Source of the DNA: Euglena gracilis | Lineage: Eukaryota | Assembly (NCBI GenBank): GCA_039621445.1 | Contig: CP154954.1 | Coordinates: 36,255,703-36,319,702, forward strand | Direction of reading: 5' to 3' | Length of the DNA stretch: 64,000 nucleotides | Part shown: positions 1 through 64,000 of the stretch, one piece after another | How the letters are laid out: the number at the start of each line of letters is the position of its first letter | How positions within the stretch are numbered: the stretch's first letter is position 1 | The notes under the pieces: model-generated | Database searches by the model: none | Told to the model about the DNA's origin: nothing | Seen by the model: only the letters and a program-made list of their open reading frames with translations | Translations under genes and position numbers: made by a program

Positions 1-3000
1 GCAACCAACATTCCCGCTGCATGTTTTTCTTACCATTAAACCACCACAGTCATGAAACCAACGGGTCCCCTGACTTTGGAGGCCTCCTGGAACACCCATT
101 CAGTTACTCGGAGTAAGGCCCAATTTGGTCCATTTTTACATGGTAACCTGGGCTGACCTGGTAAATGTCCCCCGGAATGGTCAAATGCACCCATCTAAAT
201 GTGCTCATTTCTTGCAACCGACATTCCCGCTGCATGTGTTTCTTACCATTAAACCACGACAATCATGAAACCAACGGGTCCCCTGACTTTGGAGGCCTCC
301 TCTAACGCCCATTCGGTTACTCAGAGTAAGGCCTAATTTGGTCCATTTTTACGTGGTAAGCTGGATTGACCTGATAAATGTCCCCCGGAATGGTCGAATG
401 CACCCATCTAAATGTGCTCAATTCTTGCAACCAACATTCCCGCTGCATGTGTTTCTTACCATTAAACCACGACAATCATGAAACCAACGGGTCCCCTGAC
501 TTTGGAGGCCTCCTGGAACGCCCATTCGGTTACTCAGAGTAAGGCCTAATTTGGTCCATTTTTACGTGGTAAACTGGATTGACCTGGTAAATGTCCCCCG
601 GAATGGTCGAATGCACCCATCTAAATGTGCTCATTTCTTGCAACCAACATTCCCGCTGCATGTGTTTCTTACCATTAATCTACGACAATCATGAAACCAA
701 CGGGTCCCCTGACTTTGGAGGCCTCCTGGAACACCCATTCAGTTACTCGGAGAAAGGCCCAATTTGGTCCATTTTTACGTGGTAACCTGGGCTGACCTGG
801 TAAATGTCCCCCGGAATGGACGGATGCACTCATCTAAATGTGCTCATTTCTTGCAACCAACATTCCCGCTGCATGTGTTTCTTACCATTAATGTACGACA
901 ATCATGAAACCAACGGGTCCCCTGACTTTGGAGGCCTCCTGGAACACCCATTCAGTTACTCGGAGAAAGGCCCAATTTGTTCCATTTTTACGTGGTAACC
1001 TGGGCTGACCTGCTGAGTGTCCCCCGGAATGGTCGAATGCACCCATCTAAATGTGCTCATTTCTTGCAACCAACATTCCCGCTGCATGTTTTTCTTACCA
1101 TTAAACCACGACAATCATGACACCAACGGGTCCCCTGACTTTGGAGGCGGCCTGGAACACCCATTCGGTTACTCGGAGTAAGGCCCAATTTGGTCCATTT
1201 TTACGTGGTAAACTGGGCTGGTAAATGTCCCCCGGAATGGTCAAATGCACCCATCTAAATGTGCTCATTTCTTGCAACCAACATTCCCGCTGCATGTTTT
1301 TCTTACCAGTAAACCACGACAATTATGAAACCAACGGGTCCTCTGACTTTGGAGGCCTCCTGGAGCACCCATTCGGTTACTCGGAGTAAGGCCCAATTTG
1401 GTCCATTTTTACATGGTAACCTGGGCTGACCTGGTAAATGTCCCCCGGAATGGTCGAATGCACCCATCTAAATGTGCTCATTTATTGCAACCAACATTCC
1501 GGCTGCATGTGTTTCTTACCACTAAACCACGACAATCATGAAACCAACGGGTCCCCTGAATTCGGAGGCCTCGTGGAACACCCATTCGGTTACTCTGTGT
1601 AAGGCACATTTTGGTCCACGTTTACATGATAACCTGGGCTGACCTGGTAAATGTCCCCCGGTATGGTCGAATGCACCCATCTAAATGTGCTCATTTCTTG
1701 CAACCAACATTCCCGCTGCATGTTTTTCTTACCATTAAACCACGACAATCATGAAACCAACGGGTCCCCTGACTTTGGAGGCCTCCTGGAACACCCATTC
1801 GGTTACTCGGAGTATGGCCCAATTTGGTCCATGTTTACGTGGTAACCTGGGCTGACCTGGTAAATGTCCCCCAGATATGGTCGAATGCACCCATCTAAAT
1901 GTGCTCATTTCTTGCAACCAACATTCCCGCTGCATGTTTTTCTTACCATTAAACCACGACAATCATGAAAGCAACGGGTTCCCTGACTTTGGAGGCCTCC
2001 TGGAGCACCCATTCGGTTACTCGGAGTAAGGCCCATTTTGGTCCATGTTTACGTGGTAACCTGGGCTGACCTGGTAAATGTCCCCCAGATATGGTCGAAT
2101 GCACCTATCTAAATGTGCTCATTTCTTGCAACCAACATTCCTGCTGCATGTTTTTCTTACCATTAAACCACGACAATCATGAAACCAACGGGTCCCCTGA
2201 CTTTGGAGGCCTACTGGAACACCCATACGGTTACTCGGAGTAAGGCCCAATTTGGTCCATTTTTATATGGTAACCTGTCCTGACCTGGTAAATGTCCCCC
2301 GGAATGGTCGAATGCACCCTTCTAAATGTGCTGATTTCTTGCAACCAAGATTCCCGCTGCATGTTTTTCTTACCATTAAACCACGACAATCCTGAAACCA
2401 ACGGGTCCCCTGACTTTGGAGGCCTCCTGGAACACCCATTCGGTTACTCGGAGTAAGGCACAATTTGGTCCATTTTTACATGGTAACCTGGGCTGACGTG
2501 GTCAACGTCCCCCGGAATGGTCGAATGCACCCTTCTAAATGTGCTGGTTTCTTGCAACCAAGATTCCCGCTGCATGTCCTTCTTACCATTAAACCAGCAA
2601 AATCATGAAACCAACGGGTCCCCTGACTTTGGAGGCCTCCTGGAACACCCATTCGGTTACTCGGAGTAAGGCCCAGTTTGATCTATTTTTTTATGTAACC
2701 TGGCCTGACCTGGTAAATGTCCCCCGTAATTGTCGAATGCACCCATCTAAATGTGCTGATTCCTTGCAACCAACATTCCCGCTGCATGTTTTTCTTACCA
2801 TTAAACCACGAAAATCATGAAACCAACGGCTCCCCTGACTTTGGAGGCCTCCTGGAACACCCATTCGGTTAATCGGAGTAAGGCCCAATTTGGTCCCTTT
2901 TTACAGGGTAACCTGGGCTGACCTGGTAAATGTCCCCCGGAATGGTCGAATGCACCCATCTAAATGTGCTCATTTCTTGCAACCAACATTCCCGCGGCAT

Positions 3001-6000
3001 GTTTTTTTTACCATTAAACCACGACAATCATGAAACCAACGGGTCCCCTGACTTTGGAGGCCTCCTGGAACACCCATTCGGTTACTCGGAGTAAGGCCCA
3101 ATTTGGTCCATTTTTACACGGTAACCTGGGCTGACCTGGTAAATGTCCCCCGGAATGGTCGAATGCACCCACCTAAATGTGCTCATTTCTTGCAACCAAC
3201 ATTCCGGCTGCATGTGTTTCTTACCATTAAACCACGGCCATCATGAAACCAACGGGTCCCCTGACTTTGGAGGCCTCCTGGAACACCCATCCGGTTACTC
3301 GGAGTAAGGCCCAATTTGGTCCATTTTTACACGGTAACCTGGGCTGACCTGGTAAATGTCCCCCGGAATGGTCGAATGCACCCACCTAAATGTGCTCATT
3401 TCTTGCAACCAACATTCCGGCTGCATGTGTTTCTTACCATTAAACCACGGCCATCATGAAACCAACGGGTCCCCTGACTTTGGAGGCCTCCTGGAACACC
3501 CATTCGGTTACTCGGAGTAAGGCCCAATTTGGTCCATTTTTACACGGTAACCTGGGCTGACCTGGTAAATGTCCCCCGGAATGGTCGAATGCACCCACCT
3601 AAATGTGCTCATTTCTTGCAACCAACATTCCGGCTGCATGTGTTTCTTACCATTAAACCACGGCCATCATGAAACCAACGGGTCCTCTGACTTTGGAGGC
3701 CTCCTGGAACACCCATCCGGTTACTCGGAGTAAGGCCCAATTTGGTCCATTTTTACATGGTAACCTGGGCTGACCTGGTAAATGTCCCCCCGAATGGTCG
3801 AATGCACCCATCTAAATGTGCTCATTTCTTGCAACCAACATTCCGGCTGCATGTGTTTCTTACCACTAAACCACGACAGTCATGAAACCAACGGGTCCCT
3901 CGACTTTGGAGGCCTCCTGGAACACCCATTCGGTTACTCGGAGTAATGCCCAATTTGGTCCATTTTTACACGGTAACCTGGGCTGACCTGGTAAATGTCC
4001 CCCGGAATGGTCGAATGCACCCACCTAAATGTGCTCATTTCTTGTAACCAACATTCCGGCTGCATGTGTTTCTTACCATTAAACCACGGCCATCATGAAA
4101 CCAACGGGTCCTCTGACTTTGGAGGCCTCCTGGAACACCCATTCGGTTACTCGGAGTAAGGCCCAATTTGGTCCATTTTTACATGGTAATCTGGGCTGAC
4201 CTGGTAAATGTCCCCCGGAATGGTCGAATGCACCCACCTAAATGTGCTCATTTCTTGCAACCAACATTCCGGCTGCATGTTTTTCTTACCATTAAACCAC
4301 GACAATCATGAAACCAACGGCTCCCCTGACTTTGGATGCCTACTGGAACACCCATTCGGTTAGTCGGAGTAAGGCCCAATTTGGTCCATTTTTACATGGT
4401 AATCTGGGCTGACCTGGTAAATGTCCCCCGGAATGGTCGAATGCACCCTTCCCAAATGTGCTCATTTCTTGCAACCAAGATTCCCGCTGCATGTTTTTCT
4501 TACCGTTAAACCACGACAATCATGAAACCAACGGGTCCCCTGACTTTAGAGGCATCCTTGAACACCCATTCGGTTACTCGGAGTAAGGCCCAATTTGGTC
4601 CATTTTTACATGGTAACCTGGGCTGACCTGGTAAATGTCCCCCGGAATGGTCGAATGCACCCATCTAAATGTGCTTATTTCTTGCAACCAACATTCCGGC
4701 TGCATGTTTTTCTTACCATTAAACCACGACAATCATGAAACCAACGGGTCCCCTGACTTTGGAGGCCTCCTGGAACACCCATTCGGTTACTCGGAGTAAG
4801 GCCCAATTTGGTCCATTTTTACATGGTAACCTGGGCTGACCTGGTAAATGTCCCCCGGAATGGTCGAATGCACCCTTCCCAAATGTGCTCATTTCTTGCA
4901 ACCAAGATTCCCGCTGCATGTTTTTCTTACCGTTAAACCACGACAATCATGAAACCAACGGGTCCCCTGACTTTGGAGGCCTCCTTGAACACCCATTCGG
5001 TTACTCGGAGTAAGGCCCAATTTGGTCCATTTTTACATGGTAACCTGGGCTGACCTGGTAAATGTCCCCCAGAATGGTCGAGTGCACCCATCTAAATGTG
5101 CTCATTCATTGCAACCAACATTCCGCTGCATGTTTATCTTACCAATTAACCACGACAATCATGAAACCAACAGGTCCCCTGACTTTGGAGGCCTCCTGGA
5201 ACACCCATTCGGTTACTCAGAGTAAGGCCGAGTTTGGTACATTTTTATATGGTAACCTGGCCTGACCTGGTAAATGTCCCCCGGAATGGTCGAATGCACC
5301 CATCTAAATGTGATGATTTCTTGCAACCAAGATTCCCGCTGCGTGTTTTACTTACCATTAAACCGCGACAATCATGAAACCAACGGGTCCCCTGACTTTG
5401 GAGGCCTCCTGGAACACCCATTCGGTTACTCGGAGTAAGGCCGAGTTTGGTCCATTTTTACATGGTGACCTGGGCTGACCTGGTAAGTGTTCCCCGGAAT
5501 GGTCGAATGCACCCATCTAAATGTGCTCATTTCTTGCAACCAACATTCCCGCTGCATGTTTTTCTTACCATTAAACCACGACAATCATGAGACCAACAGG
5601 TCCCCTGACTTTGGAGGCCTCCTGGAACACCCATTCGGTTACTCGGAGTAGGGCCCAATTTGGTCCATTTTTACGTGGTAACCTGGGCTGAACTGGTAAA
5701 GGTCCCCCGGAATGGTCGAATGCACCCATCTAAATGTGCTCATTCATTGCAACCAACATTCCCGCTGCATGTTTTTCTTATCATTAAACCACGACAATCA
5801 TGAAACCAACGGGTCCCCTGACTTCGGAGGCCTCCTGGAACACCCATTCGGTTACTCAGAGTAAGGCCGAGTTTGGTACATTTTTATATGGTAACCTGGC
5901 CTGACCTGGTAAATGTTCCCCGGAATGGTCGAATGCACCCATCTAAATGTGATGATTTCTTGCAACCAAGATTCCCGCTGCATGTTTTTCTTACCATTAA

Positions 6001-9000
6001 ACCGCGACAATCATGAAACCAACGGGTCCCCTGACTTTGGAGGCCTCCTGGAACACCCATTCGGTTACTCGGAGTAAGGCCGAGTTTGGTCCATTTTTAC
6101 ATGGTGACCTGGGCTGACCTGGTAAGTGTTCCCCGGAATGGTCGAATGCACCCATCTAAATGTGCTCATTTCTTGCAACCAACATTCCCGCTGCATGTTT
6201 TTCTTACCATTAAACCACGACAATCATGAGACCAACAGGTCCCCTGACTTTGGAGGCCTCCTGGAACACCCATTCGGTTACTCGGAGTAATGCCCAATTT
6301 GGTCCATTTTTACATGGTGACCTGGGCTGACCTGGTAAATGTCCCCCGGAATGGTCGAATGCACCCATCTAAATGGGCTGATTTCTTGCAACCAACAGTC
6401 CCGCGGCATGTTTTTTTTACAATTAAACCACGAAAATCATGAAACCAACGGGTCCCCTGACTTTGGAGGCCTCCTGGAACACCCATTCGATTACTCGGAG
6501 TAAGGCCCAATTTGGTCCATTTTTACATGGTAACCTTGGCTGACCTGGTAAATGTCCCCCAGAATGGTCGAATGCACCCATCTAAATGTGCTCATTTCTT
6601 GCAACCTACATTCCCACTGCATGTGTTTCTTACCATTAAACCACGACAATCATGAAACCAACGGGTCCCCTGACTTTGGAGGCCTCCTGGAGCACCCATT
6701 CGGTTACTCGGAGTAAGGCCCAATTTGGTCCATTTTTACATGGTAACCTGGGCTGACCTGGATATCCCCCGGAAAGGTCGAATGCACCCAAGTAAATGTG
6801 CTCATTTCTTGCAACCAAGATTCCCGCTGCATGTTTTTCTTACCCTTAAACCACCACCATCCTGAAACCAACGGGTCCCCTGACTTTGGAGGCCTCCTGG
6901 AACACCCATTCGGTTACTCGGAGTAAGGCCCAATTTGGTCCATTTTTACATGGTAACCTGGGCTGACCTGGTAAATGTCCCCCGGAATGGTCGAATGCAC
7001 CCATCTAAATGGGCTGATTTCTTGCAACCAACAGTCCCGCGGCATGTTTTTTTTTCTATTAAACCACGAAAATCATGAAACCAACGGGTCCCCTGACTTT
7101 GGAGGCCTCCTGGAACACCCATTCGGTTACTCGGAGTAATGCCCAATTTGTTCCATTTTTACATGGTGACCTGGGCTGACCTGGTAGGTGTCCCACAGAA
7201 TGGTCGAATGCACCCATCTAAATGTGCTCATTAAGTGCAAAAAACACTCCCGCTCAATGCATGTTTTTCTTACCATTAAACCACAATAATCATGAAACCA
7301 ACAGGTCCCCTGACTTTGGAGGCCTCCTGGAACACCCATTTGGTAACTCGGAGTAGGGCCCAATTTGGTCCATTTTTACATGGTGACCTGGGCTGACCTG
7401 GTAAATGTCCCCCGGAATGGTCGAATGCACCCATCTAAATGTGCTCATTTCTTGCAACCAACAGTCCCGGTGCATGTTTTTCTTACCATTTAACCACGAC
7501 AATCATGAAACCAACGGATCCCCTGACTTTGGAGGCCACCTGGAACACCCATTCGGTTACTCGGAGTAAGGCCCAATTTGGTCCATTTTTACATGGTAAC
7601 CTGGGCTGACCTGGTAAATGTCCCCCGGAATGGTCGAATGCACCCATCTAAACGTGCTCATTTCTTGCAACCAACATTCCCGCTGCATGTTGTTCTTACC
7701 ATTTAACCAAGACCATCATGAAAACAACTGGTCCCCTGACTTTGGAGGCCTCCTGGAACACCCATTCGGTTACTCGGAATAAGGCCCAGTTTGGTCCATT
7801 TTTACATGGTGACCTGGGCTGACCTGGTAAATGTCCCCCGGAATGGTCGAATGCACCCATCTAAATGTGCTGATTTCTTGCAACCAACAATCCCGCGGCA
7901 TGTTTTTCTTAACATTAAACCACCAATATCATGAAACCAACGGGTCCCCTGACTTTGGAGGCCTCCTGGAACACCCATTCGGTTACTCGGAGTAAGGCCC
8001 AATTTGGTCAATTTTTACATGGTAACCTGGGCTTACCTGGTAAATGTCCCCCGGAATGGTCGAATGCACACATCTAAATGTGCGAATCACTTGCAACCAA
8101 CATTCCCGCTGCATGTTTTTCTTACCATTAAACCACCAATATCATGAAACCAACGGGTCCCCTGACTTAGGAGGCCTCCTGGAACACCCATTCGGTTACT
8201 CGGAGTAAGGCCCATTTTGGTCCATTTTTACATGGTAACCTGGGCTGACCTGGTAAGTGTCTCCAGGAATGGTCGAATGCACCCATCTAAATGTGCTCAT
8301 TTCTTGCAACCAAGATTCCCGCTGCATGTTTTTCTTACCATTAAACCGCCAATATCATGAAACCAACGGGTCCCCTGACTTTGGAGGCCTCCTGGAACAC
8401 CCATTCGGTTACTCGGAGTAAGGCCCAATTTGGTCAATTTTTACATGGTAACCTGGGCTTACCTGGTAAGTGTCCCCCGTAATGGTCGAAAGCACCCATC
8501 TAAATGTGCTCATTCCTTGCAACCAAGATTCCCGCTGGATGTTTATCTTACCATTAAACCACGGAAATCATGAAACCAACGGGTCCCCTGACTTAGGAGG
8601 CCTCCTGGAACACCCATTCGGTTACTCGGAGTAAGGCCCATTTTGGTCTATTTTCACATGGTAACCTGGGCTGACCTGGTAAGTGTCCCCCGGAATGGTC
8701 GAATGCACCCATCTAAATGTGCTCATTTCTTGCAACCAAGATTCCCGCTGCATGTTTATCTTACCATTAAACCACGACAATCATGAAACCAACGGTTCCC
8801 CTGACTTTGGAGGCCTCCTGGAACACCCATTCGGTTACTCAGAGTAAGGCACAGTTTGGTACATTTTTATATGGTAACCTGGGCTGACCTGGTAAATGTC
8901 CCCCGGAATGGTCGAATGCACCCATCTAAATGTGATGATTTCTTGCAACCAACAATCCCGCGGCATGTTTTTCTTACCATTAAACCGCCAATATCATGAA

Positions 9001-12000
9001 ACCAACGGGTCCCCTGACTTTGGAGGCCTCCTGGAACACCCATTCGGTTACTCGGAGTAAGGCCCATTTTGGTCTATTTTTACATGGTAACCTGGGCTGA
9101 CCTGGTAAGTGTCCCCCGGAATGGTCGAATGCACCCATCTAAATGTGCTCATTTCTTGCAACCAATATTCCCGCTGCATGTTTATCTTACCGTTAAACCA
9201 CGACAATCATGAAACCAACGGTTCCCCTGACTTTGGAGGCCTCCTGGAACACCCATTCGGTTACTCAGAGTAAGGCACAGTTTGGTACATTTTTGTATGG
9301 TAACCTGGCCTGATAAATGGTAAATGTCCCCCGGAATGTTCGAATGCACCCATCTAAATGTGCTGATTTCTTGCAACCAACAATCCCGCTGCATGTGTTT
9401 CTTACCATTAAACCACCAATATCATGAAACCAACAGGTCCCCTGACATTTGAGGCCTCGTGGAACACCCATTCGGTTACTCGGAGTAGGGCCCAAATTGG
9501 TCCATTTTTACATGGTAACCTGGGCTGACCTGGTAAATGTCCCCCGGAATGGTCGAATGCACCCATCTAAATGTGCTCATTTCTTGCAACCAACATTCCC
9601 GCTGCATGTTTTTCTTACCATTAAACCACGACAATCATGAAACCAACAGTTCCCCTGACTTTGGAGGCCTCCTGGAACACCCATTCGGTTACCCGGAGTA
9701 AGGCCCAATTTGGTCCATTTTTACATGGTAACCTGGGCTGACCTGGTAAGTGTCCCCCGGAATGGTCGAATGCACCCATCTAAATGTGCTCATTCCTGGC
9801 AACCAACATTCCCGATGCATGTTTTTCTTACCAGTTATCCACGCCAATCATGAAACCAACGGGTCCCATGACTTTGGAGGCCTCCTGGAACACCCATTCG
9901 GTTACTCGGAGTAAGGCCCAGTTTGGTCCATTTTACATGGTAACCTGGGCTGACCTGGTAAATGTCCCAAGGAATGGTCGAATGCACCCATCTAAATGTG
10001 CTGATTTCTTGCAAACAACATTCCCGCTGCATGTTTTTCTTCCCATTAAACCACGACAATCATGAAACCAACGGGTCCCCTGACTTTGGAGGCCTCCTGG
10101 GTCACCCATTCGGCTACTCGGAGTAAGGCCCAATTGGGTCCATTTTTACATGGTAACCTGGGATGACCTGGTAAGTGTGCCCCCGGAATGGTCGAATGCA
10201 GCCATCTAAATGGGCTCATTCCTTGCAACCAACATTCCCGCTGCATGTTTTTCTTATCATTAAACCACGACAATCATGAAACCAACGGGTCGCCTGACTT
10301 TGGAGGCCTCCTGGAACACCCATTCGGTTACTTGGAGTAAGGCACAATTTGATCCATTTTTACATGGTAACAAGGGCTGACCTGGTAAGTGTCCCCCGGA
10401 ATGGTCGAATGCAGCCATCTAAATGTGCTCATTTCTTGCAACCAACATTCCCGCTGCATGTTTTTCTTACCATTAAACCACGACAATCATGAACCCAACG
10501 GGTCCCCTGACTTTGGAGGCCTCCTGGAACCCCCCATTCGGTTACTCGGAGTAAGGCCCAATTCGGTCCATTTTTACATGGTAAACTGGGCTGGCCTGGT
10601 AAATGTCTGCCGGAATGGTCGAATGCACCCATCTAAATGTGCTCACTTCTTGCAACCAAGATTCCCGCGGCATGTTTTTCTTAACATTAAACCACGACAA
10701 TCATGAAACCAACGGGTCCCCTGACTTTGGAGGCCTCCTGGAACACCCATTCGGTTACTCGGAGTATGGCCGAATTTGGTCCATTTTTACATGGTAACCT
10801 GGGCTGACCTGGTAAATGTCCCCCGCAACGGTCGAATGCACCCATCTAAATATGCTCATTTATTGCAACCAACTTTCCCGCTGCATGTTTTTCTTACCAT
10901 TAAACCACGATAATAATGAAACCAACGGGTCCCCTGACTTTGGAGGCCTCCTGGAACACCCATTGGATTACTCGCAGTAAGGCCCAATTTGGTCCATTTT
11001 TACATAGTAACCTGGGCTGACCTGGTAAATGTCCCCCGGAATGGTCGAATGCACCCATCTAAATGTGCTCATTTCTTGCAACCAACATTCCCGCTGCATG
11101 TTTTTCTTACCATTAAACCACGACAATCATGAAACCAACGGGTCCCCTGACTTTGGAGGCCTCCTGGAACACCCATTCGTTACTCGGAGTAAGGCACAAT
11201 TTCGTCCATTTTTACATGGTAACCTGGGCTGACCTGGTAAATGTCCCCGGAATGGTCGAATGCACCCATTAAATGTGCTTATTTTTTGCAATCAACATTC
11301 CCGCTGCATTTTTTCTTACCATTAAACGACGACAATCATGAACCCAACGGGTCCCCTGACTTTGGAGGCCTCCTGGAACACCCATTCGGCTACTCGGAGT
11401 AAGGCCCAGTTAGGTCTACTTTTACATGGTAACCTGGGCTGACCTGGTAAGTGTCCCCCGGAATGGTCGAATGCACCCATCTAAATGTGCTCATTTCTTG
11501 CAACCAACATTCCCGCTGCATGTTTTTCTTACCATTAAACTACGACAATCATGAACCCAACGGGTCCCCTGACTTTGGAGGCCTCCTGGAACACCAATTC
11601 GGTTACTCGGAGTAATGCCTAATTTGGTCCATTTTTAGATGGTAACATGGGCTGAACTGGTAAATTTACCCCGGAATGGTCGAAAGCACCCATCTAAATG
11701 TGCTCATTTCTTGCAACCAACATTCCCGCCGCATGTTTTTCTTACCACTAAACCACGACAATCATTGAACCAACGGGTCCCCTGACTTTGGAGGCCTCCT
11801 GGAACACCCATTCGGTTACTCGGAGTAAGGCCCAATTTGGTCAATTTTACATGGTAACCTGGGCTGACCTGGTAAATGTCCCCGGAATGGTCGAATGCAC
11901 CCACTAAATTTGCTGATTTCTTGCAACCAACATTCCCGCTGCATGTGATTCTTACCATTAAACCACGACAATCATGGAACCAACGGGTCCCCTGACTTTG

Positions 12001-13372
12001 GAGGCCTCCTGGAACACCCATTTTGTTACTCGGAGTAAGGCCCAATTCGGTCCATTTTTACATGGTAACCTGGGCTGGCCTGGTAAATGTCCCCCGGAAT
12101 GGTCGAATGCACCCATCTAAATGTGCTCATTCCTTGCAACCAACATTCCCGCTGCATGTTTTTCTTGCCATTAAACCACGACAATCATGGAACCAACGGG
12201 TCCCCTGACTTTGGAGGCCTCCTGGAACACCCATTCGGTTACTCGGAGTAATGTCCAATTTGGTCCATTTTTACATGGTAACCTGGGCTGAACTGGTAAA
12301 TGTACCCCAGAATGGTCGAATGCACCCATCTAAATGTGCTCATTTCTTGCAACCAACATTCCCGCTGCATGTTTTTCTTCCCATTAAACCACGACAGTCA
12401 TGGAACCAACGGGTTCCCTGACTTTGGAGGCCTCCTGGAACACCCATTCGGCTACTCGGAGTAAGGCCCAGTTGGGTCCATTTTTACATGGTAACCTGGG
12501 CTGACCTGGTAAATGTCCCCCGGAATGGTCGAATGCACTCATCTAAATGTGCTCTTTCCTTGCAACCAACATTCCCGCTGCATGTTTTTCTTACCATTAA
12601 ACCACGAAAGTCATGAAACCAACGGGTCCCCGAACTTTGGAGGCCTCCTGGAACACCCATTCGGTTACTCGGAGTAAGGCACGATTTGGTCCATTTTTTC
12701 ATGGTAACCTGGGCTGACCTGGTAAATGTCCCCCGGAATGGTCGAATGCACCCATCTAAATGTGCTCATTTCTTGCAACCAACATTCCCGCTGCATGTTT
12801 TTCTTACCATTAAACCACGACAATCACGAAACCAACGGGTCCCCTGACTTTGGAGGCCTCCTGGAACACCCATTCGGTTACTCGGAGTAAGGCCCAATTT
12901 GGTCCATTTTTACGTGGTAACCTGGGCTGACCTGGTAAATGTCCCCCGGAATGGTCGAATGCACCCATCTAAATGTGCTCATTTCTTGCAACCAAAATTC
13001 CCAATGCATGTTTTTCTTCCCATTAAAACACGACAATCATGAAACCAACGGGTCCCCTGACTTTGGAGGCCTCCTGGAACACCCATTCGGTTACTCGGAG
13101 TATGGCCGAATTTGGTCCATTTTTACCTGGTAACCTGGACTGACCTGGTAAATGTCCCCCAGAATGGTCAAATGCGCCCATCTAAATATGCTCATTTCTT
13201 GCAACCAACATTCCCGCTGCATGTGTTTCTTACCATTAAACCACGAAAGTCATGAAACCAACGGGTCCCCGGACTTTGGAGGCTTCCTGGAACACCCATC
13301 CGGTTCGGTTACTCGGAGAAAGGCACAATTTGGTCCATTTTTACATGGTAACCTGGGCTGACCTGGTAAATG
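1..13372. repeat. 213-bp tandem satellite array, left arm (about 63 monomers)
   Basis: Period 213 (GCAACC at 1 and 214; ORF echoes at 591 and 804). Consensus GTAACCTGGGCTGACCTGGTAAATGTCCCCCGGAATGGTCGAATGCACCCATCTAAATGTGCTCATTTCTTGCAACCAACATTCCCGCTGCATG...GGAGGCCTCC...TTACTCGGAGTAAGGCCCAATTTGGTCCATTTTTACATG. All copies share one orientation, with scattered SNPs and small indels. Confidence 0.98.
13368..13372 (+). other. Target-site duplication AAATG (second copy 30153-30157)
   Basis: The satellite ...GACCTGGT-AAATG is interrupted and resumes as AAATG-TCCCCGG after the 3' LTR. The boundary is ambiguous by 1 nt at each end, so a 6-7 bp TSD (TAAATG/TAAATGT) is possible. Confidence 0.8.
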
Positions 13373-13783
13373 TGTGTACCAGGCACGATCCCAGCTCTGT
13401 GGGAAACCTGCAGAGTCTGGATCCGTCACAATCTGACGGGTGTGATGAACACAGCCTGACGATCGTGGCAGATCCTATGGGATTTATCGACACGTATCAC
13501 ATGTGCCTGCGTGATCTCTTTTCCTCACAGGTGGTATTCTATTCTTCACATTCTGATTGTTTTGAAGTAAGAGGATTAACCTCTGAAAAGACTGAACTCG
13601 ACTGTGAAGGAAAATCCTTCTACAGCGCCTTGCTTTGTGCTCTGCCTTAGCATAGGGGAATTGGGAAAAGGGCTTTTGTTACTCCAAGGATTTTTACTCA
13701 CCTAAGTAGGTGCGCACCAGGAGAAAGCGAAACAGGCTTTTCCGGGACGAAAGGGGTCAAAGGGAAGTCCTTGGACGTACACT
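13373..13783 (+). repeat. 5' LTR (411 bp)
   Basis: Colinear with 29742-30152 (offset 16369, no indels). 3 substitutions (13440, 13487, 13502). Terminal inverted repeat GTGTAC...GTACAC. Confidence 0.96.
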
Positions 13784-13809
13784 TGGTAGCAGATTTAGGC
13801 AACGATCCT
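13784..13809 (+). promoter_or_regulatory. Primer binding site, complementary to the 3' end of initiator tRNA-Met
   Basis: TGGTAGCAGA directly follows the LTR and is the reverse complement of ...UCUGCUACCA of eukaryotic tRNAi-Met. CGATCC at 13803 is in register with the GGAUCG T-arm. Confidence 0.85.
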
Positions 13810-14037
13810 ATACAGACGTTCCACACAGAGAAACTCTGTGGTTGACTGGTGGTGAGGATCGTACTGAGCCGTGAAACACGGTGAAAGTACTGTTCCTGGC
13901 CCCTAGCCAACCTTTAAGCAAGGATACAGGTCTCAGAAGGCTCTGTTCGGTAATCGCCGATACAACCTTTCTGGTCCCTGTTTCTCTGCTTATTTGTGTG
14001 AATTTTTGGGTTTTTGCCTTTTTACCCATCTCAAAAG

Positions 14038-15582
14038 ATGCAGAGCACAAGCCCCAACCCCAAATTTGATTATGACTTGTTGATGAGTTCATTGAGCAAT
14101 TGTGATGAAGATTGCGGGGATTGGAACGGTTTGAATGAAACAAGTTCCAATTCCCGACTCCCCAAGCAAGAAGAAGGCAATTTGACTCATTTGTCATTGT
14201 CAAAAGGCGAAACGCCTTCATTATTGCATGGGGGTAATGAACCCTCTTCATCATCATTGTCATTGATTGTGCGGGATGTAGGTGGCAAAATGCCTTCCTC
14301 CATCCCGATTCACCCATCATTGATGCGGCGAGGGGATGAACCCCTTGCACCCTCACACTTGGTTACTCATGTTACCCATGAACAAAGTGAGGGGTATTTG
14401 CCCTTTGCTCTGTTCACACCCAAACGATCCCCGGTGGAAGCACCGGTGGGCCTTCTGGAGTGCAACTCGGTGGAAACACCGTGTTTTTTCCAACCCCCCC
14501 CTCAATTACCACCTCCCACACCATTTCGCGCATTGCCGGGATTACCCGCGGAAGCGGCGGTTTTCCCTGCATTGCCATGGAACCCAGATATGCGTCTGGT
14601 GGTACCGGAAATCTCTGGTGCCGTTTCTATTGTGGAGGATTATGAGGAAGATTTGAGGGATAACCTCACCCCCGGTGATGTTTACCGAATTCTCGGTCAA
14701 CTCCCAGCGGATCACCCGCTTAGCAAGCAAATTTTGCATGTCCACCAATGCGTTGCGGAATGCGCAACCATGCTCAACAAAGTTTTGCAGTTCGATGAGG
14801 ACAATCAAAGGGTTGTCAACACCAAACTAGAATGTTGCTGGAATTATTTGCAGGAAATCGGCAAATATTGCCAACACAATTTTGAAAATGCGGGGAAAGA
14901 CCTTCAGCATTTTCGAGAAAGTGTTGACAGTATTTTGCGCATCCAACTTCCACAAAATTTCCAACAAATCAGCGAAATGCTGCATGAAGCGGAAACGCGG
15001 AATGATTCCAAGTTTCTGCATGTGCAGGATGGTATGAGCCATCTTTTTGCCCAATTGGAATCCTGTTCAACCATGTTACTGCAATTGCAGCAGCAGGTAC
15101 AAGCGCAAAATGCCACCCCCAAAATGCCGGAAATCGGTAACTTTGTCGCGGTTGAGCATTTTGCCGCACTTACCAGTTCTTTCCAAGAAGCCCAACAACG
15201 GATTTTGCATCTTGGCTCGGAAATCCAGCACTTGAAGCAATTTCAGGTGAAAGTGCAAGAAAATTTTGTTCCTCGTACGCAAATCCAGCTTTTGGAGGAA
15301 CGAATTTCACACTTGGAGCAAAAATCCTGCCATTGTGCCGCAAATCAGGATGGATTAACCACCTTGAACGCGAAAATCGCGGATTGCCCACAACGGTTGG
15401 ATTTTACGCAACAACAAATGCAAACGGACATTGGCGGTATTAATGCCACCGTTGTCGGTTTGCAGGAGCATGTTTCTGCACTTTCCAAGCGAATCCCCGA
15501 CATTAGTGGTATTCAAGCCGCTATTGGGGAATTACAAACCCGTTGCACATTGTTGTCCACCACAGTGACGGAAATCCGCTGA
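14038..15582 (+). CDS. ORF1a: Pro/Ser-rich N-terminus plus long predicted coiled-coil protein upstream of gag
   Basis: About 514 codons from ATG 14038, Q/E/L-rich heptad-like sequence. Ends at a TGA after which the same frame stays open. Confidence 0.7.
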   Translation: MQSTSPNPKFDYDLLMSSLSNCDEDCGDWNGLNETSSNSRLPKQEEGNLTHLSLSKGETPSLLHGGNEPSSSSLSLIVRDVGGKMPSSIPIHPSLMRRGDEPLAPSHLVTHVTHEQSEGYLPFALFTPKRSPVEAPVGLLECNSVETPCFFQPPPQLPPPTPFRALPGLPAEAAVFPALPWNPDMRLVVPEISGAVSIVEDYEEDLRDNLTPGDVYRILGQLPADHPLSKQILHVHQCVAECATMLNKVLQFDEDNQRVVNTKLECCWNYLQEIGKYCQHNFENAGKDLQHFRESVDSILRIQLPQNFQQISEMLHEAETRNDSKFLHVQDGMSHLFAQLESCSTMLLQLQQQVQAQNATPKMPEIGNFVAVEHFAALTSSFQEAQQRILHLGSEIQHLKQFQVKVQENFVPRTQIQLLEERISHLEQKSCHCAANQDGLTTLNAKIADCPQRLDFTQQQMQTDIGGINATVVGLQEHVSALSKRIPDISGIQAAIGELQTRCTLLSTTVTEIR

Positions 15583-16428
15583 CTACCCCCCATTTCGCGT
15601 GCTCGGATATCTGAGTCACCGGAATTTCGCTCATTTTATGACAAAGTGCTTGGTGACAACAAGGAAACCTTGCAAGCATTTTGTACAAGTTTGCTCCAAA
15701 TTAAGGAAATCGTGAATCGGAATGCCCGATCCATGCAAGATGAGGTTTCTCGGTTGGATGGACGAATTTCTGCGTTGTTGGAAAAGCCAACCGCGGAAAC
15801 TTCGCGCACCACCGTGGAAACCCCCACCAAGTCACTCCACCAATTGCAAACCGTCTCAAATGCGGTGAAAGCGCTTGCGGGTCAACTCCGGAATGTGGAG
15901 GAGTCCCAAGGAAATCTTGCCCAAGAATTACACTTGGTTTCTGAAAAGTTGCCACACTTGGAAGATTTTTCCCGTTACCGCAAACGCATTAGGCATTTGG
16001 AGAATGAGGTTGACCGTATTTGCGGCCAACTCCAGTTGGTGGAACATTTGGAAGAAACGGTGCATGACTTGTCCGCGAGTCTGGATAAAATGTCCCCTCC
16101 GATACCGGTTGTGCCACCACCTACCGCGGTAAGCGCTGCGGTTGGTATTCCAAATGTCCCGGAATCGCGTTCTCAAATTACCATTTCCGGAGTAGGAATC
16201 CCTACATCCACCGCGAATTTGGTACAACCACCAGCGAAAACGCGAATTGTACCACCTTTGCATTTGCCAACACCACAAACTCATTTTTCACAACACATTT
16301 CCGATGAGGAAAATGACCCCCCACTCGAAAATTCGAGTCTCCACCAAGAAATTCAACATTCCAACCTTGTACGAGGTATGAGCCAACACCCCACACCTGG
16401 TATTGGTCATGTGTCGCATTCGCGATGA
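15583..16428 (+). CDS. ORF1b: in-frame continuation of ORF1a (coiled coil, then Pro-rich linker)
   Basis: Same frame as ORF1a with no stop from 15583 to 16425. Overlaps the gag frame, which is open from 16382. Confidence 0.65.
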   Translation, partial: LPPISRARISESPEFRSFYDKVLGDNKETLQAFCTSLLQIKEIVNRNARSMQDEVSRLDGRISALLEKPTAETSRTTVETPTKSLHQLQTVSNAVKALAGQLRNVEESQGNLAQELHLVSEKLPHLEDFSRYRKRIRHLENEVDRICGQLQLVEHLEETVHDLSASLDKMSPPIPVVPPPTAVSAAVGIPNVPESRSQITISGVGIPTSTANLVQPPAKTRIVPPLHLPTPQTHFSQHISDEENDPPLENSSLHQEIQHSNLVRGMSQHPTPGIGHVSHSR

Positions 16429-18115
16429 TACCAATCACCAACGGGGTCTGGATTACCGAATTACCGATCGGGGTGCTCGGCGGGAAACCCGCCCCACCGG
16501 GAGAATTTCACCAAATTTTTCGCAATTCCCGCAGGAAAATCCTGCCAACCTTACACTTGGTGCGGGAAATCCTGCACGGGTTACACATGGAGCGGAAAAT
16601 CCGCGAAACGCGTTTGGTGTTAAGAATTACCCTGACCCAAACCCCTGGAATACCACCGAGGGTCAGCGGGTTACTCAGAGAGACTTCAAGGGCACCATCG
16701 CAATCGCGAACAAGGTGAAGCCCCAATGGGACGGGGATCCAACCACATGGAGACAATTTTTTCGGGACTGGGAGTACTATTGGGCACTAAAGGGACCCAC
16801 CCAAGACCCGAATCCCGAGGTAGTCAAGATGGAATTCATCGATTGCCTACCGAGGGAGGAGCGAGAACGCGCACGCAATTTGGTGATACGTAATGGCGTA
16901 TCATTCGATGACCTGGTTGAGCAATACGCTTCAACCAATTCAAGTTTGGTCACCAGGATTACCCTGGAGAAGAAGTGGCGACAAAGCGCGCCATCGGATC
17001 GCAAATGGAAATCCATTGACCTTTGGTATGCCAAATGGTTAGCACTTGCTTCCGAAGTTGATGAACTTAGCGAGAAGCAAATGCGCGAACAATTCGATGC
17101 GGTTTTGTTGCATTTCACACCATCCCTCGTGAAGGATATCCATCGCGAGGAGTTGGCAGGGCATGAGACGACTCTTGCCCAACGTTGGAATTATGTGTCA
17201 AAGCAACTCAAGCTCACACAAGTTTTGGGACAAATACAGTCCGCTTTCCAAACGCATCCCACCGCGGGAATCCCTGCGGGTGCGGTTAATGCGTTGCAAA
17301 AATCACCCATGTCACCAAGATCACCCACTACGGGATCGAAAACGCGGAATCAGCGTTCTTCGGACCAGGGCACGGATAAACTGTGCTTTTTATGCAACAA
17401 ATCTGGTCACATGTCTCGGGAATGCCCGAATCCCGATGCGCGAAAGCGTATTGGAAGCCCAAGGGGCTCGACCTCCTCACGGGGATCGGGTTCCTCGGCG
17501 TTTTCACGTCAATCGGGAGTTTCACGGTCTTCGGAGAACCGCTTTAGCGGTAGTAGGCCCAAGTCACCATCGCGTGCTGGTCGGGAAACCCGTCCTTCTC
17601 GCGGTCGGTCACCTGGACCCCCTGCCCGAAAACGGGATTTCAATCGCGATTCTTCACGATCTCGTTCGCGAAGTGGATCATCCTCTTCACGCGAGTCAAC
17701 GGGGAAGTCCCGATACACCGGTCATGGTCGACGGGAAACCCGTTCACCACGACGGTTTGACGGTCGAACGGAATACCGTTCCCCCCGTTATGCGGAATCC
17801 CGCCACAAATCCCGTTGTTCACTTTGCGGTTCCAAAGATCACCACGCATCCAAATGTCCCAGATCTCGTTCCCCCCGGCCCGGCTACGGAAATCGCGGTA
17901 AGCGCCGCGATGACCGTGGTTACTCCTCCAACCGGCAAAAGGTCGGTTTCAAGATATCTTGTTTGGAGGAGGACACCCCGGCTTCGGGCAGGGAGGGGGA
18001 TGAGACCTCGGACGGGGAATTTAATGAGGCCCGAATGGCGGTGCGCTCATTAAACTCTATCTATTCCACCAAAAAGTCCGTTGCCGGCTATGCGGCCGGT
18101 TCGGACTTGGAGTAG
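16403..18115 (+). CDS. gag: Gag: capsid-like region, two CCHC zinc knuckles, Arg/Ser-rich region
   Basis: PQWDGDPTTWRQFF capsid-like motif; CFLCNKSGHMSREC (17384) and CSLCGSKDHHASKC (17816) fit C-x2-C-x4-H-x4-C. Confidence 0.88.
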   Translation: MVMCRIRDDTNHQRGLDYRITDRGARRETRPTGRISPNFSQFPQENPANLTLGAGNPARVTHGAENPRNAFGVKNYPDPNPWNTTEGQRVTQRDFKGTIAIANKVKPQWDGDPTTWRQFFRDWEYYWALKGPTQDPNPEVVKMEFIDCLPREERERARNLVIRNGVSFDDLVEQYASTNSSLVTRITLEKKWRQSAPSDRKWKSIDLWYAKWLALASEVDELSEKQMREQFDAVLLHFTPSLVKDIHREELAGHETTLAQRWNYVSKQLKLTQVLGQIQSAFQTHPTAGIPAGAVNALQKSPMSPRSPTTGSKTRNQRSSDQGTDKLCFLCNKSGHMSRECPNPDARKRIGSPRGSTSSRGSGSSAFSRQSGVSRSSENRFSGSRPKSPSRAGRETRPSRGRSPGPPARKRDFNRDSSRSRSRSGSSSSRESTGKSRYTGHGRRETRSPRRFDGRTEYRSPRYAESRHKSRCSLCGSKDHHASKCPRSRSPRPGYGNRGKRRDDRGYSSNRQKVGFKISCLEEDTPASGREGDETSDGEFNEARMAVRSLNSIYSTKKSVAGYAAGSDLE

Positions 18116-18151
18116 GGGAGCCCGAGGTCCGAGGGCACGGACCTCTGGGCT
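18113..18151 (+). promoter_or_regulatory. Putative stop-codon readthrough signal (UAG-G plus 13-bp hairpin)
   Basis: gag TAG is in frame with the protease ORF. AGCCCGAGGTCCG-AGGGCA-CGGACCTC(T)GGGCT at 18119-18151. Confidence 0.7.
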
Positions 18152-19198
18152 GATGAACAGATGGAGGTAAGACCTGATCAACCTTACCCCCCCTGCCCAT
18201 CCGCCTTCACGGTCAGTACCCGGAATTATTTCGGGTCCCCTACCCCCCACTCCACATTTCCGCTCGGAATGCTGAGCAAAGTAGGAAAGGGTTCATGGGA
18301 GAGCTGGCATGCAAACGTATTTCCGCCAGACCCTTCACTTTGCGTACCACCAATGGAATTACTCGTCCAAGCGGAAATCCGCATCCAAAATTTCTCCACT
18401 AAAGTTAAAATTCTCATTGACACTGGTTGTCGCATTGCACTGCTCTTTCGGTTGGGGTTGATACCGACCCCGCTCTTGGTAAGCGCCAAGAAACCGATCA
18501 AAATTACAACCGCGGATAACACCCCCATGTGTGGTGGTGATTTGGGATGTGTGCTCGAGATACTCTTGCCCATCATTCCGAAGCATCACTCACAACCCCC
18601 ACAATTACAACATTTCACCAATATTTGGGGTTACGAGTCCGGAATTCACGGGTCTGACGTAATTTTGGGATACCCATTTTTACGCCAGTACCGATTGGTT
18701 GTGGATTGCCACTCCCACGGTTTGCGCACAGCACCCACCACTTCATTGACACCCAAACCACCATCACCGTTGTCATCCACTATGATGACCACCGCTTTGC
18801 CCACACCGTTACCCACAATGGCAACACCGTTACCCACCACACCAACAACCGTTTTCCACACCCGGGGTACGGAGAAAGCCTCCCCCCTGCCCAATGACAC
18901 ACCAACATGCGTTCCACATGAGGCAGGGCAAGCGAGTAGCGGTACCCCCGCCGTTTCACTGGGTTACAAGACGAAAGCCCAAAGGCCTGAAGTAATTACG
19001 GTGTCGAGTAGTCGCCCAGCTACACCACCACTCCGTTTCCACCAGTTGTGCCGCATCCAGGCACAACTGCACAAGACGTCCCTGATAATGCCATCGACAC
19101 CCACTTTCACGCACACCCGTCACACCATCACACTTCCTTCCAATGTGTGCACTGCAGGAGAATTTCCACCCAATCGGATTTCGATTGTGGATGTTTAG
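18116..19198 (+). CDS. Retropepsin aspartic protease plus Thr/Pro-rich linker
   Basis: ILIDTGC catalytic motif and ILGYPFL C-terminal motif. The true frame probably shifts near 19040. Confidence 0.9.
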   Translation, partial: GSPRSEGTDLWADEQMEVRPDQPYPPCPSAFTVSTRNYFGSPTPHSTFPLGMLSKVGKGSWESWHANVFPPDPSLCVPPMELLVQAEIRIQNFSTKVKILIDTGCRIALLFRLGLIPTPLLVSAKKPIKITTADNTPMCGGDLGCVLEILLPIIPKHHSQPPQLQHFTNIWGYESGIHGSDVILGYPFLRQYRLVVDCHSHGLRTAPTTSLTPKPPSPLSSTMMTTALPTPLPTMATPLPTTPTTVFHTRGTEKASPLPNDTPTCVPHEAGQASSGTPAVSLGYKTKAQRPEVITVSSSRPATPPLRFHQLCRIQAQLHKTSLIMPSTPTFTHTRHTITLPSNVCTAGEFPPNRISIVDV

Positions 19199-20247
19199 TT
19201 CAAAATCCGACACTAATCGCAATTCCGAAAACGGAATCCACCCCCCATGATACACTTGGTTGTAGCCCGCAATGCGCGGAGATACACCGAGTACTCCAAC
19301 AACGCGGATTAGCCTCGTTGTTCGGAAACGCGAAAAGCGCGATTCCTAATTACAATCGCGATCACACTTGGTACGGATTTGATGCGGAATGGGGAAACCC
19401 CCAACCTGTCCAAACTCCCTTGGGATTAACCCTTGTGGTAGTGGAAGACAGCCCGCATGTTTGTGGATCCATTCATTGTGTTTCTACCCTTCAACCCGAA
19501 AATCGGGTGCATGAATACGCGAAACGCGTATGGAATGCTTTCAATTTTGGTCAATATCGCATTTTGGAACGATGGTTTTCCAAAAGGTCGACACTGGCTG
19601 ATTCTTTTGATTTGGCATTGGAAATCGATGCCTTCTCATCCAATGCACATGCCCGTTTGCCACGTCATTGTTCACAACACTCCAACGCATTTGATAAATT
19701 TTGGGGTGATACGGTGTTATGGATGCACCCCCCTTCAAAACTTATCGAATGTGTAGTTGAGAAAATTCTGCGGGATGAAGCCCGTGGAGTTATTCTCATA
19801 CCCATCATTCCGGAAGCGGAATGGTTCCACCAACTATCGTATGTCTGTTTTCATTGGTGGAGTTTACCCACTAATGTACCGATTTTTGAGGATTTTTGTG
19901 GTAAAATATTACCACCCTTGCAAGAAATCATTTTTCGCGTATGTTTCTTCGATGCATTCGGAATGTCCGAATTTGCGGTGCCGAGGAAGCTCGGTAGCCC
20001 CAGGGATACCCTGGCGGTTTCCGCGGTCATCGAGAGTGCAGGTCAGCATCCTAAATCAGCCGAATTCTGTTCGCGGATCACCCGCGAATTTCACGGTGTG
20101 CTGGAAAATCGGGTATATGTGTGCGACGTCGACCCCGCGATACGCGGTCCGTTCGGTGTTTGTAAGATCGAGCTGAAGGAAGGAGCCAAAGCAATGCACC
20201 GGAAAATTTTTTCGTTGTTCGGGAGAACGCGAACAAGCTCTCAATGA
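19048..20247 (+). CDS. Pol segment with Cys/His cluster, N6-adenine DNA methyltransferase-like (Dam/DIRS-MT type) domain at about 19550-19960, and pre-RT region
   Basis: LEIDAFSS..N.RLPR.CS...NAF...W....LWMHPPSKLI..VVEKI......VILIP.....WF matches the motif I to motif IV (xPPx) pattern of DIRS/phage Dam-like MTases. The following CKIELKEGAK is a typical pre-RT sequence. Confidence 0.75.
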   Translation: MPHPGTTAQDVPDNAIDTHFHAHPSHHHTSFQCVHCRRISTQSDFDCGCLVQNPTLIAIPKTESTPHDTLGCSPQCAEIHRVLQQRGLASLFGNAKSAIPNYNRDHTWYGFDAEWGNPQPVQTPLGLTLVVVEDSPHVCGSIHCVSTLQPENRVHEYAKRVWNAFNFGQYRILERWFSKRSTLADSFDLALEIDAFSSNAHARLPRHCSQHSNAFDKFWGDTVLWMHPPSKLIECVVEKILRDEARGVILIPIIPEAEWFHQLSYVCFHWWSLPTNVPIFEDFCGKILPPLQEIIFRVCFFDAFGMSEFAVPRKLGSPRDTLAVSAVIESAGQHPKSAEFCSRITREFHGVLENRVYVCDVDPAIRGPFGVCKIELKEGAKAMHRKIFSLFGRTRTSSQ

Positions 20248-20269
20248 AATGTTTGAGAAGCTTATTTAG

Positions 20270-23215
20270 CGCAAGTGGACTGTACCCTTGAAAAGCGAGT
20301 GGACGTCCCAGGCATTTGTTGTTCCTAAACCCCCAGACCCCTCAGGTCAGAAGAAATGGAGGCTGGTGCTGGATTACCGGTACCTGAACTCCCAAACAAG
20401 GGATGATCCCTTCCCGCTCCCCCTGATCGAGGATTTGATCACCAAACAATCGGAAAACCGGTTGTGGTCAATTTTCGATCTGGAGGACGGTTTTCACCAA
20501 ATGCACTTACACCCTGACTCCCAACCATACACGGCATTCGTGACATCCAAGGGTGTGTACCAATGGACGGTACTCCCCATGGGTGTTAAGAATGGCCCAG
20601 CCATGTTTCAGCGCATGATACAATGGGTTCTACGCGATTTACCGTTTGCCATTGTGTACATTGATGATGTGCTGCTGGGAACACCACCACCATCCGCAAA
20701 ATCGAGCGAGGATATCCTCGTCACACACTTCCACCATGTTTGCGCGGTATTAACCGCTTTTCAAAAACATGTGCTTTTCGCGAAAGGCGCGAAAATGCAT
20801 TTGTTTCGGATACTTATAAAATTTTGTGGTCACATCCTCAGCAATGGACAGCGGAAAGCCGCTCCGAGTAAACTCGAAGCCATTAAGAAATGGACCCCTG
20901 AGGTAATCAAAACGATTACTCACCTCAAAGGATTTTTGGGATTAGCCCAATACTACGCGATTTATATGAAGGACTTCGCGAAAATCGCGGTGCCCCTCAC
21001 CAAACAGCTCAAAAACCGGGCTGTTGACAACACCAAAGTCATTTGGGATGACCAAATGCGCGAGGCCCTTGAGAAAATCAAGGCTTTGCTTTTGGAGAAT
21101 GTTGTCCTCGAAATCGCGGACCCGTACAAATCATACGTGTTGGAAGTCGACAGCAGCGATTACGCTGTTGGCGGAGTTCTTAGCCAGCATAACGCGGCGA
21201 ATGAGCTCCGACCTGTGGCTTTCTTCAGCAGAAAGTTACAGGGCGACGATGGAAAAGGTCAAGTCAAATGGAGTATACGCGAGAAGGAAACCTACGCAAT
21301 CGTGCTTATACTCCAGAAATTCCGAAGCTGGGTAGCCAGCAGTCTCGTCCAGATCCTCGTCAAGACCGACCATGAGAGTCTCCAACACTGGTACACCGAG
21401 GATTTGAACAAGGCCATGTCATCGGTCGGAAGGCGATGCAGATGGCATGAGTTCTTGAGTCAATTCAACCTTGTGGTTATCTATACCCCTGGTCACACAC
21501 AAAAAGTAGCGGATCCGCTCAGTCGGGCCCCTTGGTATTACCCTGGGAACCCGGATGAGGGAGACGCGACTTTTCATGGAAGTCAGGAAGCTGACGACTA
21601 CGCACGTCGAAACGACGCTGCGGATAATCTTTTGGATTCTTTTCCCGTTTCACAACTATTCCTGGTCGCACCAGTGCGAGGAAGGCGCCGACGTGGAAGC
21701 ACGTCCGGGCCCCGGCGTATTACGCGCACGGAGTCCCCTTCCCCACTGTTCTTTCGCGAATGGGATTATAGTCGTGACCCGGTGTATGACACCATTGTCA
21801 CCAGACTTCGTAATGGCGAAGTGCTGGACAATTACACTCTTTCACCTTTACGGTTGGTTTTTCGCAATGAATCGGGTTACAAATATTGTATCCCCCAGGA
21901 CCTGGTTGATGATGTGATTTTGTGTTATCACAACCATGGTCACCCTGGGGCCCCCAAACTTCTTTCGTTGGTGGGCCGCAGGTATTGCACAACCCTGAGC
22001 GAGAAAGAGCTTTACTCACGCTGTTTGCGAATAGCGCAACGGTGTCAAATTTGTCAAGCGGTAAAACCCCGCAGAGGTACCCCCCCTGGTACGATGGACT
22101 TTTTCCCCGTACCCCCTGACATTTTTACATCCCTCTGCATGGATTTTCTGGAATTAGAACCGTGCAAAGGAACAGACGACAAAATTTACGATTACGTTTT
22201 TGTTGTCGTCTGCAGGCTGAGTGGGTACATTGTAGCCATTCCATGCCAGAAGTCAGGGTTGACTGCCCAAAGTTTGGCAGCTATATTTTTGGAGAAATGC
22301 ATTTGCTTGATGGGTTTACCGAATGAAATCGTGAGTGATCAAGACCATTTGATTTCTTCAAGGTTTTTCACCACTTTGTGCGGTTTACTCGGAATCGAGC
22401 AACATTTTTCCATTATATACCGACCCAAAGGCAATGGTAGAGCCGAGGCAGCCGTGAAATCCGTCGTGAATATGCTTCGCCTTTCACTGGCTGACTCGCG
22501 CAGCAACTGGATATCAGTTCTACCATGGTCTTTGTTTTATATCAATACCCTACCAGGGTTGGTTTTACCTCACTCCCCCTATAAATTAGTTTTCGGACGG
22601 GACCCTCCGGCCATAGGGGATGTCCCTTCGGAGAGACCCGCCCGAACGAGTGTCAGTTGCGAGACCTGGTTTGCGGAAGTAGAAAATCTACGTTCTGCAG
22701 TCCAGAAGCGCGTGACTGATATTCATGCAGCAAAACGGAAATCGTTTTTGCAGAATTTCAAGTCACCTGTTTACAATCCCGGTGACCGCGTGTGGGTACG
22801 GAATAGCCGTACTCGCATGCAGTCTTCCAAGCTGGACCCCCTCTGGCTCGGCCCCTGTGAAATCCTAGAAAGACTAGGTACCAGCGGGCGTTACAAGGTT
22901 GCATTACCGAATGGTGTTGAGGACGTTCATATGGACGACTTCAAACCATACCTGTCGCCACCGGATGGGAAACCCATCCCGTGTTTGCACTTCAAACCCC
23001 GTTCCAGATTACCTGAGACGGACGACTTTGTAGTCGATAAAATTATCGATCACAAAATCGACAAAGGTATGCACCTTTGGAAGGTCCGCTGGAAAGGGTA
23101 TGGGCCCGAGGAGGACACTTGGGAGCCAGCAACCAGTTTTGTTGGGTATGTCCAGCAAGATTGGAAGCTTTGGAACAAGAAGCATAACATTGATGTTTCC
23201 ATGACAAACTTTTGA
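20270..23215 (+). CDS. pol: Pol: reverse transcriptase, RNase H, integrase, chromodomain
   Basis: WRLVLDYRYLN, DLEDGFHQ, LPMGVKNGP, YIDD (RT); VDSSDYAVGGVL, REKE, TDHESL, ADPLSR (RNase H); HNHGHPG..CQIC, MDF, SDQD, GNGRAE (HHCC/DDE integrase); WLGP GPY/F-like motif. Confidence 0.97.
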   Translation, partial: RKWTVPLKSEWTSQAFVVPKPPDPSGQKKWRLVLDYRYLNSQTRDDPFPLPLIEDLITKQSENRLWSIFDLEDGFHQMHLHPDSQPYTAFVTSKGVYQWTVLPMGVKNGPAMFQRMIQWVLRDLPFAIVYIDDVLLGTPPPSAKSSEDILVTHFHHVCAVLTAFQKHVLFAKGAKMHLFRILIKFCGHILSNGQRKAAPSKLEAIKKWTPEVIKTITHLKGFLGLAQYYAIYMKDFAKIAVPLTKQLKNRAVDNTKVIWDDQMREALEKIKALLLENVVLEIADPYKSYVLEVDSSDYAVGGVLSQHNAANELRPVAFFSRKLQGDDGKGQVKWSIREKETYAIVLILQKFRSWVASSLVQILVKTDHESLQHWYTEDLNKAMSSVGRRCRWHEFLSQFNLVVIYTPGHTQKVADPLSRAPWYYPGNPDEGDATFHGSQEADDYARRNDAADNLLDSFPVSQLFLVAPVRGRRRRGSTSGPRRITRTESPSPLFFREWDYSRDPVYDTIVTRLRNGEVLDNYTLSPLRLVFRNESGYKYCIPQDLVDDVILCYHNHGHPGAPKLLSLVGRRYCTTLSEKELYSRCLRIAQRCQICQAVKPRRGTPPGTMDFFPVPPDIFTSLCMDFLELEPCKGTDDKIYDYVFVVVCRLSGYIVAIPCQKSGLTAQSLAAIFLEKCICLMGLPNEIVSDQDHLISSRFFTTLCGLLGIEQHFSIIYRPKGNGRAEAAVKSVVNMLRLSLADSRSNWISVLPWSLFYINTLPGLVLPHSPYKLVFGRDPPAIGDVPSERPARTSVSCETWFAEVENLRSAVQKRVTDIHAAKRKSFLQNFKSPVYNPGDRVWVRNSRTRMQSSKLDPLWLGPCEILERLGTSGRYKVALPNGVEDVHMDDFKPYLSPPDGKPIPCLHFKPRSRLPETDDFVVDKIIDHKIDKGMHLWKVRWKGYGPEEDTWEPATSFVGYVQQDWKLWNKKHNIDVSMTNF
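23021..23190 (+). other. Chromodomain at the integrase C-terminus
   Basis: FVVDKIIDHK...WKVRWKGYGPEEDTWEP, with aromatic cage residues F, W and Y present. Confidence 0.93.
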
Positions 23216-23294
23216 GGATACATGGGAAATCCATGTTGTTTTCGTTTGTTGTTTCTATCATTGATTCTTATCATTCTTTCTTTCCGCAGAAATT

Positions 23295-25073
23295 TTGTTT
23301 GCCAACCAATACCCAAACCAGGGAGATACCCTTTCACTTGACAACAAACCACCCACACAATCTACCGTACCGACCCCGGGCGGTATTATGCTGCCCGGTG
23401 GAAGGGATTCAGGCGGAGGACCGCCTTACCACCCCACCACTCACCCTCAACCTGACCAGTATGCATACCGATACGGTACGCAGCCACCTGCACGGACTGC
23501 GGCTCAGGGAAACCCTGAAGCCAGCAGCAGTAGCAGGATGACCCAGATGCCCGCGGAAGCGCGGCCATCTCAGCCATCAGGCTCTCGTCGCCTCCCACCG
23601 TATGCGGGTGTGATGATCCACCGCACGGCGGAGACGATGAACCGGGTTATGCGTATGAGCGCAAACCCGGCACCAGACCAACTCACACAGGCATTGTGGG
23701 ATGACCACTGCCGTAAAGTTTTGACCATCGCGAATACCCCTCCAGCCCTGTGGTGTATGTGCGCCCAGGCGACGATGACCGGTCTGGTGTATTACACCGA
23801 CCCGGACGCGTCGGGATTCGCGGCAGACATTACCATGCGTGACCTGGGCGTGGAAGTCCCGCCACAGGTCGCAAGGCAGGTACCACCCGTTGGCACTTAC
23901 ACTGCACATTTTCGTGCTCACTCCCCCGGATTACCCGAGGAAGAGACAGTGGAAGCACCTGTCCGGAGTGAACACCCACGTGTGAAAGAAAGTATTTTTC
24001 GATCCCCTGAGCGCATGCCCCGGCGGGATTATCCTGCGCAGGAGCATGTGTCTCAGTACACCGTCTCTGGGGATTATCCCCAGGAGGCGCCAAGGCCACA
24101 GGATCAGTACATATATCCACCTCAACCCCACCCCACTATACCTGACCCTATCTCACGACGTCCTGCGGCGGGAAATCCTCCCCCGACGTCTGACTCTGCC
24201 CGAAGCGCTCGTCCGCGGGAAGCCGCGGCAGCGCCTCGTGCGACACCAGTTCCCCCGGCACGGGATGAACCCGTTAACCCGTGGACTGGTCGGCCGTTCG
24301 AGACTGAGGAGGACCGTCAACAGTATGAATATGCTGTGACGATCCAACGACAAATCGCACGTCGCCCCCCTGTTTCCGCTGGCCAGGGATACCCTGCCCG
24401 GGCGGAAATGACACGGGAAGAGCGCCAGCAGTATGATGCTGCTGTGTCGGCTCTCACAGGAGTCCCAGCTCCATCACGGTTAAGTCAACCAGCGCGACAG
24501 CGGGACGTGGCTGTGGCGGAAGCGCCACCAGCACGACCCACAAGCTCTGCCGCCGGCAAACGTGACCGCGGCCCGGAAAATCTGACGCCGCAGCCACAAC
24601 GCCGCTCGCCGAGGTCGGAAAACCCGCCCGCGGCGATGCACGTCGACGCTGAGGAGGAAGCTCCGCCAGCGCCCGACGTGACGGCAGAACGGGCACGTCG
24701 GGAAACCCGACCATCCCCAGTCGCACCGGTTTACTCGAATCGTGGTGATGCTGAGCAGGAATTTGCTCGAACACCAAGCACGGAATCCGTGACTTACCCT
24801 GTGTATACAGAAGAAGACCCAGAATACTGGGAATATTGGGACCCATATCGAGCGACGATAGAATGGCTGTCCAACACGAAGGGCAAGGGTAAAGGAAAAG
24901 GCAAGGGTAAGGGTAAAGGTAAAGGCCAGGAGAAAGGTGGGAAAGCCCCATCTGGGAAAGGCGAAAAAACCCGCTGGACCAGCTCCAGGCAAAGGCGGAA
25001 AATCTGCCGGACCCTCCACAGGAAAAGGCGGAAAAGCCGCCGAGCCTTCGAAAACGAAGGATTACGACGTTAA
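23295..25073 (+). CDS. Accessory ORF part A (Pro/Ala/Arg-rich, GK repeat), unknown function
   Basis: 592-codon sense ORF after pol; first ATG 23388; (GK)n at about 24879-24925. Confidence 0.65.
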   Translation: MFANQYPNQGDTLSLDNKPPTQSTVPTPGGIMLPGGRDSGGGPPYHPTTHPQPDQYAYRYGTQPPARTAAQGNPEASSSSRMTQMPAEARPSQPSGSRRLPPYAGVMIHRTAETMNRVMRMSANPAPDQLTQALWDDHCRKVLTIANTPPALWCMCAQATMTGLVYYTDPDASGFAADITMRDLGVEVPPQVARQVPPVGTYTAHFRAHSPGLPEEETVEAPVRSEHPRVKESIFRSPERMPRRDYPAQEHVSQYTVSGDYPQEAPRPQDQYIYPPQPHPTIPDPISRRPAAGNPPPTSDSARSARPREAAAAPRATPVPPARDEPVNPWTGRPFETEEDRQQYEYAVTIQRQIARRPPVSAGQGYPARAEMTREERQQYDAAVSALTGVPAPSRLSQPARQRDVAVAEAPPARPTSSAAGKRDRGPENLTPQPQRRSPRSENPPAAMHVDAEEEAPPAPDVTAERARRETRPSPVAPVYSNRGDAEQEFARTPSTESVTYPVYTEEDPEYWEYWDPYRATIEWLSNTKGKGKGKGKGKGKGKGQEKGGKAPSGKGEKTRWTSSRQRRKICRTLHRKRRKSRRAFENEGLRR

Positions 25074-26784
25074 CCAGGTGTTCGACTACCTGGATGAGAT
25101 CTGGCCGAAAATTGAAGAAAATCTTCAGCAGTACACACGTGCAGGTAACGTCATCCACCGACCACCGGAAGCGGTGCTCGAAGTGGTACAGGATCGTATG
25201 TACGATCACTGCAAGCGATTTTTCTACAGTTCTGAACTTCATGCATTTGAGGGATACCCTCATTCGAATGAAGTCGTCCTGGACCGGATGCCCGGTTTCT
25301 GGGAGCTGTGGTTCTGGTTGGGATACCCCTGCCAGAACTTCGGCATCTTTACTGACCGAAACGGTCAGTCGTACGTGAACTGTTTGGGAACATGTCCTGA
25401 CGATGAAACGTTCGTCGCACAGTTGAAGGAAATCTTCAACCACATGTATTCCGTCAGCGCACTGGGAATCCAGTGGAAGTATTACCCCCTGCCGGAGAAA
25501 CTCCAGGTGCAGGCTGCGGTAATGTTCACGAACAACCTCCAAGTATTCTTGGATAGCATGTATGGCATGCTGTTCAAGGTACTGGACGTGGACCTCGCCT
25601 ATCCTCAGCGATACAAGCTGGAATGCCAGTTTTGCAAAGAGCAACACATTGTTGATTTCTGGGGTTTCGGTGAGCGTGGAAAACCGCCTCCGACTGCCGA
25701 GAATGCCGGCAGCCCACTGACCAGGAGATTTCTCCTGCATCAGTGCCGAAAGCCCCAGATCGGAACGCAAGATCGAAAGGTGCTGAAACAGCACCGGCAG
25801 AAAATATTTCTGCTTCAACAATACTGGCACAGGGCGTGGATTACCTACGTCCTGGAGGTGTACATTTATTTCCTGGAGTACATGACCACTGATGTGAATA
25901 TTCACAGGAAGTGGTTACCTCGGGGATACACCGAGGAAGAAGCCAGACCGAATGACCAAGACCGACGCAGGATTAACCTGCGGCCGGACTGGTACGAGGC
26001 CGAAATCGGTCTTCCGAAGCACATGGAAAACCAGTTCGGGAATATCCTGATCTGGGAAGATTTCCAGTCCTTCTACGCAGCAGACGTGGAAAAACAGCCA
26101 CGTTATGCCTTGCCGCTGTCAGCCTTCCTGGAAGACACAGGAGAACGTGGCATGAGCTGGGATCGGCGAATGCAGTGGGAAGACCTCTGCCGTAACAATG
26201 AGGACGAGCCAGAGCCCTTACCCGGAAGCGGGGTAAGACCGTCATGGCCACCCCCATATCCCAACTCTGACAGGAGCGAAAGTATTAGCTTTTTCCGCCT
26301 GTCAGACGCACAGGGGTGCTACAGAACCGGGGAAGACCCGCGTTCTGCAGCACAGCTACACACAGAGGACTCACCTCCGGAAGCGGAGGAGACGGAAGAA
26401 GTGGTCCCAATGGCCGAGGATGAACCTCAGCCCGCGGAACCTCCGGCACGGGAAACCCGTAGCCCATCGGTTGTGATGCTGGACACTGTGGCGGAAACCG
26501 CCCAGCGCCCGGGATCACCGACAGGTGAAATGACGCCTGTCCCACTGTCACCATCCTCACCGGGTACGCCAGGAGGACCGACCCCTCCGCGGAAAAACCC
26601 GCCGGAGACGGTAACCCATACGCCTGAGGTTCTTGTCCCGAATTATTATTATTACGCCTCAAGCTTCCTGTCCCCGGGGAAATCCCGACGACAGAGGAGC
26701 CAGTGGAGGAGCCCACTTCAGGGGAAGGACCTGAACGGCGCCCCTCACTGGGCGGACGTGTACTCGGCGGTTTGCGATCACTGA
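24937..26784 (+). CDS. Accessory ORF part B (globular aromatic-rich domain with CQFC..H..HQC, then acidic/Pro tail)
   Basis: 615-codon frame that continues the GKGGK repeats of part A across the A6 run at 24964-24969. Confidence 0.7.
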   Translation: MGKPHLGKAKKPAGPAPGKGGKSAGPSTGKGGKAAEPSKTKDYDVNQVFDYLDEIWPKIEENLQQYTRAGNVIHRPPEAVLEVVQDRMYDHCKRFFYSSELHAFEGYPHSNEVVLDRMPGFWELWFWLGYPCQNFGIFTDRNGQSYVNCLGTCPDDETFVAQLKEIFNHMYSVSALGIQWKYYPLPEKLQVQAAVMFTNNLQVFLDSMYGMLFKVLDVDLAYPQRYKLECQFCKEQHIVDFWGFGERGKPPPTAENAGSPLTRRFLLHQCRKPQIGTQDRKVLKQHRQKIFLLQQYWHRAWITYVLEVYIYFLEYMTTDVNIHRKWLPRGYTEEEARPNDQDRRRINLRPDWYEAEIGLPKHMENQFGNILIWEDFQSFYAADVEKQPRYALPLSAFLEDTGERGMSWDRRMQWEDLCRNNEDEPEPLPGSGVRPSWPPPYPNSDRSESISFFRLSDAQGCYRTGEDPRSAAQLHTEDSPPEAEETEEVVPMAEDEPQPAEPPARETRSPSVVMLDTVAETAQRPGSPTGEMTPVPLSPSSPGTPGGPTPPRKNPPETVTHTPEVLVPNYYYYASSFLSPGKSRRQRSQWRSPLQGKDLNGAPHWADVYSAVCDH

Positions 26785-26878
26785 TCGCAGTTGTCACCCC
26801 ACGTGGCACTGCGGCCAGTTCTTCCACTGCTGTGACGGATACTGCCAGCCAACGGACGAAACAACTGAAGTTGCAGCC

Positions 26879-28852
26879 ATGGAGGAGGATGAACCTCCCC
26901 CAATGGCCACGCCACCGCCGGTGTCGGAAACGACACGGACGGAGGGCGAACAGACGGCAATGTCAGTGGAGATAGCACTACCCGCGCCAGTGCAGGATGA
27001 ACCTGCATTAGCACCGGTAGCGGCATCAGAGGCACGGGATGAGCCCGTACCCCCACACACAGCGGCCACTGCACCGAAGCGTGCGGGCACACGGACACCG
27101 GCACCTGAAAAACAGGCTACACGGACATCCATGCCCCCACCACAGACTCAGCCAACGCGAAGTGCAGCGGCGACGTCCACACCCACACCGTCCCCCACGG
27201 CTGCTCCTGGGAAACCCACGAGCGCAGCGAAGGAACGCGTAGGGCGACCCTCAGCTCGGGAAACCCCTGCTGAAGGTCAACGACGCTCGGTGTCGGGGAA
27301 AAGACCCCCGGCCCAGCCGTCACCACGCACCTGGTCAAGCAAGCGTGACGCCGAACGGCGACCCTCGGATGCTCCGGAAAGCGGAAGTCCGAAGGCCCCG
27401 GCCAAATCAAAGCCCGGTGCCGCGCCTTGCAAACCCTCACCTAAGACAGGTGATCAGCCCCCACCGAAAGGCGGTGGTGGTGCTGGAGGCCAGGGTGCAT
27501 CTTCTTCTAGAGGATTAGCCTCGGGAGGAGGATTCACACAGGTCACATCATCCGGCTATGGGAAAACCTCACAGCCGAAACCACCTACGAAGGGGCAGGG
27601 AAAATCCCGCGCCTCTACGACTACGACACCTTCGGAAGGCGAAGTTGTCATCGACTGGAATGCGATGACTCAGGATGATCCTGAGACTCATGACCTGAAA
27701 AACAGGTACATGATGATCGAACACAAGCTGCGAACAGACCAATGCCTCAATCGGTGGATTGAACCACTGTTCTGTCAAGGACGGAAATGGTCCTTTGACC
27801 AGAATGTCACCTGGAATTATTACAATTCCAGATCACAACGTGTTTTGGCCCAATACTTCGGCGAGGAATTCCTCGTCGACAGAACATCGGAAAACCGATT
27901 TGTGTGGCTCTGCACTGTTTGCCACAGGATGTACAACAGTGCTCCTGACTTGGGATTACCCCTCGTTCATGTGTGCAACCCTGTGGATCGGAAATCGTTC
28001 CACAAGGATATGTACATACCCAACTGTGCCGCCTTGGTATGTGCCAAGTGCGTGGACAGTTGGACCCACAAGCACAATTTTGGCTACACGGAGCGAGATG
28101 GTACGAATGTACCAGTACTCTGCGTCAACTGCCTGCGAGGTACCTTCTGGCACACTGCGGAAGGCGCAGTTCGCACAATCGTGCCGAGTGCCGAGAAGCC
28201 ACTGGAGGAATACTCCACCTTGAACAGAAAGTTCAAGGACGCCTTCAAGTACTCAAACCTCAAGCTTGACGACTACCGCAACACGGGAATGGCCCGTGGG
28301 TGGCAGATCGACTGTGGGGCGATACGCCTCGCTGCTGAGGAAGCAGGGGTAAGATTACCTTACCTCTGGGAGACAGCGGACAGGGAAAAGATACTTTTCC
28401 GCCTGTTCACAACCCAGGACCGAAACGGTCGCTGGTGCCTACCACAATGGCCACCCGAAAAACACGGGATGACCTGGAAGGACTGGCTAGGGGCCGTATT
28501 GCGACCCCATACAGTCCGGGCGGAATGCGCCTATCACGTTCCCATCGACTTCCACCCGGGCAATGCCCCGCAGGTGTCAGCCAATCACCCTCGGAGAAAC
28601 TACTTCATCTGGCCAGCGACTTTGCACAGGAAATTCTGGGAGAAGCTGCAGTGGTTTCTCGCGGAAAGAGCGAGTGCCACCAAGCAGACAGTACCCGAAG
28701 GATGGGTTCGGGACTGGATCGCACCTGATTTCGACTACGACTCGCCGGAAACCTGGCTTGTCGACAGGCCACAGCCACCACAATTCCAGATGGTCCTTGT
28801 GGAAGATCCCTTGGACTCCCGCCATGACTATTGGCGGCTGGAGCGGATGTAA
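26879..28852 (+). CDS. Accessory ORF part C (low-complexity N-half, RING-like Cys-rich domain, Trp-rich C-terminus)
   Basis: 657 codons; CTVC...CAALVCAKC...CVNC at 27911-28132. Confidence 0.7.
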   Translation: MEEDEPPPMATPPPVSETTRTEGEQTAMSVEIALPAPVQDEPALAPVAASEARDEPVPPHTAATAPKRAGTRTPAPEKQATRTSMPPPQTQPTRSAAATSTPTPSPTAAPGKPTSAAKERVGRPSARETPAEGQRRSVSGKRPPAQPSPRTWSSKRDAERRPSDAPESGSPKAPAKSKPGAAPCKPSPKTGDQPPPKGGGGAGGQGASSSRGLASGGGFTQVTSSGYGKTSQPKPPTKGQGKSRASTTTTPSEGEVVIDWNAMTQDDPETHDLKNRYMMIEHKLRTDQCLNRWIEPLFCQGRKWSFDQNVTWNYYNSRSQRVLAQYFGEEFLVDRTSENRFVWLCTVCHRMYNSAPDLGLPLVHVCNPVDRKSFHKDMYIPNCAALVCAKCVDSWTHKHNFGYTERDGTNVPVLCVNCLRGTFWHTAEGAVRTIVPSAEKPLEEYSTLNRKFKDAFKYSNLKLDDYRNTGMARGWQIDCGAIRLAAEEAGVRLPYLWETADREKILFRLFTTQDRNGRWCLPQWPPEKHGMTWKDWLGAVLRPHTVRAECAYHVPIDFHPGNAPQVSANHPRRNYFIWPATLHRKFWEKLQWFLAERASATKQTVPEGWVRDWIAPDFDYDSPETWLVDRPQPPQFQMVLVEDPLDSRHDYWRLERM

Positions 28853-29661
28853 TGCCGAAAGGGCATTACCAAGCCCATGTAAGGTAAGCGCCTTCATGGA
28901 GCTCATACACTATATATATACACTGGAGGCGGAAATCGCGAAACAGCCCTGGGATGAACCTGGGTCTGTGTCCTTCAGCGCTCTGGATGGAAGCATCCAA
29001 GAGCCCCCCCCCCCATGCCAACCCATAATACCAGTGACCATGCGGACGGAAACCGTCTGCGGGAGGTAATCGCCTCTTATTGCGTCGTGAAGGAGCTACT
29101 GCTGTGAAGACCTTGGCAGCCGGGAAACCTGGCAAGCCGCTAAGTGACGCACAGCACACAGCGCGCACGCCGTAATAATAGGCCAACTTGTCACTTTTCG
29201 GCCCTAAGGCCCTTAAGGCTGCCAGACAGCAAAAATTCTGTTCCGGCCTAAGCCAACCCCCCTCTCCTCCCTACTTTCCGCCCACCCCCGCAAAGCTGTC
29301 GCCGGCAGTCGGTTTTGTAAGTAGGCTTTTGTTTCCTAGTGCGGATATGACCGCCTAGGAGCACTATCCGGGTATGACCAGGATAGGAGCCTGCCCCCCC
29401 CTTCCACACCTCTCCCCTCGGGTTTTCAGCGAATCGCTTGACCAACCCCGCGTGCCTTTGGCGCACCCAAAGTGGGTGGATGGGATACTTTGACAGGAAA
29501 CCTGCCAAGCCCCAATTTCCCACAGTGGGCTTTTTCGCACCCCTAAGCCGAAACGGCTAATAGGTAACCGCGATAAGCGGTAACCTTTTGCGCGTTTTCG
29601 GGTTTTTGGGTTGCGCCACTGTGGAGAAAAGAGATCCGTGTTCTGGAAAACAAAACCCGAT

Positions 29662-29732
29662 CAGGGCTGTGTCTGAAATCCTGACGGGACCTGGGATGAC
29701 CTGGTCCAAGAAGGAAATCGGGCATAGCCCTG
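29662..29732 (+). other. Long RNA hairpin immediately 5' of the PPT
   Basis: CAGGGCUGUGUCUGA pairs with UCGGGCAUAGCCCUG (15 bp, 3 G-U), followed by UCCU/AGGA and GGACC/GGUCC. Confidence 0.75.
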
Positions 29733-29741
29733 GGAGGGGGA
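29732..29741 (+). promoter_or_regulatory. Polypurine tract
   Basis: GGGAGGGGGA directly abuts the 3' LTR. Confidence 0.9.
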
Positions 29742-30152
29742 TGTGTACCAGGCACGATCCCAGCTCTGTGGGAAACCTGCAGAGTCTGGATCCGTCACAA
29801 TCTGACGGCTGTGATGAACACAGCCTGACGATCGTGGCAGATCCTATGGGATTTAGCGACACGTATCACACGTGCCTGCGTGATCTCTTTTCCTCACAGG
29901 TGGTATTCTATTCTTCACATTCTGATTGTTTTGAAGTAAGAGGATTAACCTCTGAAAAGACTGAACTCGACTGTGAAGGAAAATCCTTCTACAGCGCCTT
30001 GCTTTGTGCTCTGCCTTAGCATAGGGGAATTGGGAAAAGGGCTTTTGTTACTCCAAGGATTTTTACTCACCTAAGTAGGTGCGCACCAGGAGAAAGCGAA
30101 ACAGGCTTTTCCGGGACGAAAGGGGTCAAAGGGAAGTCCTTGGACGTACACT
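29742..30152 (+). repeat. 3' LTR (411 bp)
   Basis: 408/411 identical to 13373-13783. Confidence 0.96.
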
Positions 30153-33100
30153 AAATGTCCCCGGAATGGTCGAATGCACCCGTCTAAATTTGCTGATTTC
30201 TTGCAATCAACATTCCCGCTGCATGTTTTTCTTCCCATTAAACCACGACAATCATGAAACCAACGGGTCCCCTGACTTTGGAGGCCTCCTGGAACACCCA
30301 TTCGGTTACTCGGAGTAAGGCACAATTTGGTCCATTTTTACATGGTAACCTGGGATGACCTGGTAAATGTCCCCGGAATGGTCGAATGCACCCATCTAAA
30401 TGTGCTCATTTCTTGCAATCTACATTCCCGCTGCATGTTGTTCTTACTATTAAACCACGACAATCATGAAACCAACGGGTCCCCTGACTTTGGAGGCCTC
30501 CTGGAACACCCATTCGGTTACTCGGAGTAAGGCACAATTTGGTCCATTTTTACATGGTAACCTGGGCTGGCCTGGAAAATGTCCCCCGGAATGGTCGAAT
30601 GCACCCATCTAACTGTGCTCACTTCCTGCAACCAACATTCCCGCTGCATGTTTTTCTTACTATTAAACCATGACAATCATGAAACCAACGGGTCCCCTGA
30701 CTTTGGAGGCCTCCTGGAACACCCATTCGGTTACTCGGAGTCAAGCACAATTTAGTCCATTTTTACATGGTAACCTGGGATGACCTGGTAAATGTCCCCG
30801 GAATGGTCGAATGCACCCATCTAAATGTGCTCATTTCTTGCAACAAACATTCCCAATGCATGTTTTTCTTACCATTAAACCACGACAATCATGAACCCAA
30901 CGGGTCCCCTGACTTTGGAGGCCTCCTGGAACACCCATTCGGTTACTCGGAGTAAGGCCCAGTTGGGTCCATTTTTACATGGTAACCTGGGCTGACCTGG
31001 TCAACGTCCCCCGGAATGGTCGAATGCACCCATCTAAATGTGCTCATTTCTTGCAACAAACATTCCCAATGCATGTTTTTCTTACCATTAAACCACGACA
31101 ATCATGAACCCAACGGGTCCCCTGACTTTGGAGGCCTCCTGGAACACCCATTCGGTTACTCGGAGTAAGGCCCAGTTGGGTCCATTTTTACATGGTAACC
31201 TGGGCTGACCTGGTCAACGTCCCCCGGAATGGTCGAATGCACCCATCTAAATGTGCTCATTTCTTGCAACAAACATTCCCAATGCATGTTTTTCTTACCA
31301 TTAAACCACGACAATCATGAAACCAACGGGTCCCCTGACTTTGGAGGCCTCCTGGAACACCCATTCGGTTACTCGGAGTAAGGCACAATTTGGTCCATTT
31401 TTACGTGGTAACCTGGGATAACCTGGTAAATGTCCCAGGAATGGTCGAATGCACCCATCTAAATGTGTTGATTTCTTGCAACCAAGATTCACGCTGCATG
31501 TTTTTCTTACCATTAAACCACGATAATCATGAAACCAACGGGTCCCCTGACTTTGGAGGCCTCTTGGAACACCCATTCGGTTACTCGCAGTAAGGCCCAA
31601 TCTGGTCCATTTTTACATAGTAACCTGGGCTGACCTGGTAAATGTCCCCCGGAATGGTCGAATGCACCCATCTAAATGTGCTGATTTCTTGCAACCAACA
31701 TTCCCGCTGCATGTTTTTCTTACCATTAAACCACGACAATCATGAACCCAAAGGGACCCCTGACTTTGGAGGCCTCCTGGAACACCCATTCGGTTACTCG
31801 GAGTCAAGCACAATTTGGTCCATTTTTACATGGTAACCTGGGATGACCTGGTAAATGTCCCCGGAATGGTCGAATGCACCCATCTAAATGTGCTCATTTC
31901 TTGCAACAAACATTCCCAATGCATGTTTTTCTTACCATTAAACCACGACAATCATGAACCCAACGGGTCCCCTGACTTTGGAGGCCTCCTGGAACACCCA
32001 TTCGGTTACTCGGAGTAAGGCCCACATTGGTTCCATTTTTACATGGTAACCTGGGCTGACCTGGTCAACGTCCCCCGGAATGGTCGAATGCACCCATCTA
32101 AATGTGCTCATTTCTTGCAACAAACATTCCCAATGCATGTTTTTCTTACCATTAAACCACGACAATCATGAACCCAACGGGTCCCCTGACTTTGGAGGCC
32201 TCCTGGAACACCCATTCGGTTACTCGGAGTAAGGCCCAGTTGGGTCCATTTTTACATGGTAACCTGGGCTGACCTGGTCAACGTCCCCCGGAATGGTCGA
32301 ATGCACCCATCTAAATGTGCTCATTTCTTGCAACCAACATTCCAGCTGCATGTTTTTCTTACCATTAAACCACGACAATCATGAAACCAACGGGTCCCCT
32401 GACTTTGGAGGCCTCCTGGAACACCCATTCGGTTACTCGGAGTCAAGCACAATTTGGTCCATTTTTACATGGTAACCTGGGATGACCTGGTAAATGTCCC
32501 CGGAATGGTCGAATGCACCCATCTAAATGTGCTCATTTCTTGCAACAAACATTCCCAATTCATGTTTTTCTTACCATTAAACCACGACAATCATGAACCC
32601 AACGGGTCCCCTGACTTTGGAGGCCTCCTGGAACACCCATTCGGTTACTCGGAGTCAAGCACAATTTGGTCCATTTTTACATGGTAACCTGGGATGACCT
32701 GGTCAACGTCCCCCGGAATGGTCGAATGCACCCATCTAAATGTGCTCATTTCTTGCAACAAACATTCCCAATGAGTGTTTTTCTTACCATTAAACCACGA
32801 CAATCATGAACCCAACGGGTCCCCTGACTTTGGAGGCCTCCTGGAACACCCATTCGGTTACTCGGAGTAAGGCCCAGTTGGGTCCATTTTTACATGGTAA
32901 CCTGGGCTGACCTGGTCAACGTCCCCCGGAATGGTCGAATGCACCCATCTAAATGTGCTCATTTCTTGCAACCAACATTCCAGCTGCATGTTTTTCTTAC
33001 CATTAAACCACGACAATCATGAAACCAACGGGTCCCCTGACTTTGGAGGCCTCCTGGAACACCCATTCGGTTACTCGGAGTAAGGCCCAGTTGGGTCCAT

Positions 33101-36100
33101 TTTTGCATGGTAACCTGGGCTGACCTGGTCAACGTCCCCCGGAATGGTCGAATGCACCCATCTAAATGTGCTCATTTCTTGCAACAAACATTCCCAATGC
33201 ATGTTTTTCTTACCATTAAACCACGACAATCATGAACCCAACGGGTCCCCTGACTTTGGAGGCCTCCTGGAACACCCATTCGGTTACTCGGAGTAAGGCC
33301 CAGTTGGGTCCATTTTTACATGGTAACCTGGGCTGACCTGGTCAACGTCCCCCGGAATGGTCGAATGCACCCATCTAAATGTGCTCATTTCTTGCAACCA
33401 ACATTCCAGCTGCATGTTTTTCTTACCATTAAACCACGACAATCATGAAACCAACGGGTCCCCTGACTTTGGAGGCCTCCTGGAACACCCATTCGGTTAC
33501 TCGGAGTCAAGCACAATTTGGTCCATTTTTACATGGTAACCTGGGATGACCTGGTAAATGTCCCCGGAATGGTCGAATGCACCCATCTAAATGTGCTCAT
33601 TTCTTGCAACAAACATTCCCAATGCATGTTTTTCTTACCATTAAACCACGACAATCATGAACCCAACGGGTCCCCTGACTTTGGAGGCCTCCTGGAACAC
33701 CCATTCGGTTACTCGGAGTAAGGCCCACATTGGTTCCATTTTTACATGGTAACCTGGGCTGACCTGGTCAACGTCCCCCGGAATGGTCGAATGCACCCAT
33801 CTAAATGTGCTCATTTCTTGCAACAAACATTCCCAATGCATGTTTTTCTTACCATTAAACCACGACAATCATGAACCCAACGGGTCCCCTGACTTTGGAG
33901 GCCTCCTGGAACACCCATTCGGTTACTCGGAGTAAGGTCCATTTTTACATGGTAACCTGGGCTGACCTGGTCAACGTCCCCCGGAATGGTCGAATGCACC
34001 CATCTAAATGTGCTCATTTCTTGCAACCAACATTCCAGCTGCATGTTTTTCTTACCATTAAACCACGACAATCATGAAACCAACGGGTCCCCTGACTTTG
34101 GAGGCCTCCTGGAACACCCATTCGGTTACTCGGAGTCAAGCACAATTTGGTCCATTTTTACATGGTAACCTGGGATGACCTGGTAAATGTCCCCGGAATG
34201 GTCGAATGCACCCATCTAAATGTGCTCATTTCTTGCAACAAACATTCCCAATTCATGTTTTTCTTACCATTAAACCACGACAATCATGAACCCAACGGGT
34301 CCCCTGACTTTGGAGGCCTCCTGGAACACCCATTCGGTTACTCGGAGTCAAGCACAATTTGGTCCATTTTTACATGGTAACCTGGGATGACCTGGTCAAC
34401 GTCCCCCGGAATGGTCGAATGCACCCATCTAAATGTGCTCATTTCTTGCAACAAACATTCCCAATGAGTGTTTTTCTTACCAGTAAACCACGACAATCAT
34501 GAACCCAACGGGTCCCCTGACTTTGGAGGCCTCCTGGAACACCCATTCGGTTACTCGGAGTAAGGCCCAGTTGGGTCCATTTTTACATGGTAACCTGGGC
34601 TGACCTGGTCAACGTCCCCCGGAATGGTCGAATGCACCCATCTAAATGTGCTCATTTCTTGCAACCAACATTCCAGCTGCATGTTTTTCTTACCATTAAA
34701 CCACGACAATCATGAAACCAACGGGTCCCCTGACTTTGGAGGCCTCCTGGAACACCCATTCGGTTACTCGGAGTAAGGCCCAGTTGGGTCCATTTTTACA
34801 TGGTAACCTGGGCTGACCTGGTCAACGTCCCCCGGAATGGTCGAATACACCCATCTAAATGTGCTCATTTCTTGCAACAAACATTCCCAATGCATTTTTT
34901 TCTTACCATTAAACCACGACAATCATGAACCCAACGGGTCCCCTGACTTTGGAGGCCTCCTGGAACACCCATTCGGTTACTCGGAGTAAGGCCCAGTTGG
35001 GTCCATTTTTACATGGTAACCTGGGCTGACCTGGTCAACGTCCCCCGGAATGGTCGAATGCACCCATCTAAATGTGCTCATTTCTTGCAACCAACATTCC
35101 AGCTGCATGTTTTTCTTACCATTAAACCACGACAATCATGAAACCAACGGGTCCCCTGACTTTGGAGGCCTCCTGGAACACCCATTCGGTTACTCGGAGT
35201 AAGGCCCAGTTGGGTCCATTTTTACATGGTAACCTGGGCTGACCTGGTCAACGTCCCCCGGAATGGTCGAATGCACCCATCTAAATGTGCTCATTTCTTG
35301 CAACAAACATTCCCAATGTATGTTTTTATTACCATTAAACCACGACAATCATGAACCCAACGGGTCCCCTGACTTTGGAGGCCTCCTGGAACACCCATTC
35401 GGTTACTCGGAGTAAGGCCCAGTTGGGTCCATTTTTACATGGTAACCTGGGATGACCTGGTAAATGTCCCCCGGAATGGTCGAATGCACCCATCTAAATG
35501 TGCTCATTTCTTGCAACCAACATTCCCGCTGCATGTTTTTCTTACCATTAAACCACGACAATCATGAAACCAACGGGTCCCCTGACTTTGGAGGCCTCCT
35601 GGAACACCCATTCGGTTACTCGGAGTAAGGCACAATTTGGTCCATTTTTACGTGGTAACCTGGGATGACCTGGTAAATGTCCCCGGAATGGTCGAATGCA
35701 CCCATTAAATGTGCTCATTTCTTGCAACCAACATTCCCGCTGCATGTTTTTCTTACCATTAAACCACGACAATCATGAATCCAACGGGTCCCCTGACTTT
35801 GGAGGCCTCATGGAACACCCATTCGGTTACTCGGGGTAAGGCACAATTTGGTCCATTTTTACACGGTAACCTGGGCTGACCTGGTAAATGTCCCCGGAAT
35901 GGTCGAATGCACCCATCTAAATGTGCTCATTTCTTGCAATCAACATTCCCAATTCATGTTTTTCTTACCATTAAACCACGACAATCATGAACCCAACGGG
36001 TCCCCTGACTTTGGAGGCCTCCTGGAACACCCATTCGGTTACTCGGAGTCAAGCACAATTTGGTCCATTTTTACATGGTAACCTGGGATGACCTGGTCAA

Positions 36101-39100
36101 CGTCCCCCGGAATGGTCGAATGCACCCATCTAAATGTGTTGATTTCTTGCAACCAAGATTCACGCTGCATGTTTTTCTTACCATTAAACCACGATAATCA
36201 TGAAACCAACGGGTCCCCTGACTTTGGAGGCCTCCTGGAACACCCATTCGGTTACTCGCAGTAAGGCACAATTTGGTCCATTTTTACATGGTAACCTGGG
36301 CTGACCTGGTAAATGTCCCCGGAATGGTCGAATGCACCCATTAAATGTGCTCATTTCTTGCAGTCAACATTCCCGCTGCATGTTTTTCTTACCATTAAAC
36401 CACGACAATCATGAATCCAACGGGTCCCCTGACTTTGGAGGCCTCCTGGAACACCCATTCGGTTACTCGGGGTAAGGCACAATTTGGTCCATTTTTACAT
36501 GGTAACCTGGGCTGACCTGGTAAATGTCCCCGGAATGGTCGAATGCACCCATTAAATGTGCTCATTTCTTGCAATCAACATTCCCGCTGCATGTTTTTCT
36601 TACCATTAAACCACGACAATCATGAAACCAACGGGTCCCCTGACTTTGGAGGCCTCCTGGAACACCCATTCGGTTACTCGGAGTCAAGCACAATTTGGTC
36701 CATTTTTACATGGTAACCTGGGATGACCTGGTAAATGTCCCCGGAATGGTCGAATGCACCCATCTAAATGTGCTAATTTCTTGCAACAAACATTCCCAAT
36801 GCATGTTTTTCTTACCATTAAACCACGACAATCATGAACCCAACGGGTCCCCTGACTTTGGAGGCCTCCTGGAACACCCATTCGGTTACTCGGAGTAAGG
36901 CCCAGTTGGGTCCATTTTTACATGGTAACCTGGGCTGACCTGGTCAACGTCCCCCGGAATGGTCGAATGCACCCATCTAAATGTGCTCATTTCTTGCAAC
37001 AAACATTCCCAATGCATGTTTTTCTTACCATTAAACCACGACAATCATGAACCCAACGGGTCCCCTGACTTTGGAGGCCTCCTGGAACACCCATTCGGTT
37101 ACTCGGAGTAAGGCCCAGTTGGGTCCATTTTTACATGGTAACCTGGGCTGACCTGGTCAACGTCCCCCGGAATGGTCGAATGCACCCATCTAAATGTGCT
37201 CATTTCTTGCAACCAACATTCCAGCTGCATGTTTTTCTTACCATTAAACCACGACAATCATGAAACCAACGGGTCCCCTGACTTTGGAGGCCTCCTGGAA
37301 CACCCATTCGGTTACTCGGAGTAAGGCACAATTTGGTCCATTTTTACGTGGTAACCTGGGATGACCTGGTAAATGTCCCCGGAATGGTCGAATGCACCCA
37401 TCTAAATGTGCTCATTTCTTGCAACCAAGATTCACGCTGCATGTTTTTCTTACCATTAAACCACGATAATCATGAAACCAACGGGTCCCCTGACTTTGGA
37501 GGCCTCCTGGAACACCCATTCGGTTACTCGCAGTAAGGCCCAATTTGGTCCATTTTTACATAGTAACCTGGGCTGACCTGGTAAATGTCCCCCGGAATGG
37601 TCGAATGCACCCGTCTAAATGTGCTGATTTCTTGCAACCAACATTCCCGCTGCATGTTTTTCTTACCATTAAACCACGAAAGTCATGAAACCAACGGGCC
37701 CCCTGACTCCTGGAACACCCATTCGGTTACTCGGAGTAAGGCCCAATTTGGTCCATTTTTACATGGTAACCTGGGATGACCTGGTAAATGTCCCCGGAAT
37801 GGTCGAATGCACCCATCTAAATGTGCTCATTTCTTGCAACCAACGTTCCTGCTGCATGTTTTTCTTACCATTAAACCACGACAATCATGAACCCAACGGG
37901 CCCCCTGACTTTGGAGGCCTCCTGGAACACCCATTCGGTTACTCGGAGTAAGGCACAATTTGGTCCATTTTTACATGGTAACCTGGGCTGACCTGGTAAA
38001 TGTCCCCGGAATGGTCGAATGCACCCATTAAATGTGCTCATTTCTTGCAGTCAACATTCCCGCTGCATGTTTTTCCTACCATTAAACCACGACAATCATG
38101 AATCCAACGGGTCCCCTGACTTTGGAGGCCTCCTGGAACACCCATTCGGTTACTCGGGGTAAGGCACAATTTGGTCCATTTTTACATGGTAACCTGGGCT
38201 GACCTGGTAAATGTCCCCGGAATGGTCGAATGCACCCATTAAATGTGCTCATTTCTTGCAATCAACATTCCCGCTGCATGTTTTTCTTACCATTAAACCA
38301 CGACAATCATGAACCCAACGGGTCCCCTGACTTTGGAGGCCTCCTGGAACACCCATTCGGTTACTCGGAGTCAAGCCCAGTTGGGTCCACTTTTACATGG
38401 TAACCTGGGCTGACCTGGTCAACGTCCCCCGGAATGGTCGAATGCACCCATCTAAATGTGCTCATTTCTTGCAACCAACATTCCAGCTGCATGTTTTTCT
38501 TACCATTAAACCACGACAATCATGAACCCAACGGGTCCCCTGACTTTGGAGGCCTCCTGGAACACCCATTCGGTTACTCGGAGTAAGGCACAATTTGGTC
38601 CATTTTTACGTGGTAACCTGGGATGACCTGGTAAATGTCCCCGGAATGGTCGAATGCACCCATCTAAATGTGTTGATTTCTTGCAACCAAGATTCACGCT
38701 GCATGTTTTTCTTACCATTAAACCACGATAATCATGAAACCAACGGGTCCCCTGACTTTGGAGGCCTCCTGGAACACCCATTCGGTTACTCGCAGTAAGG
38801 CCCAATTTGGTCCATTTTTACATAGTAACCTGGGCTGACCTGGTAAATGTCCCCCGGAATGGTCGAATGCACCCATCTAAATGTGCTGATTTCTTGCAAC
38901 CAACATTCCCGCTGCATGTTTTTCTTACCATTAAACCACGACAATCATGAAACCAACGGGCCCCCTGACTTTGGAGGCCTCCTGGAACACCCATTCGGTT
39001 ACTCGGGGTAAGGCACAATTTGGTCCATTTTTACATGGTAACCTGGGCTGACCTGGTAAATGTCCCCGGAATGGTCGAGTGCAACCATCTAAATGTGCTC

Positions 39101-42100
39101 ATTTCTTGCAACAAACATTCCCAATGCATGTTTTTCTTACCATTAAACCACGACAATCATGAACCCAACGGGTCCCCTGACTTTGGAGGCCTCCTGGAAC
39201 ACCCATTCGGTTACTCGGAGTAAGGCCCAGTTGGGTCCATTTTTACATGGTAACCTGGGCTGACCTGGTAAGTGTCCCCCGGAATGGTCGAATGCACCCA
39301 TCTAAATGTGCTCATTTCTTGCAACCAACATTCCCAATGCATGTTTTTCTTAAAATTAAACCACGACAATCATGAAACCAACGGGTCCCCTGACTTTGGA
39401 GGCCTCCTGGAACACCCATTCGATTACTCGGAGTAAGGCCCAATTTGGTCCATTTTTACACGGTAACCTGGGCTGACCTGGTAAATGTCCCCCGGAATGG
39501 TCGAATGCACCCATCTAAATGTGCTCATTTCTTGCAACCAACATTACCGCTGCATGTTTTTCTTACCATTAAACCACGACAATCATGGAAGCAACGGGTC
39601 CCCTGACTTTGGAGGCCTCCTGGAACACCCCTTCGATTACTCGGAGTAAGGCCCAATTTGGTCCATTTTTACATGGTAACCTGGGCTGACCTGGTAAATG
39701 TCCCCCGGAATGGTCGAATGCACCCATCTAAATGTGCTGATTTCTTGCAACCAACAATCCCGCTGCATGTTTTTCTTCCCATTAAACCACGACAATCATG
39801 AACCCAACGGGTCCCCTGACTTTGGAGGCCTCCTGGAACACCCATTCGGTTACTCGGAGTAAGGCCCAATTTGGTCCATTTTTACATGGTAACCTGGGCT
39901 GACCTGGTAAATGTCCCCCGGAATGGTCGAATGCACCCATCTAAATGTGCTCATTTCTTGCAACCAACATTCCCAATGCATGTTTTTCTTACCATTAAAC
40001 CACGACAATCATGAACCCAACGGGTCCCCTGACTTTGGAGGCCTCCTGGAACACCCATTCGGTTACTCGGAGTAATGCCCAATTTGGTCCATTTTTACAT
40101 GTAACCTGGGCTGACCTGGTAAATGTTCCCCGGAATGGTCGAATGCACCCATCTAAATGTGCTGATTACTTGCAACCATCATTCCCGATGCATGTTTTTC
40201 TTACCATTAAACCACGACAATCATGAACCCAACGGGTCCCCTGACTTTGGAGGCCTCCTGGAACACCCATTCGGTTACTCGGAGTAAGGCCCAGTTGGGT
40301 CCATTTTTACATGGTAACCTGGGATGACCTGGTCAACGTCCCCCGGAATGGTCGAATGCACCCATCTAAATGTGCTCATTTCTTGCAACCAACATTCCCG
40401 CTGCATGTTTTTCTTACCATTAAACCACGACAATCATGGAACCAACGGGTCCCCTGACTTTGGAGGCCTCCTGGAACACCCATTCGGTTACTCGGAGTAA
40501 GGCCCAATTTGGTCAATTTTACATGGTAACCTGGGCTGACCTGGTAAATGTTCCCCGGAATGGACGAATGCACCCATCTAAATGTGCTCATTTCTTGCAA
40601 CCAACATTCCCGCTGCATGTTTTTCTTCCCATTAAAACACGACAGTCATGGAACCAACGGGTCCCCTGACTTTGGAGGCCTCCTGGAACACCCATTCGGT
40701 TACTCGGAGTAATGCCCAATTTGGTCCATTTTTACATGTAACCTGGGCTGACCTGGTAAATGTTCCCCGGAATGGTCGAATGCACCCATCTAAATATGCT
40801 GAATTCTTGCAACCAACATTCCCGCTGCATGTCTTCCTTACAATTAAACCACCACGATCATGAAACCAACGGGTCCCCGGACTTTGGAGGCCTCCTGGAA
40901 CACCCATTCGGTTACTCGGAGTAATGCCCAATTTGGTCCATTTTTACATGTAACCTGGGCTGACCTGGTAAATGTTCCCCGGAATGGTCAAATGCACCCA
41001 TCTGAATGTGCTCATTTCTTGCAACCAACATTCCCGCTGCATGTTTTTCTTACCATTAAACCACGACAATCATGGAACCAACGGGTCCCCTGACTTTGGA
41101 GGCCTCCTGGAACACCCATTCGGTTACTCGGAGTAATGCCCAATTTGGTCCGTTTTTACATGTAACCTGGGCTGACCTGGTAAATGTCCCCGGAATGGTC
41201 GAATGCACCCATCTAAATGTGCTCATTTCTTGCAATCAACATTCCCGCTGCATGTTTTTCTTACCATTAAACCACGACAATCATGAACCCAACGGGTCCC
41301 CTGACTTTGGAGGCCTCCTGGAACACCCATTCGGTTACTCGGAGTAAGGCCCAGTTGGGTCCATTTTTACATGGTAACCTGGGATGACCTGGTAAATGTT
41401 CCCCGGAATGGTCGAATGCACCCATCTAAATGTGCTCATTTCTTGCAACCATCATTCCCGATGCATGTTTTTCTTACCATTAAACCACGACAATCATGAA
41501 CCCAACGGGTCCCCTGACTTTGGAGGCCTCCTGGAACACCCATTCGGTTACTCGGAGTAAGGCCCAGTTGGGTCCATTTTTACATGGTAACCTGGGATGA
41601 CCTGGTCAACGTCCCCCGGAATGGTCGAATGCACCCATCTAAATGTGCTCATTTCTTGCAACCAACATTCCCGCTGCATGTTTTTCTTACCATTAAACCA
41701 CGACAATCATGGAACCAACGGGTCCCCTGACTTTGGAGGCCTCCTGGAACACCCATTCGGTTACTCGGAGTAAGGCCCAATTTGGTCAATTTTACATGGT
41801 AACCTGGGCTGACCTGGTAAATGTTCCCCGGAATGGACGAATGCACCCATTAAATGTGCTCATTTCTTGCAACCAACATTCCCGCTGCATGTTTTTCTTC
41901 CCATTAAAACAATACAGTCATGAAACCAACGGGTCCCCTGACTTTGGAGGCCTCCTGGAACACCCATTCGGCTACTCGGAGTAAGGCCCAGTTGGATCCA
42001 TTTATAGATGGGAACCTGGGCTGACCTGGTAAGTGTTCCCCGGAATGGTCGAATGCACCCATCTAAATGTGCTGATTTCTTGCAACCAACATTCCCGCTG

Positions 42101-45100
42101 CATGTTTTTCTTACCATTAAACCACGACAATCATGGAACCAACGGGTCCCCTGACTTTGGAGGCCTCCTGGAACACCCATTCGATTACTCGGAGTAAGGC
42201 CCAATTTGGTCCATTTTTACATGGTAACCTGGGCTGACCTGGTAAATGTTCCCCGGAATGGTCGAATGCACCCATCTAAATATGCTGAATTCTTGCAACC
42301 AACATTCCCGCTGCATGTCTTTCTTACAATTAAACCACGACGATCATGAAACCAACGGGTCCCCGGACTTTGGAGGCCTCCTGGAACACCCATTCGGTTA
42401 CCCGGAGTAATGCCCAATTTGGTCCATTTTTACATGTAACCTGGGCTGACCTGGTAAATGTTCCCCGGAATGGTCGAATGCACCCATCTAAATGTGCTCA
42501 TTTCTTGCAACCATCATTCCCGATGCATGTTTTTCTTACCATTAAACCACGACAATCATGAACCCAACGGGTCCCCTGATTTTGGAGGCCTCCTGGTACA
42601 CCCATTCGGTTACTCGGAGTAAGGCCCAGTTGGGTCCATTTTTACGTGGTAACCTGGGCTGACCTGGTCAACGTCCCCCGGAATGGTCGAATGCACCCAT
42701 CTGAATGTGCTCATTTCTTGCAACCATCATTCCCGATGCATGTTTTTCTTACCATTAAACCACGACAATCATGAACCCAACGGGTCCCCTGACTTTGGAG
42801 GCCTCCTGGAACACCCATTCGGTCACTCGGAGTAAGGCCCAATTTGGTCCATTTTTACACGGTAACCTGGGCTGACCTGGTAAATGTCCCCCGGAATGGT
42901 CGACTGCACCCATCGAAATGTGCTGATTTCTTGCAACCAACATTCCCGCTGCATGTCTTTCTTACAATTAAACCACGACAATCATGAAACCAACGGGTCC
43001 CCTGACTTTGGAGGCCTCCTGGAACACCCATTCGGCTACTCGGAGTAAGGCCCAGTTGGGTCCATTTTTACATGGTAACCTGGGCTGACCTGGTAAGTGT
43101 CCCCCGGAATGGTCGAATGCACCCATCTGAATGTGCTCATTTCTTGCAACCAACATTCCCGCTGCATGTTTTTCTTACAATTAAACCACGACAATCATGG
43201 AACCAACGGGTCCCCTGACTTTGGAGGCCTCCTGGAACACCCATTCGGTTACTCGGAGTGTGGCCGAATTTGGTCCATTTTTACATGGTAACCTGGGCTG
43301 ACCTGGTAAATGTCCCCCGCAACGGTCGAATGCACCCATCTAAATATGCTGATTTCTTGCAACCAACATTCCCGCTGCATGTCCTTCTTACAATTAAACC
43401 ACGACAATCATGAAACCAACGGGTCCCCTGACTTTGGAGGCCTCCTGGAACACCCATTCGGCTACTCGGAGTAAGGCCCAGTTGGGTCCATTTTTACATG
43501 GTAACCTGGGCTGACCTGGTAAGTGTCCCCCGGAATGGTCGAATGCACCCATCTAAATGTGCTCATTTCTCGCAACCAACATTCCCGCTGCATGTTTTTC
43601 ATACCATTAAACCACGACAATCATGGAACCAACGGGTCCCCTGACTTTGGAGGCCTCCTGGAACACCCATTCGGTTACTCGGAGTAAGGCCCAATTTGGT
43701 CCATTTTTACATGGTAACCTGGGCTGACCTGGTAAATGTTCCCCGGAATGGTCGAATGCACCCATCTAAATATGCTGAATTCTTGCAACCAACATTCCCG
43801 CTGCATGTCTTTCTTACAATTAAACCACGACGATCATGAAACCAACGGGTCCCCTGACTTTGGAGGCCTCCTGGAACACCCATTCGGTTACTCGGAGTAA
43901 TGCCCAATTTGGTCCATTTTTACATGTAACCTGGGCTGACCTGGTAAATGTTCCCCGGAATGGTCGAATGCACCCATCTAAATGTGCTCATTTCTTGCAA
44001 CCAACATTCCCGCTGCACGTTTTTCTTACCATTAAACCACGACAATCATGAACCCAACGGGTCCCCTGACTTTGGAGGCCTCCTGGAACACCCATTCGGT
44101 CACTCGGAGTAAGGCCCAGTTGGGTCCATTTTTACACGGTAACCTGGGCTGACCTGGTAAATGTCCCCCGGAATGGTCGACTGCACCCATCGAAATGTGC
44201 TGATTTCTTGCAACCAACATTCCCGCTGCATTTTTTTCTTACAATTAAACCACGACAATCATGAAACCAACGGGTCCCCTGACTTTGGAGGCCTCCTGGA
44301 ACAACCATTCGGCTACTCGGAGTAAGGCCCAGTTGGGTCCATTTTTACATGGTAACCTGGGCTGACCTGGTAAGTGTCCCCCGGAATGGTCGAATGCACC
44401 CATCTGAATGTGCTCATTTCTTGCAACCAACATTCCCGCTGCATGTTTTTCTTACAATTAAACCACGACAATCATGGAACCAACGGGTCCCCTGACTTTG
44501 GAGGCCTCCTGGAACACCCATTCGGTTACTCGGAGTATGGCCGAATTTGGTCCATTTTTACATGGTAACCTGGGCTGACCTGGTAAATGTCCCCCGCAAC
44601 GGTCGAATGCACCCATCTAAATATGCTGATTTCTTGCAACCAACATTCCCGCTGCATGTCTTTCTTACAATTAAACCACGACAATCATGAAACCAACGGG
44701 TCCCCTGACTTTGGAGGCCTCCTGGAACACCCATTCGGCTACTCGGAGTAAGGCCCAGTTGGGTCCATTTTTACATGGTAACCTGGGCTGACCTGGTAAG
44801 TGTCCCCCGGAATGGTCGAATGCACCCATCTAAATGTGCTCATTTCTCGCAACCAACATTCCCGCTGCATGTTTTTCTTACCATTAAACCACGACAATCA
44901 TGGAACCAACGGGTCCCCTGACTTTGGAGGCCTCCTGGAACACCCATTCGGTTACTCGGAGTAAGGCCCAATTTGGTCCATTTTTACATGGTAACCTGGG
45001 CTGACCTGGTAAATGTTCCCCGGAATGGTCGAATGCACCCATCTAAATGTGCCCATTCCTTGCAACCAACATTCTTGCTGCATGTTTTTCTTACTATTAA

Positions 45101-45489
45101 ACCACGACAATCATGAAACCAACGGGTCCCCTGACTTTGGAGGCCTCCTGGAACACCCATTCGGTTACTCGGAGTATGGCCGAATTTGGTCCATTTTTAC
45201 ATGGTAACCTGGGCTGACCTGGTAAATGTCCCCCGCAACGGTCGAATGCACCCATCTAAATATGCTGATTTCTTGCAACCAACATTCCCGCTGCATGTCT
45301 TTCTTACAATTAAACCACGACGGTCACGAAACCAACGGGTCCCCGGACTTTGGAGGCCTCCTGGAACACCCATTCGGTTACTCGGAGTAAGGCACAATTT
45401 GGTCCATTTTTACATGGTAACCTGGGCTGACCTGGTAAATGTCCCCCGCAACGGTCGAATGCACCCATCTAAATATGCTGATTTCTTGC

Positions 45490-45502
45490 GGGGGGGGGGG
45501 GT

Positions 45503-45538
<36 letters not shown>

Positions 45539-45546
45539 CGGGGGGG
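45490..45546 (+). repeat. Poly-G tract (about 57 nt) inserted in a monomer
   Basis: TTCTTGC-(G)n-AAACC-AACCAAGATT; absent from the paralogous monomer at about 47670. Confidence 0.9.
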
Positions 45547-45549
45547 AAA

Positions 45550-48500
45550 CCAACCAAGATTCCCGCTGCATGTTTTTCTTACCATTAAACCACGGCAATA
45601 ATGAACCCAACGGGTCCCCTGACTTTGGAGGCCTCCTGGAACACCCATTCGGCAACTCGGAGTAAGGCCCAGTTGGGTCCATTTTTACATGGTAACCTGG
45701 GCTGACCTGGTAAGTGTCCCCCGGAATGGTCGAATGCCAGCCATCTAAATGTGCTCATTTCTCGCAACCAACATTCCCGCTGCATGTTTTTCATACCATT
45801 AAACCACGACAATCATGGAACCAACGGGTCCCCTGACTTTGGAGGCCTCCTGGAACACCCATTCGGTTACTCGGAGTAAGGCCCAATTTGGTCCATTTTT
45901 ACATGGTAACCTGGGCTGACCTGGTAAATGTTCCCCGGAATGGTCGAATGCACCCATCTAAATGTGCCCATTCCTTGCAACCAACATTCCTGCTGCATGT
46001 GTTTCTTACCATTAAACCACGACAATCATGGAACCAACGGGTCCCCTGACTTTGGAGGCCTCCTGGAACACCCATTCGGTTACTCGGAGTATGGCCGAAT
46101 TTGGTCCATTTTTACATGGTAACCTGGGCTGACCTGGTAAATGTCCCCCGCAACGGTCGAATGCACCCATCTAAATATGCTGATTTCTTGAAACCAACAT
46201 TCCCGCTGCATGTCTTTCTTACAATTAAACCACGAAGGTCACGAAACCAACGGGTCCCTGGACTTTGGAGGCCTCCTGGAACACCCATTCGGTTACTCGG
46301 AGTAAGGCACAATTTGGTCCATTTTTACAGGGTAACCTGGGACGACCTGGTAAATGTCCCCGGAATGGTCGAATGCACCCATCTAAACGTGCTGATTTCT
46401 TGCAACCAACATTCCCGCTGCATGTTTTTCTTACCATTAAACCACGACAATCATGGAACCAACGGGTCCCCTGACTTTGGAGGCCTCCTGGAACACCCAT
46501 TCGGCTACTCGGAGTAATGCCCAATTTGGTCCGTTTTTACATGGTAACCTGGGCTGACCTGGTAAATGTTCCCCGGAATGGTCGAATGCACCCATCTAAA
46601 TGTGCTCATTTCTTGCAACCAACATTCCCGCTGCATGTTTTTCTTACTATTAAACCATGAGAATCATGAAACCAACGGGTCCCCTGACTTTGGAGGCCTC
46701 CTGAAACACCCATTCGGTTACTCGGAGTAAGGCCCAATTTGGTCCATTTTTACATGGTAACCTGGGCTGACCTGGTAAATGTCCCCCGGAATGGTCGAAT
46801 GCACCCATCTAAATGTGCTCATTTATTGCAACCAACGTCCCCGCTGCATGTTATTCTTACCATTAAACCACGACAATCATGAAACCAACGTGTCCCCGGA
46901 CTTTGGAGGTCTCCTGGAAAACCCATCCGGTTACTCGGAGTAAGGCACAATTTGGTCCATTTTTACATGGTAACCTGGGCTGACCTGGTAAATGTCCCCG
47001 GAATGGTCGAATGCACCCATCTAAATGTGCTCATTTCTTGCAACCAACACTCCCGCTGCATGTTTTTCTTACCACTAAACCACGATAATCATCGGGTCCC
47101 CTGACTTTGGAGGCCTCCTGGAACACCCATTCGGTTACTCGGAGTAAGGCCCAATTTGGTCCATTTTTACGTGGTATCCTGGGCTGACCTGGTAAATGTC
47201 CCCCGTATTGGACGGATGCACCCATCTAAATGTGCTCATTTCTTGCAACCAACATTCCAGCTGCATGTTTTTCTTACCATTAAACCACGACAATCATGAA
47301 ACCAACGGGTCCCCTGACTTTGGAGGCATCCTGGAACACCCATTCGGTTACTCGGAGTAAGGCCCAATTTGGTCCATTTTTACATGGTAACCTGGGCTGA
47401 CCTGGTAAATGTCCCCCGGCTTGGTCGAATGCACCCATCTAAATGTGCTGATTACTTGCAACCAACATTCCCGCTGCATGTGTTTCTTACCGTTAAACCA
47501 CAACAATCATGAAACCAACGGGTCCCCTGACTTTGGAGGCCTCCTGGAACACCCATTCGATTACTCGGAGTAAGGCCCAATTTGGTCCATTTTTACACGG
47601 TAACCTGGGCTGACCTGGTAAATGTCCCCCGGAATGGTCGAATGCACCCATCTAAATATGCTGATTTCTTGCAACCAAGATTCCCGCTGCATGTTTTTCT
47701 TACCATTAAACCACGGCAATAATGAACCCAACGGGTCCCCTGACTTTGGAGGCCTCCTGGAACACCCATTCGGCAACTCGGAGTAAGGCCCAGTTGGGTC
47801 CATTTTTACATGGTAACCTGGGCTGACCTGGTAAGTGTCCCCCGGAATGGTCGAATGCCAGCCATCTAAATGTGCTCATTTCTCGCAACCAACATTCCCG
47901 CTGCATGTTTTTCATACCATTAAACCACGACAATCATGGAACCAACGGGTCCCCTGACTTTGGAGGCCTCCTGGAACACCCATTCGGTTACTCGGAGTAA
48001 GGCCCAATTTGGTCCATTTTTACATGGTAACCTGGGCTGACCTGGTAAATGTTCCCCGGAATGGTCGAATGCACCCATCTAAATGTGCCCATTCCTTGCA
48101 ACCAACATTCCTGCTGCATGTGTTTCTTACCATTAAACCACGACAATCATGGAACCAACGAGTCCCCTGACTTTGGAGGCCTCCTGGAACACCCATTCGG
48201 TTACTCGGAGTATGGCCGAATTTGGTCCATTTTTACATGGTAACCTGGGCTGACCTGGTAAATGTCCCCCGCAACGGTCGAATGCACCCATCTAAATATG
48301 CTGATTTCTTGAAACCAACATTCCCGCTGCACGAAGGTCACGAAACCAACGGGTCCCTGGACTTTGGAGGCCTCCTGGAACACCCATTCGGTTACTCGGA
48401 GTAAGGCACAATTTGGTCCATTTTTACAGGGTAACCTGGGCTGACCTGGTAAATGTCCCCGGAATGGTCGAATGCACCCATCTAAACGTGCTGATTTCTT

Positions 48501-49740
48501 GCAACCAACATTCCCGCTGCATGTTTTTCTTACCATTAAACCACGACAATCATGGAACCAACGGGTCCCCTGACTTTGGAGGCCTCCTGGAACACCCATT
48601 CGGCTACTCGGAGTAATGCCCAATTTGGTCCGTTTTTACATGGTAACCTGGGCTGACCTGGTAAATGTTCCCCGGAATGGTCGAATGCACCCATCTAAAT
48701 GTGCTCATTTCTTGCAACCAACATTCCCGCTGCATGTTTTTCTTACTATTAAACCATGAGAATCATGAAACCAACGGGTCCCCTGACTTTGGAGGCCTCC
48801 TGAAACACCCATTCGGTTACTCGGAGTAAGGCACAATTTGGTCCATTTTTACATGGTAACCTGGGATGACCTGGTAAATGTCCCCCGGAATGGTCGAATG
48901 CACCCATCTAAATGTGCTCATTTATTGCAACCAACGTCCCCGCTGCATGTTTTTCTTACCATTAAACCACGACAAACGTGAAACCAACGTGTCCCCGGAC
49001 TTTGGAGGTCTCCTGGAACACCCATTCGGTTACTCGGAGTAAGGCACAATTTGGTCCATTTTTACATGGTAACCTGGGCTGACCTGGTAAATGTCCCCGG
49101 AATGGTCGAATGCACCCATCTAAATGTGCTCATTTCTTGCAACCAACACTCCCGCTGCATGTTTTTCTTACCACTAAACCACGATAATCATCGGGTCCCC
49201 TGACTTTGGAGGCCTCCTGGAACACCCATTCGGTTACTCGGAGTAAGGCCCAATTTGGTCCATTTTTACGTGGTATCCTGGGCTGACCTGGTAAATGTCC
49301 CCCGTATTGGACGGATGCACCCATCTAAATGTGCTCATTTCTTGCAACCAACATTCCAGCTGCATGTTTTTCTTACCATTAAACCACGACAATCATGAAA
49401 CCAACGGGTCCCCTGACTTTGGAGGCATCCTGGAACACCCATTCGGTTACTCGGAGTAAGGCCCAATTTGGTCCATTTTTACATGGTAACCTGGGCTGAC
49501 CTGGTAAATGTCCCCCGGATTGGTCGAATGCACCCATCTAAATGTGCTGATTACTTGCAACCAACATTCCCGCTGCATGTGTTTCTTACCGTTAAACCAC
49601 GACAATCATGAAACCAACGGGTCCCCTGACTTTGGAGGCCTCCTGGAACACCCATTCGATTACTCGGAGTAAGGCCCAATTTGGTCCATTTTTACACGGT
49701 AACCTGGGCTGACCTGGTAAATGTCCCCCGGAATGGTCGA
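45550..49740. repeat. 10-monomer higher-order repeat, 2 copies
   Basis: Diagnostic variants recur at offset 2121 (45585/47706) and at 2099 after a 22-bp deletion near 48330. Shared deletion ATAATCATCGGGTC at about 47085 and 49184. Confidence 0.85.
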
Positions 49741-52199
49741 ATGCACCCATCTAAATGTGCTCATTTCTTGCAACCAACATTCCCGCTGCATGTTTTTCTT
49801 ACCATTAAACCACGACAATCATGAAACCAACGGGTCCCCTGACTTTGGAGGCCTCCTGGAACACCCATTCGGTTACTCGGAGTAAGGCCCAATTTGGTCC
49901 ATTTTTACGTGGTAACCTGGGCTGACCCGGTAAATGTCCCCCGCAACGGTCGAATGCACCCATCTAAATGTGCTGATTTCTTGCAACCAACATTCCCGCT
50001 GCATGTATTTCTTACAATTAAACCACGACAATCATGAAACCAACGGGTCCCCTGACTTTGGAGGCCTCCTGGAACACCCATTCGGCTACTCGGAGTAAGG
50101 CCCAGTTGGGTCCATTTTTACATGGTAACCTGGGCTGACCTGGTAAGTGTCCCCCGGAATGGTCGAATGCAACGATCCAAATGTGCTCATTTCTCGCAAC
50201 CAACATTCCCGCTGCATGTTTTTCATACCATTAAACCACGACAATCATGAAACCAACAGGTCCTCTGACTTTGGAGGCCTCCTGGAACACCCATTCGGTT
50301 ACTCGGAGTATGGCCGAATTTGGTCCATTTTTACATGGTAACCTGGGATGACCTGGTAAATGTCTCCCGGAATGGTCGAATGCACCCATCTAAATGTGCT
50401 CATTTCTCGCAACCAACATTCCCGCTGCATGTTTTTCTTACCATTAAACCACTACAATCATGAAACCAACGGGTCCCCTGACTTTGAAGGCCTCCTGGAA
50501 CACTCATTCGGTTACTCGGAGTAAGGCCCAATTTGGTCCATTTTTACATGGTAACCTGGGCTGGCCCGGTAAATGTCCCCCGGAATGGTCCATTGCATCC
50601 ATCTAAATGTGCTCATTTCTTGCAACCAACATTTCCGCTGCATGTTGTTCTCATCATTCAACCACGACAATCATGAAACCAACGGGTCCCCTGAGTTTGG
50701 AGGCCTCCTGGAACACCCATTCGGTTACTCGGAGTAAGGCCCAATTTGGTCCATTTTTACATGGTAACCTGGGCTGACCTGCTAAATGTCCCCCGGAATG
50801 GTCGAATGCACCCATCTAAATGTGCTCATTCCTCGCAACCAACATTCCCGCTGCATGTTTTTCTTACCATTAAACCACGACAATCATGAAACCAACGGGT
50901 CCCCTGACTTTGGAGGCCTCCTGGAACACCCATTCGGTTACTCGGAGTAAGGCCCAATTTGGTCCATTTTTACATGGTAACCTGGGCGGACCTGGTAAAT
51001 GTCCCCCAGAATGGTCGAATGCACCCATTTAAGTGTGCTCTTTCCTTGCAAACAACGTTCCCGCTGCATGTTTTTCTTCCCATTAAACCACGGCAATCAT
51101 GAAACCAACGGGTCCCCTGACTTTGGAGGCCTCCTGGAACACCCATTCGGTTACTCGGAGTAAGGCCCATTTTTACATGGTAACCTGGGCTGACCTGGTA
51201 AATGTCCCCCGGAATGGTCGAATGCACCCATCTAAATGTGCTCATTACTTGCAACCAACATTCCCGCTGCATGTTTTTCTTACCAGTAAACCACGACAAT
51301 CATGAAACCAACGGGTCCCCTGACTTTGGAGGCCTCCTGGAACACCCATTCGGTTACTCGGAGTAAGGCCCATTTTGGTCCATTTTTACACGGTAACCTG
51401 GGCTGACCTGGTAAATGTACCCCAGAATGGTCGAATTCACCCATCTAAATGTGCTCATTTCTTGCAACCAACATTCCTGCTGCATGTTTTTTTTAACATT
51501 AAACCACGACAATCATGAAACCAACGGGTCCTCTGACTTTGGAGGCCTCCTGGAACACCCATTCGGTTACTCGGAGTATGGCCGAATTTGGTCCATTTTT
51601 ACATGGTAACCTGGGATGACCTGGTAAATGTCTCCCGGAATGGTCGAATGCACCCATCTAAATGTGCTCATTTCTTGCAACCAACATTCCCGCTGCATGT
51701 TTGTCTTACCATTAAACCACTACAATCATGAAACCAACGGGACCCCTGACTTTGAAGGCCTCCTGGAACACTCATTCGGTTACTCGGAGTAAGGCCCAAT
51801 TTGGTCCATTTTTACGTGGTAACCTGGGCTGGCCCGGTAAATGTCCCCCGGAATGGTCCATTGCACCCATCTAAATGTGCTCATTTCTTGCAACCAACAT
51901 TTCCGCTGCATGTTTTTCTTATCATTAAACCACGACAATCATGAAACCAACGGGTCCCCTGAGTTTGGAGGCCTCCTGGAACACCCATTCGGTTACTCGG
52001 AGTAAGGCCCATTTTTACATGGTACCCTGGGCTGACCTGGTAAATGTCCCCCGGAATGGTCGAATGCACCCATCTAAATGTGCTCATTACTTGCAACCAA
52101 CATTCCCGCTGCATGTTTTTCTTACCAGTAAACCACGACAATCATGAAACCAACGGGTCCCCTGACTTTGGAGGCCTCCTGGAACACCCATTCGGTTAC

Positions 52200-55100
52200 T
52201 CGGAGTAAGGCCCATTTTGGTCCATTTTTACACGGTAACCTGGGCTGACCTGGTAAATGTACCCCAGAATGGTCGAATTCACCCATCTAAATGTGCTCAT
52301 TTCTTGCAACCAACATTCCTGCTGCATGTTTTTTTTAACATTAAACCACGACAATCATGAAACCAACGGGTCCCCTGACTTTGGAGGCCTCCTGGAACAC
52401 CCATTCGGTTACTCGGAGTAAGGCTCAATTTGGTCCATTTTTACATTGTAACCTGGACTGACATGGTAAGTGTCCCCCGGAATAGTCGAATGAACCCATC
52501 TAAATGTGCTCAGTTCTTGCAACCAACATTCCCGTTGCATGTTTTTCTTATCATTAAACCACGACAATCGTGAAACCAAAGGGTCCCCTGACTTTGGAGT
52601 CCTCCTGTAACACCCATTCGGTTACTCGGAGTAAGGCCCAATTTGGTCCATTTTTACATGGTAACCTGGGCTGACCTGGTAAGTGTCCCCCGGAATAGTC
52701 GAATGCACCCATCTGAATGTGCTCATTTCTGGCAACCAACATTTCCGCTGCATGTTTTTCTTATCATTAAACCACGACAATCATGAAACCAACGGGTCCC
52801 CTGACTTTGGAGGCCTCCTGGAACACCCATTCGGTTACACGGAGTAAGGAATAATTTGGTCCATTTTTACATGGTAACCTGGGCTGACCTGCTAAATGTC
52901 CCCCGGAATGGTCGAATGCACCCATCTAAATGTGCTCATTCCTCGCAACCAACATTCCCGCTGCATGTTTTTCTTACCGTTAAACCACGACAATCATGAA
53001 ACCAACGGGTCCCCTGACTTTGGAGGCCTCCTGGAACACCCATTCGGTTACTCGGAGTACGTAACCTGGGCTGACCTGGTAAATGTCCCCCGGAATGGTC
53101 GAATGCACCCATCTAAATGTGCTCATTTCTTGCAACCAACATTCCCGCTGCATGTTTTTCTTATCATTAAACCACGACAATCATGAAACCAACGGGTCCC
53201 CTGACTTTGGAGGCCTCCTGGAACACCCATTCGGTTACTCGGAGTAAGGAATAATTTGGTCCATTTTTACATGGTAACCTGGGCTGACCTGGTAAGTGTC
53301 CCCCGGAATGGTCGAATGCACCCATCTAAATGTGCTCATTTCTTGCAACCAACATTCCCGCTGCATGTTTTTCTTATCATTAAACCACGACAATCATGAA
53401 ACCAACGGGTCCCTTGACTTTGGAGGCCTCCTGGAACACCCATTCGGTTACTCGGAGTAAGGCCCAATTTGGTCCATTTTTACACGGTAACCTGGGCTGA
53501 CCTGGTAAATGTACCCCAGAATGGTCGAATTCACCCATCTAAATGTGCTCATTTCTTGCAACCAACATTCCTGCTGCATGTTTTTTTTAACATTAAACCA
53601 CGACAATCATGAAACCAACGGGTCCCCTGACTTTGGAGGCCTCCTGGAACACCCATTTGGTTACTCGGAGTAAGGCTCAATTTGGTCCATTTTTACATTG
53701 TAACCTGGACTGACATGGTAAGTGTCCCCCGGAATAGTCGAATGAACCCATCTAAATGTGCTCAGTTCTTGCAACCAACATTCCCGCTGCATGTATTTCT
53801 TATCGTTAAACCACGACAATGATGAAACCAACGGGTCCCCTGACTTTGGAGTCCTCCTGTAACACCCATTCGGTTACTCGGAGTAATGCCCAATTTGGTC
53901 CATTTTTACATGGTAACCTGGGCTGACCTGGTAAGTGTCCGCCGGAATAGTCGAATGCACCCACCTGAATGTGCTCATTTCTTGCAACCAACATTCCCGC
54001 TGCATGTTTTTCTTATCATTAAACCACGACAATCATGAAACCAACGGGTCCCCTGACTTTGGAGGCCTCCTGGAACACCCATTCGGTTACACGGAGTAAG
54101 GAATAATTTGGTCCATTTTTACATGGTAACCTGGGCTGACCTGCTAAATGTCCCCCGGAATGGTCGAATGCACCCATCTAAATGTGCTCATTCCTCGCAA
54201 CCAACATTCCCGCTGCATGTTTTTCTTACCGTTAAACCACGACAATCATGAAACCAACGGGTCCCCTGACTTTGGAGGCCTCCTGGAACACCCATTCGGT
54301 TACTCGGAGTAAGGCCCATTTTTTCATGGTAACCTGGGCTGACCTGGTAAATGTCCCCCGGAATGGTCGAATGCACCCATCTAAATGTGCTCATTTCTTG
54401 CAACCAACATTCCCGCTGCATGTTTTTCTTATCATTAAACCACGACAATCATGAAACCAACGGGTCCCCTGACTTTGGAGGCCTCCTGGAACACCCATTC
54501 GGTTACCCGGAGTAAGGAATAATTTGGTCCATTTTTACATGGTAACCTGGGCTGACCTGGTAAGTGTCCGCCGGAATAGTCGAATGCACCCATCTAAATG
54601 TGCTCATTTCTTGCAACCAACACTCCCGCTGCATGTTTTTCTTATCATTAAACCACGACAATCATGAAACCAACGGGTCCCTTGACTTTGGAGGCCTCCT
54701 GGAACACCCATTCGGTTACTCGGAGTAAGGCCCAATTTGGTCCATTTTTACACGGTAACCTGGGCTGACCTGGTAAATGTACCCCAGAATGGTCGAATTC
54801 ACCCATCTAAATGTGCTCATTTCTTGCAACCAACATTCCTGCTGCATGTTTTTTTTAACATTAAACCACGACAATCATGAAACCAACGGGTCCCCTGACT
54901 TTGGAGGCCTCCTGGAACACCCATTCGGTTACTCGGAGTAAGGCTCAATTTGGTCCATTTTTACATTGTAACCTGGACTGACATGGTAAGTGTCCCCCGG
55001 AATAGTCGAATGAACCCATCTAAATGTGCTCAGTTCTTGCAACCAACATTCCCGCTGCATGTATTTCTTATCGTTAAACCACGACAATGATGAAACCAAC

Positions 55101-56030
55101 GGGTCCCCTGACTTTGGAGTCCTCCTGTAACACCCATTCGGTTACTCGGAGTAATGCCCAATTTGGTCCATTTTTACATGGTAACCTGGGCTGACCTGGT
55201 AAGTGTCCGCCGGAATAGTCGAATGCACCCACCTGAATGTGCTCATTTCTTGCAACCAACATTCCCGCTGCATGTTTTTCTTATCATTAAACCACGACAA
55301 TCATGAAACCAACGGGTCCCCTGACTTTGGAGGCCTCCTGGAACACCCATTCGGTTACACGGAGTAAGGAATAATTTGGTCCATTTTTACATGGTAACCT
55401 GGGCTGACCTGCTAAATGTCCCCCGGAATGGTCGAATGCACCCATCTAAATGTGCTCATTCCTCGCAACCAACATTCCTGCTGCATGTTTTTCTTACCGT
55501 TAAACCACGACAATCATGAAACCAACGGGTCCCCTGACTTTGGAGGCCTCCTGGAACACCCATTCGGTTACTCGGAGTAAGGCCCATTTTTTCATGGTAA
55601 CCTGGGCTGACCTGGTAAATGTCCCCCGGAATGGTCGAATGCACCCATCTAAATGTGCTCATTTCTTGCAACCAACATTCCCGCTGCATGTTTTTCTTAT
55701 CATTAAACCACGACAATCATGAAACCAACGGGTCCCCTGACTTTGGAGGCCTCCTGGAACACCCATTCGGTTACCCGGAGTAAGGAATAATTTGGTCCAT
55801 TTTTACATGGTAACCTGGGCTGACCTGGTAAGTGTCCGCCGGAATAGTCGAATGCACCCATCTAAATGTGCTCATTTCTTGCAACCAACACTCCCGCTGC
55901 ATGTTTTTCTTATCATTAAACCACGACAATCATGAAACCAACGGGTCCCTTGACTTTGGAGGCCTCCTGGAACACCCATTCGGTTACTCGGAGTAAGGCC
56001 CAATTTGGTCCATTTTTACACGGTAACCTG
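52200..56030. repeat. 6-monomer higher-order repeat, about 3 copies
   Basis: AAGGCTCAA...ACATTGTAACCTGGACTGACATGG marker at about 52420, 53672 and 54940 (offsets 1252 and 1268). Confidence 0.85.
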
Positions 56031-59000
56031 GGCTGACCTGGTAAGTGTCCCCGGAATGGACGAATGCACCCACCTAAATGTGCTGATTTCTTGCAACCAC
56101 CATTCTCGCTGCATGGTTTTCTTACAAAAAAAACCACGAAAATCATGAAACCAACGGATCCCTTGACTTTGGAGGCCTCCTGAAACACCCATTCGGTTAC
56201 TCGGAGTAAGGCCTAATTTGGTCCATTTTTACATGGTAACCTGGGCAGACCTGGTAAATGTCCCCCGGAATGGTCGAATGCACCCATCTAAATGTGCACT
56301 TTCCTTGCAACCAACATTCCCGCTGCATGAGTTTCTTACCATTAAACCACGACAATCATGTAACCAACGGGTCCCCTGACTTTGGAGGCCTCCTGGAACA
56401 CCCATTCGGTTACTCGGAGTAAGGCCCAATTTGGTCCATTTTTACATGGTAACCTGGGCTGACATGGTAAATGTCCCCCGGAATCGTCGAATGCACCCAT
56501 CTAAATGTGCTCATTTCTTGCAACCAACATTCCCGCTGCATGTTTTTCTTACCATTAAACCACGACAGTCATGAAACCAACGGGTCCCCTGACTTTGGAG
56601 GCCTCCTGGAACACCCATTCGGTTACTCGGAGTAAGGCCCAATTTGGTCCATTTTTACGTGGTAACCTGGGCTGACCTGGTAAATGTCACCCGGAATGGT
56701 CGAATGCACCCATCTAAATGTGCTCATTTCTTGCAACCAAAATTCCCGCTGCATGTTTTTCTTACCATTAAACCACAACAATCATGAAACCAACGGGTCC
56801 CCTGACTTTGGAGGCCTCCTGGAACACCCATTCGGTTACTCGGATTAAGGCCCAATTTGGTCCATTTTTACATGGTAACCTGGGCTGACCTGGTAAGTGT
56901 CCGCCGGAATAATCGAATGCACCCATCTGAATGTGCTCATTTCTTGCAACCAACATTCCCGCTGCATGTTTTTCTTATCATTAAACCACGACAATCATGA
57001 AACCAACGGGTCCCTTGACTTTGGAGGCCTCCTGGAACACCCATTCGGTTACTCGGAGTAAGGCCCAATTTGGTCCGTTTTTACATGGTAACCTGGGCTG
57101 ACCTGGTAAGTGTCCGCCGGAATGGTCGAATGCACCCATCTAAATGTGCACTTTCCTTGCAACCAACATTCCCGCTGCATGTGTTTCTTAGCATTAAACC
57201 ACGACAATCATGAAACCAACGGGTCCCCTGACTTTGGAGGCCTCCTGGAACACCCATTCGGTTACTCGGAGGAAGGCCCAATTTGGTCCATTTTTACATG
57301 GTAACCTGGGCCGACCTGGTAAACGTCCCCCGGAATGGTCGAATGCACCCATCTAAATGTGCTGATTTCTCGCTACCAACATTCCCCTGCATGTTTTTCT
57401 TACCATTAACCCACGACAATCATGAAACCAACGGGTCCCCTGACTTTGTAGGCGTCGTGGAACACCCATTCGGTTACTCGGAGTAAGGCATAATCTGGTC
57501 CATTTTTACATGGTAACCTGGGCTGACATGGTAAATGTCCCCCGGAATGGTCGAATGCACCCATCTAAATGTGCTGATTTCTTGCAACCACCATTCCCGC
57601 TGCATGTTTTCCTTACCGTTAAACCACAACAATCATGAAACCAACGGGTCCCCTGACTTTGGAGGCCTCCTGGAACACCCATTCGGTTACTCGGAGTAAG
57701 GCCAAAATTGGTCCATTTTTACGTGGTAACCTGGGCTGACCTGGTAAATGTCCCCCGGAATGGTCGAATGCAGCCATCTAAATGTGCTGATTTATTGCAA
57801 CCAACATTCCCGCTGCTTTTTTTCTTACCAATAAACCACGACAATCATGAAACCAACGGGTCCCCTGACTTTGGAGGCCTCCTGGAACACCCATTCGGTT
57901 ACTCGGAGTAAGGCCCAACTTGGTCCATTTTTACGTGGTAACCTGGGCTGACCTGGTAAATGTCACCCGGAATGGTCGAATGCACCCATCTAAATGTGCT
58001 CATTTCTTGCAACCAAAATTCCCGCTGCATGTTTTTCTTACCATTAAACCACAACAATCATGAAACCAACGGGTCCCCTGACTTTGGAGGCCTCCTGGAA
58101 CACCCATTCGGTTACTCGGAGTAAGGCCCAATTTGGTCCATTTTTACATGGTAACCTGGGCTGACCTGGTAAGTGTCCGCCGGAATAATCGAATGCACCC
58201 ATCTGAATGTGCTCATTTCTTGCAACCAACATTCCCGCTGCATGTTTTTCTTACCATTAAACCACGACAATCATGAAACCAACGGGTCCCTTGACTTTGG
58301 AGGCCTCCTGGAACACCCATTCGGTTACTCGGAGTAAGGCCCAATTTGGTCCGTTTTTACATGGTAACCTGGGCTGACCTGGTAAATGTCCCCCGGAATG
58401 GTCGAATGCACCCATCTAAATGTGCACTTTCCTTGCAACCAACATTCCCGCTGCATGTGTTTCTTACCATTAAACCACGACAATCATGAAACCAACGGGT
58501 CCCCTGACTTTGGAGGCCTCCTGGAACACCCATTCGGTTACTCGGAGTAAGGCCCAATTTGGTCCACTTTTACATGGTAACCTGGGCCGACCTGGTAAAC
58601 ATCCCCCGGAATGGTCGAATGCACCCATCTAAATGTGCTGATTTCTCGCTACCAACATTCCCCTGCATGTTTTTCTTACCATTAACCCACGACAATCATG
58701 AAACCAACGGGTCCCTTGACTTTGGAGGCCTCCTGGAACACCCATTCGGTTACTCGGAGTAAGGCCCAATTTGGTCCGTTTTTACATGGTAACCTGGGCT
58801 GACCTGGTAAATGTCCCCCGGAATGGTCGAATGCACCCATCTAAATGTGCTGATTTCTTGCAACCAACATTCCCGCTGCATGTTTTCCTTACCGTTGGAC
58901 CACAACAATCATGAAACCAACGGGTCACCTGACTTTGTAGGCCTCCTGGAACACCCATTCGGTTACTCGGAGTAAGGCCCAATTTGGTCCATTTTTACAT

Positions 59001-62000
59001 GGTAACCTGGGCTGACCTGGTAAATGTCCCCCGGAAGTGTCGAATGCACCCATCTAAATGTGCTGATTTCTTGCAACCAACATTCCCGCTGCATGTTTTT
59101 CTCACCATTAAACCACGACAATCATGAAACCAACGGGTCCCCTGACTTTGGAGGCCTCCTGGAACACCCATTCGGTTACTCGGAGTAAGGCCCAATTTGG
59201 TCCATTTTTACATGGTAACCTCGGCTGACCTGGTAAATGTCCCCGGAATGGTCGAATGCAGCCATATAAATGTGCTGATTTATTGCAACCAACATTCCCG
59301 GTGCATTTTTTTCTTACCATTAAACCACGACAATCATGTAACCAACGGTACCCCTGACTTTTGGAGGCCTCCAGGAACACCCATTCGGTTACTCGGAGTA
59401 AGGCCCAATTTGGTCCATTTTTAGGTGGTAACCTGGTCTGACCTGGTAAATGTCCCCCGGAATGGTTGAATTCACCCATATAAATGTGCTCATTTCTTGC
59501 AACCAACGTTCCCGCTGCATGTTTTTCTTACCATTAAACCACGATAATCACGAAACCAACGGGTCCCCTGACTTTGGAGGCCTCCTGGAACACCCATTCG
59601 GTTACTCGGAGTAGGGGCAATTTGGTCCATTTTTACGTGGTAACCTCGGCTGACCTGGTAAATGTCCCCGGAATGGTCGAATGCACCCATCTAAATGTGC
59701 TGATTTCTTGCAACCAACATTCCCGCTGCATTTTTTTCTTACCACTAAACCACGACAATCATGAAACCAACGGGTCCCCTGACTTTGGAGGCCTCCTGGA
59801 ACATCCATTCGGTTACTCGAAGTAAGGCCCAATTTGGTCCATTTTTACATGGTAACCTGGGCTGATCTGGTAAATGTCCCCCGGAATGGTCGAATGCACC
59901 CATCTAAATGTGCTGATTTCTCGCTACCAACATTCCAGCTGCATGTTTCTCTTACCATTAAACCACGCAATCATGAAACCAACGGGTCCCCTGACTTTGG
60001 AGGCCTCCTGGAACACCCATTCAGTTATTCGGAGTAAGGCCCAATTTGGTCCACTTTTTACGTGGTAACCTGGGCTGACCTGGTAAGTGTCCGCCGGAAT
60101 GGTCGAATGCACCCATCTAAATGTGCTGATTTCTTGCAACCAACATTCCCGCTGCATTTTTTTCTTACCACTAAACCACGACAATCATGAAACCAACGGG
60201 TCCCCTGACTTTGGAGGCCTCCTGGAACACCCATTCGGTTACTCGAAGTAAGGCCCAATTTGGTCCATTTTTACATGGTAACCTGGGCTGATCTGGTAAA
60301 TGTCCCCCGGAATGGTCGAATGCACCCATCTAAATGTGCTGATTTCTCGCTACCAACATTCCAGCTGCATGTTTCTCTTACCATTAAACCACGCAATCAT
60401 GAAACCAACGGGTCCCCTGACTTTGGAGGCCTCCTGGAACACCCATTCAGTTATTCGGAGTAAGGCCCAATTTGGTCCACTTTTTACGTGGTAACCTGGG
60501 CTGACCTGGTAAATGTCCCCCGGAATGGTCGAATGCACCCATCTAAATCAGTTAATTTCTTGCAACCAATAGTCCCGTGCATGTTTTTCTTACCATTAAA
60601 CCACGACAATCATGAAACCAACGGGTCCCCTGACTTTGGAGGCCTCCTGCAACACCCATTCGGTTACTCGGAGTAAGGCCCAATTTGGTCCATTTTTACA
60701 TGGTAACCTCGGCTGACCTGGTAAATGTCCCCGGAATGGTCGAATGCACCCATCTAAATGTGTTGATATCTTGCAACCAACATTCCCGCTGCATGTTTTT
60801 CTTACCATTAAACCACGACAATCACGAAACCAACGGGTCCCCTGACTTTGGAGGCCTCCTGGAACACCCATTCGGTTACTCGGAGTAAGGCCCAATTTGG
60901 TCCATTTTTACATGGTAACCTGGGCTGACCTGGTAAATGTCCCCCCGAATGGTCGAATGCACCCATCTAAATGTGCTGATTTCCCGCTACCAACGTTCCC
61001 GCTGCATGTTTTTCTTACCACTAACCCACGACAATCATGAAACCAACGGGTCCCCTGACTTTGGAGGCCTCCTGGAACACCCATTCGGTTACTCGGAGTA
61101 AGGCCCAATTTGGTCCATTTTTACATGGTAACCTGGGCTGACCTGGTAAATGTCCCCCGGAATGGTCGAATGCACCCATCTAAATCTGTTAATTTCTTGC
61201 AACCAACAGTCCCGTGCATGTTTTTCTTACCATTAAACCACGACAATCATGAAACCAACGGGTCCCCTGACTTTGGAGGCCTCCTGGAACACCCATTCGG
61301 TTACTCGGAGTAAGGCCCAATTTGGTCCATTTTTACATGGTAACCTCGGCTGACCTGGTAAATGTCCCCGGAATGGTCGAATGCACCCATCTAAATGTGT
61401 TGATATCTTGCAACCAACATTCCCGCTGCATGTTTTTCTTACCATTAAACCACGACAATCATGAAACCAACGGGTCCCCTGACTTTGGAGGCCTCCTGGA
61501 ACACCCATTCGGTTACTCGGAGTAAGGCCCAATTTGGTCCATTTTTACATGGTAACCTGGGCTGACCTGGTAAATGTCCCCCGGAATGGTCGAATGCACC
61601 CATCTAAACGTGCTCATTTCTTGCAACCAACGTTCCCGCTGCGTTTTTTTCCTACCATTAAACCACTAAAATCATGAAACCAACGGGTCCCCTGACTTTG
61701 GAGGCCTCCTGGAACACCCATTCGGTTACTCGGAGTAAGGCCCAATTTGGTCCATTTTTACATGGTAACCTGGGCTGACCTGGTAAATGTCCCCCGGAAT
61801 GGTCGAATGCACCGATGTAAATCGGTTCATTTCTTGCAACCAACAGTCCCGCTGCATGTTTTTCTGACCATTAAACCACGACAATCATGAAACCAACGCG
61901 TCCCCTGACTTTGGAGGCCTCCTGGAACACCCATTCGGTTACTCGGAGTAAGGCCCAATTTGGTCCATTTTTACATGGTAACCTGGGCTGACCTGGTAAA

Positions 62001-64000
62001 CGTCCCCCGGAATGGTCGAATGCACCCATCTAAATGTGCCGATTTCTTGCAACCAACATTCCCGCTGCATGTTTCTCTCACCATTAAACCACGACAATCA
62101 TGAAACCAACGGGTCCCCTGACTTTGGAGGCCTCCTGCAACACCTATTCGGTTACTCGGAGTAGTGCCCAATTTGGTCCATTTTTACATGGTAACCTCGG
62201 CTGACCTGGTAAATGTCCCCGGAATGGTCGAATGCACCCATCTAAATGTGCTGATATCTTGCAACCAACATTCCCGCTGCATGTTTTTATTACCACTAAA
62301 CCACGACAATCATGGAACCAACGGGTCCCCTGACTTTGGAGGCCTCCTGGAACACCCATTCGGTTACTCGGAGTAAGGCCCAATTTGGTCCGTTTTTACA
62401 TGGTAACCTGGGCTGACCTGGTAAATGTCCCCCGGAATGGTCGAATGCACCGATGTAAATCTGTTCATTTCTTGCAACCAACAGTCCCGCTGCATGTTTT
62501 TCTGACCATTAAACCACGACAATCATGAAACCAACGGGTCCCCTGACTTTGGAGGCCTCCTGGAACACCCATTCGGTTACTCGGAGTAAGGCCCAATTTG
62601 GTCCATTTTTACATGGTAACCTGAGCTGAACTGGTAAATGTCCCCCCCGGAATGGTCGAATGCACCCATCTAAATGTGCTGATTTCTTGCGACCAACATT
62701 CCCGCTGCATGTTTCTCTTACCATTAAACCACGACAATCATGAAACCAACGGGTCCCTTGACTTTGGAGGCCTCGTGGAACACCCATTCGGTTACTCGGA
62801 GTAAGGCCCAATTTGGTCCATTTTTACATGGTAACCTGGGCTGACCTGGTAAATGTCCCCGGAATGGTCGAATGCACCCATCTAAATGTGCTGATTTCTT
62901 GCAACCAACATTCCCGCTGCATGTTTCTCTTACCATTAAACCACGACAATCATGAAACCAACGGGTCCCCTGACTTTGGAGGCCTCCTGCAACACCCATT
63001 CGGTTACTCGGAGTAAGGCCCAATTTGGTCCATTTTTACATGGTAACCTGGGCTTACCTGGTAAATGTCCCCCGGAACGGTCGAATGCACCCATCTAAAT
63101 GTGCTGATATATTGCAACCAACATTCCCGCTGCATGTTTTTCTCACTATTAAACCACGACAATCATGAAACAAACGGGTCCCCAGACTTTGGAGGCCTCC
63201 TGGAACACCCATTCGGTTACTCGGAGTAAGGCCCAATTTGGTCCATTTTTACATGGTAACCTGGGCTGACCTGGTAAACGTCCCCCGGAATGGTCGAATG
63301 CACCCATCTAAATGTGCTGATTTCTTGCAACCAACATTCCCGCTGTATGTTTCTCTTACAATTAAACCACGACAATCATGAAACCAACGGGTCCCCTGAC
63401 TTTGGAGGCCTCCTGGACCACCCATTCGATTATTCGGCGTAAGGCCCAATTTGGTCCATTTTTACATGGTAACCTGGGCTGAACTGGTAAATGTCCCCCC
63501 CCGGAATGGTCGAATGCACCCATCTAAATGTGCTGATTTCTTGCAACCAACAATCCCGCTGCATGTTTCTCTTACCATTAAACCACAACAGTCATGAAAC
63601 CAACGGGTCCCCTGACTTTGGAGGCCTCCTGGACCACCCATTCGGTTACTCGGCGTAAGGCCCAGTTTGGTCCATTTTTACATGGTAACCTGAGCTGAAC
63701 TGGTAAATGTCCCCCCCGGAATGGTCGAATGCACCCATCTAAATGTGCTGATTTCTTGCGACCAACATTCCTGCTGCATGTTTCTCTTACCATTAAACCA
63801 CGACAATCATGAAACCAACGGGTCCCCTGACTTTGGAGGCCTCCTGGAACACCCATTCGGTTACTCGGAGTAAGTCCCAATTTGCTCCATTTTTACATGG
63901 TAACCTGGGCTGACCTGGTAAATGTCCCCCGGAATGGTCGAATGCACCCATCAAAATGTGCTCATTTCTCGCAACCAACATTCCCGCTGCATGTTTTTCT

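Follow-up and report, generated by a model that had tools for sequence, protein, structure and literature searches.

The window, i.e., the whole 64-kb stretch of DNA that was analysed, contains a Ty3/gypsy LTR retrotransposon of chromovirus type that carries a Dam-like domain and lies inside a 213-bp satellite array. Short perfect hairpins span the entire length of this element (13373-30152), far in excess of chance, with loops drawn from a narrow vocabulary and confined largely to one strand. They are tentatively explained here, with somewhat less than even confidence, as a selected structural code of the sense strand, in which dispersed stem-loops are bound by a protein of the element or shield its RNA.

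Architecture and Insertion Site of the Element

The satellite occupies positions 1-13373 and 30152-64000 (TRF, 64-kb window), and a repeat search of the window found direct repeats starting at 13373 and 29742. Uninterrupted satellite continues straight across the AAATG target site. The six hairpins of the 5′ LTR are all found again in its 3′ counterpart, and two of the three differences between the LTRs hit stems that are perfect in the 3′ copy only (13438 vs. 29807; 13491 region vs. 29860). The features of the element are collected in Table 1.

Pfam returned only weak coiled-coil-type matches, below cut-off, for the two ORFs upstream of gag, and no match for the three overlapping ORFs downstream of pol. 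The catalytic triplet of the Dam-like domain is HPP (19717-19734 region), while part of the family has NPP (alignment with relatives), and PF05869 was found in 21 of 120 homologues among the matches listed. The layout matches that of DAM-LTR retrotransposons, which are chromovirus-like LTR elements whose Dam-like domain lies between protease and RT; a term search of the main text of the preprint describing them found no nucleic-acid hairpins, the word being used there for a protein feature only (10.64898/2026.05.21.726589).

Table 1. Features of the retrotransposon and classes of perfect hairpin, in window coordinates.
Feature	Position	Strand	Evidence or remark
Whole LTR retrotransposon, ~16.8 kb	13373..30152	+	Satellite limits, direct repeats, LTR alignment, Pfam domains
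Target-site duplication AAATG, left copy	13368..13372	.	Right copy 30153-30157; read at both junctions
5′ LTR	13373..13783	+	LTR alignment; 3 differences vs. 3′ LTR in ~411 nt
Primer-binding-site-like stretch, begins TGG, adjoins LTR	13784..13800	+	Sequence; putative, from usual LTR-retroelement layout
Two in-frame ORFs (526 + 281 aa), one TGA between, coiled-coil character, upstream of gag	14002..16428	+	
gag-like ORF, ends in TAG	16382..18115	+	Pfam zf-CCHC, E=1.2e-6
Two CCHC zinc knuckles in gag-like ORF	17384-17425, 17816-17857	+	Motif location
Protease ORF, in gag frame	18116..19198	+	LIDTG 18413-18427; ILGYPFL 18662-18682
Dam-like adenine-methyltransferase domain	19012..20247	+	Pfam PF05869, E=2.5e-4, 21.2 bits, below 28.1 cut-off; alignment with relatives
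RT - RNase H - integrase - chromodomain ORF (pol), 981 aa	20270..23215	+	Pfam; homologues at most 86% identical
Three overlapping ORFs (602, 640, 705 aa), proline-rich, Cys-rich C-terminal part	23265..28852	+	
Polypurine tract immediately 5′ of 3′ LTR	29732..29741	+	Sequence; putative, from layout
3′ LTR	29742..30152	+	Direct repeats, LTR alignment
G-AAA-C hairpin, 7 bp	13824..13840	+	5′ UTR
G-AAA-C hairpin, 5 bp	13869..13881	+	5′ UTR
G-AAA-C hairpin, 6 bp	14204..14218	+	
G-AAA-C hairpin, 5 bp	15660..15672	+	
G-AAA-C hairpin, 6 bp	16479..16493	+	
G-AAA-C hairpin, 5 bp	17731..17743	+	
G-AAA-C hairpin, 7 bp	19515..19531	+	
G-AAA-C hairpin, 5 bp	21605..21617	+	Absent from sequence-only list
G-AAA-C hairpin, 7 bp	22963..22979	+	11 pairs if one mismatch allowed
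G-AAA-C hairpin, 6 bp	23504..23518	+	
G-AAA-C hairpin, 6 bp	24697..24711	+	
G-AAA-C hairpin, 8 bp	25351..25369	+	Present in predicted RNA and DNA folds
G-AAA-C hairpin, 7 bp	25779..25795	+	
G-AAA-C hairpin, 5 bp	26448..26460	+	
G-AAA-C hairpin, 5 bp	26490..26502	+	
G-AAA-C hairpin, 5 bp	28418..28430	+	
G-AAA-C hairpin, 5 bp	29045..29057	+	3′ UTR
G-AAA-C hairpin, 5 bp	29546..29558	+	3′ UTR
G-GAAG-C hairpins (11), 5-7 bp	14431, 19806, 19981, 21582, 21690, 23551, 24213, 24513, 25163, 26374, 28984 (14431..28999)	+	
A-AAA-T hairpins (9)	13606, 15369, 16531, 16592, 19494, 20977, 22679, 25113, 29975	+	Span of this and the next two classes together, 13606..29989
G-ATA-C hairpins (6)	20000, 20135, 23466, 24384, 25248, 28384	+	
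G-ATGAA-C hairpins (5)	14331, 24260, 26884, 26991, 29807	+	

Hairpins Exceed Chance Expectation

An earlier sequence-only reading listed 17 hairpins with a G-AAA-C loop. All 17 are present where they were placed, with one adjustment (the hairpin put at 19516 starts at 19515 and has a 7-bp stem), and an eighteenth was added at 21605. Five further hairpins named as loop relatives are likewise present, but the one at 16531 has an AAA triloop closed by A-T and not an AAAA loop. The claim that the set lies far above chance understated the signal: 18 G-AAA-C hairpins compare with 0.13 ± 0.36 (maximum 2) when the 16,779-nt element is shuffled 300 times with dinucleotides preserved, and the nine reading frames hold 14 against 0.55 ± 0.70 (maximum 3) in 200 shuffles preserving protein and codon usage. 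The excess is found for stem-GAAAC-stem only, not for stem-GTTTC-stem, as that reading had proposed to check: G-TTT-C hairpins number 0 in the element (0.11 in 300 dinucleotide-preserving shuffles), and at least four further perfect flanking pairs surround 18 of 46 GAAAC pentamers but 0 of 23 GTTTC pentamers. Hairpins occur in UTRs and in coding regions at varied codon phase (loop start phases 0/1/2 = 3/7/4). The signal is thus at the nucleic-acid level, as had been suggested, being independent of codon phase and strand-specific by both shuffles and loop counts.

The G-AAA-C hairpins are only part of a wider excess. In all, 233 perfect hairpins have stems of at least 5 bp and loops of 3-8 nt (89.8 ± 9.0, maximum 114, in dinucleotide shuffles). 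Those with loops of 3, 4 and 5 nt number 54, 59 and 57 (expected 18.2, 17.9 and 13.6), together 170 against about 50 expected, or about 10 per kb; for loops of 6-8 nt the excess is merely z ~2. Stems closed by 5′G..C3′ number 123 against 24.6 expected, and are preferred about 4:1 over those closed by 5′C..G3′ (31). Enrichment is highest in pol (41 vs. 8.8 expected, 4.7x); it is 3.0-4.3x in the three ORFs of 23265..28852 and 2.2x in the 3′ UTR (6 vs. 2.8 expected), while the stretch 18116-19011 of the protease ORF has no perfect hairpins with 3-5-nt loops.

A Narrow Loop Vocabulary on the Sense Strand

The loops are A-W-A, GAAG, ATGAA and a few others, closed mostly by 5′G..C3′. The 11 G-GAAG-C hairpins compare with 0.03 in shuffles; G-C-closed triloops are A-W-A in 24 of 25 cases (53 of 1476 in shuffles), and C is missing from 87 of 100 G-C-closed loops (1283 of 4023). 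Stems with at least four further pairs are found on 11 of 18 GGAAGC hexamers, stems also occur on 5 of 11 GATGAAC, and there are none on four other words (GAAGC 0/37, GACAC 0/18, GAGAC 0/15, GGAAC 0/13). Purine-majority loops outnumber pyrimidine-majority loops by 122 to 36 (6618 to 6369 in shuffles), and AAA loops total 18 G-C-closed plus 9 A-T-closed against no TTT loops. A single vocabulary runs through the UTRs, the LTRs and the coding sequence in every frame and phase, and composition gives no explanation for it.

Predicted Folding

Across 139 windows of 120 nt, the element has a mean folding z of -2.11 (predicted MFE -37.6 vs. -30.5 kcal/mol when shuffled), compared with -0.28 over 107 windows from 14 other gypsy-like loci. 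The local minimum-energy fold includes 87 of 100 G-C-closed perfect hairpins, and the predicted hairpin density is about 1 per 42 nt. Under RNA parameters the sense strand is predicted to be more structured than the antisense strand (Wilcoxon p=4e-4), whereas under DNA parameters the strands are alike (z -1.93 vs. -1.82, p=0.59).

Conservation among Relatives

The hairpins are a family trait older than the present insertion. In 4 of 26 site groups in which most other copies depart from the present one, those copies carry a 5-6-bp stem that is broken here; the reverse (a stem of at least 5 bp here, broken in other copies) was seen in 1 of 26. Many stems lie on peptides that all five close relatives share unchanged, which indicates that the stems were built from synonymous choices. 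Variable protein columns are preferred: they hold 118 of 210 residues within hairpins and 308 of 771 others (p=3e-5).

The trait is not common to the wider family. A related fragment of 1.7 kb (L001), whose protein is 74% identical over 138 aa with only ~400 homologous nt, has 8 hairpins against 4.1 expected and none that is G-C-closed. No GAAAC-type loops were seen in 32 more distant gypsy-like loci, among which the top G-C-closed excess was 18 vs. 6.2 (L014).

Origin of the Hairpins

The excess, its independence of coding, the loop vocabulary, the strand asymmetry and the element-wide stability of the predicted folds are direct observations. A structure that is selected, and either read by protein or shielding, is favoured by two of these findings, the narrow, non-thermodynamic loop vocabulary and an enrichment that peaks where coding is most constrained. 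Selection rather than mutation would then have made the hairpins over many rounds of retrotransposition, chiefly through synonymous and weakly constrained sites. RNA would be the molecule that folds, most probably the genomic RNA or mRNA of the element, and the transcript would form short local stem-loops in close succession, presenting above their G-C closing pairs a few kinds of apical loop rich in adenine or purines. Their likeliest use would be multi-site recognition by an RNA-binding protein encoded by the element, perhaps Gag/nucleocapsid or the product of the upstream coiled-coil ORFs, allowing selective packaging and condensation of the 16-kb RNA. A compact RNA, hidden from host nucleases or small-RNA pathways, may be a secondary benefit.

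Several observations count against a selected code. Stems are strictly Watson-Crick, with G.U not enriched at their ends (28 vs. 25.4 expected), and the predicted sense fold has fewer G.U pairs than shuffles (8.4% vs. 11.1-11.4%). As internal mismatch, G.T is only modestly commoner than A.C (18 vs. 12; expected 4.5 vs. 5.5). Predicted stability under DNA parameters is much the same on both strands, spacing is irregular (CV 1.38), the related 1.7-kb fragment is without the trait, and of the private amino-acid changes inside hairpins only 1 in 4 is really required for its own stem. Zinc-knuckle nucleocapsids are known to prefer G-containing loops, and the adenine-only loops differ in this respect. 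The sequence-only reading had offered packaging or Gag-binding signals, protection of ssDNA or RNA, and a hairpin-generating mutational process; its interpretation is partly supported, and the evidence does not settle the choice among the three.

The last of these, a mutational by-product, is unlikely but the most probable of the rival explanations. Nascent-strand snap-back, or quasi-palindrome correction by intramolecular template switching, during reverse transcription or replication of master copies would yield short, perfect inverted repeats whose loops are minimal; at synonymous and variable sites these would be almost neutral and so accumulate. It accounts for perfect stems with abrupt ends and no wobble enrichment, for an excess limited to the smallest loops (3-5 nt) and for the preference for variable protein columns. 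One-mismatch stems are enriched in every mismatch class, as the decay of perfect stems predicts. Template switching is a documented source of perfect RNA hairpins (PMC8794818), which likewise form without stepwise compensatory change, but it is not known to pick particular loop sequences or one strand. A generic copying error leaves the closed loop vocabulary, the absence of T-rich loops and the closing-pair preference unexplained. Neutral mutations that change several bases at once and are often damaging would leave the reverse of the observed peak in conserved pol; many stems fall on invariant peptides, where overwriting several bases should in most cases be lethal, and the protease stretch without perfect mini-hairpins is predicted to fold as strongly as the rest (z -2.09).

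A bias of the host or lineage is improbable. The genome, or all transcribed sequences, would share this hairpin style through a mutational or selective regime of the host where the lineage lived, and the element would mirror it, which fits the missing trait in the 1.7-kb relative, from another source, and in the 32 distant loci. The sole host DNA of the window, 47 kb of satellite, is however predicted to be unstructured (z +0.7), and not even two flanking pairs occur at any of its 161 GAAAC sites, although all of these repeat a single site. The asymmetry also tracks the coding strand of the element, and the insertion is recent, as its three LTR differences indicate, so that the hairpins were made in the lineage of the element and not after insertion.

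Slightly less probable still is that an ssDNA replication intermediate (minus-strand cDNA with T-rich loops, or a displaced plus strand) is the relevant molecule, its hairpins compacting or protecting DNA or offering looped adenines to the Dam-like methyltransferase. With double-stranded E. coli DNA the DAM-LTR preprint reports no activity, and it raises a non-duplex substrate (10.64898/2026.05.21.726589); the element encodes such a domain, and A directly follows the paired G in 66 of the 100 hairpins closed by G-C. Under DNA parameters the perfect Watson-Crick stems reach still stronger values (25330-25480: predicted z -5.4 on the minus and -4.0 on the plus strand; element-wide -1.8 and -1.9), but the link between methyltransferase and loops is purely conjectural, HPP replaces the conserved NPP in this subfamily, RNA parameters favour the sense strand and the 1.7-kb relative has no hairpin signature.

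Comparison with Known Systems

Genome-scale ordered RNA structure (GORS) is found in some positive-strand RNA viruses, and the element resembles it in an element-wide predicted folding-energy excess over shuffles that includes the genes. Unlike the present case, GORS is not known to involve a shared loop vocabulary or to be made of perfect mini-hairpins. A literature search, judged by titles, found no report of GORS in a retrotransposon.

Described mitochondrial inverted repeats are also perfect repeats within functional protein-coding sequence, where protein function and secondary structure are both kept; they reach 284 bp with no shared loop motif described, unlike the 5-8-bp stems of this nuclear retrotransposon.

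Precedents for a selected code are the stem-loops of STNV and the looped purines of retroviruses. In the account of STNV, up to ~30 dispersed stem-loops with an AXXA loop motif drive capsid assembly (PMC5699041). As here, many short stem-loops with varied stems and a shared minimal A-containing loop motif lie across coding and non-coding sequence. STNV is, however, a 1.2-kb RNA virus, and the candidate sites of the 16.8-kb retrotransposon have perfect stems, mostly 3-5-nt loops and several loop classes instead of one. Looped purines are described as Gag binding and packaging sites in MMTV (PMC8096270); the present element likewise encodes Gag and presents unpaired purines on stems of its sense RNA. 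Retroviruses, as described, have one or few such sites in the 5′ leader, whereas the element has more than 100 along its full length.

An Unusually Long Chromovirus-like Element

The satellite array is broken by a single 16.8-kb insertion, flanked on both sides by a 5-bp target-site duplication (AAATG). Its LTRs are in direct orientation and differ from each other at three positions, and a primer-binding stretch starting with TGG and a polypurine tract are also present. The long ORFs all lie on the + strand, in the order two coiled-coil ORFs, a gag-like ORF with two CCHC knuckles, protease, Dam-like domain, RT-RNase H-integrase-chromodomain, and three more. The LTR pair with its duplication, the gag(CCHC)-PR-RT-RNase H-IN order and the C-terminal chromodomain are those of a Ty3/gypsy chromovirus. 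Pfam matches were to zf-CCHC, RVT_1, RT_RNaseH, rve and Chromo; the protease was placed by motifs. An Rfam search gave one sub-threshold chance match, and a tRNA scan found none.

Coordinates of the element, its setting and the sites discussed in the text (positions in the window)
Feature	Position	Details
Satellite array	1-13373; 30152-64000	213-bp units, 426-bp higher-order
Satellite junction in public-run contigs	13368-13373 / 30152-30160	about 16.79 kb skipped
5′ LTR	13373-13783	411 nt
3′ LTR	29742-30152	411 nt
Coiled-coil ORFs	14002-16428	526 and 281 aa, one TGA between
Perfect stems with hexaloops TA-W-G-N-G or TAATGG	14584, 15028, 17892, 18084, 18474, 28033	6-nt loops
Further sites of this hexaloop class	16884, 21805	
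End of gag ORF and continuing protease frame	18113-18160	TAG, same frame
Protease stretch	18116-19011	0 perfect hairpins with 3-5-nt loops, 2.9 expected
Stem past the gag stop	18124	8 perfect pairs, 6-nt loop
Frame changes among protease, Dam-like domain and RT	about 19012-19198; about 20200-20270	
Longest perfect stem, loops up to 8 nt	19043	10 bp
His-Pro-Pro of the Dam-like domain	19717-19734	
K to R change	20399	needed for stem
ORFs after the chromodomain	23265-28852	about 5.6 kb, three overlapping frames
G-AAA-C site differing among copies	24167	
Closing-pair variant	24167-24181	T instead of C
Lys-Gly repeats	24879-24930	
Run of 57 G in the satellite	45490-45546	

The Dam-like domain matches PF05869 with E=2.5e-4 (21.2 bits, under the Pfam cut-off of 28.1), and its region aligns to relatives that have PF05869 among their precomputed domains. 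Protein homologues are up to 86% identical to the element, with P0001-P0005 at 70-86%, and among the 120 homologue matches listed at least 21 carry PF05869 and at least three PF00145. Matches in the ESM Atlas were generic gypsy clusters only, spread over many phyla. At the catalytic triplet the element has His-Pro-Pro (HPP), as do its two closest long relatives (P0002 and P0004); six of the seven other aligned relatives (P0003, P0009, P0010, P0012, P0013 and P0017) have Asn-Pro-Pro, and the seventh (P0022) has Asn-Cys-Pro. Since P0002 and P0004 share it, HPP is a trait of the subfamily and not a private defect of one copy.

The element's architecture is the one that a 2026 preprint (10.64898/2026.05.21.726589) names DAM-LTR and describes as chromovirus-like; its reported hosts are green algae, Euglena and a small number of further protists, land plants and animals not being among them. 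The element is alike in having a Dam-like domain within the pol region and unlike in having HPP for NPP, so that the conserved Asn-Pro-Pro of DAM-LTR retrotransposons is absent from it. The element belongs to this just-described group.

The two coiled-coil ORFs, in frame with each other and upstream of gag, gave only weak sub-threshold matches to Pfam and are a possible ORF1-like RNA chaperone. Coding continues after the chromodomain in three ORFs without a Pfam match, which contain Lys-Gly repeats, proline-rich stretches and a Cys-rich C-terminal part.

Perfect Mini-Hairpins Far Exceed Expectation

The sequence-only reading had reported at least 17 perfect G-AAA-C hairpins (closing base, loop, closing base) in the element. 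All are present at their sites, with every coordinate correct, and the total is 18 rather than 17. In 300 dinucleotide-preserving shuffles the count was 0.13 ± 0.36 (maximum 2), and the mirror form, G-TTT-C, does not occur in the element. When synonymous codons were swapped within each of nine frames, which keeps both the proteins and the codon usage, 0.55 G-AAA-C hairpins were expected and 14 observed. The proposed independence of codon phase also held: all three phases are in use, and paired positions have no significant phase preference (51/39/60, p=0.11).

Perfect hairpins with stems of at least 5 bp and loops of 3-8 nt number 233, compared with 89.8 ± 9.0 in dinucleotide shuffles, and longer stems are likewise in excess (94 vs 23.0 at ≥6 bp; 29 vs 5.9 at ≥7 bp). 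The excess lies in loops of 3, 4 and 5 nt, those of 6-8 nt being barely enriched. Stems closed by 5′G..C3′ occur 123 times (24.6 expected) and those closed by 5′C..G3′ 31 times (24.2 expected). Within the nine frames, codon shuffles gave 51.5 ± 7.0 hairpins with 3-5-nt loops where 154 were observed, and 16.3 G-C-closed hairpins where 93 were observed. Hairpins with a single internal mismatch add another 73 (30.5 expected). Perfect stems with 3-5-nt loops reach 8 bp at most. Because the counts in both kinds of shuffle fall far below those observed, the hairpin signal is real, is not due to the encoded proteins, and is much broader than first described. Chance or an assembly artefact was rejected as its source; the element sequence is contained in 20 of the 24 runs listed, from 17 studies, including one leaf-litter metatranscriptome.

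Enrichment is 2.2-5.3-fold over region-wise shuffles throughout the element, with the exception of the protease stretch, and peaks in the conserved pol ORF (41 vs 8.8 expected). No regular spacing of hairpins was found (CV 1.38).

The Loops Form a Closed, Strand-Asymmetric Vocabulary

The G-C-closed hairpins with loops of 3-5 nt number 100. Of their 25 triloops, 24 are A-W-A, compared with 3.6% in shuffles. Of the 34 tetraloops, 31 have G or A as the first base, and 11 are GAAG. The pentaloops make up two series, one AT-N-A-N (ATGAA five times, ATTAA three times, ATTAC, ATCAC and others) and one of purines (GAAAT, AAAGG, GAAGG and AAAAG). Loops without C make up 87 of the 100, against 32% in shuffles. 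The same vocabulary is used in the LTRs, both UTRs and every ORF.

Loop choice was also scored as the share of all occurrences of a word in the element that are flanked by at least four further perfect pairs. This was the case for 18 of 46 GAAAC, 11 of 18 GGAAGC, 5 of 11 GATGAAC, 6 of 28 GATAC and 9 of 41 AAAAT, and for none of 23 GTTTC, 37 GAAGC, 18 GACAC, 15 GAGAC and 13 GGAAC. By the nearest-neighbour tables, we know of no favoured loop, except GGAAGC, that is among the specially stable DNA or RNA loops. GGAAGC is on the old RNA tetraloop bonus list; G-GAA-C, a stable DNA triloop, is never used in the element.

Loops with a purine majority number 122 and those with a pyrimidine majority 36, the ratio in shuffles being about 1:1. 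As a G-C closing pair reads alike on both strands, the strand asymmetry sits in the loops. A small class of hexaloops on perfect stems, TA-W-G-N-G or TAATGG in form, starts with T and ends with G; in RNA a U.G wobble pair could close them, which would leave tetraloops.

Predicted Folding and the Molecule Involved

Under RNA parameters the sense strand, taken in 139 consecutive windows of 120 nt, gave a predicted mean z of −2.11 (minimum free energy −37.6 vs −30.5 kcal/mol in shuffles), and the antisense strand a mean of −1.68 (paired Wilcoxon p=4e-4). The satellite scored +0.7. All 11 regions of the element lie between −1.2 and −2.9, and the protease stretch, with no perfect mini-hairpins, reaches −2.09 all the same. 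RT-matching parts of 14 other gypsy-like loci have a mean z of −0.28 (107 windows, range +0.68 to −1.12). The predicted local minimum-energy folds of the element contain 395 hairpin loops, of which 303 are no longer than 5 nt (four shuffles: 165-195) and 185 are G-C-closed (shuffles: 64-105), and 87 of the 100 G-C-closed perfect hairpins form in them.

Four observations count for sense RNA as the molecule that folds: the strand asymmetry under RNA parameters; the excess of internal G.T mismatches (18 vs 4.5 expected, or 4-fold; A.C, 12 vs 5.5, or 2.2-fold); the hexaloops that U.G could close; and the closing-pair variant, a T in roughly half of the copies by depth and a C in the others, where the T would give a G.U pair in RNA. 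Counting against it, mismatches at stem ends have no wobble preference (28 G.U, 23 A.C), the predicted sense fold has fewer G.U pairs than shuffles, and under DNA energy parameters both strands score alike; energy models tell neither the strand nor the molecule.

Hairpins in Other Copies and in Relatives

Each of the six hairpins in the 5′ LTR is found again in the 3′ LTR, which indicates that the hairpins are older than this insertion. At two of the three positions where the LTRs differ, one of them within a CpG context, the 3′ LTR has a perfect stem and the 5′ LTR a broken one. The family is abundant, with 167,909 contig pieces on the element from run X1 and 204-525 from three other runs. 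From 2,962 differences among copies, 40 were compared, grouped into 26 sites. At four sites, one of them a G-AAA-C, a hairpin of 5-6 bp is intact in most other copies and broken in this one; one site has a 5-bp stem here that is absent from other copies, three have only 4-bp stems here that are absent from others, and 18 show no difference. This pattern fits an ancestral family trait that may be decaying in an inert copy.

Compared with the five close relatives, residues covered by hairpins are less conserved than others (P0001: 0.76-0.82 vs 0.89) and more often fall in variable columns (118/210 vs 308/771, p=3e-5). In columns where the five relatives agree, 88 of the 92 hairpin-covered residues are unchanged here and, as they are unchanged, the stems on them are built from synonymous choices. 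Private amino-acid changes at otherwise invariant columns are found at 4/92 positions in hairpins and 4/463 outside (p=0.03). That the hairpins forced these changes was rejected, just one of the four (K to R) being strictly needed for its stem.

DNA of the relatives was found neither in viral contigs, searched with a protein query and an alignment query, nor in genome contigs. Metagenome contigs yielded 33 gypsy-like loci. Only one of these is close to the element: L001, a rearranged fragment of 1.7 kb that has about 400 nt homologous to it. No G-C-closed hairpins occur in the 1.7 kb of L001, barely 400 nt of which is homologous, and the loop vocabulary is in none of the other 32 loci. A metagenomic gypsy-like unit at L014:4715-9428, present twice in tandem on its contig, has 30 perfect short hairpins against 15.2 ± 4.3 expected (2-fold), mostly A-T-closed. 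It was rejected as the same phenomenon: its loops match its A-rich composition and lack the vocabulary, and its z is ordinary (−0.5).

Origin and Possible Function of the Array

The reading we tentatively favour, with somewhat less than even confidence, is a selected structural code on the sense strand, in which selection would act for many stem-loops that are protein-readable or shielding. It is preferred because the vocabulary is closed and thermodynamically arbitrary, the strands are asymmetric, enrichment is greatest in the gene under the strongest constraint, stems on invariant peptides use synonymous sites, and the folding excess is element-wide. Described precedents are the AXXA packaging signals of satellite tobacco necrosis virus (PMC5699041) and the purine loops bound by retroviral Gag (PMC8096270). 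Like dispersed packaging signals, the element has many dispersed stem-loops with a common loop motif; unlike them, it has perfect mini-hairpins with several loop classes. With genome-scale ordered RNA structure it shares a predicted folding energy well beyond randomised controls along its whole length, and it differs in the same perfect mini-hairpins of several loop classes. The array may work like either system and is assignable to neither. A limited search of the open-access literature found no description of such a hairpin array in a retrotransposon, and the main text of the DAM-LTR preprint makes no mention of nucleic-acid hairpins (10.64898/2026.05.21.726589).

A more specific and distinctly unlikely form is an 'assembly and identity code', in which more than 100 mini-hairpins presenting looped adenines on G-C pairs would be read by the element's own proteins. 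A capsid or ORF1-like protein would condense and package the unusually long 16-kb RNA. A possible second reader would be the captured Dam-like methyltransferase, its HPP pocket altered; its targets would be flipped-out adenines where stem and loop meet, in single-stranded RNA or cDNA and not in duplex DNA. Such a target would account for the lack of activity of these Dam-like enzymes on duplex DNA in E. coli (10.64898/2026.05.21.726589).

The main rival, somewhat unlikely in our judgement, is that templated snap-back or quasi-palindrome correction made the hairpins. It explains their strict Watson-Crick perfection and minimal loops; under such an origin, changes clustered within one arm would have made it match its partner. 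However, hairpins of that kind are expected to be independent of loop sequence and strand, whereas the vocabulary here is closed and asymmetric, and the maximum in pol is also left unexplained. In the protein-level comparison, neither arm was consistently more diverged. The coding palindromes of Nematomorpha mitochondria, tens to hundreds of bp in length, are unlike the stems seen here, which reach at most 8 bp with 3-5-nt loops and 10 bp with any loop up to 8 nt. A host-wide bias is improbable, the unstructured satellite (z +0.7) counting weakly against it. Less probable still, and speculative, is that the hairpins act in single-stranded cDNA, where they might serve the Dam-like enzyme as a substrate. 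The catalytic triplet of this enzyme is HPP in this subfamily and NPP in most of the more distant aligned relatives.

If the array was selected, as we favour, this would be the first retrotransposon known to us in which structure is ordered genome-wide in a virus-like way and the loops share a vocabulary. The recognition and packing of very long retroelement RNAs would then become directly testable, as would the existence of dispersed packaging signals outside RNA viruses and the substrate of retrotransposon-borne Dam-like enzymes. If it is a by-product of copying, it would be a natural record, of unusual clarity, of a snap-back synthesis that has a sequence preference, and would bear on the birth of new RNA hairpins. 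Either way, constraint at the nucleic-acid level can come close to saturating a mobile element's synonymous sites.

Other Features of the Element and Its Setting

The protease continues in frame after the TAG that ends the gag ORF, and a 13-bp stem starts 8 nt past this stop, within an 84-nt stretch with a predicted fold z of −3.4. Its geometry is one that we take to resemble the stop-codon readthrough signal of gammaretroviruses. The reading frame shifts twice among the protease, Dam-like domain and RT, and copies from public runs have one-base length differences inside both frame-change stretches, which suggests that this copy may be defective. Some public-run contigs join the satellite directly across the insertion site, as expected for satellite units without the insertion. 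The array also contains a long homopolymeric G run.

Follow-up and report, generated by a model that had tools for sequence, protein, structure and literature searches.

A Dam-descended domain with a non-canonical motif IV in the Pol of a chromovirus-type LTR retrotransposon of Euglena gracilis

An LTR retrotransposon encoding an adenine-methyltransferase-like domain between its protease and its reverse transcriptase (RT), with HPPS at the place of the catalytic motif, raises the question of whether the domain is a genuine methyltransferase and, if so, whether it can still transfer methyl groups. The locus lies in a 64,000-nucleotide stretch of Euglena gracilis DNA (assembly GCA_039621445.1, contig CP154954.1, positions 36,255,703 to 36,319,702 of the forward strand), here called the window, to which all coordinates refer. 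The original prediction, made from these letters, had proposed a chromodomain-bearing Gypsy element within a satellite array and a domain that might be inactive or altered. Elements of this kind, Ty3/Gypsy retrotransposons with a Dam domain, some of them with a chromodomain, have been described as "DAM-LTR" elements (Fernandez-Moreno et al., bioRxiv 10.64898/2026.05.21.726589, May 2026). Our reading of the locus, to which we give a probability of about 0.6, is that a Dam-descended domain in a DAM-LTR Pol has retained its fold with a non-canonical catalytic site, the window copy itself being dead.

The element is a 16,779-bp Ty3/Gypsy LTR retrotransposon of chromovirus type, located at 13373-30151 on the forward strand (Table 1). 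Its LTRs, in direct orientation, agree at 407 of their 410 positions, with mismatches at 13440, 13487 and 13502, and the primer-binding site presumably pairs with the 3′ end of initiator tRNA-Met. The host DNA around it is a 213-bp satellite that fills the window except for the element and a 61-bp stretch at 45490-45550. The LTRs, the Pfam Chromo match and this satellite bear out the predicted setting. The CpG observed/expected ratio is 0.92 in the element and about 0.6 in the satellite; a DNMT domain, looked for with Pfam in the element ORFs, was not found.

Table 1. Features of the element and its flanks (window coordinates)
Feature	Position	Strand	Basis or remark
Target-site duplication, left copy	13367-13372	+	6 bases of satellite, same as 30152-30157
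5′ LTR, 410 bp	13373-13782	+	LTR pair alignment
Primer-binding site, begins TGGTAGCAGA	13784-13793	+	Read from sequence
Extra upstream ORF, about 808 aa, coiled-coil type	14002-16428	+	In-frame stop at 15580-15582
gag with CCHC zinc knuckle	16382-18115	+	zf-CCHC E 1.2e-6, 28.7 bits (Pfam)
Aspartic protease region of pol, frame 2, LIDTGCR	18116-19198	+	Motif, position, alignment with relatives
Frame break 1, protease frame versus Dam frame, one base	19038	+	Contig comparison
Four-cysteine motif CxxC-x11-CxC, 5′ of Dam domain	19138-19194	+	Alignment A2
Dam-like methyltransferase-fold domain, 171 aa as modelled	19489-20001	+	Conserved core about 19537-19971
Motif IV position, HPPS (canonical NPPF)	19726-19737	+	Read from sequence
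Frame break 2, Dam frame versus RT frame, one base	20203	+	Contig comparison
Stop codon in RT frame, private or in a small minority of copies	20267-20269	+	Contig comparison
RT-RNase H-integrase-chromodomain ORF, 981 aa	20270-23215	+	Pfam
RT	about 20324-20836	+	RVT_1 2.8e-24
RNase H	about 21044-21466	+	RT_RNaseH_2 1e-23
Integrase, zinc domain and core	about 21890-22426	+	Integrase_H2C2 2.4e-6, rve 1.4e-9
Chromodomain	about 23027-23134	+	Chromo PF00385 E 5.2e-10, 39.5 bits (cut-off 25.1)
Three long overlapping ORFs 3′ of pol (602, 640, 705 aa), three frames	23265-28852	+	No known family
Polypurine tract	29732-29741	+	Read from sequence
3′ LTR, 410 bp	29742-30151	+	LTR pair alignment
Target-site duplication, right copy	30152-30157	+	Read from sequence

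The order in pol is protease, four-Cys motif, Dam-like domain, RT, RNase H, integrase and chromodomain. Gag ends in a stop codon that shares the frame of the protease ORF; the latter had no Pfam match and was assigned by its DTG motif, its position and the presence of the same block in relatives. The four-Cys motif is kept in all six relatives of alignment A2 that cover the region, with a different spacing in P0004. Within the 981-aa ORF the Pfam domains follow one another as RVT_1, RT_RNaseH, Integrase_H2C2 and rve, which places the integrase 3′ of RT, and the chromodomain occupies residues 920-955, C-terminal to the integrase. Outside pol, the Pfam matches of the extra ORF upstream are weak, of coiled-coil type and all below cut-off, a homologous-protein search with the 705-aa downstream ORF gave no match, and the best score of the 640-aa ORF against the protein atlas (0.78) was too low to be of use.

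The Dam-like domain is encoded in an open frame at 19012-20247, between the protease ORF and the RT ORF. The motifs from which its presence had been predicted all lie in this frame, and where they had been placed: IDAFSS at 19624-19641, WMHPPS at 19720-19737, VVEKI at 19753, ILIP at 19792 and EWFHQ, which includes the predicted WF, at 19819. The Pfam family matched is Dam (PF05869), with an E-value of 2.5e-4 and 21.2 bits for the ORF and of 5e-5 and 23.5 bits for the domain alone, values that do not reach the curated gathering cut-off of 28.1 bits. Of the 49 members of alignment A1, 35 match Dam at E≤1e-3, the best at 2.6e-12, and nine of ten further relatives score above the curated cut-off. 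The homology to Dam holds despite the low score of the window copy, being carried by these relatives. A phmmer search of 1.84 billion representative proteins with the Dam frame retrieved 313 relatives at E≤1e-3, 93 at ≤1e-10 and 12 at ≤1e-30, the best with an E-value of 5e-61. In the protein atlas the Dam ORF matches eukaryotic clusters, in one of which 11% of the members carry Dam.

The AlphaFold2 model of the domain (pLDDT 90.9, pTM 0.85) has a class I (Rossmann-type) methyltransferase fold. When it was compared with viral models by Foldseek, phage DNA N6-adenine methyltransferases came first (E 1.4e-9, TMq 0.62-0.68), with giant-virus PCIF1-like proteins also among the matches; against the PDB, PCIF1 came first (E 1.2e-4). 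The VIA-align Z scores were 10.5 for PCIF1, 8.6 for METTL5, about 8.5 for KsgA, 8.3 for T4 Dam, 8.1 for EcoDam and 7.9 for M.TaqI. The domain derives from the phage-type family of DNA N6-adenine methyltransferases that Pfam Dam represents. A frame unrelated to methyltransferases that resembles them by chance would agree with the Pfam score below cut-off and with the sequence searches of the PDB, which matched no chain with either the single protein or a profile. The chance of this is negligible, and we rule it out, given the number of relatives, many of them above the Dam cut-off, the Dam scores of the domain and its relatives, and a confident model with strong fold matches among the viral proteins. 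A homologous-protein search with the Dam ORF at near lengths gave no match. The adenine-methyltransferase-like domain between protease and RT is thus real, as the original prediction had it; the checks it had proposed, by Dam profile and by AlphaFold and Foldseek, both turned out in its favour, the profile match being below cut-off. The lack of a methyltransferase fold, or of the domain in relatives, had been named as grounds for abandoning the idea, and both the fold and the relatives were found.

The claim that the domain is inside pol holds for its location and fails for the reading frame, since in the window copy the Dam frame is out of frame with both protease and RT. At 19038, 64% of the contig depth in runs X1 and X13 has a one-base length difference, as have 59% (X1) and 61% (X13) of the depth at 20203, and the base at 20267, in the stop codon of the RT frame, differs in 180,449 of 180,943 of the X1 depth, all these figures being contig depth in DNA runs and not copy numbers. 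Programmed frameshifting as the source of the frame changes was rejected, because most other copies differ in length by one base exactly at these places and the relatives are continuous. In addition, a conserved Trp is privately altered. The core-domain base differences listed against other copies, a small and selected subset, comprise at least six non-synonymous and at least five synonymous changes. With two frame breaks, one stop codon and the private Trp change, the window copy is a dead insertion, unable to make the protein.

In most other copies and in relatives the arrangement is continuous. A single 1677-aa relative, P0152, is continuous through RT, RNase H and integrase to the chromodomain, its protease block being deduced from the cluster-mate P0003. 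Pfam places the Dam domain 5′ of RVT_1 in nine relatives, and the same placement is found in relatives just 37-47% identical to the window. Alignment A2 contains 20 invariant columns, and the domain stretch was found across all 30 depth bins in four sequencing runs. Since most copies and related elements have protease, Dam and RT in one frame, the domain is made there within Pol, directly ahead of RT. Metagenome contigs were scanned twice for related DNA, and nothing was confirmed by tblastn. The RNA-library run X17 contains pieces 90-100% alike, which are no proof of transcription because DNA can occur in such libraries.

Motif IV is where the domain departs from known adenine methylases. At 19735 the base is a different one in 99.8% of the X1 depth, so that nearly all other copies read HPPP. 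The nearest relatives have HPPP (P0020, 68% identity) and HPPQ (P0128, 63%), and neither they, the other copies nor the window copy have (N/D)PP followed by an aromatic residue, so that the departure seen at first was fairly read as inactivity or altered function. The motif is covered in 118 of 167 relative segments, with Asn in 77, His in 22, Cys in 13 and other residues in six, and with Phe as the fourth residue in 66; these proteins were predicted from assemblies of metagenomes and raw runs, and any decayed copies among them would inflate the variability. In the 12 rows of the query's clade the first residue is Asn in eight, His in three and Tyr in one, and the fourth, mostly Ile, Val or Leu, is aromatic in three. 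When 145 columns were ranked by conservation over 18 clade rows, the Asn column came 85th and the fourth-residue column 128th, 34 columns of the domain being at least 90% conserved. The Pro-Pro pair is conserved at 87% and 92%, and so is a motif-I-like D-x-F (D 97%, F 96%), a hint, only suggestive, of SAM binding. In a separate clade HPP(D/N) is stable across ten rows, which indicates that a His at motif IV can persist over time.

From these alignments, the domain in the element's family and clade is probably not working as a canonical adenine methylase. A non-canonical, probably non-catalytic role is favoured over the standard writing of 6mA, because in the clade the two catalytic positions rank among the domain's least conserved columns while 34 other columns are strongly conserved. 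We propose that the fold would be retained under selection for something besides standard methyl transfer. Its likeliest role would be that of a cofactor-binding or nucleic-acid-binding module joined to RT inside the particle, with a lesser chance that it is an enzyme with altered chemistry; some activity of an HPP domain is conceivable, since His both donates and accepts hydrogen bonds. It is possible, though this is a more tentative proposal, that throughout one clade of chromovirus-type DAM-LTR elements a captured methylase became a pseudo-enzyme, the fold and a cofactor or nucleic-acid pocket being selected at the N-terminus of RT as a binder or adaptor and methyl transfer being lost. Such a pseudo-enzyme could bind SAM, methylated or hemimethylated DNA, or a host methylase, and together with the chromodomain it would make up a reader-only chromatin toolkit that could aid settling in satellite heterochromatin.

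The domain might instead be an active N6-adenine DNA methyltransferase in spite of HPP(P/S), marking the cDNA or the RNA:DNA intermediate, with insertions entering 6mA-associated permissive chromatin; the original prediction had suggested such marking, and the preprint's model has it too. By fold and family it belongs with the adenine-N6 methylases, conservation extends to D-x-F and the Pro-Pro pair, the domain stands directly ahead of RT and His is kept in the HPP(D/N) clade; however, neither canonical catalytic residue is present in the element's family, and the clade shows little conservation at either position. In the enzymes studied, activity drops strongly when the Asn/Asp or the aromatic residue of motif IV is replaced, and METTL14, with EPPL, is inactive, both of which count against a writer. 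According to the accessible text of the preprint (bioRxiv 10.64898/2026.05.21.726589), DAM-LTR insertions carry more 6mA than other LTR elements do in three species, Abeoforma, Sphaeroforma and Euglena, a point in favour of activity at least where a family has the canonical NPP, whereas DIRS, DAM-LTR and adintovirus DAMs assayed in E. coli yielded no 6mA, a negative result even for canonical DAMs. Taking both sides together, an active writer is unlikely.

Less probable still is a domain captured once that has drifted without function in the lineage. The degenerate catalytic motif and the decay of the window copy would fit such a passenger, but the same placement in distant relatives, the invariant and strongly conserved columns, the presence in every depth bin of the four runs and the intact P0152 speak against it. 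A PCIF1-like action on the element RNA, at a cap-adjacent or internal adenosine, and not on DNA, is suggested by PCIF1 being the best solved-structure match in both comparisons and by the PCIF1-like giant-virus proteins in the viral match list. In that list, though, phage DNA adenine methylases match at least four orders of magnitude better than the PCIF1-like proteins, the sequence family matched is Dam and the canonical catalytic residues are missing, and we regard an RNA methyltransferase as very improbable. We thus retain, as the best explanation, a Dam-descended domain kept for its fold in a non-canonical role.

Taken singly, the locus is unremarkable, being a dead copy from an element class already described. 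It was only in 2026 that LTR retrotransposons were recognised to carry adenine-methylase domains, with negative published heterologous assays, and the family of this element adds a high-copy, chromodomain-bearing lineage mostly invisible to a standard Pfam screen. At E≤1e-5, which the accessible text gives as the threshold of the 2026 screen (bioRxiv 10.64898/2026.05.21.726589), Pfam Dam detects only two of 12 clade members; the screen therefore probably missed the divergent clade to a large extent. The conservation of the domain against the lack of conservation of the canonical catalytic residues is a useful natural test: if NPPF families write 6mA and HPP(P/S) families do not, and both keep the domain, the selected role would not be, or not only, methyl transfer.

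The element is a member of the DAM-LTR class and not new in kind: it is an LTR element outside DIRS whose Dam domain is encoded in or beside the ORF that carries RT. The Dam-RT frame, broken in the window copy, is continuous in P0152 and, by one-base differences, in most of the depth of other copies. The pairing of Dam with a Gypsy chromovirus, which the original prediction had set apart from the standard Gypsy layout, had already been reported. As far as its accessible text goes, the preprint (bioRxiv 10.64898/2026.05.21.726589) names five DAM-LTR lineages, places chromodomains in a Chlorophyta DAM-chromovirus-like clade and in Euglena DAM-LTRs, derives the LTR-borne domains from DIRS and proposes the domain as a writer on the element's own cDNA or target. 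The likeness to those elements covers the Ty3/Gypsy-type LTR organisation, a Dam domain in pol that is probably of the eukaryotic-TE kind, the position of the chromodomain behind the integrase, a predicted fold that is compact, with helices flanking five to six strands, and the proposed link to the cDNA intermediate. The difference is at motif IV, His-Pro-Pro without a following aromatic residue here and, by the preprint's account, the Asn-Pro-Pro triplet in almost all DAMs.

The methyltransferase domain of DIRS1-like and PAT-like elements belongs to the same Dam-derived family as the domain in the window. DIRS elements have a tyrosine recombinase and carry the methyltransferase domain 3′ of RNase H. 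The available part of PMC9940879 is consistent with that position. In contrast, the element studied here combines LTRs and a target-site duplication with an integrase of the DDE type (rve), and its domain precedes RT. A tyrosine recombinase, sought with Pfam in all element ORFs, was not found; with rve and the H2C2 zinc domain, the LTR pair and the target duplication present, membership in the DIRS order was rejected.

Phage Dam-family (PF05869) N6-adenine methyltransferases share sequence family and fold with the domain, but they are free-standing enzymes with NPP and an aromatic residue, whereas the domain is embedded in a polyprotein, with HPP(P/S) as its motif. PCIF1/CAPAM, the best solved-structure match to the model, differs in its low identity (12-14%), its NPPF motif, its RNA cap substrate and its extra helical and WW domains. 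In METTL14, the partner of METTL3, a methyltransferase fold is under selection with a degenerate motif IV and serves in binding and scaffolding. METTL14 belongs to the MT-A70 family, acts on RNA and is a host gene, whereas the element's domain has no known partner enzyme; the likeness would be one of functional analogy, a fold retained with a degenerate motif IV.

At this locus lies a dead member of a new and divergent family that falls within the DAM-LTR class, itself described only recently (Fernandez-Moreno et al., bioRxiv 10.64898/2026.05.21.726589, hereafter the preprint). A 213-bp satellite array fills the window except for positions 13374-30151 and a 61-bp stretch at 45490-45550, and the large break is a single LTR retrotransposon of 16,779 bp. 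Its LTRs differ at 3 positions (99.3% alike), the same six satellite bases are found as a target duplication on the left and right flanks, a primer-binding site lies just after the 5′ LTR and a polypurine tract just before the 3′ LTR. The LTR structure and the order of the plus-strand ORFs, including a C-terminal chromodomain, identify it as an unusually large Ty3/Gypsy element of the chromovirus type. No further copy or solo LTR was found in the 64,000 nt of the window.

Features of the retrotransposon (window coordinates)
Feature	Position	Strand	Remarks
5′ LTR	13373-13782		410 bp
Coiled-coil ORF, about 808 aa	14002-16428	+	one frame, single internal stop at 15580-15582
gag with CCHC knuckle	16382-18115	+	
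Protease-type ORF	18116-19198	+	
Dam-like frame	19012-20247	+	
RT, RNase H, integrase and C-terminal chromodomain ORF	20270-23215	+	
Three overlapping ORFs, 602, 640 and 705 aa	23265-28852	+	three frames; between pol and polypurine tract
3′ LTR	29742-30151		410 bp

The coiled-coil ORF gave only weak coiled-coil matches in Pfam, none reaching the cut-off, and an additional ORF upstream of gag is unusual among chromoviruses. Gag and protease share one frame and are parted solely by the stop codon at 18113-18115. Three predicted relatives (P0002, P0005 and P0008) begin a few residues past the equivalent point, so this stop may be a family feature, implying read-through or a separate start, and not damage. 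Beyond pol, about 5.6 kb more of long ORFs carry no assigned family. Their sequence includes a Lys-Gly repeat near 25000, and the C-terminal part is rich in Cys; Pfam and a homologue search at near lengths returned no match and a protein atlas nothing usable. They may represent a single large ORF split by frame shifts.

The element is located at the junction of two array types. The left array (1-13372) has a plain 213-bp period with 92% matches, whereas on the right (30152-64000) a 426-bp period fits better than the 213-bp one (90% versus 81%), hence two monomer types alternate there. The 45490-45550 stretch of the right array does not match the satellite monomer, and G+C is slightly raised in the 44-46 kb bin that includes it. 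The chromodomain is consistent with the place of the element in satellite DNA, a single insertion from which targeting is not demonstrable; heterochromatin targeting guided by chromodomains is cited in the introduction of the preprint.

Several independent lines show that the frame between protease and RT codes for a Dam-like domain. Its sole family match is Pfam Dam (PF05869; E 2.5e-4 for the ORF); the 171-aa domain alone reaches E 5e-5 and 23.5 bits, below the curated 28.1 bits. Direct sequence searches of the PDB, with the single protein and with a profile, gave no match. A HMMER scan of 1.84 billion representative proteins retrieved 313 relatives at E<=1e-3, of which 93 reach 1e-10 or lower and 12 reach 1e-30 or lower, sharing a core at about ORF residues 175-320. 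Dam itself is matched at E<=1e-3 by 35 of the 49 sequences in the alignment A1 (best 2.6e-12) and lies above the cut-off in 9 of 10 further, longer relatives. The AlphaFold2 model built from A1 is confident (pLDDT 90.9, pTM 0.85). Among viral models, phage DNA N6-adenine methyltransferases lead (E 1.4e-9, TMq 0.62-0.68); the solved structures matched are adenine-N6 methylases of the class I fold, with PCIF1 (Foldseek E 1.2e-4, VIA Z 10.5) followed by METTL5 (Z 8.6), KsgA/DIMT1 (about 8.5), T4 Dam (8.3), EcoDam (8.1) and M.TaqI (7.9). The original prediction of an adenine-methyltransferase-like domain in a Gypsy pol, whose motif positions proved correct on re-reading of the sequence, thus stands, because both the fold and the domain in relatives were found. 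Between protease and domain, a four-cysteine motif, CxxC-x11-CxC (19138-19194, plus strand), is present in all six relatives covering the region in A2, the alignment of the query's clade, and is possibly a small zinc-binding module.

In the window copy the Dam frame is out of register with the protease and RT frames on either side. When contigs of four public runs were aligned to 18116-21000, one-base length differences, each of the size that brings the neighbouring frames into register, appeared at 19038 in 64% and at 20203 in 59-61% of the depth of two DNA runs. At 20267, the site of an RT-frame stop codon in the window copy, practically all contig depth carries another base, and at ORF residue 220 the window has Cys in place of the Trp of 81% of relatives and differs from essentially all other copies. 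The relative P0152, of the same 90% cluster as P0003, is one protein of 1677 aa that includes RT, RNase H, integrase and chromodomain; according to the P0003 alignment, the protease block, the four-Cys motif and the Dam-like domain lie ahead of its RT. Hence, Pol of this family is a single continuous protein that contains the domain, and the window copy is dead despite its nearly identical LTRs. About 20,000 contigs of DNA run X1 aligned over these 2.9 kb, a count of contigs and not of copies, which marks the family as highly repetitive in that organism. Contigs 90-100% alike were also found across the interval in X17, a leaf-litter metatranscriptome library, among them one piece of 706 bases over the Dam domain; they hint that the host lives in, or belongs to, leaf litter, and do not show transcription.

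Dam lies upstream of RVT_1 also in P0002, P0010, P0027 (by phmmer position), P0052, P0057, P0062, P0081, P0090 and P0105. Other layouts occur, with RT, RNase H, Dam and integrase in the Gypsy-type pol of P0130, and integrase, Dam and copia-type RT in P0142, the latter agreeing with the Chloro-Ochrophyta description in the available text of the preprint.

The departure from the canonical motif noticed at the outset was confirmed: the window reads W-M-H-P-P-S, and the Ser codon differs in 99.8% of the depth of other copies, giving Pro. Among the 40 differences listed, the His codon is unchanged and the two other changes in the motif are synonymous. The closest relatives in the database have HPPP (P0020, core identity 68%) and HPPQ (P0128, 63%), so His-Pro-Pro without an aromatic residue is a family trait and not a private lesion. 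The motif is covered by 118 of 167 relative segments; at position 1, 77 of these have Asn, 22 His, 13 Cys and 6 another residue, and at position 4, 66 have Phe. A tree was built of the query and those 66 segments that have 110 or more aligned residues (101 were left out). In it, the 12 rows of the query's clade have Asn (8), His (3) or Tyr (1) at position 1, and just three of them carry an aromatic residue at position 4. One other clade is stably HPP(D/N) and another CPPF; P0059, P0066, P0075, P0092, P0107, P0113, P0129 and others belong to such clades of retroelement Dam-like domains, which have these motifs in place of NPPF.

In the adenine-N6 methylases studied, motif residues 1 and 4 hold and stack the target adenine. 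When 145 columns are ranked by conservation over 18 rows of the clade, the Asn column comes 85th and that of the fourth residue 128th, while 34 others show conservation of 90% or more; A2, with identities to the window of 37-47%, retains 20 invariant columns. Because the catalytic positions are poorly conserved while many other columns are highly conserved, we tentatively favour a conserved but non-canonical role; METTL14, with its inactive motif EPPL, offers a parallel. Ordinary 6mA writing appears rather unlikely. That the domain is a neutral relic is more doubtful still, fitting poorly with its conservation, and an RNA-directed, PCIF1-like activity, to which the PDB ranking alone points, seems very improbable. 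The domain is translated within Pol directly ahead of RT, in a family whose integrase carries a chromodomain, and would thus act inside the particle beside RT and its nucleic-acid substrates. In the favoured non-canonical role it would most likely bind a cofactor or nucleic acid or be a structural partner of RT. A conserved fold with unconserved catalytic residues is a natural handle on what Dam domains are for, and on this contrast rests the interest of the locus, which we judge moderate.

Our literature search found one work directly on Gypsy-Dam elements, the preprint (22 May 2026); the available text of PMC9940879 and PMC12477816 treats DIRS methyltransferase domains and other transposon methylases but not Gypsy-Dam. 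In its available text, the preprint counts 10,030 eukaryotic DAM proteins, 53.9% of them linked to retrotransposons, presents itself as the first to recognise Dam domains in LTR elements other than DIRS, and names five lineages, Chlorophyta chromovirus-like, Chloro-Ochrophyta, ichthyosporean, Pyropia and Euglena. It reports no 6mA gain in E. coli assays, finds that DAM-LTR insertions of three species carry more 6mA, and proposes methylation of the reverse-transcription intermediate as its model. The idea that such an element might mark its own cDNA is therefore already out as a preprint, and of the original interpretation the domain and the chromovirus pol are upheld while the Gypsy-Dam pairing is already in print. 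Asn-Pro-Pro is retained in almost all DAMs according to the preprint, whereas Asn is missing in 41 of our 118 segments, a greater variation. Only 2 of 12 A2 members reach the preprint's screen threshold for Dam (E<=1e-5), so this clade was probably under-sampled there. The family described here differs from the published DAM-LTRs in its non-canonical motif, its divergent clade and its very large element with orphan ORFs.

What the first reader, a model, noticed from the sequence alone, without database searches (positions are those of the whole stretch)
29662..29741. Pre-PPT RNA hairpin displays a 17-18 nt copy of the satellite sequence that abuts the insertion site
Seen: ACCTGGGATGACCTGGTC (29689-29706) forms the tip of a long hairpin. 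It matches 16/17 the satellite bases 13351-13367 directly 5' of the TSD, 17/17 the variant at 30348-30364, and 18/18 the variant at 32687-32704. All three non-Watson-Crick positions in the basal stem are G-U, which suggests selection at RNA level. A rough uniform-base estimate for a 16/17 match to this exact 17-mer in a 16-kb element is about 1e-4, or about 1e-2 for anywhere in the monomer. Inference: a possible homology- or guide-assisted satellite targeting signal, a shared protein-binding site, or a relic of satellite origin or capture.
Basis: partly seen in the sequence, partly recalled or inferred. Interest (0 to 1): 0.85.

Follow-up and report, generated by a model that had tools for sequence, protein, structure and literature searches.

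The report
Retrotransposon hairpin tip matches host satellite
A very stable RNA hairpin beside the plus-strand primer site of a retrotransposon carries 18 letters that also occur in the satellite DNA it landed in, but the match is short, only marginally beyond chance, and could not be tied to targeting.

Summary
A 16.8-kb Ty3/gypsy chromovirus (LTRs 13373-13783 and 29742-30152, 408/411 identical, 5-bp duplication AAATG) sits in a 213-bp satellite. Its 71-nt hairpin (29662-29732) is the most stable 72-nt window of the element on the RNA-sense strand. The 18 apical letters are exact in 5 of 219 satellite slots and 16/17 to the consensus that abuts the duplication.

The targeting reading is not established. 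The match is isolated, with no longer homology (nhmmer E=1, blastn E=0.39). Of 1000 dinucleotide shuffles, 8 reach 18 letters. The 17-mer is mostly base-paired, with five open letters. Contigs from public runs show 47-69 family copies per run diverging inside the 18-mer (29699|29700). One subfamily changes three of the five loop letters while keeping the stems.

The integrase chromodomain already gives an ordinary route into heterochromatic satellite. One positional oddity remains: this insertion phase and orientation is the only one of 426 that places a 7-nt mirror of the LTR end against the junction. With a single insertion and no genome held, insertion phases could not be mapped.

Verdict: real hairpin; its link to the satellite is unproven and most likely coincidental.

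The parts
1..13372 (+). 213-bp satellite array, left of the insertion
   Evidence: TRF: period 213, 62.8 copies, 92% matches
13351..13367 (+). satellite 17-mer (consensus form, 16/17 to the hairpin tip) that abuts the target-site duplication
13362..13383 (.). 7-nt inverted repeat CCTGGTA / TACCAGG, symmetric about the flank|LTR junction (13372|13373)
   Evidence: read; only 1 of 426 phases/orientations of the consensus monomer gives a mirror run of 6 or more
13368..13372 (+). target-site duplication AAATG, left copy (a 6-bp TAAATG reading cannot be excluded)
13373..13783 (+). 5' LTR
   Evidence: 411-nt alignment to the 3' LTR, 408 identical, no gaps (family D3)
13784..13799 (+). primer-binding-site-like stretch starting TGGTAGCAGA directly after the LTR (assignment to initiator tRNA-Met is recalled, not tested)
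   Evidence: print-out
16382..18115 (+). gag-like open frame with zinc knuckle
   Evidence: PF00098 E 1.2e-06
19012..20247 (+). open frame with weak DNA adenine methyltransferase (Dam) likeness
   Evidence: PF05869 E 2.5e-04, 21.2 bits, below the 28.1 cutoff; PF05869 recurs among precomputed domains of pol relatives
20270..23215 (+). pol open frame: reverse transcriptase, RNase H, integrase, C-terminal chromodomain
   Evidence: PF00078 2.8e-24, PF17919 1e-23, PF00665 1.4e-09, PF00385 5.2e-10
29599..29699 (+). variable block of the 3' untranslated region (holds the hairpin's 5' arm and the first 11 letters of the 18-mer)
   Evidence: 29 of the 37 listed changed letters of RNA contig record 9 lie here; 47-69 contigs per DNA run have loose ends before 29700
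29662..29732 (+). 71-nt hairpin, RNA-sense strand
29689..29706 (+). 18-mer at the hairpin apex, identical to minority satellite variants; 29695-29699 is the 5-nt loop
29732..29741 (+). polypurine tract GGGAGGGGGA, directly before the 3' LTR
29742..30152 (+). 3' LTR
30153..30157 (+). target-site duplication AAATG, right copy
30153..64000 (+). 213-bp satellite array with a 426-bp higher-order period, right of the insertion; holds all 5 exact 18-mers and 21 of the 22 exact 17-mers

Best explanation
The hairpin is a genuine cis-acting structure of the genomic RNA of a young LTR retrotransposon: a Ty3/gypsy chromovirus of the kind that also carries a Dam-like domain. It ends on the first base of the polypurine tract. 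I take its role to lie in reverse transcription or RNA handling around the plus-strand primer site.

Shown: exceptional stability, the position, and an advantage of the RNA-sense strand through G-U pairs. In a diverged copy, changes within the apical part of the hairpin avoid the paired positions. Inferred: the function.

The 17-18-letter identity of its apex with the satellite is most likely a coincidence between two short inverted-repeat motifs (ACCTGG-N5-CCTGGT), not a targeting device. The element's presence in satellite is explained more economically by its integrase chromodomain, which in related elements tethers integration to H3K9-methylated heterochromatin.
For: Structure:
- MFE -46.7 kcal/mol, z -6.74.
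- Rank 1 of 4178 windows.
- + strand -45.4 against - strand -31.0 kcal/mol.
- The hairpin is kept in a 301-nt fold, z -8.62.

Element:
- LTRs 408/411 identical with an AAATG duplication.
- RT, RNase H, integrase and chromodomain are all found.
- Aromatic residues F, W and Y sit at the three cage positions, read by eye against the Y-W-Y rule quoted in PMC3605345 (passages read).
- The chromodomain to H3K9me targeting rule is quoted in PMC12477314 from Gao et al. 2008 (passages read; the original was not read).

Match is weak:
- No longer homology: nhmmer E 1, blastn E 0.39.
- 8 of 1000 shuffles reach 18 or more.
- The consensus form, 126 of 219 slots, differs at 2 of 18; the exact form is in 5 of 219.
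- The slot is no better conserved than the rest of the monomer: 0.970 against 0.963, 58th percentile.

Tip is not a free guide:
- Opening it costs 13.2 kcal/mol.

Tip is not family-wide:
- 69, 47 and 57 contigs in runs X1, X2 and X3 fit from 29700 rightward and run on leftward with unlike letters (agreement 0.53-0.56).
- A variant with T>A, G>T, A>C at 29697-29699 is in 11-12, 4-6 and 7-10 contigs of X1-X3 and in the one RNA contig of X19.
- X19 also holds the satellite (89-nt contig, 1 other letter).
- In that RNA contig, positions 16-38 of the hairpin carry 5 changes at 12 unpaired positions and 0 at 11 paired ones. This is my hand count from the table; hypergeometric p about 0.024 by my arithmetic.
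Against: - The coincidences stack. About 1% for the match is multiplied by the chance that it abuts the duplication: 1/213 for this exact arrangement, about 12/213 if either end may abut either side within 1 nt. That gives roughly 4e-5 to 1e-3 (my arithmetic, post hoc).
- The actual phase and orientation is the single one of 426 with a mirror run of 6 or more to the LTR start.
- Among contigs that do align over 29697-29699 in the DNA runs, the window's letters make up about 96-97% of summed depth. So the tip is well kept within its own subfamily.
- The stems, which hold 12 of the 17 matching letters, are unchanged in the diverged RNA contig.
- The basal stem is not clearly maintained there. 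It has 5 changes on its 5' side: 2 wobble-compatible, and 3 that break pairs unless compensated. At most 2 unlisted changes remain in the whole contig (37 of its 39 are listed).
- Chromodomain targeting is inferred from relatives, not shown for this element.
Confidence: 0.5

Rival explanations
1. Protein-mediated, motif-directed integration. The inverted-repeat motif at the end of each monomer would be recognised by a host DNA-binding factor that also binds the element's own copy. Alternatively the integrase itself would recognise it because it mimics the subterminal LTR sequence. Either way, strand transfer would fall exactly at the motif's edge.
For: - The satellite 17-mer ends at the first base of the duplication.
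- CCTGGTA (13362-13368) mirrors TACCAGG (13377-13383) symmetrically about the junction. This is the only phase and orientation of 426 with a mirror run of 6 or more.
- The tip region also resembles the reverse complement of LTR nt 3-25: 18 of 23 columns, with 43 of 2000 shuffles as good within the last 150 nt.
- Precedent: Tf1/Tf2 LTRs hold a conserved site for Sap1, the factor that also marks Tf1 targets (PMC5371812, passages read).
Against: - There is one insertion only.
- The satellite slot is not specially conserved.
- Three of the five loop letters differ in a subfamily present beside the same satellite.
- Over the whole internal region, the likeness of the tip to the LTR start is ordinary: 51 of 60 shuffled queries score as high somewhere.
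- The U5 side shows no mirror likeness (4 of 15, by eye).
- Both patterns were noticed post hoc.
Confidence: 0.2
2. Short capture. Reverse transcriptase would have switched templates at the CCTGGT microhomology onto a co-packaged satellite transcript and back again, writing about 11 satellite letters into the variable block just upstream of the polypurine tract.
For: - The 18-mer straddles the border between the variable and the family-wide block. Contigs break at 29699|29700, so the last 7 letters are common to the family and the first 11 are not.
- Satellite contigs occur in an RNA library, X19 records 13-16, though the tool warns this does not show transcription.
- A hypervariable 3' untranslated region linked to satellites is on record for plant elements (Macas et al. 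2009; title seen only in the reference lists of PMC12477314 and PMC11963269).
Against: - It needs two switches within 11 nt.
- There is no homology beyond the 18 letters.
- The letters match a minority satellite variant, not the consensus.
- Alternative tips of other copies are known only as 30-letter consensus strings with 0.53-0.56 agreement.
Confidence: 0.15
3. Nucleic-acid guide. The hairpin apex, as RNA or as cDNA, would pair with the satellite and steer or prime insertion by homology.
For: - Same-sense identity of 17-18 letters next to the insertion site.
- A homology-using, integrase-independent route exists for Tf1, through single-strand annealing at the PBS and PPT ends (PMC11042837; abstract and section 8 read).
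Against: - The 17-mer is paired in the hairpin, with 5 open letters and 13.2 kcal/mol to open it.
- It lies about 450 bp inside the cDNA, not at an end.
- The insertion has a clean 5-bp duplication and full LTR ends, as integrase makes.
- The flanks do not resemble the PPT or PBS, unlike the Tf1 annealing events (read).
- The flanking monomer differs from the tip at 1 of 17.
Confidence: 0.05
4. Common descent. The satellite would have arisen from tandem repeats in the variable 3' untranslated region of a related subfamily, and the 17-mer would be what is still recognisable.
For: - The match lies in a variable pre-PPT block, the region named as a satellite source in plants (Macas et al. 2009, title only).
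- By eye, the satellite shares with the tip the four differences that separate the tip from the reverse complement of the LTR start (alignments).
Against: - The monomer profile against the whole element gives nothing beyond the 17 letters: nhmmer E 1, with other hits at E 1.1-8 elsewhere.
- There are no tandem repeats in the 3' untranslated region of this copy. TRF at score 200 or more reports only the satellite.
- The 30-letter strings of other copies upstream of 29700 do not resemble the monomer (by eye).
Confidence: 0.05

Closest known systems
Chromoviruses (Ty3/gypsy with an integrase chromodomain) that integrate into heterochromatin; centrophilic retrotransposons in satellite arrays
   Same: Same domain order and C-terminal chromodomain. 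The insertion is young and sits inside a satellite array. The 2026 centromere atlas preprint reports satellite-embedded elements as younger than others (10.64898/2026.09.17.752431, passages read).
   Different: Targeting by the chromodomain is inferred here, not shown. Such targeting acts on chromatin and does not predict a fixed monomer phase.
Tf1/Tf2 of fission yeast with Sap1
   Same: The element carries a copy of the DNA motif that also marks its targets, and integration falls at a fixed short distance from the motif (PMC5371812, passages read).
   Different: There the motif is in the LTR and the factor is known. Here the copy is in a pre-PPT hairpin, no factor is known, and there is only one insertion.
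[quoted passage not shown] 2009)
   Same: A variable block directly upstream of the polypurine tract, with a sequence link to a satellite.
   Different: The link here is 17-18 letters, with no tandem repeats in the element and no monomer-length homology. The paper itself was not read; only its title was seen in reference lists.
DAM-LTR retrotransposons (bioRxiv 10.64898/2026.05.21.726589)
   Same: An LTR element with a chromodomain and a Dam-like domain. The preprint reports chromodomain-containing LTR elements as 30.9% of DAM-carrying elements (abstract and section 6 read).
   Different: The Dam hit in this copy is below Pfam's cutoff. The preprint says nothing about pre-PPT hairpins in the parts read.
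RNA-guided mobile elements (group II intron retrohoming; IS110 bridge RNA). Recalled, not looked up.
   Same: The idea that a structured RNA of the element carries letters matching the target.
   Different: In those systems the matching letters are unpaired loops and the enzyme is built to use them. Here the letters are mostly paired and the enzyme is a retroviral-type integrase.

Membership tests
Ty3/gypsy LTR retrotransposon, chromovirus | Two LTRs flanked by a short target-site duplication | tested here: met
   411-nt LTRs, 408 identical; AAATG on both sides
Ty3/gypsy LTR retrotransposon, chromovirus | Domain order RT - RNase H - integrase | tested here: met
   Residues 19-189, 259-399 and 541-719 of the 981-aa frame
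Ty3/gypsy LTR retrotransposon, chromovirus | Chromodomain at the integrase C-terminus | tested here: met
   PF00385 E 5.2e-10 at residues 920-955
Ty3/gypsy LTR retrotransposon, chromovirus | PBS after the 5' LTR and polypurine tract before the 3' LTR | tested here: met
   TGG... at 13784 and GGGAGGGGGA at 29732-29741; the tRNA identity was not tested
Group I chromodomain (H3K9me-binding type) | Three aromatic cage residues | tested here: inconclusive
   F, W and Y at the expected places, read by eye against the rule quoted in PMC3605345; no alignment or structure was made
Satellite born from a retrotransposon 3' untranslated region | Monomer-length homology between the satellite and the element's 3' region, or tandem copies inside the element | tested here: not met
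   nhmmer E 1 and blastn E 0.39, 17 letters only; no tandem array in the element
Motif-tethered integration (Tf1/Sap1-like) | Insertions cluster at a fixed distance from the motif | not testable with these tools
   One insertion in the window, no genome held
Motif-tethered integration (Tf1/Sap1-like) | A protein binds both the element's copy and the target motif | not testable with these tools
   Needs experiments
RNA-guided target recognition | Target-matching letters are accessible (unpaired) in the RNA | tested here: not met
   Only 29692, 29695-29699 and 29702 are unpaired; opening the 17-mer costs 13.2 kcal/mol
RNA-guided target recognition | Guide letters covary with target flanks across relatives | not testable with these tools
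   No relatives' DNA with flanks was obtained
Known RNA families (Rfam 15) | Match to a curated covariance model | tested here: not met
   0 matches at E up to 1 in 29000-30200

The most novel reading that the evidence does not exclude
Integration of this chromovirus subfamily is phase-specific within the 213-bp monomer. The 17-22-bp inverted-repeat motif at the monomer's end would be read as a landing mark. Subfamilies with other hairpin tips would then land elsewhere, making the tip a swappable address label.
Probability: 0.13. Interest if true: 0.8.

Novelty: new member of a known kind. Interest (0 to 1): 0.35.

Why it matters
How retrotransposons find centromeric and other satellite DNA is an open question. 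The known answers are protein-chromatin tethers. A sequence label carried by the element that matches the monomer next to its landing site would be a different, programmable principle.

The present data do not show that. They show a real and unusually strong RNA structure at the plus-strand primer site of a little-studied element class, the Dam-carrying chromoviruses. They also show a short satellite match whose position is odd enough to justify one cheap test in the full assembly.

Tried and rejected
- **Whole-genome search.** No genome is held for this window.
- **Earlier findings of the scan.** All four look-ups were empty: by place, by sequence, by relatives and by words.
- **Metagenome scan.** A 21-letter PPT/LTR-border pattern gave one hit, L001. 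On reading, it is an unrelated contig with a chance match.
- **Other collections.**
  - The pol protein in viral contigs and in genome contigs gave pattern hits but no relative.
  - A 22-letter pattern in genome contigs gave 0.
- **Protein search through the hairpin.** I searched with the stop-free frame that runs through the hairpin (P0122), hoping that called ORFs of other copies would reveal their tips. There were no hits at 'near' or 'shorter' lengths.
- **Depth profile of the laid contigs.** The bin 29650-29684 is 8-12 times lower than the next bin in X1-X3. I do not use this as evidence, because the tool states that contig depth cannot rank parts of a stretch.
- **Junction use.** The rows shown do not allow a count of LTR ends that continue into satellite (873 loose-end rows and 97,332 pieces are not shown).
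  - Two X19 contigs continue past 30152 with non-satellite letters.
  - One X19 contig enters 29742 from non-satellite letters.
  - None of these could be told apart from internal or read-through sequence.
- **Tip against 5' leader pairing** (cyclisation, or a Ty3-like bipartite primer site; PMC5371799 passages read). The duplex is -26.0 kcal/mol, and 35 of 300 shuffled tips do as well. Rejected.
- **Rfam.** Nothing.
- **Palindrome preference of LTR integrases.** Reported as weak: 5.5 against 5.4 nt (PMC6911290, passages read). It is too weak to explain the phase.

Full report
**What is in the window.** The window is a 213-bp satellite. TRF reports 62.8 copies at 1-13373 and 158.4 copies at 30152-64000, the latter with a 426-bp higher-order period. 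A k-mer scan finds a single foreign insertion, 13374-30151.

The insert is an LTR retrotransposon:
- The LTRs are 13373-13783 and 29742-30152, 408 of 411 identical without gaps.
- They are flanked by AAATG on both sides.
- A TGG-initiated primer-binding-like stretch follows the 5' LTR.
- GGGAGGGGGA (29732-29741) precedes the 3' LTR.

Pfam finds the following:
- a zinc knuckle in 16382-18115;
- reverse transcriptase, RNase H, integrase and a C-terminal chromodomain in 20270-23215;
- a sub-threshold Dam methyltransferase hit in 19012-20247.

Relatives of pol are almost all unnamed environmental or assembly proteins. The best is 86% identical, named ones are near 30%, and many carry PF05869. So this is a chromovirus of the Dam-carrying kind described in a 2026 preprint (10.64898/2026.05.21.726589; abstract and section 6 read).

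**The observation.**
- The 18-mer is at 29689-29706.
- It is exact in 5 satellite monomers, all to the right of the element.
- It is 17/17 in 22 monomers.
- The majority form (126 of 219 slots) differs at 2 of 18 letters.
- The monomer that flanks the insertion has that majority form, 16/17.
- The satellite 17-mer ends where the duplication begins.

The hairpin 29662-29732:
- It folds at -46.7 kcal/mol, z -6.74.
- It survives in a 301-nt fold whose z is -8.62.
- It is the most stable of 4178 sliding 72-nt windows of the element on the + strand, with a GC-corrected z of -4.4.
- The basal stem has 12 Watson-Crick and 3 G-U pairs.
- The RNA-sense strand folds 14 kcal/mol better than its complement.

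I accept the hairpin as real and as acting on the RNA-sense strand.

**Is the match more than chance?**
- The 18-mer is the longest exact match between the element and satellite on either strand. The runner-up is 14 letters.
- Dinucleotide shuffles of the element reach 18 or more in 8 of 1000 and 17 or more in 18 of 1000.
- Against the monomer profile or consensus it is the top hit but not significant: nhmmer E 1, blastn E 0.39. Nothing extends beyond the 17 letters.
- The match alone is therefore a roughly 1% event.
- The abutment with the duplication adds a factor of 1/213 to about 12/213, depending on how many arrangements one would have accepted (my arithmetic). All of it is post hoc.

**What the tip is like.**
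- In the fold, the 17-mer is itself a small stem-loop.
- Only 29692, 29695-29699 and 29702 are unpaired.
- Opening the whole 17-mer costs 13.2 kcal/mol.
- It is an imperfect inverted repeat (ACCTGG, five letters, CCTGGT), and so is the satellite slot.
- The satellite slot is no better conserved than the rest of the monomer.

**What other copies show.** No genome is held, so I laid Logan contigs of three DNA runs and one RNA library on 29300-30330. The family is very abundant: 24,360 to 37,757 contigs were laid per DNA run.

Three things can be said from contigs.

1. In each DNA run, 47-69 contigs fit from 29700 rightward and continue leftward with unlike, mutually disagreeing letters (agreement 0.53-0.56). 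Many copies therefore part company with this one inside the 18-mer. Its last 7 letters belong to a block shared by the family. Its first 11 belong to a variable block.

2. Contigs that do span the hairpin exist (for example X1 records 3-5) with 9-11% other letters. Where contigs cover 29697-29699, the window's letters hold about 96-97% of summed depth. The rest is a variant with T>A, G>T, A>C, that is, three of the five loop letters.

3. The one RNA contig that spans the region (X19 record 9) is that variant. Of its 39 changed letters, 37 are listed:
   - 19 lie in 29599-29661, 10 in 29662-29699 and none of the listed ones in 29700-29754.
   - Within the apical part of the hairpin, 5 changes hit 12 unpaired positions and 0 hit 11 paired ones (hand count; p about 0.024 by my arithmetic).
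   - In the basal stem, 2 of 5 changes are wobble-compatible. The other 3 break pairs unless compensated by the at most 2 unlisted changes.
   - The same library holds the satellite (89-nt contig, 1 other letter).

So the apical structure looks constrained while its open letters are not.

**A further pattern, noticed here.**
- The satellite flank CCTGGTA (13362-13368) and the LTR's TACCAGG (13377-13383) form an inverted repeat centred exactly on the junction.
- Across all 426 phases and orientations of the consensus monomer, only the actual one gives a mirror run of 6 or more.
- The tip region also resembles the reverse complement of LTR nt 3-25 (18 of 23 columns).
- That likeness is unusual within the last 150 nt (43 of 2000 shuffles) but ordinary over the whole element (51 of 60 shuffled queries do as well somewhere).
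- The phase coincidence is the same one that makes the tip match 'abut' the duplication, so the two must not be multiplied.
- It does mean that, if the phase is not random, recognition of an LTR-end-like motif by the integrase is at least as good a candidate cause as the hairpin tip.

**Mechanism.**

The best-supported reading (0.5) has three parts:
- The hairpin is a cis-acting RNA structure at the plus-strand primer site.
- The satellite identity is coincidental.
- Satellite residence follows from the chromodomain. This domain has aromatic residues at all three cage positions by eye. In related elements it binds H3K9-methylated chromatin (PMC12477314 and PMC3605345, passages read, citing Gao et al. 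2008).

Satellite-embedded, young LTR elements are common across eukaryotes (10.64898/2026.09.17.752431, passages read).

Rivals:
- Motif-tethered integration in the manner of Tf1 and Sap1, where the LTR itself holds the Sap1 site (PMC5371812), or LTR-end mimicry: 0.2.
- Capture of about 11 satellite letters by template switching at the CCTGGT microhomology: 0.15.
- A nucleic-acid guide: 0.05. This is disfavoured by the pairing of the tip, its internal position in the cDNA, the clean 5-bp duplication, and the lack of the PBS/PPT flank likeness that marks the integrase-independent annealing route of Tf1 (PMC11042837, abstract and section 8 read).
- Descent of the satellite from a variable 3' region: 0.05. 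This is disfavoured by the absence of any longer homology.

**What could not be done.**
- Insertions could not be mapped, because there is one in the window and no genome.
- No DNA of relatives was obtained.
- No covariation test on an alignment was possible.
- Rfam has no match.
- The tip does not pair with the 5' leader beyond chance.

**Verdict.** The hairpin is real and notable. The satellite link is an intriguing but single-case coincidence that the available evidence leans against. It is cheap to settle in the full assembly.

Noticed in passing
window 19012-20247: Open frame between gag and pol with a sub-threshold Dam (N6-adenine methyltransferase) hit. PF05869 is listed for many pol relatives, and three relatives (P0088, P0090, P0094) also list a C5 cytosine methyltransferase domain. 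This fits the DAM-LTR and dual-methylation elements of a 2026 preprint.
   Followed up: partly
window 23265-28852: Three long overlapping open frames downstream of pol (602, 640 and 705 aa stop to stop). They are G+C-rich (0.55-0.59) with strong A-over-T skew and no Pfam family at E up to 0.01. This explains the element's unusual 16.8-kb length.
   Followed up: no
window 14002-16428: Two open frames upstream of the zinc-knuckle frame give only weak coiled-coil-type Pfam hits (NPV_P10, Laminin_II and others), all below cutoff.
   Followed up: no
window 13362-13383: A 7-nt inverted repeat (satellite CCTGGTA and LTR TACCAGG) lies symmetric about the 5' junction. It is the only phase and orientation of 426 with a mirror run of 6 or more.
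   Followed up: partly
window 29633-29650 with 29745-29760: In the 301-nt fold, a stretch upstream of the hairpin pairs with the first bases of the 3' LTR, so the hairpin and the polypurine tract sit inside a longer closed domain.
   Followed up: no
window 1-13372 versus 30153-64000: The two sides of the insertion differ in satellite make-up. The right side has a 426-bp higher-order period and holds 21 of the 22 'GATG' 17-mers and all 17 of the single-variant 18-mers ending in C. The left side is a plain 213-bp array.
   Followed up: partly
window 30251: In runs X2 and X3, 19 contigs each leave the satellite behind 30251 for one and the same unrelated sequence (agreement 0.94-0.95). This suggests a recurrent junction of the satellite with another repeat at that monomer position.
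   Followed up: no
window 52874-53246: Two copies of a 187-bp shortened monomer (97% matches) lie within the array.
   Followed up: no
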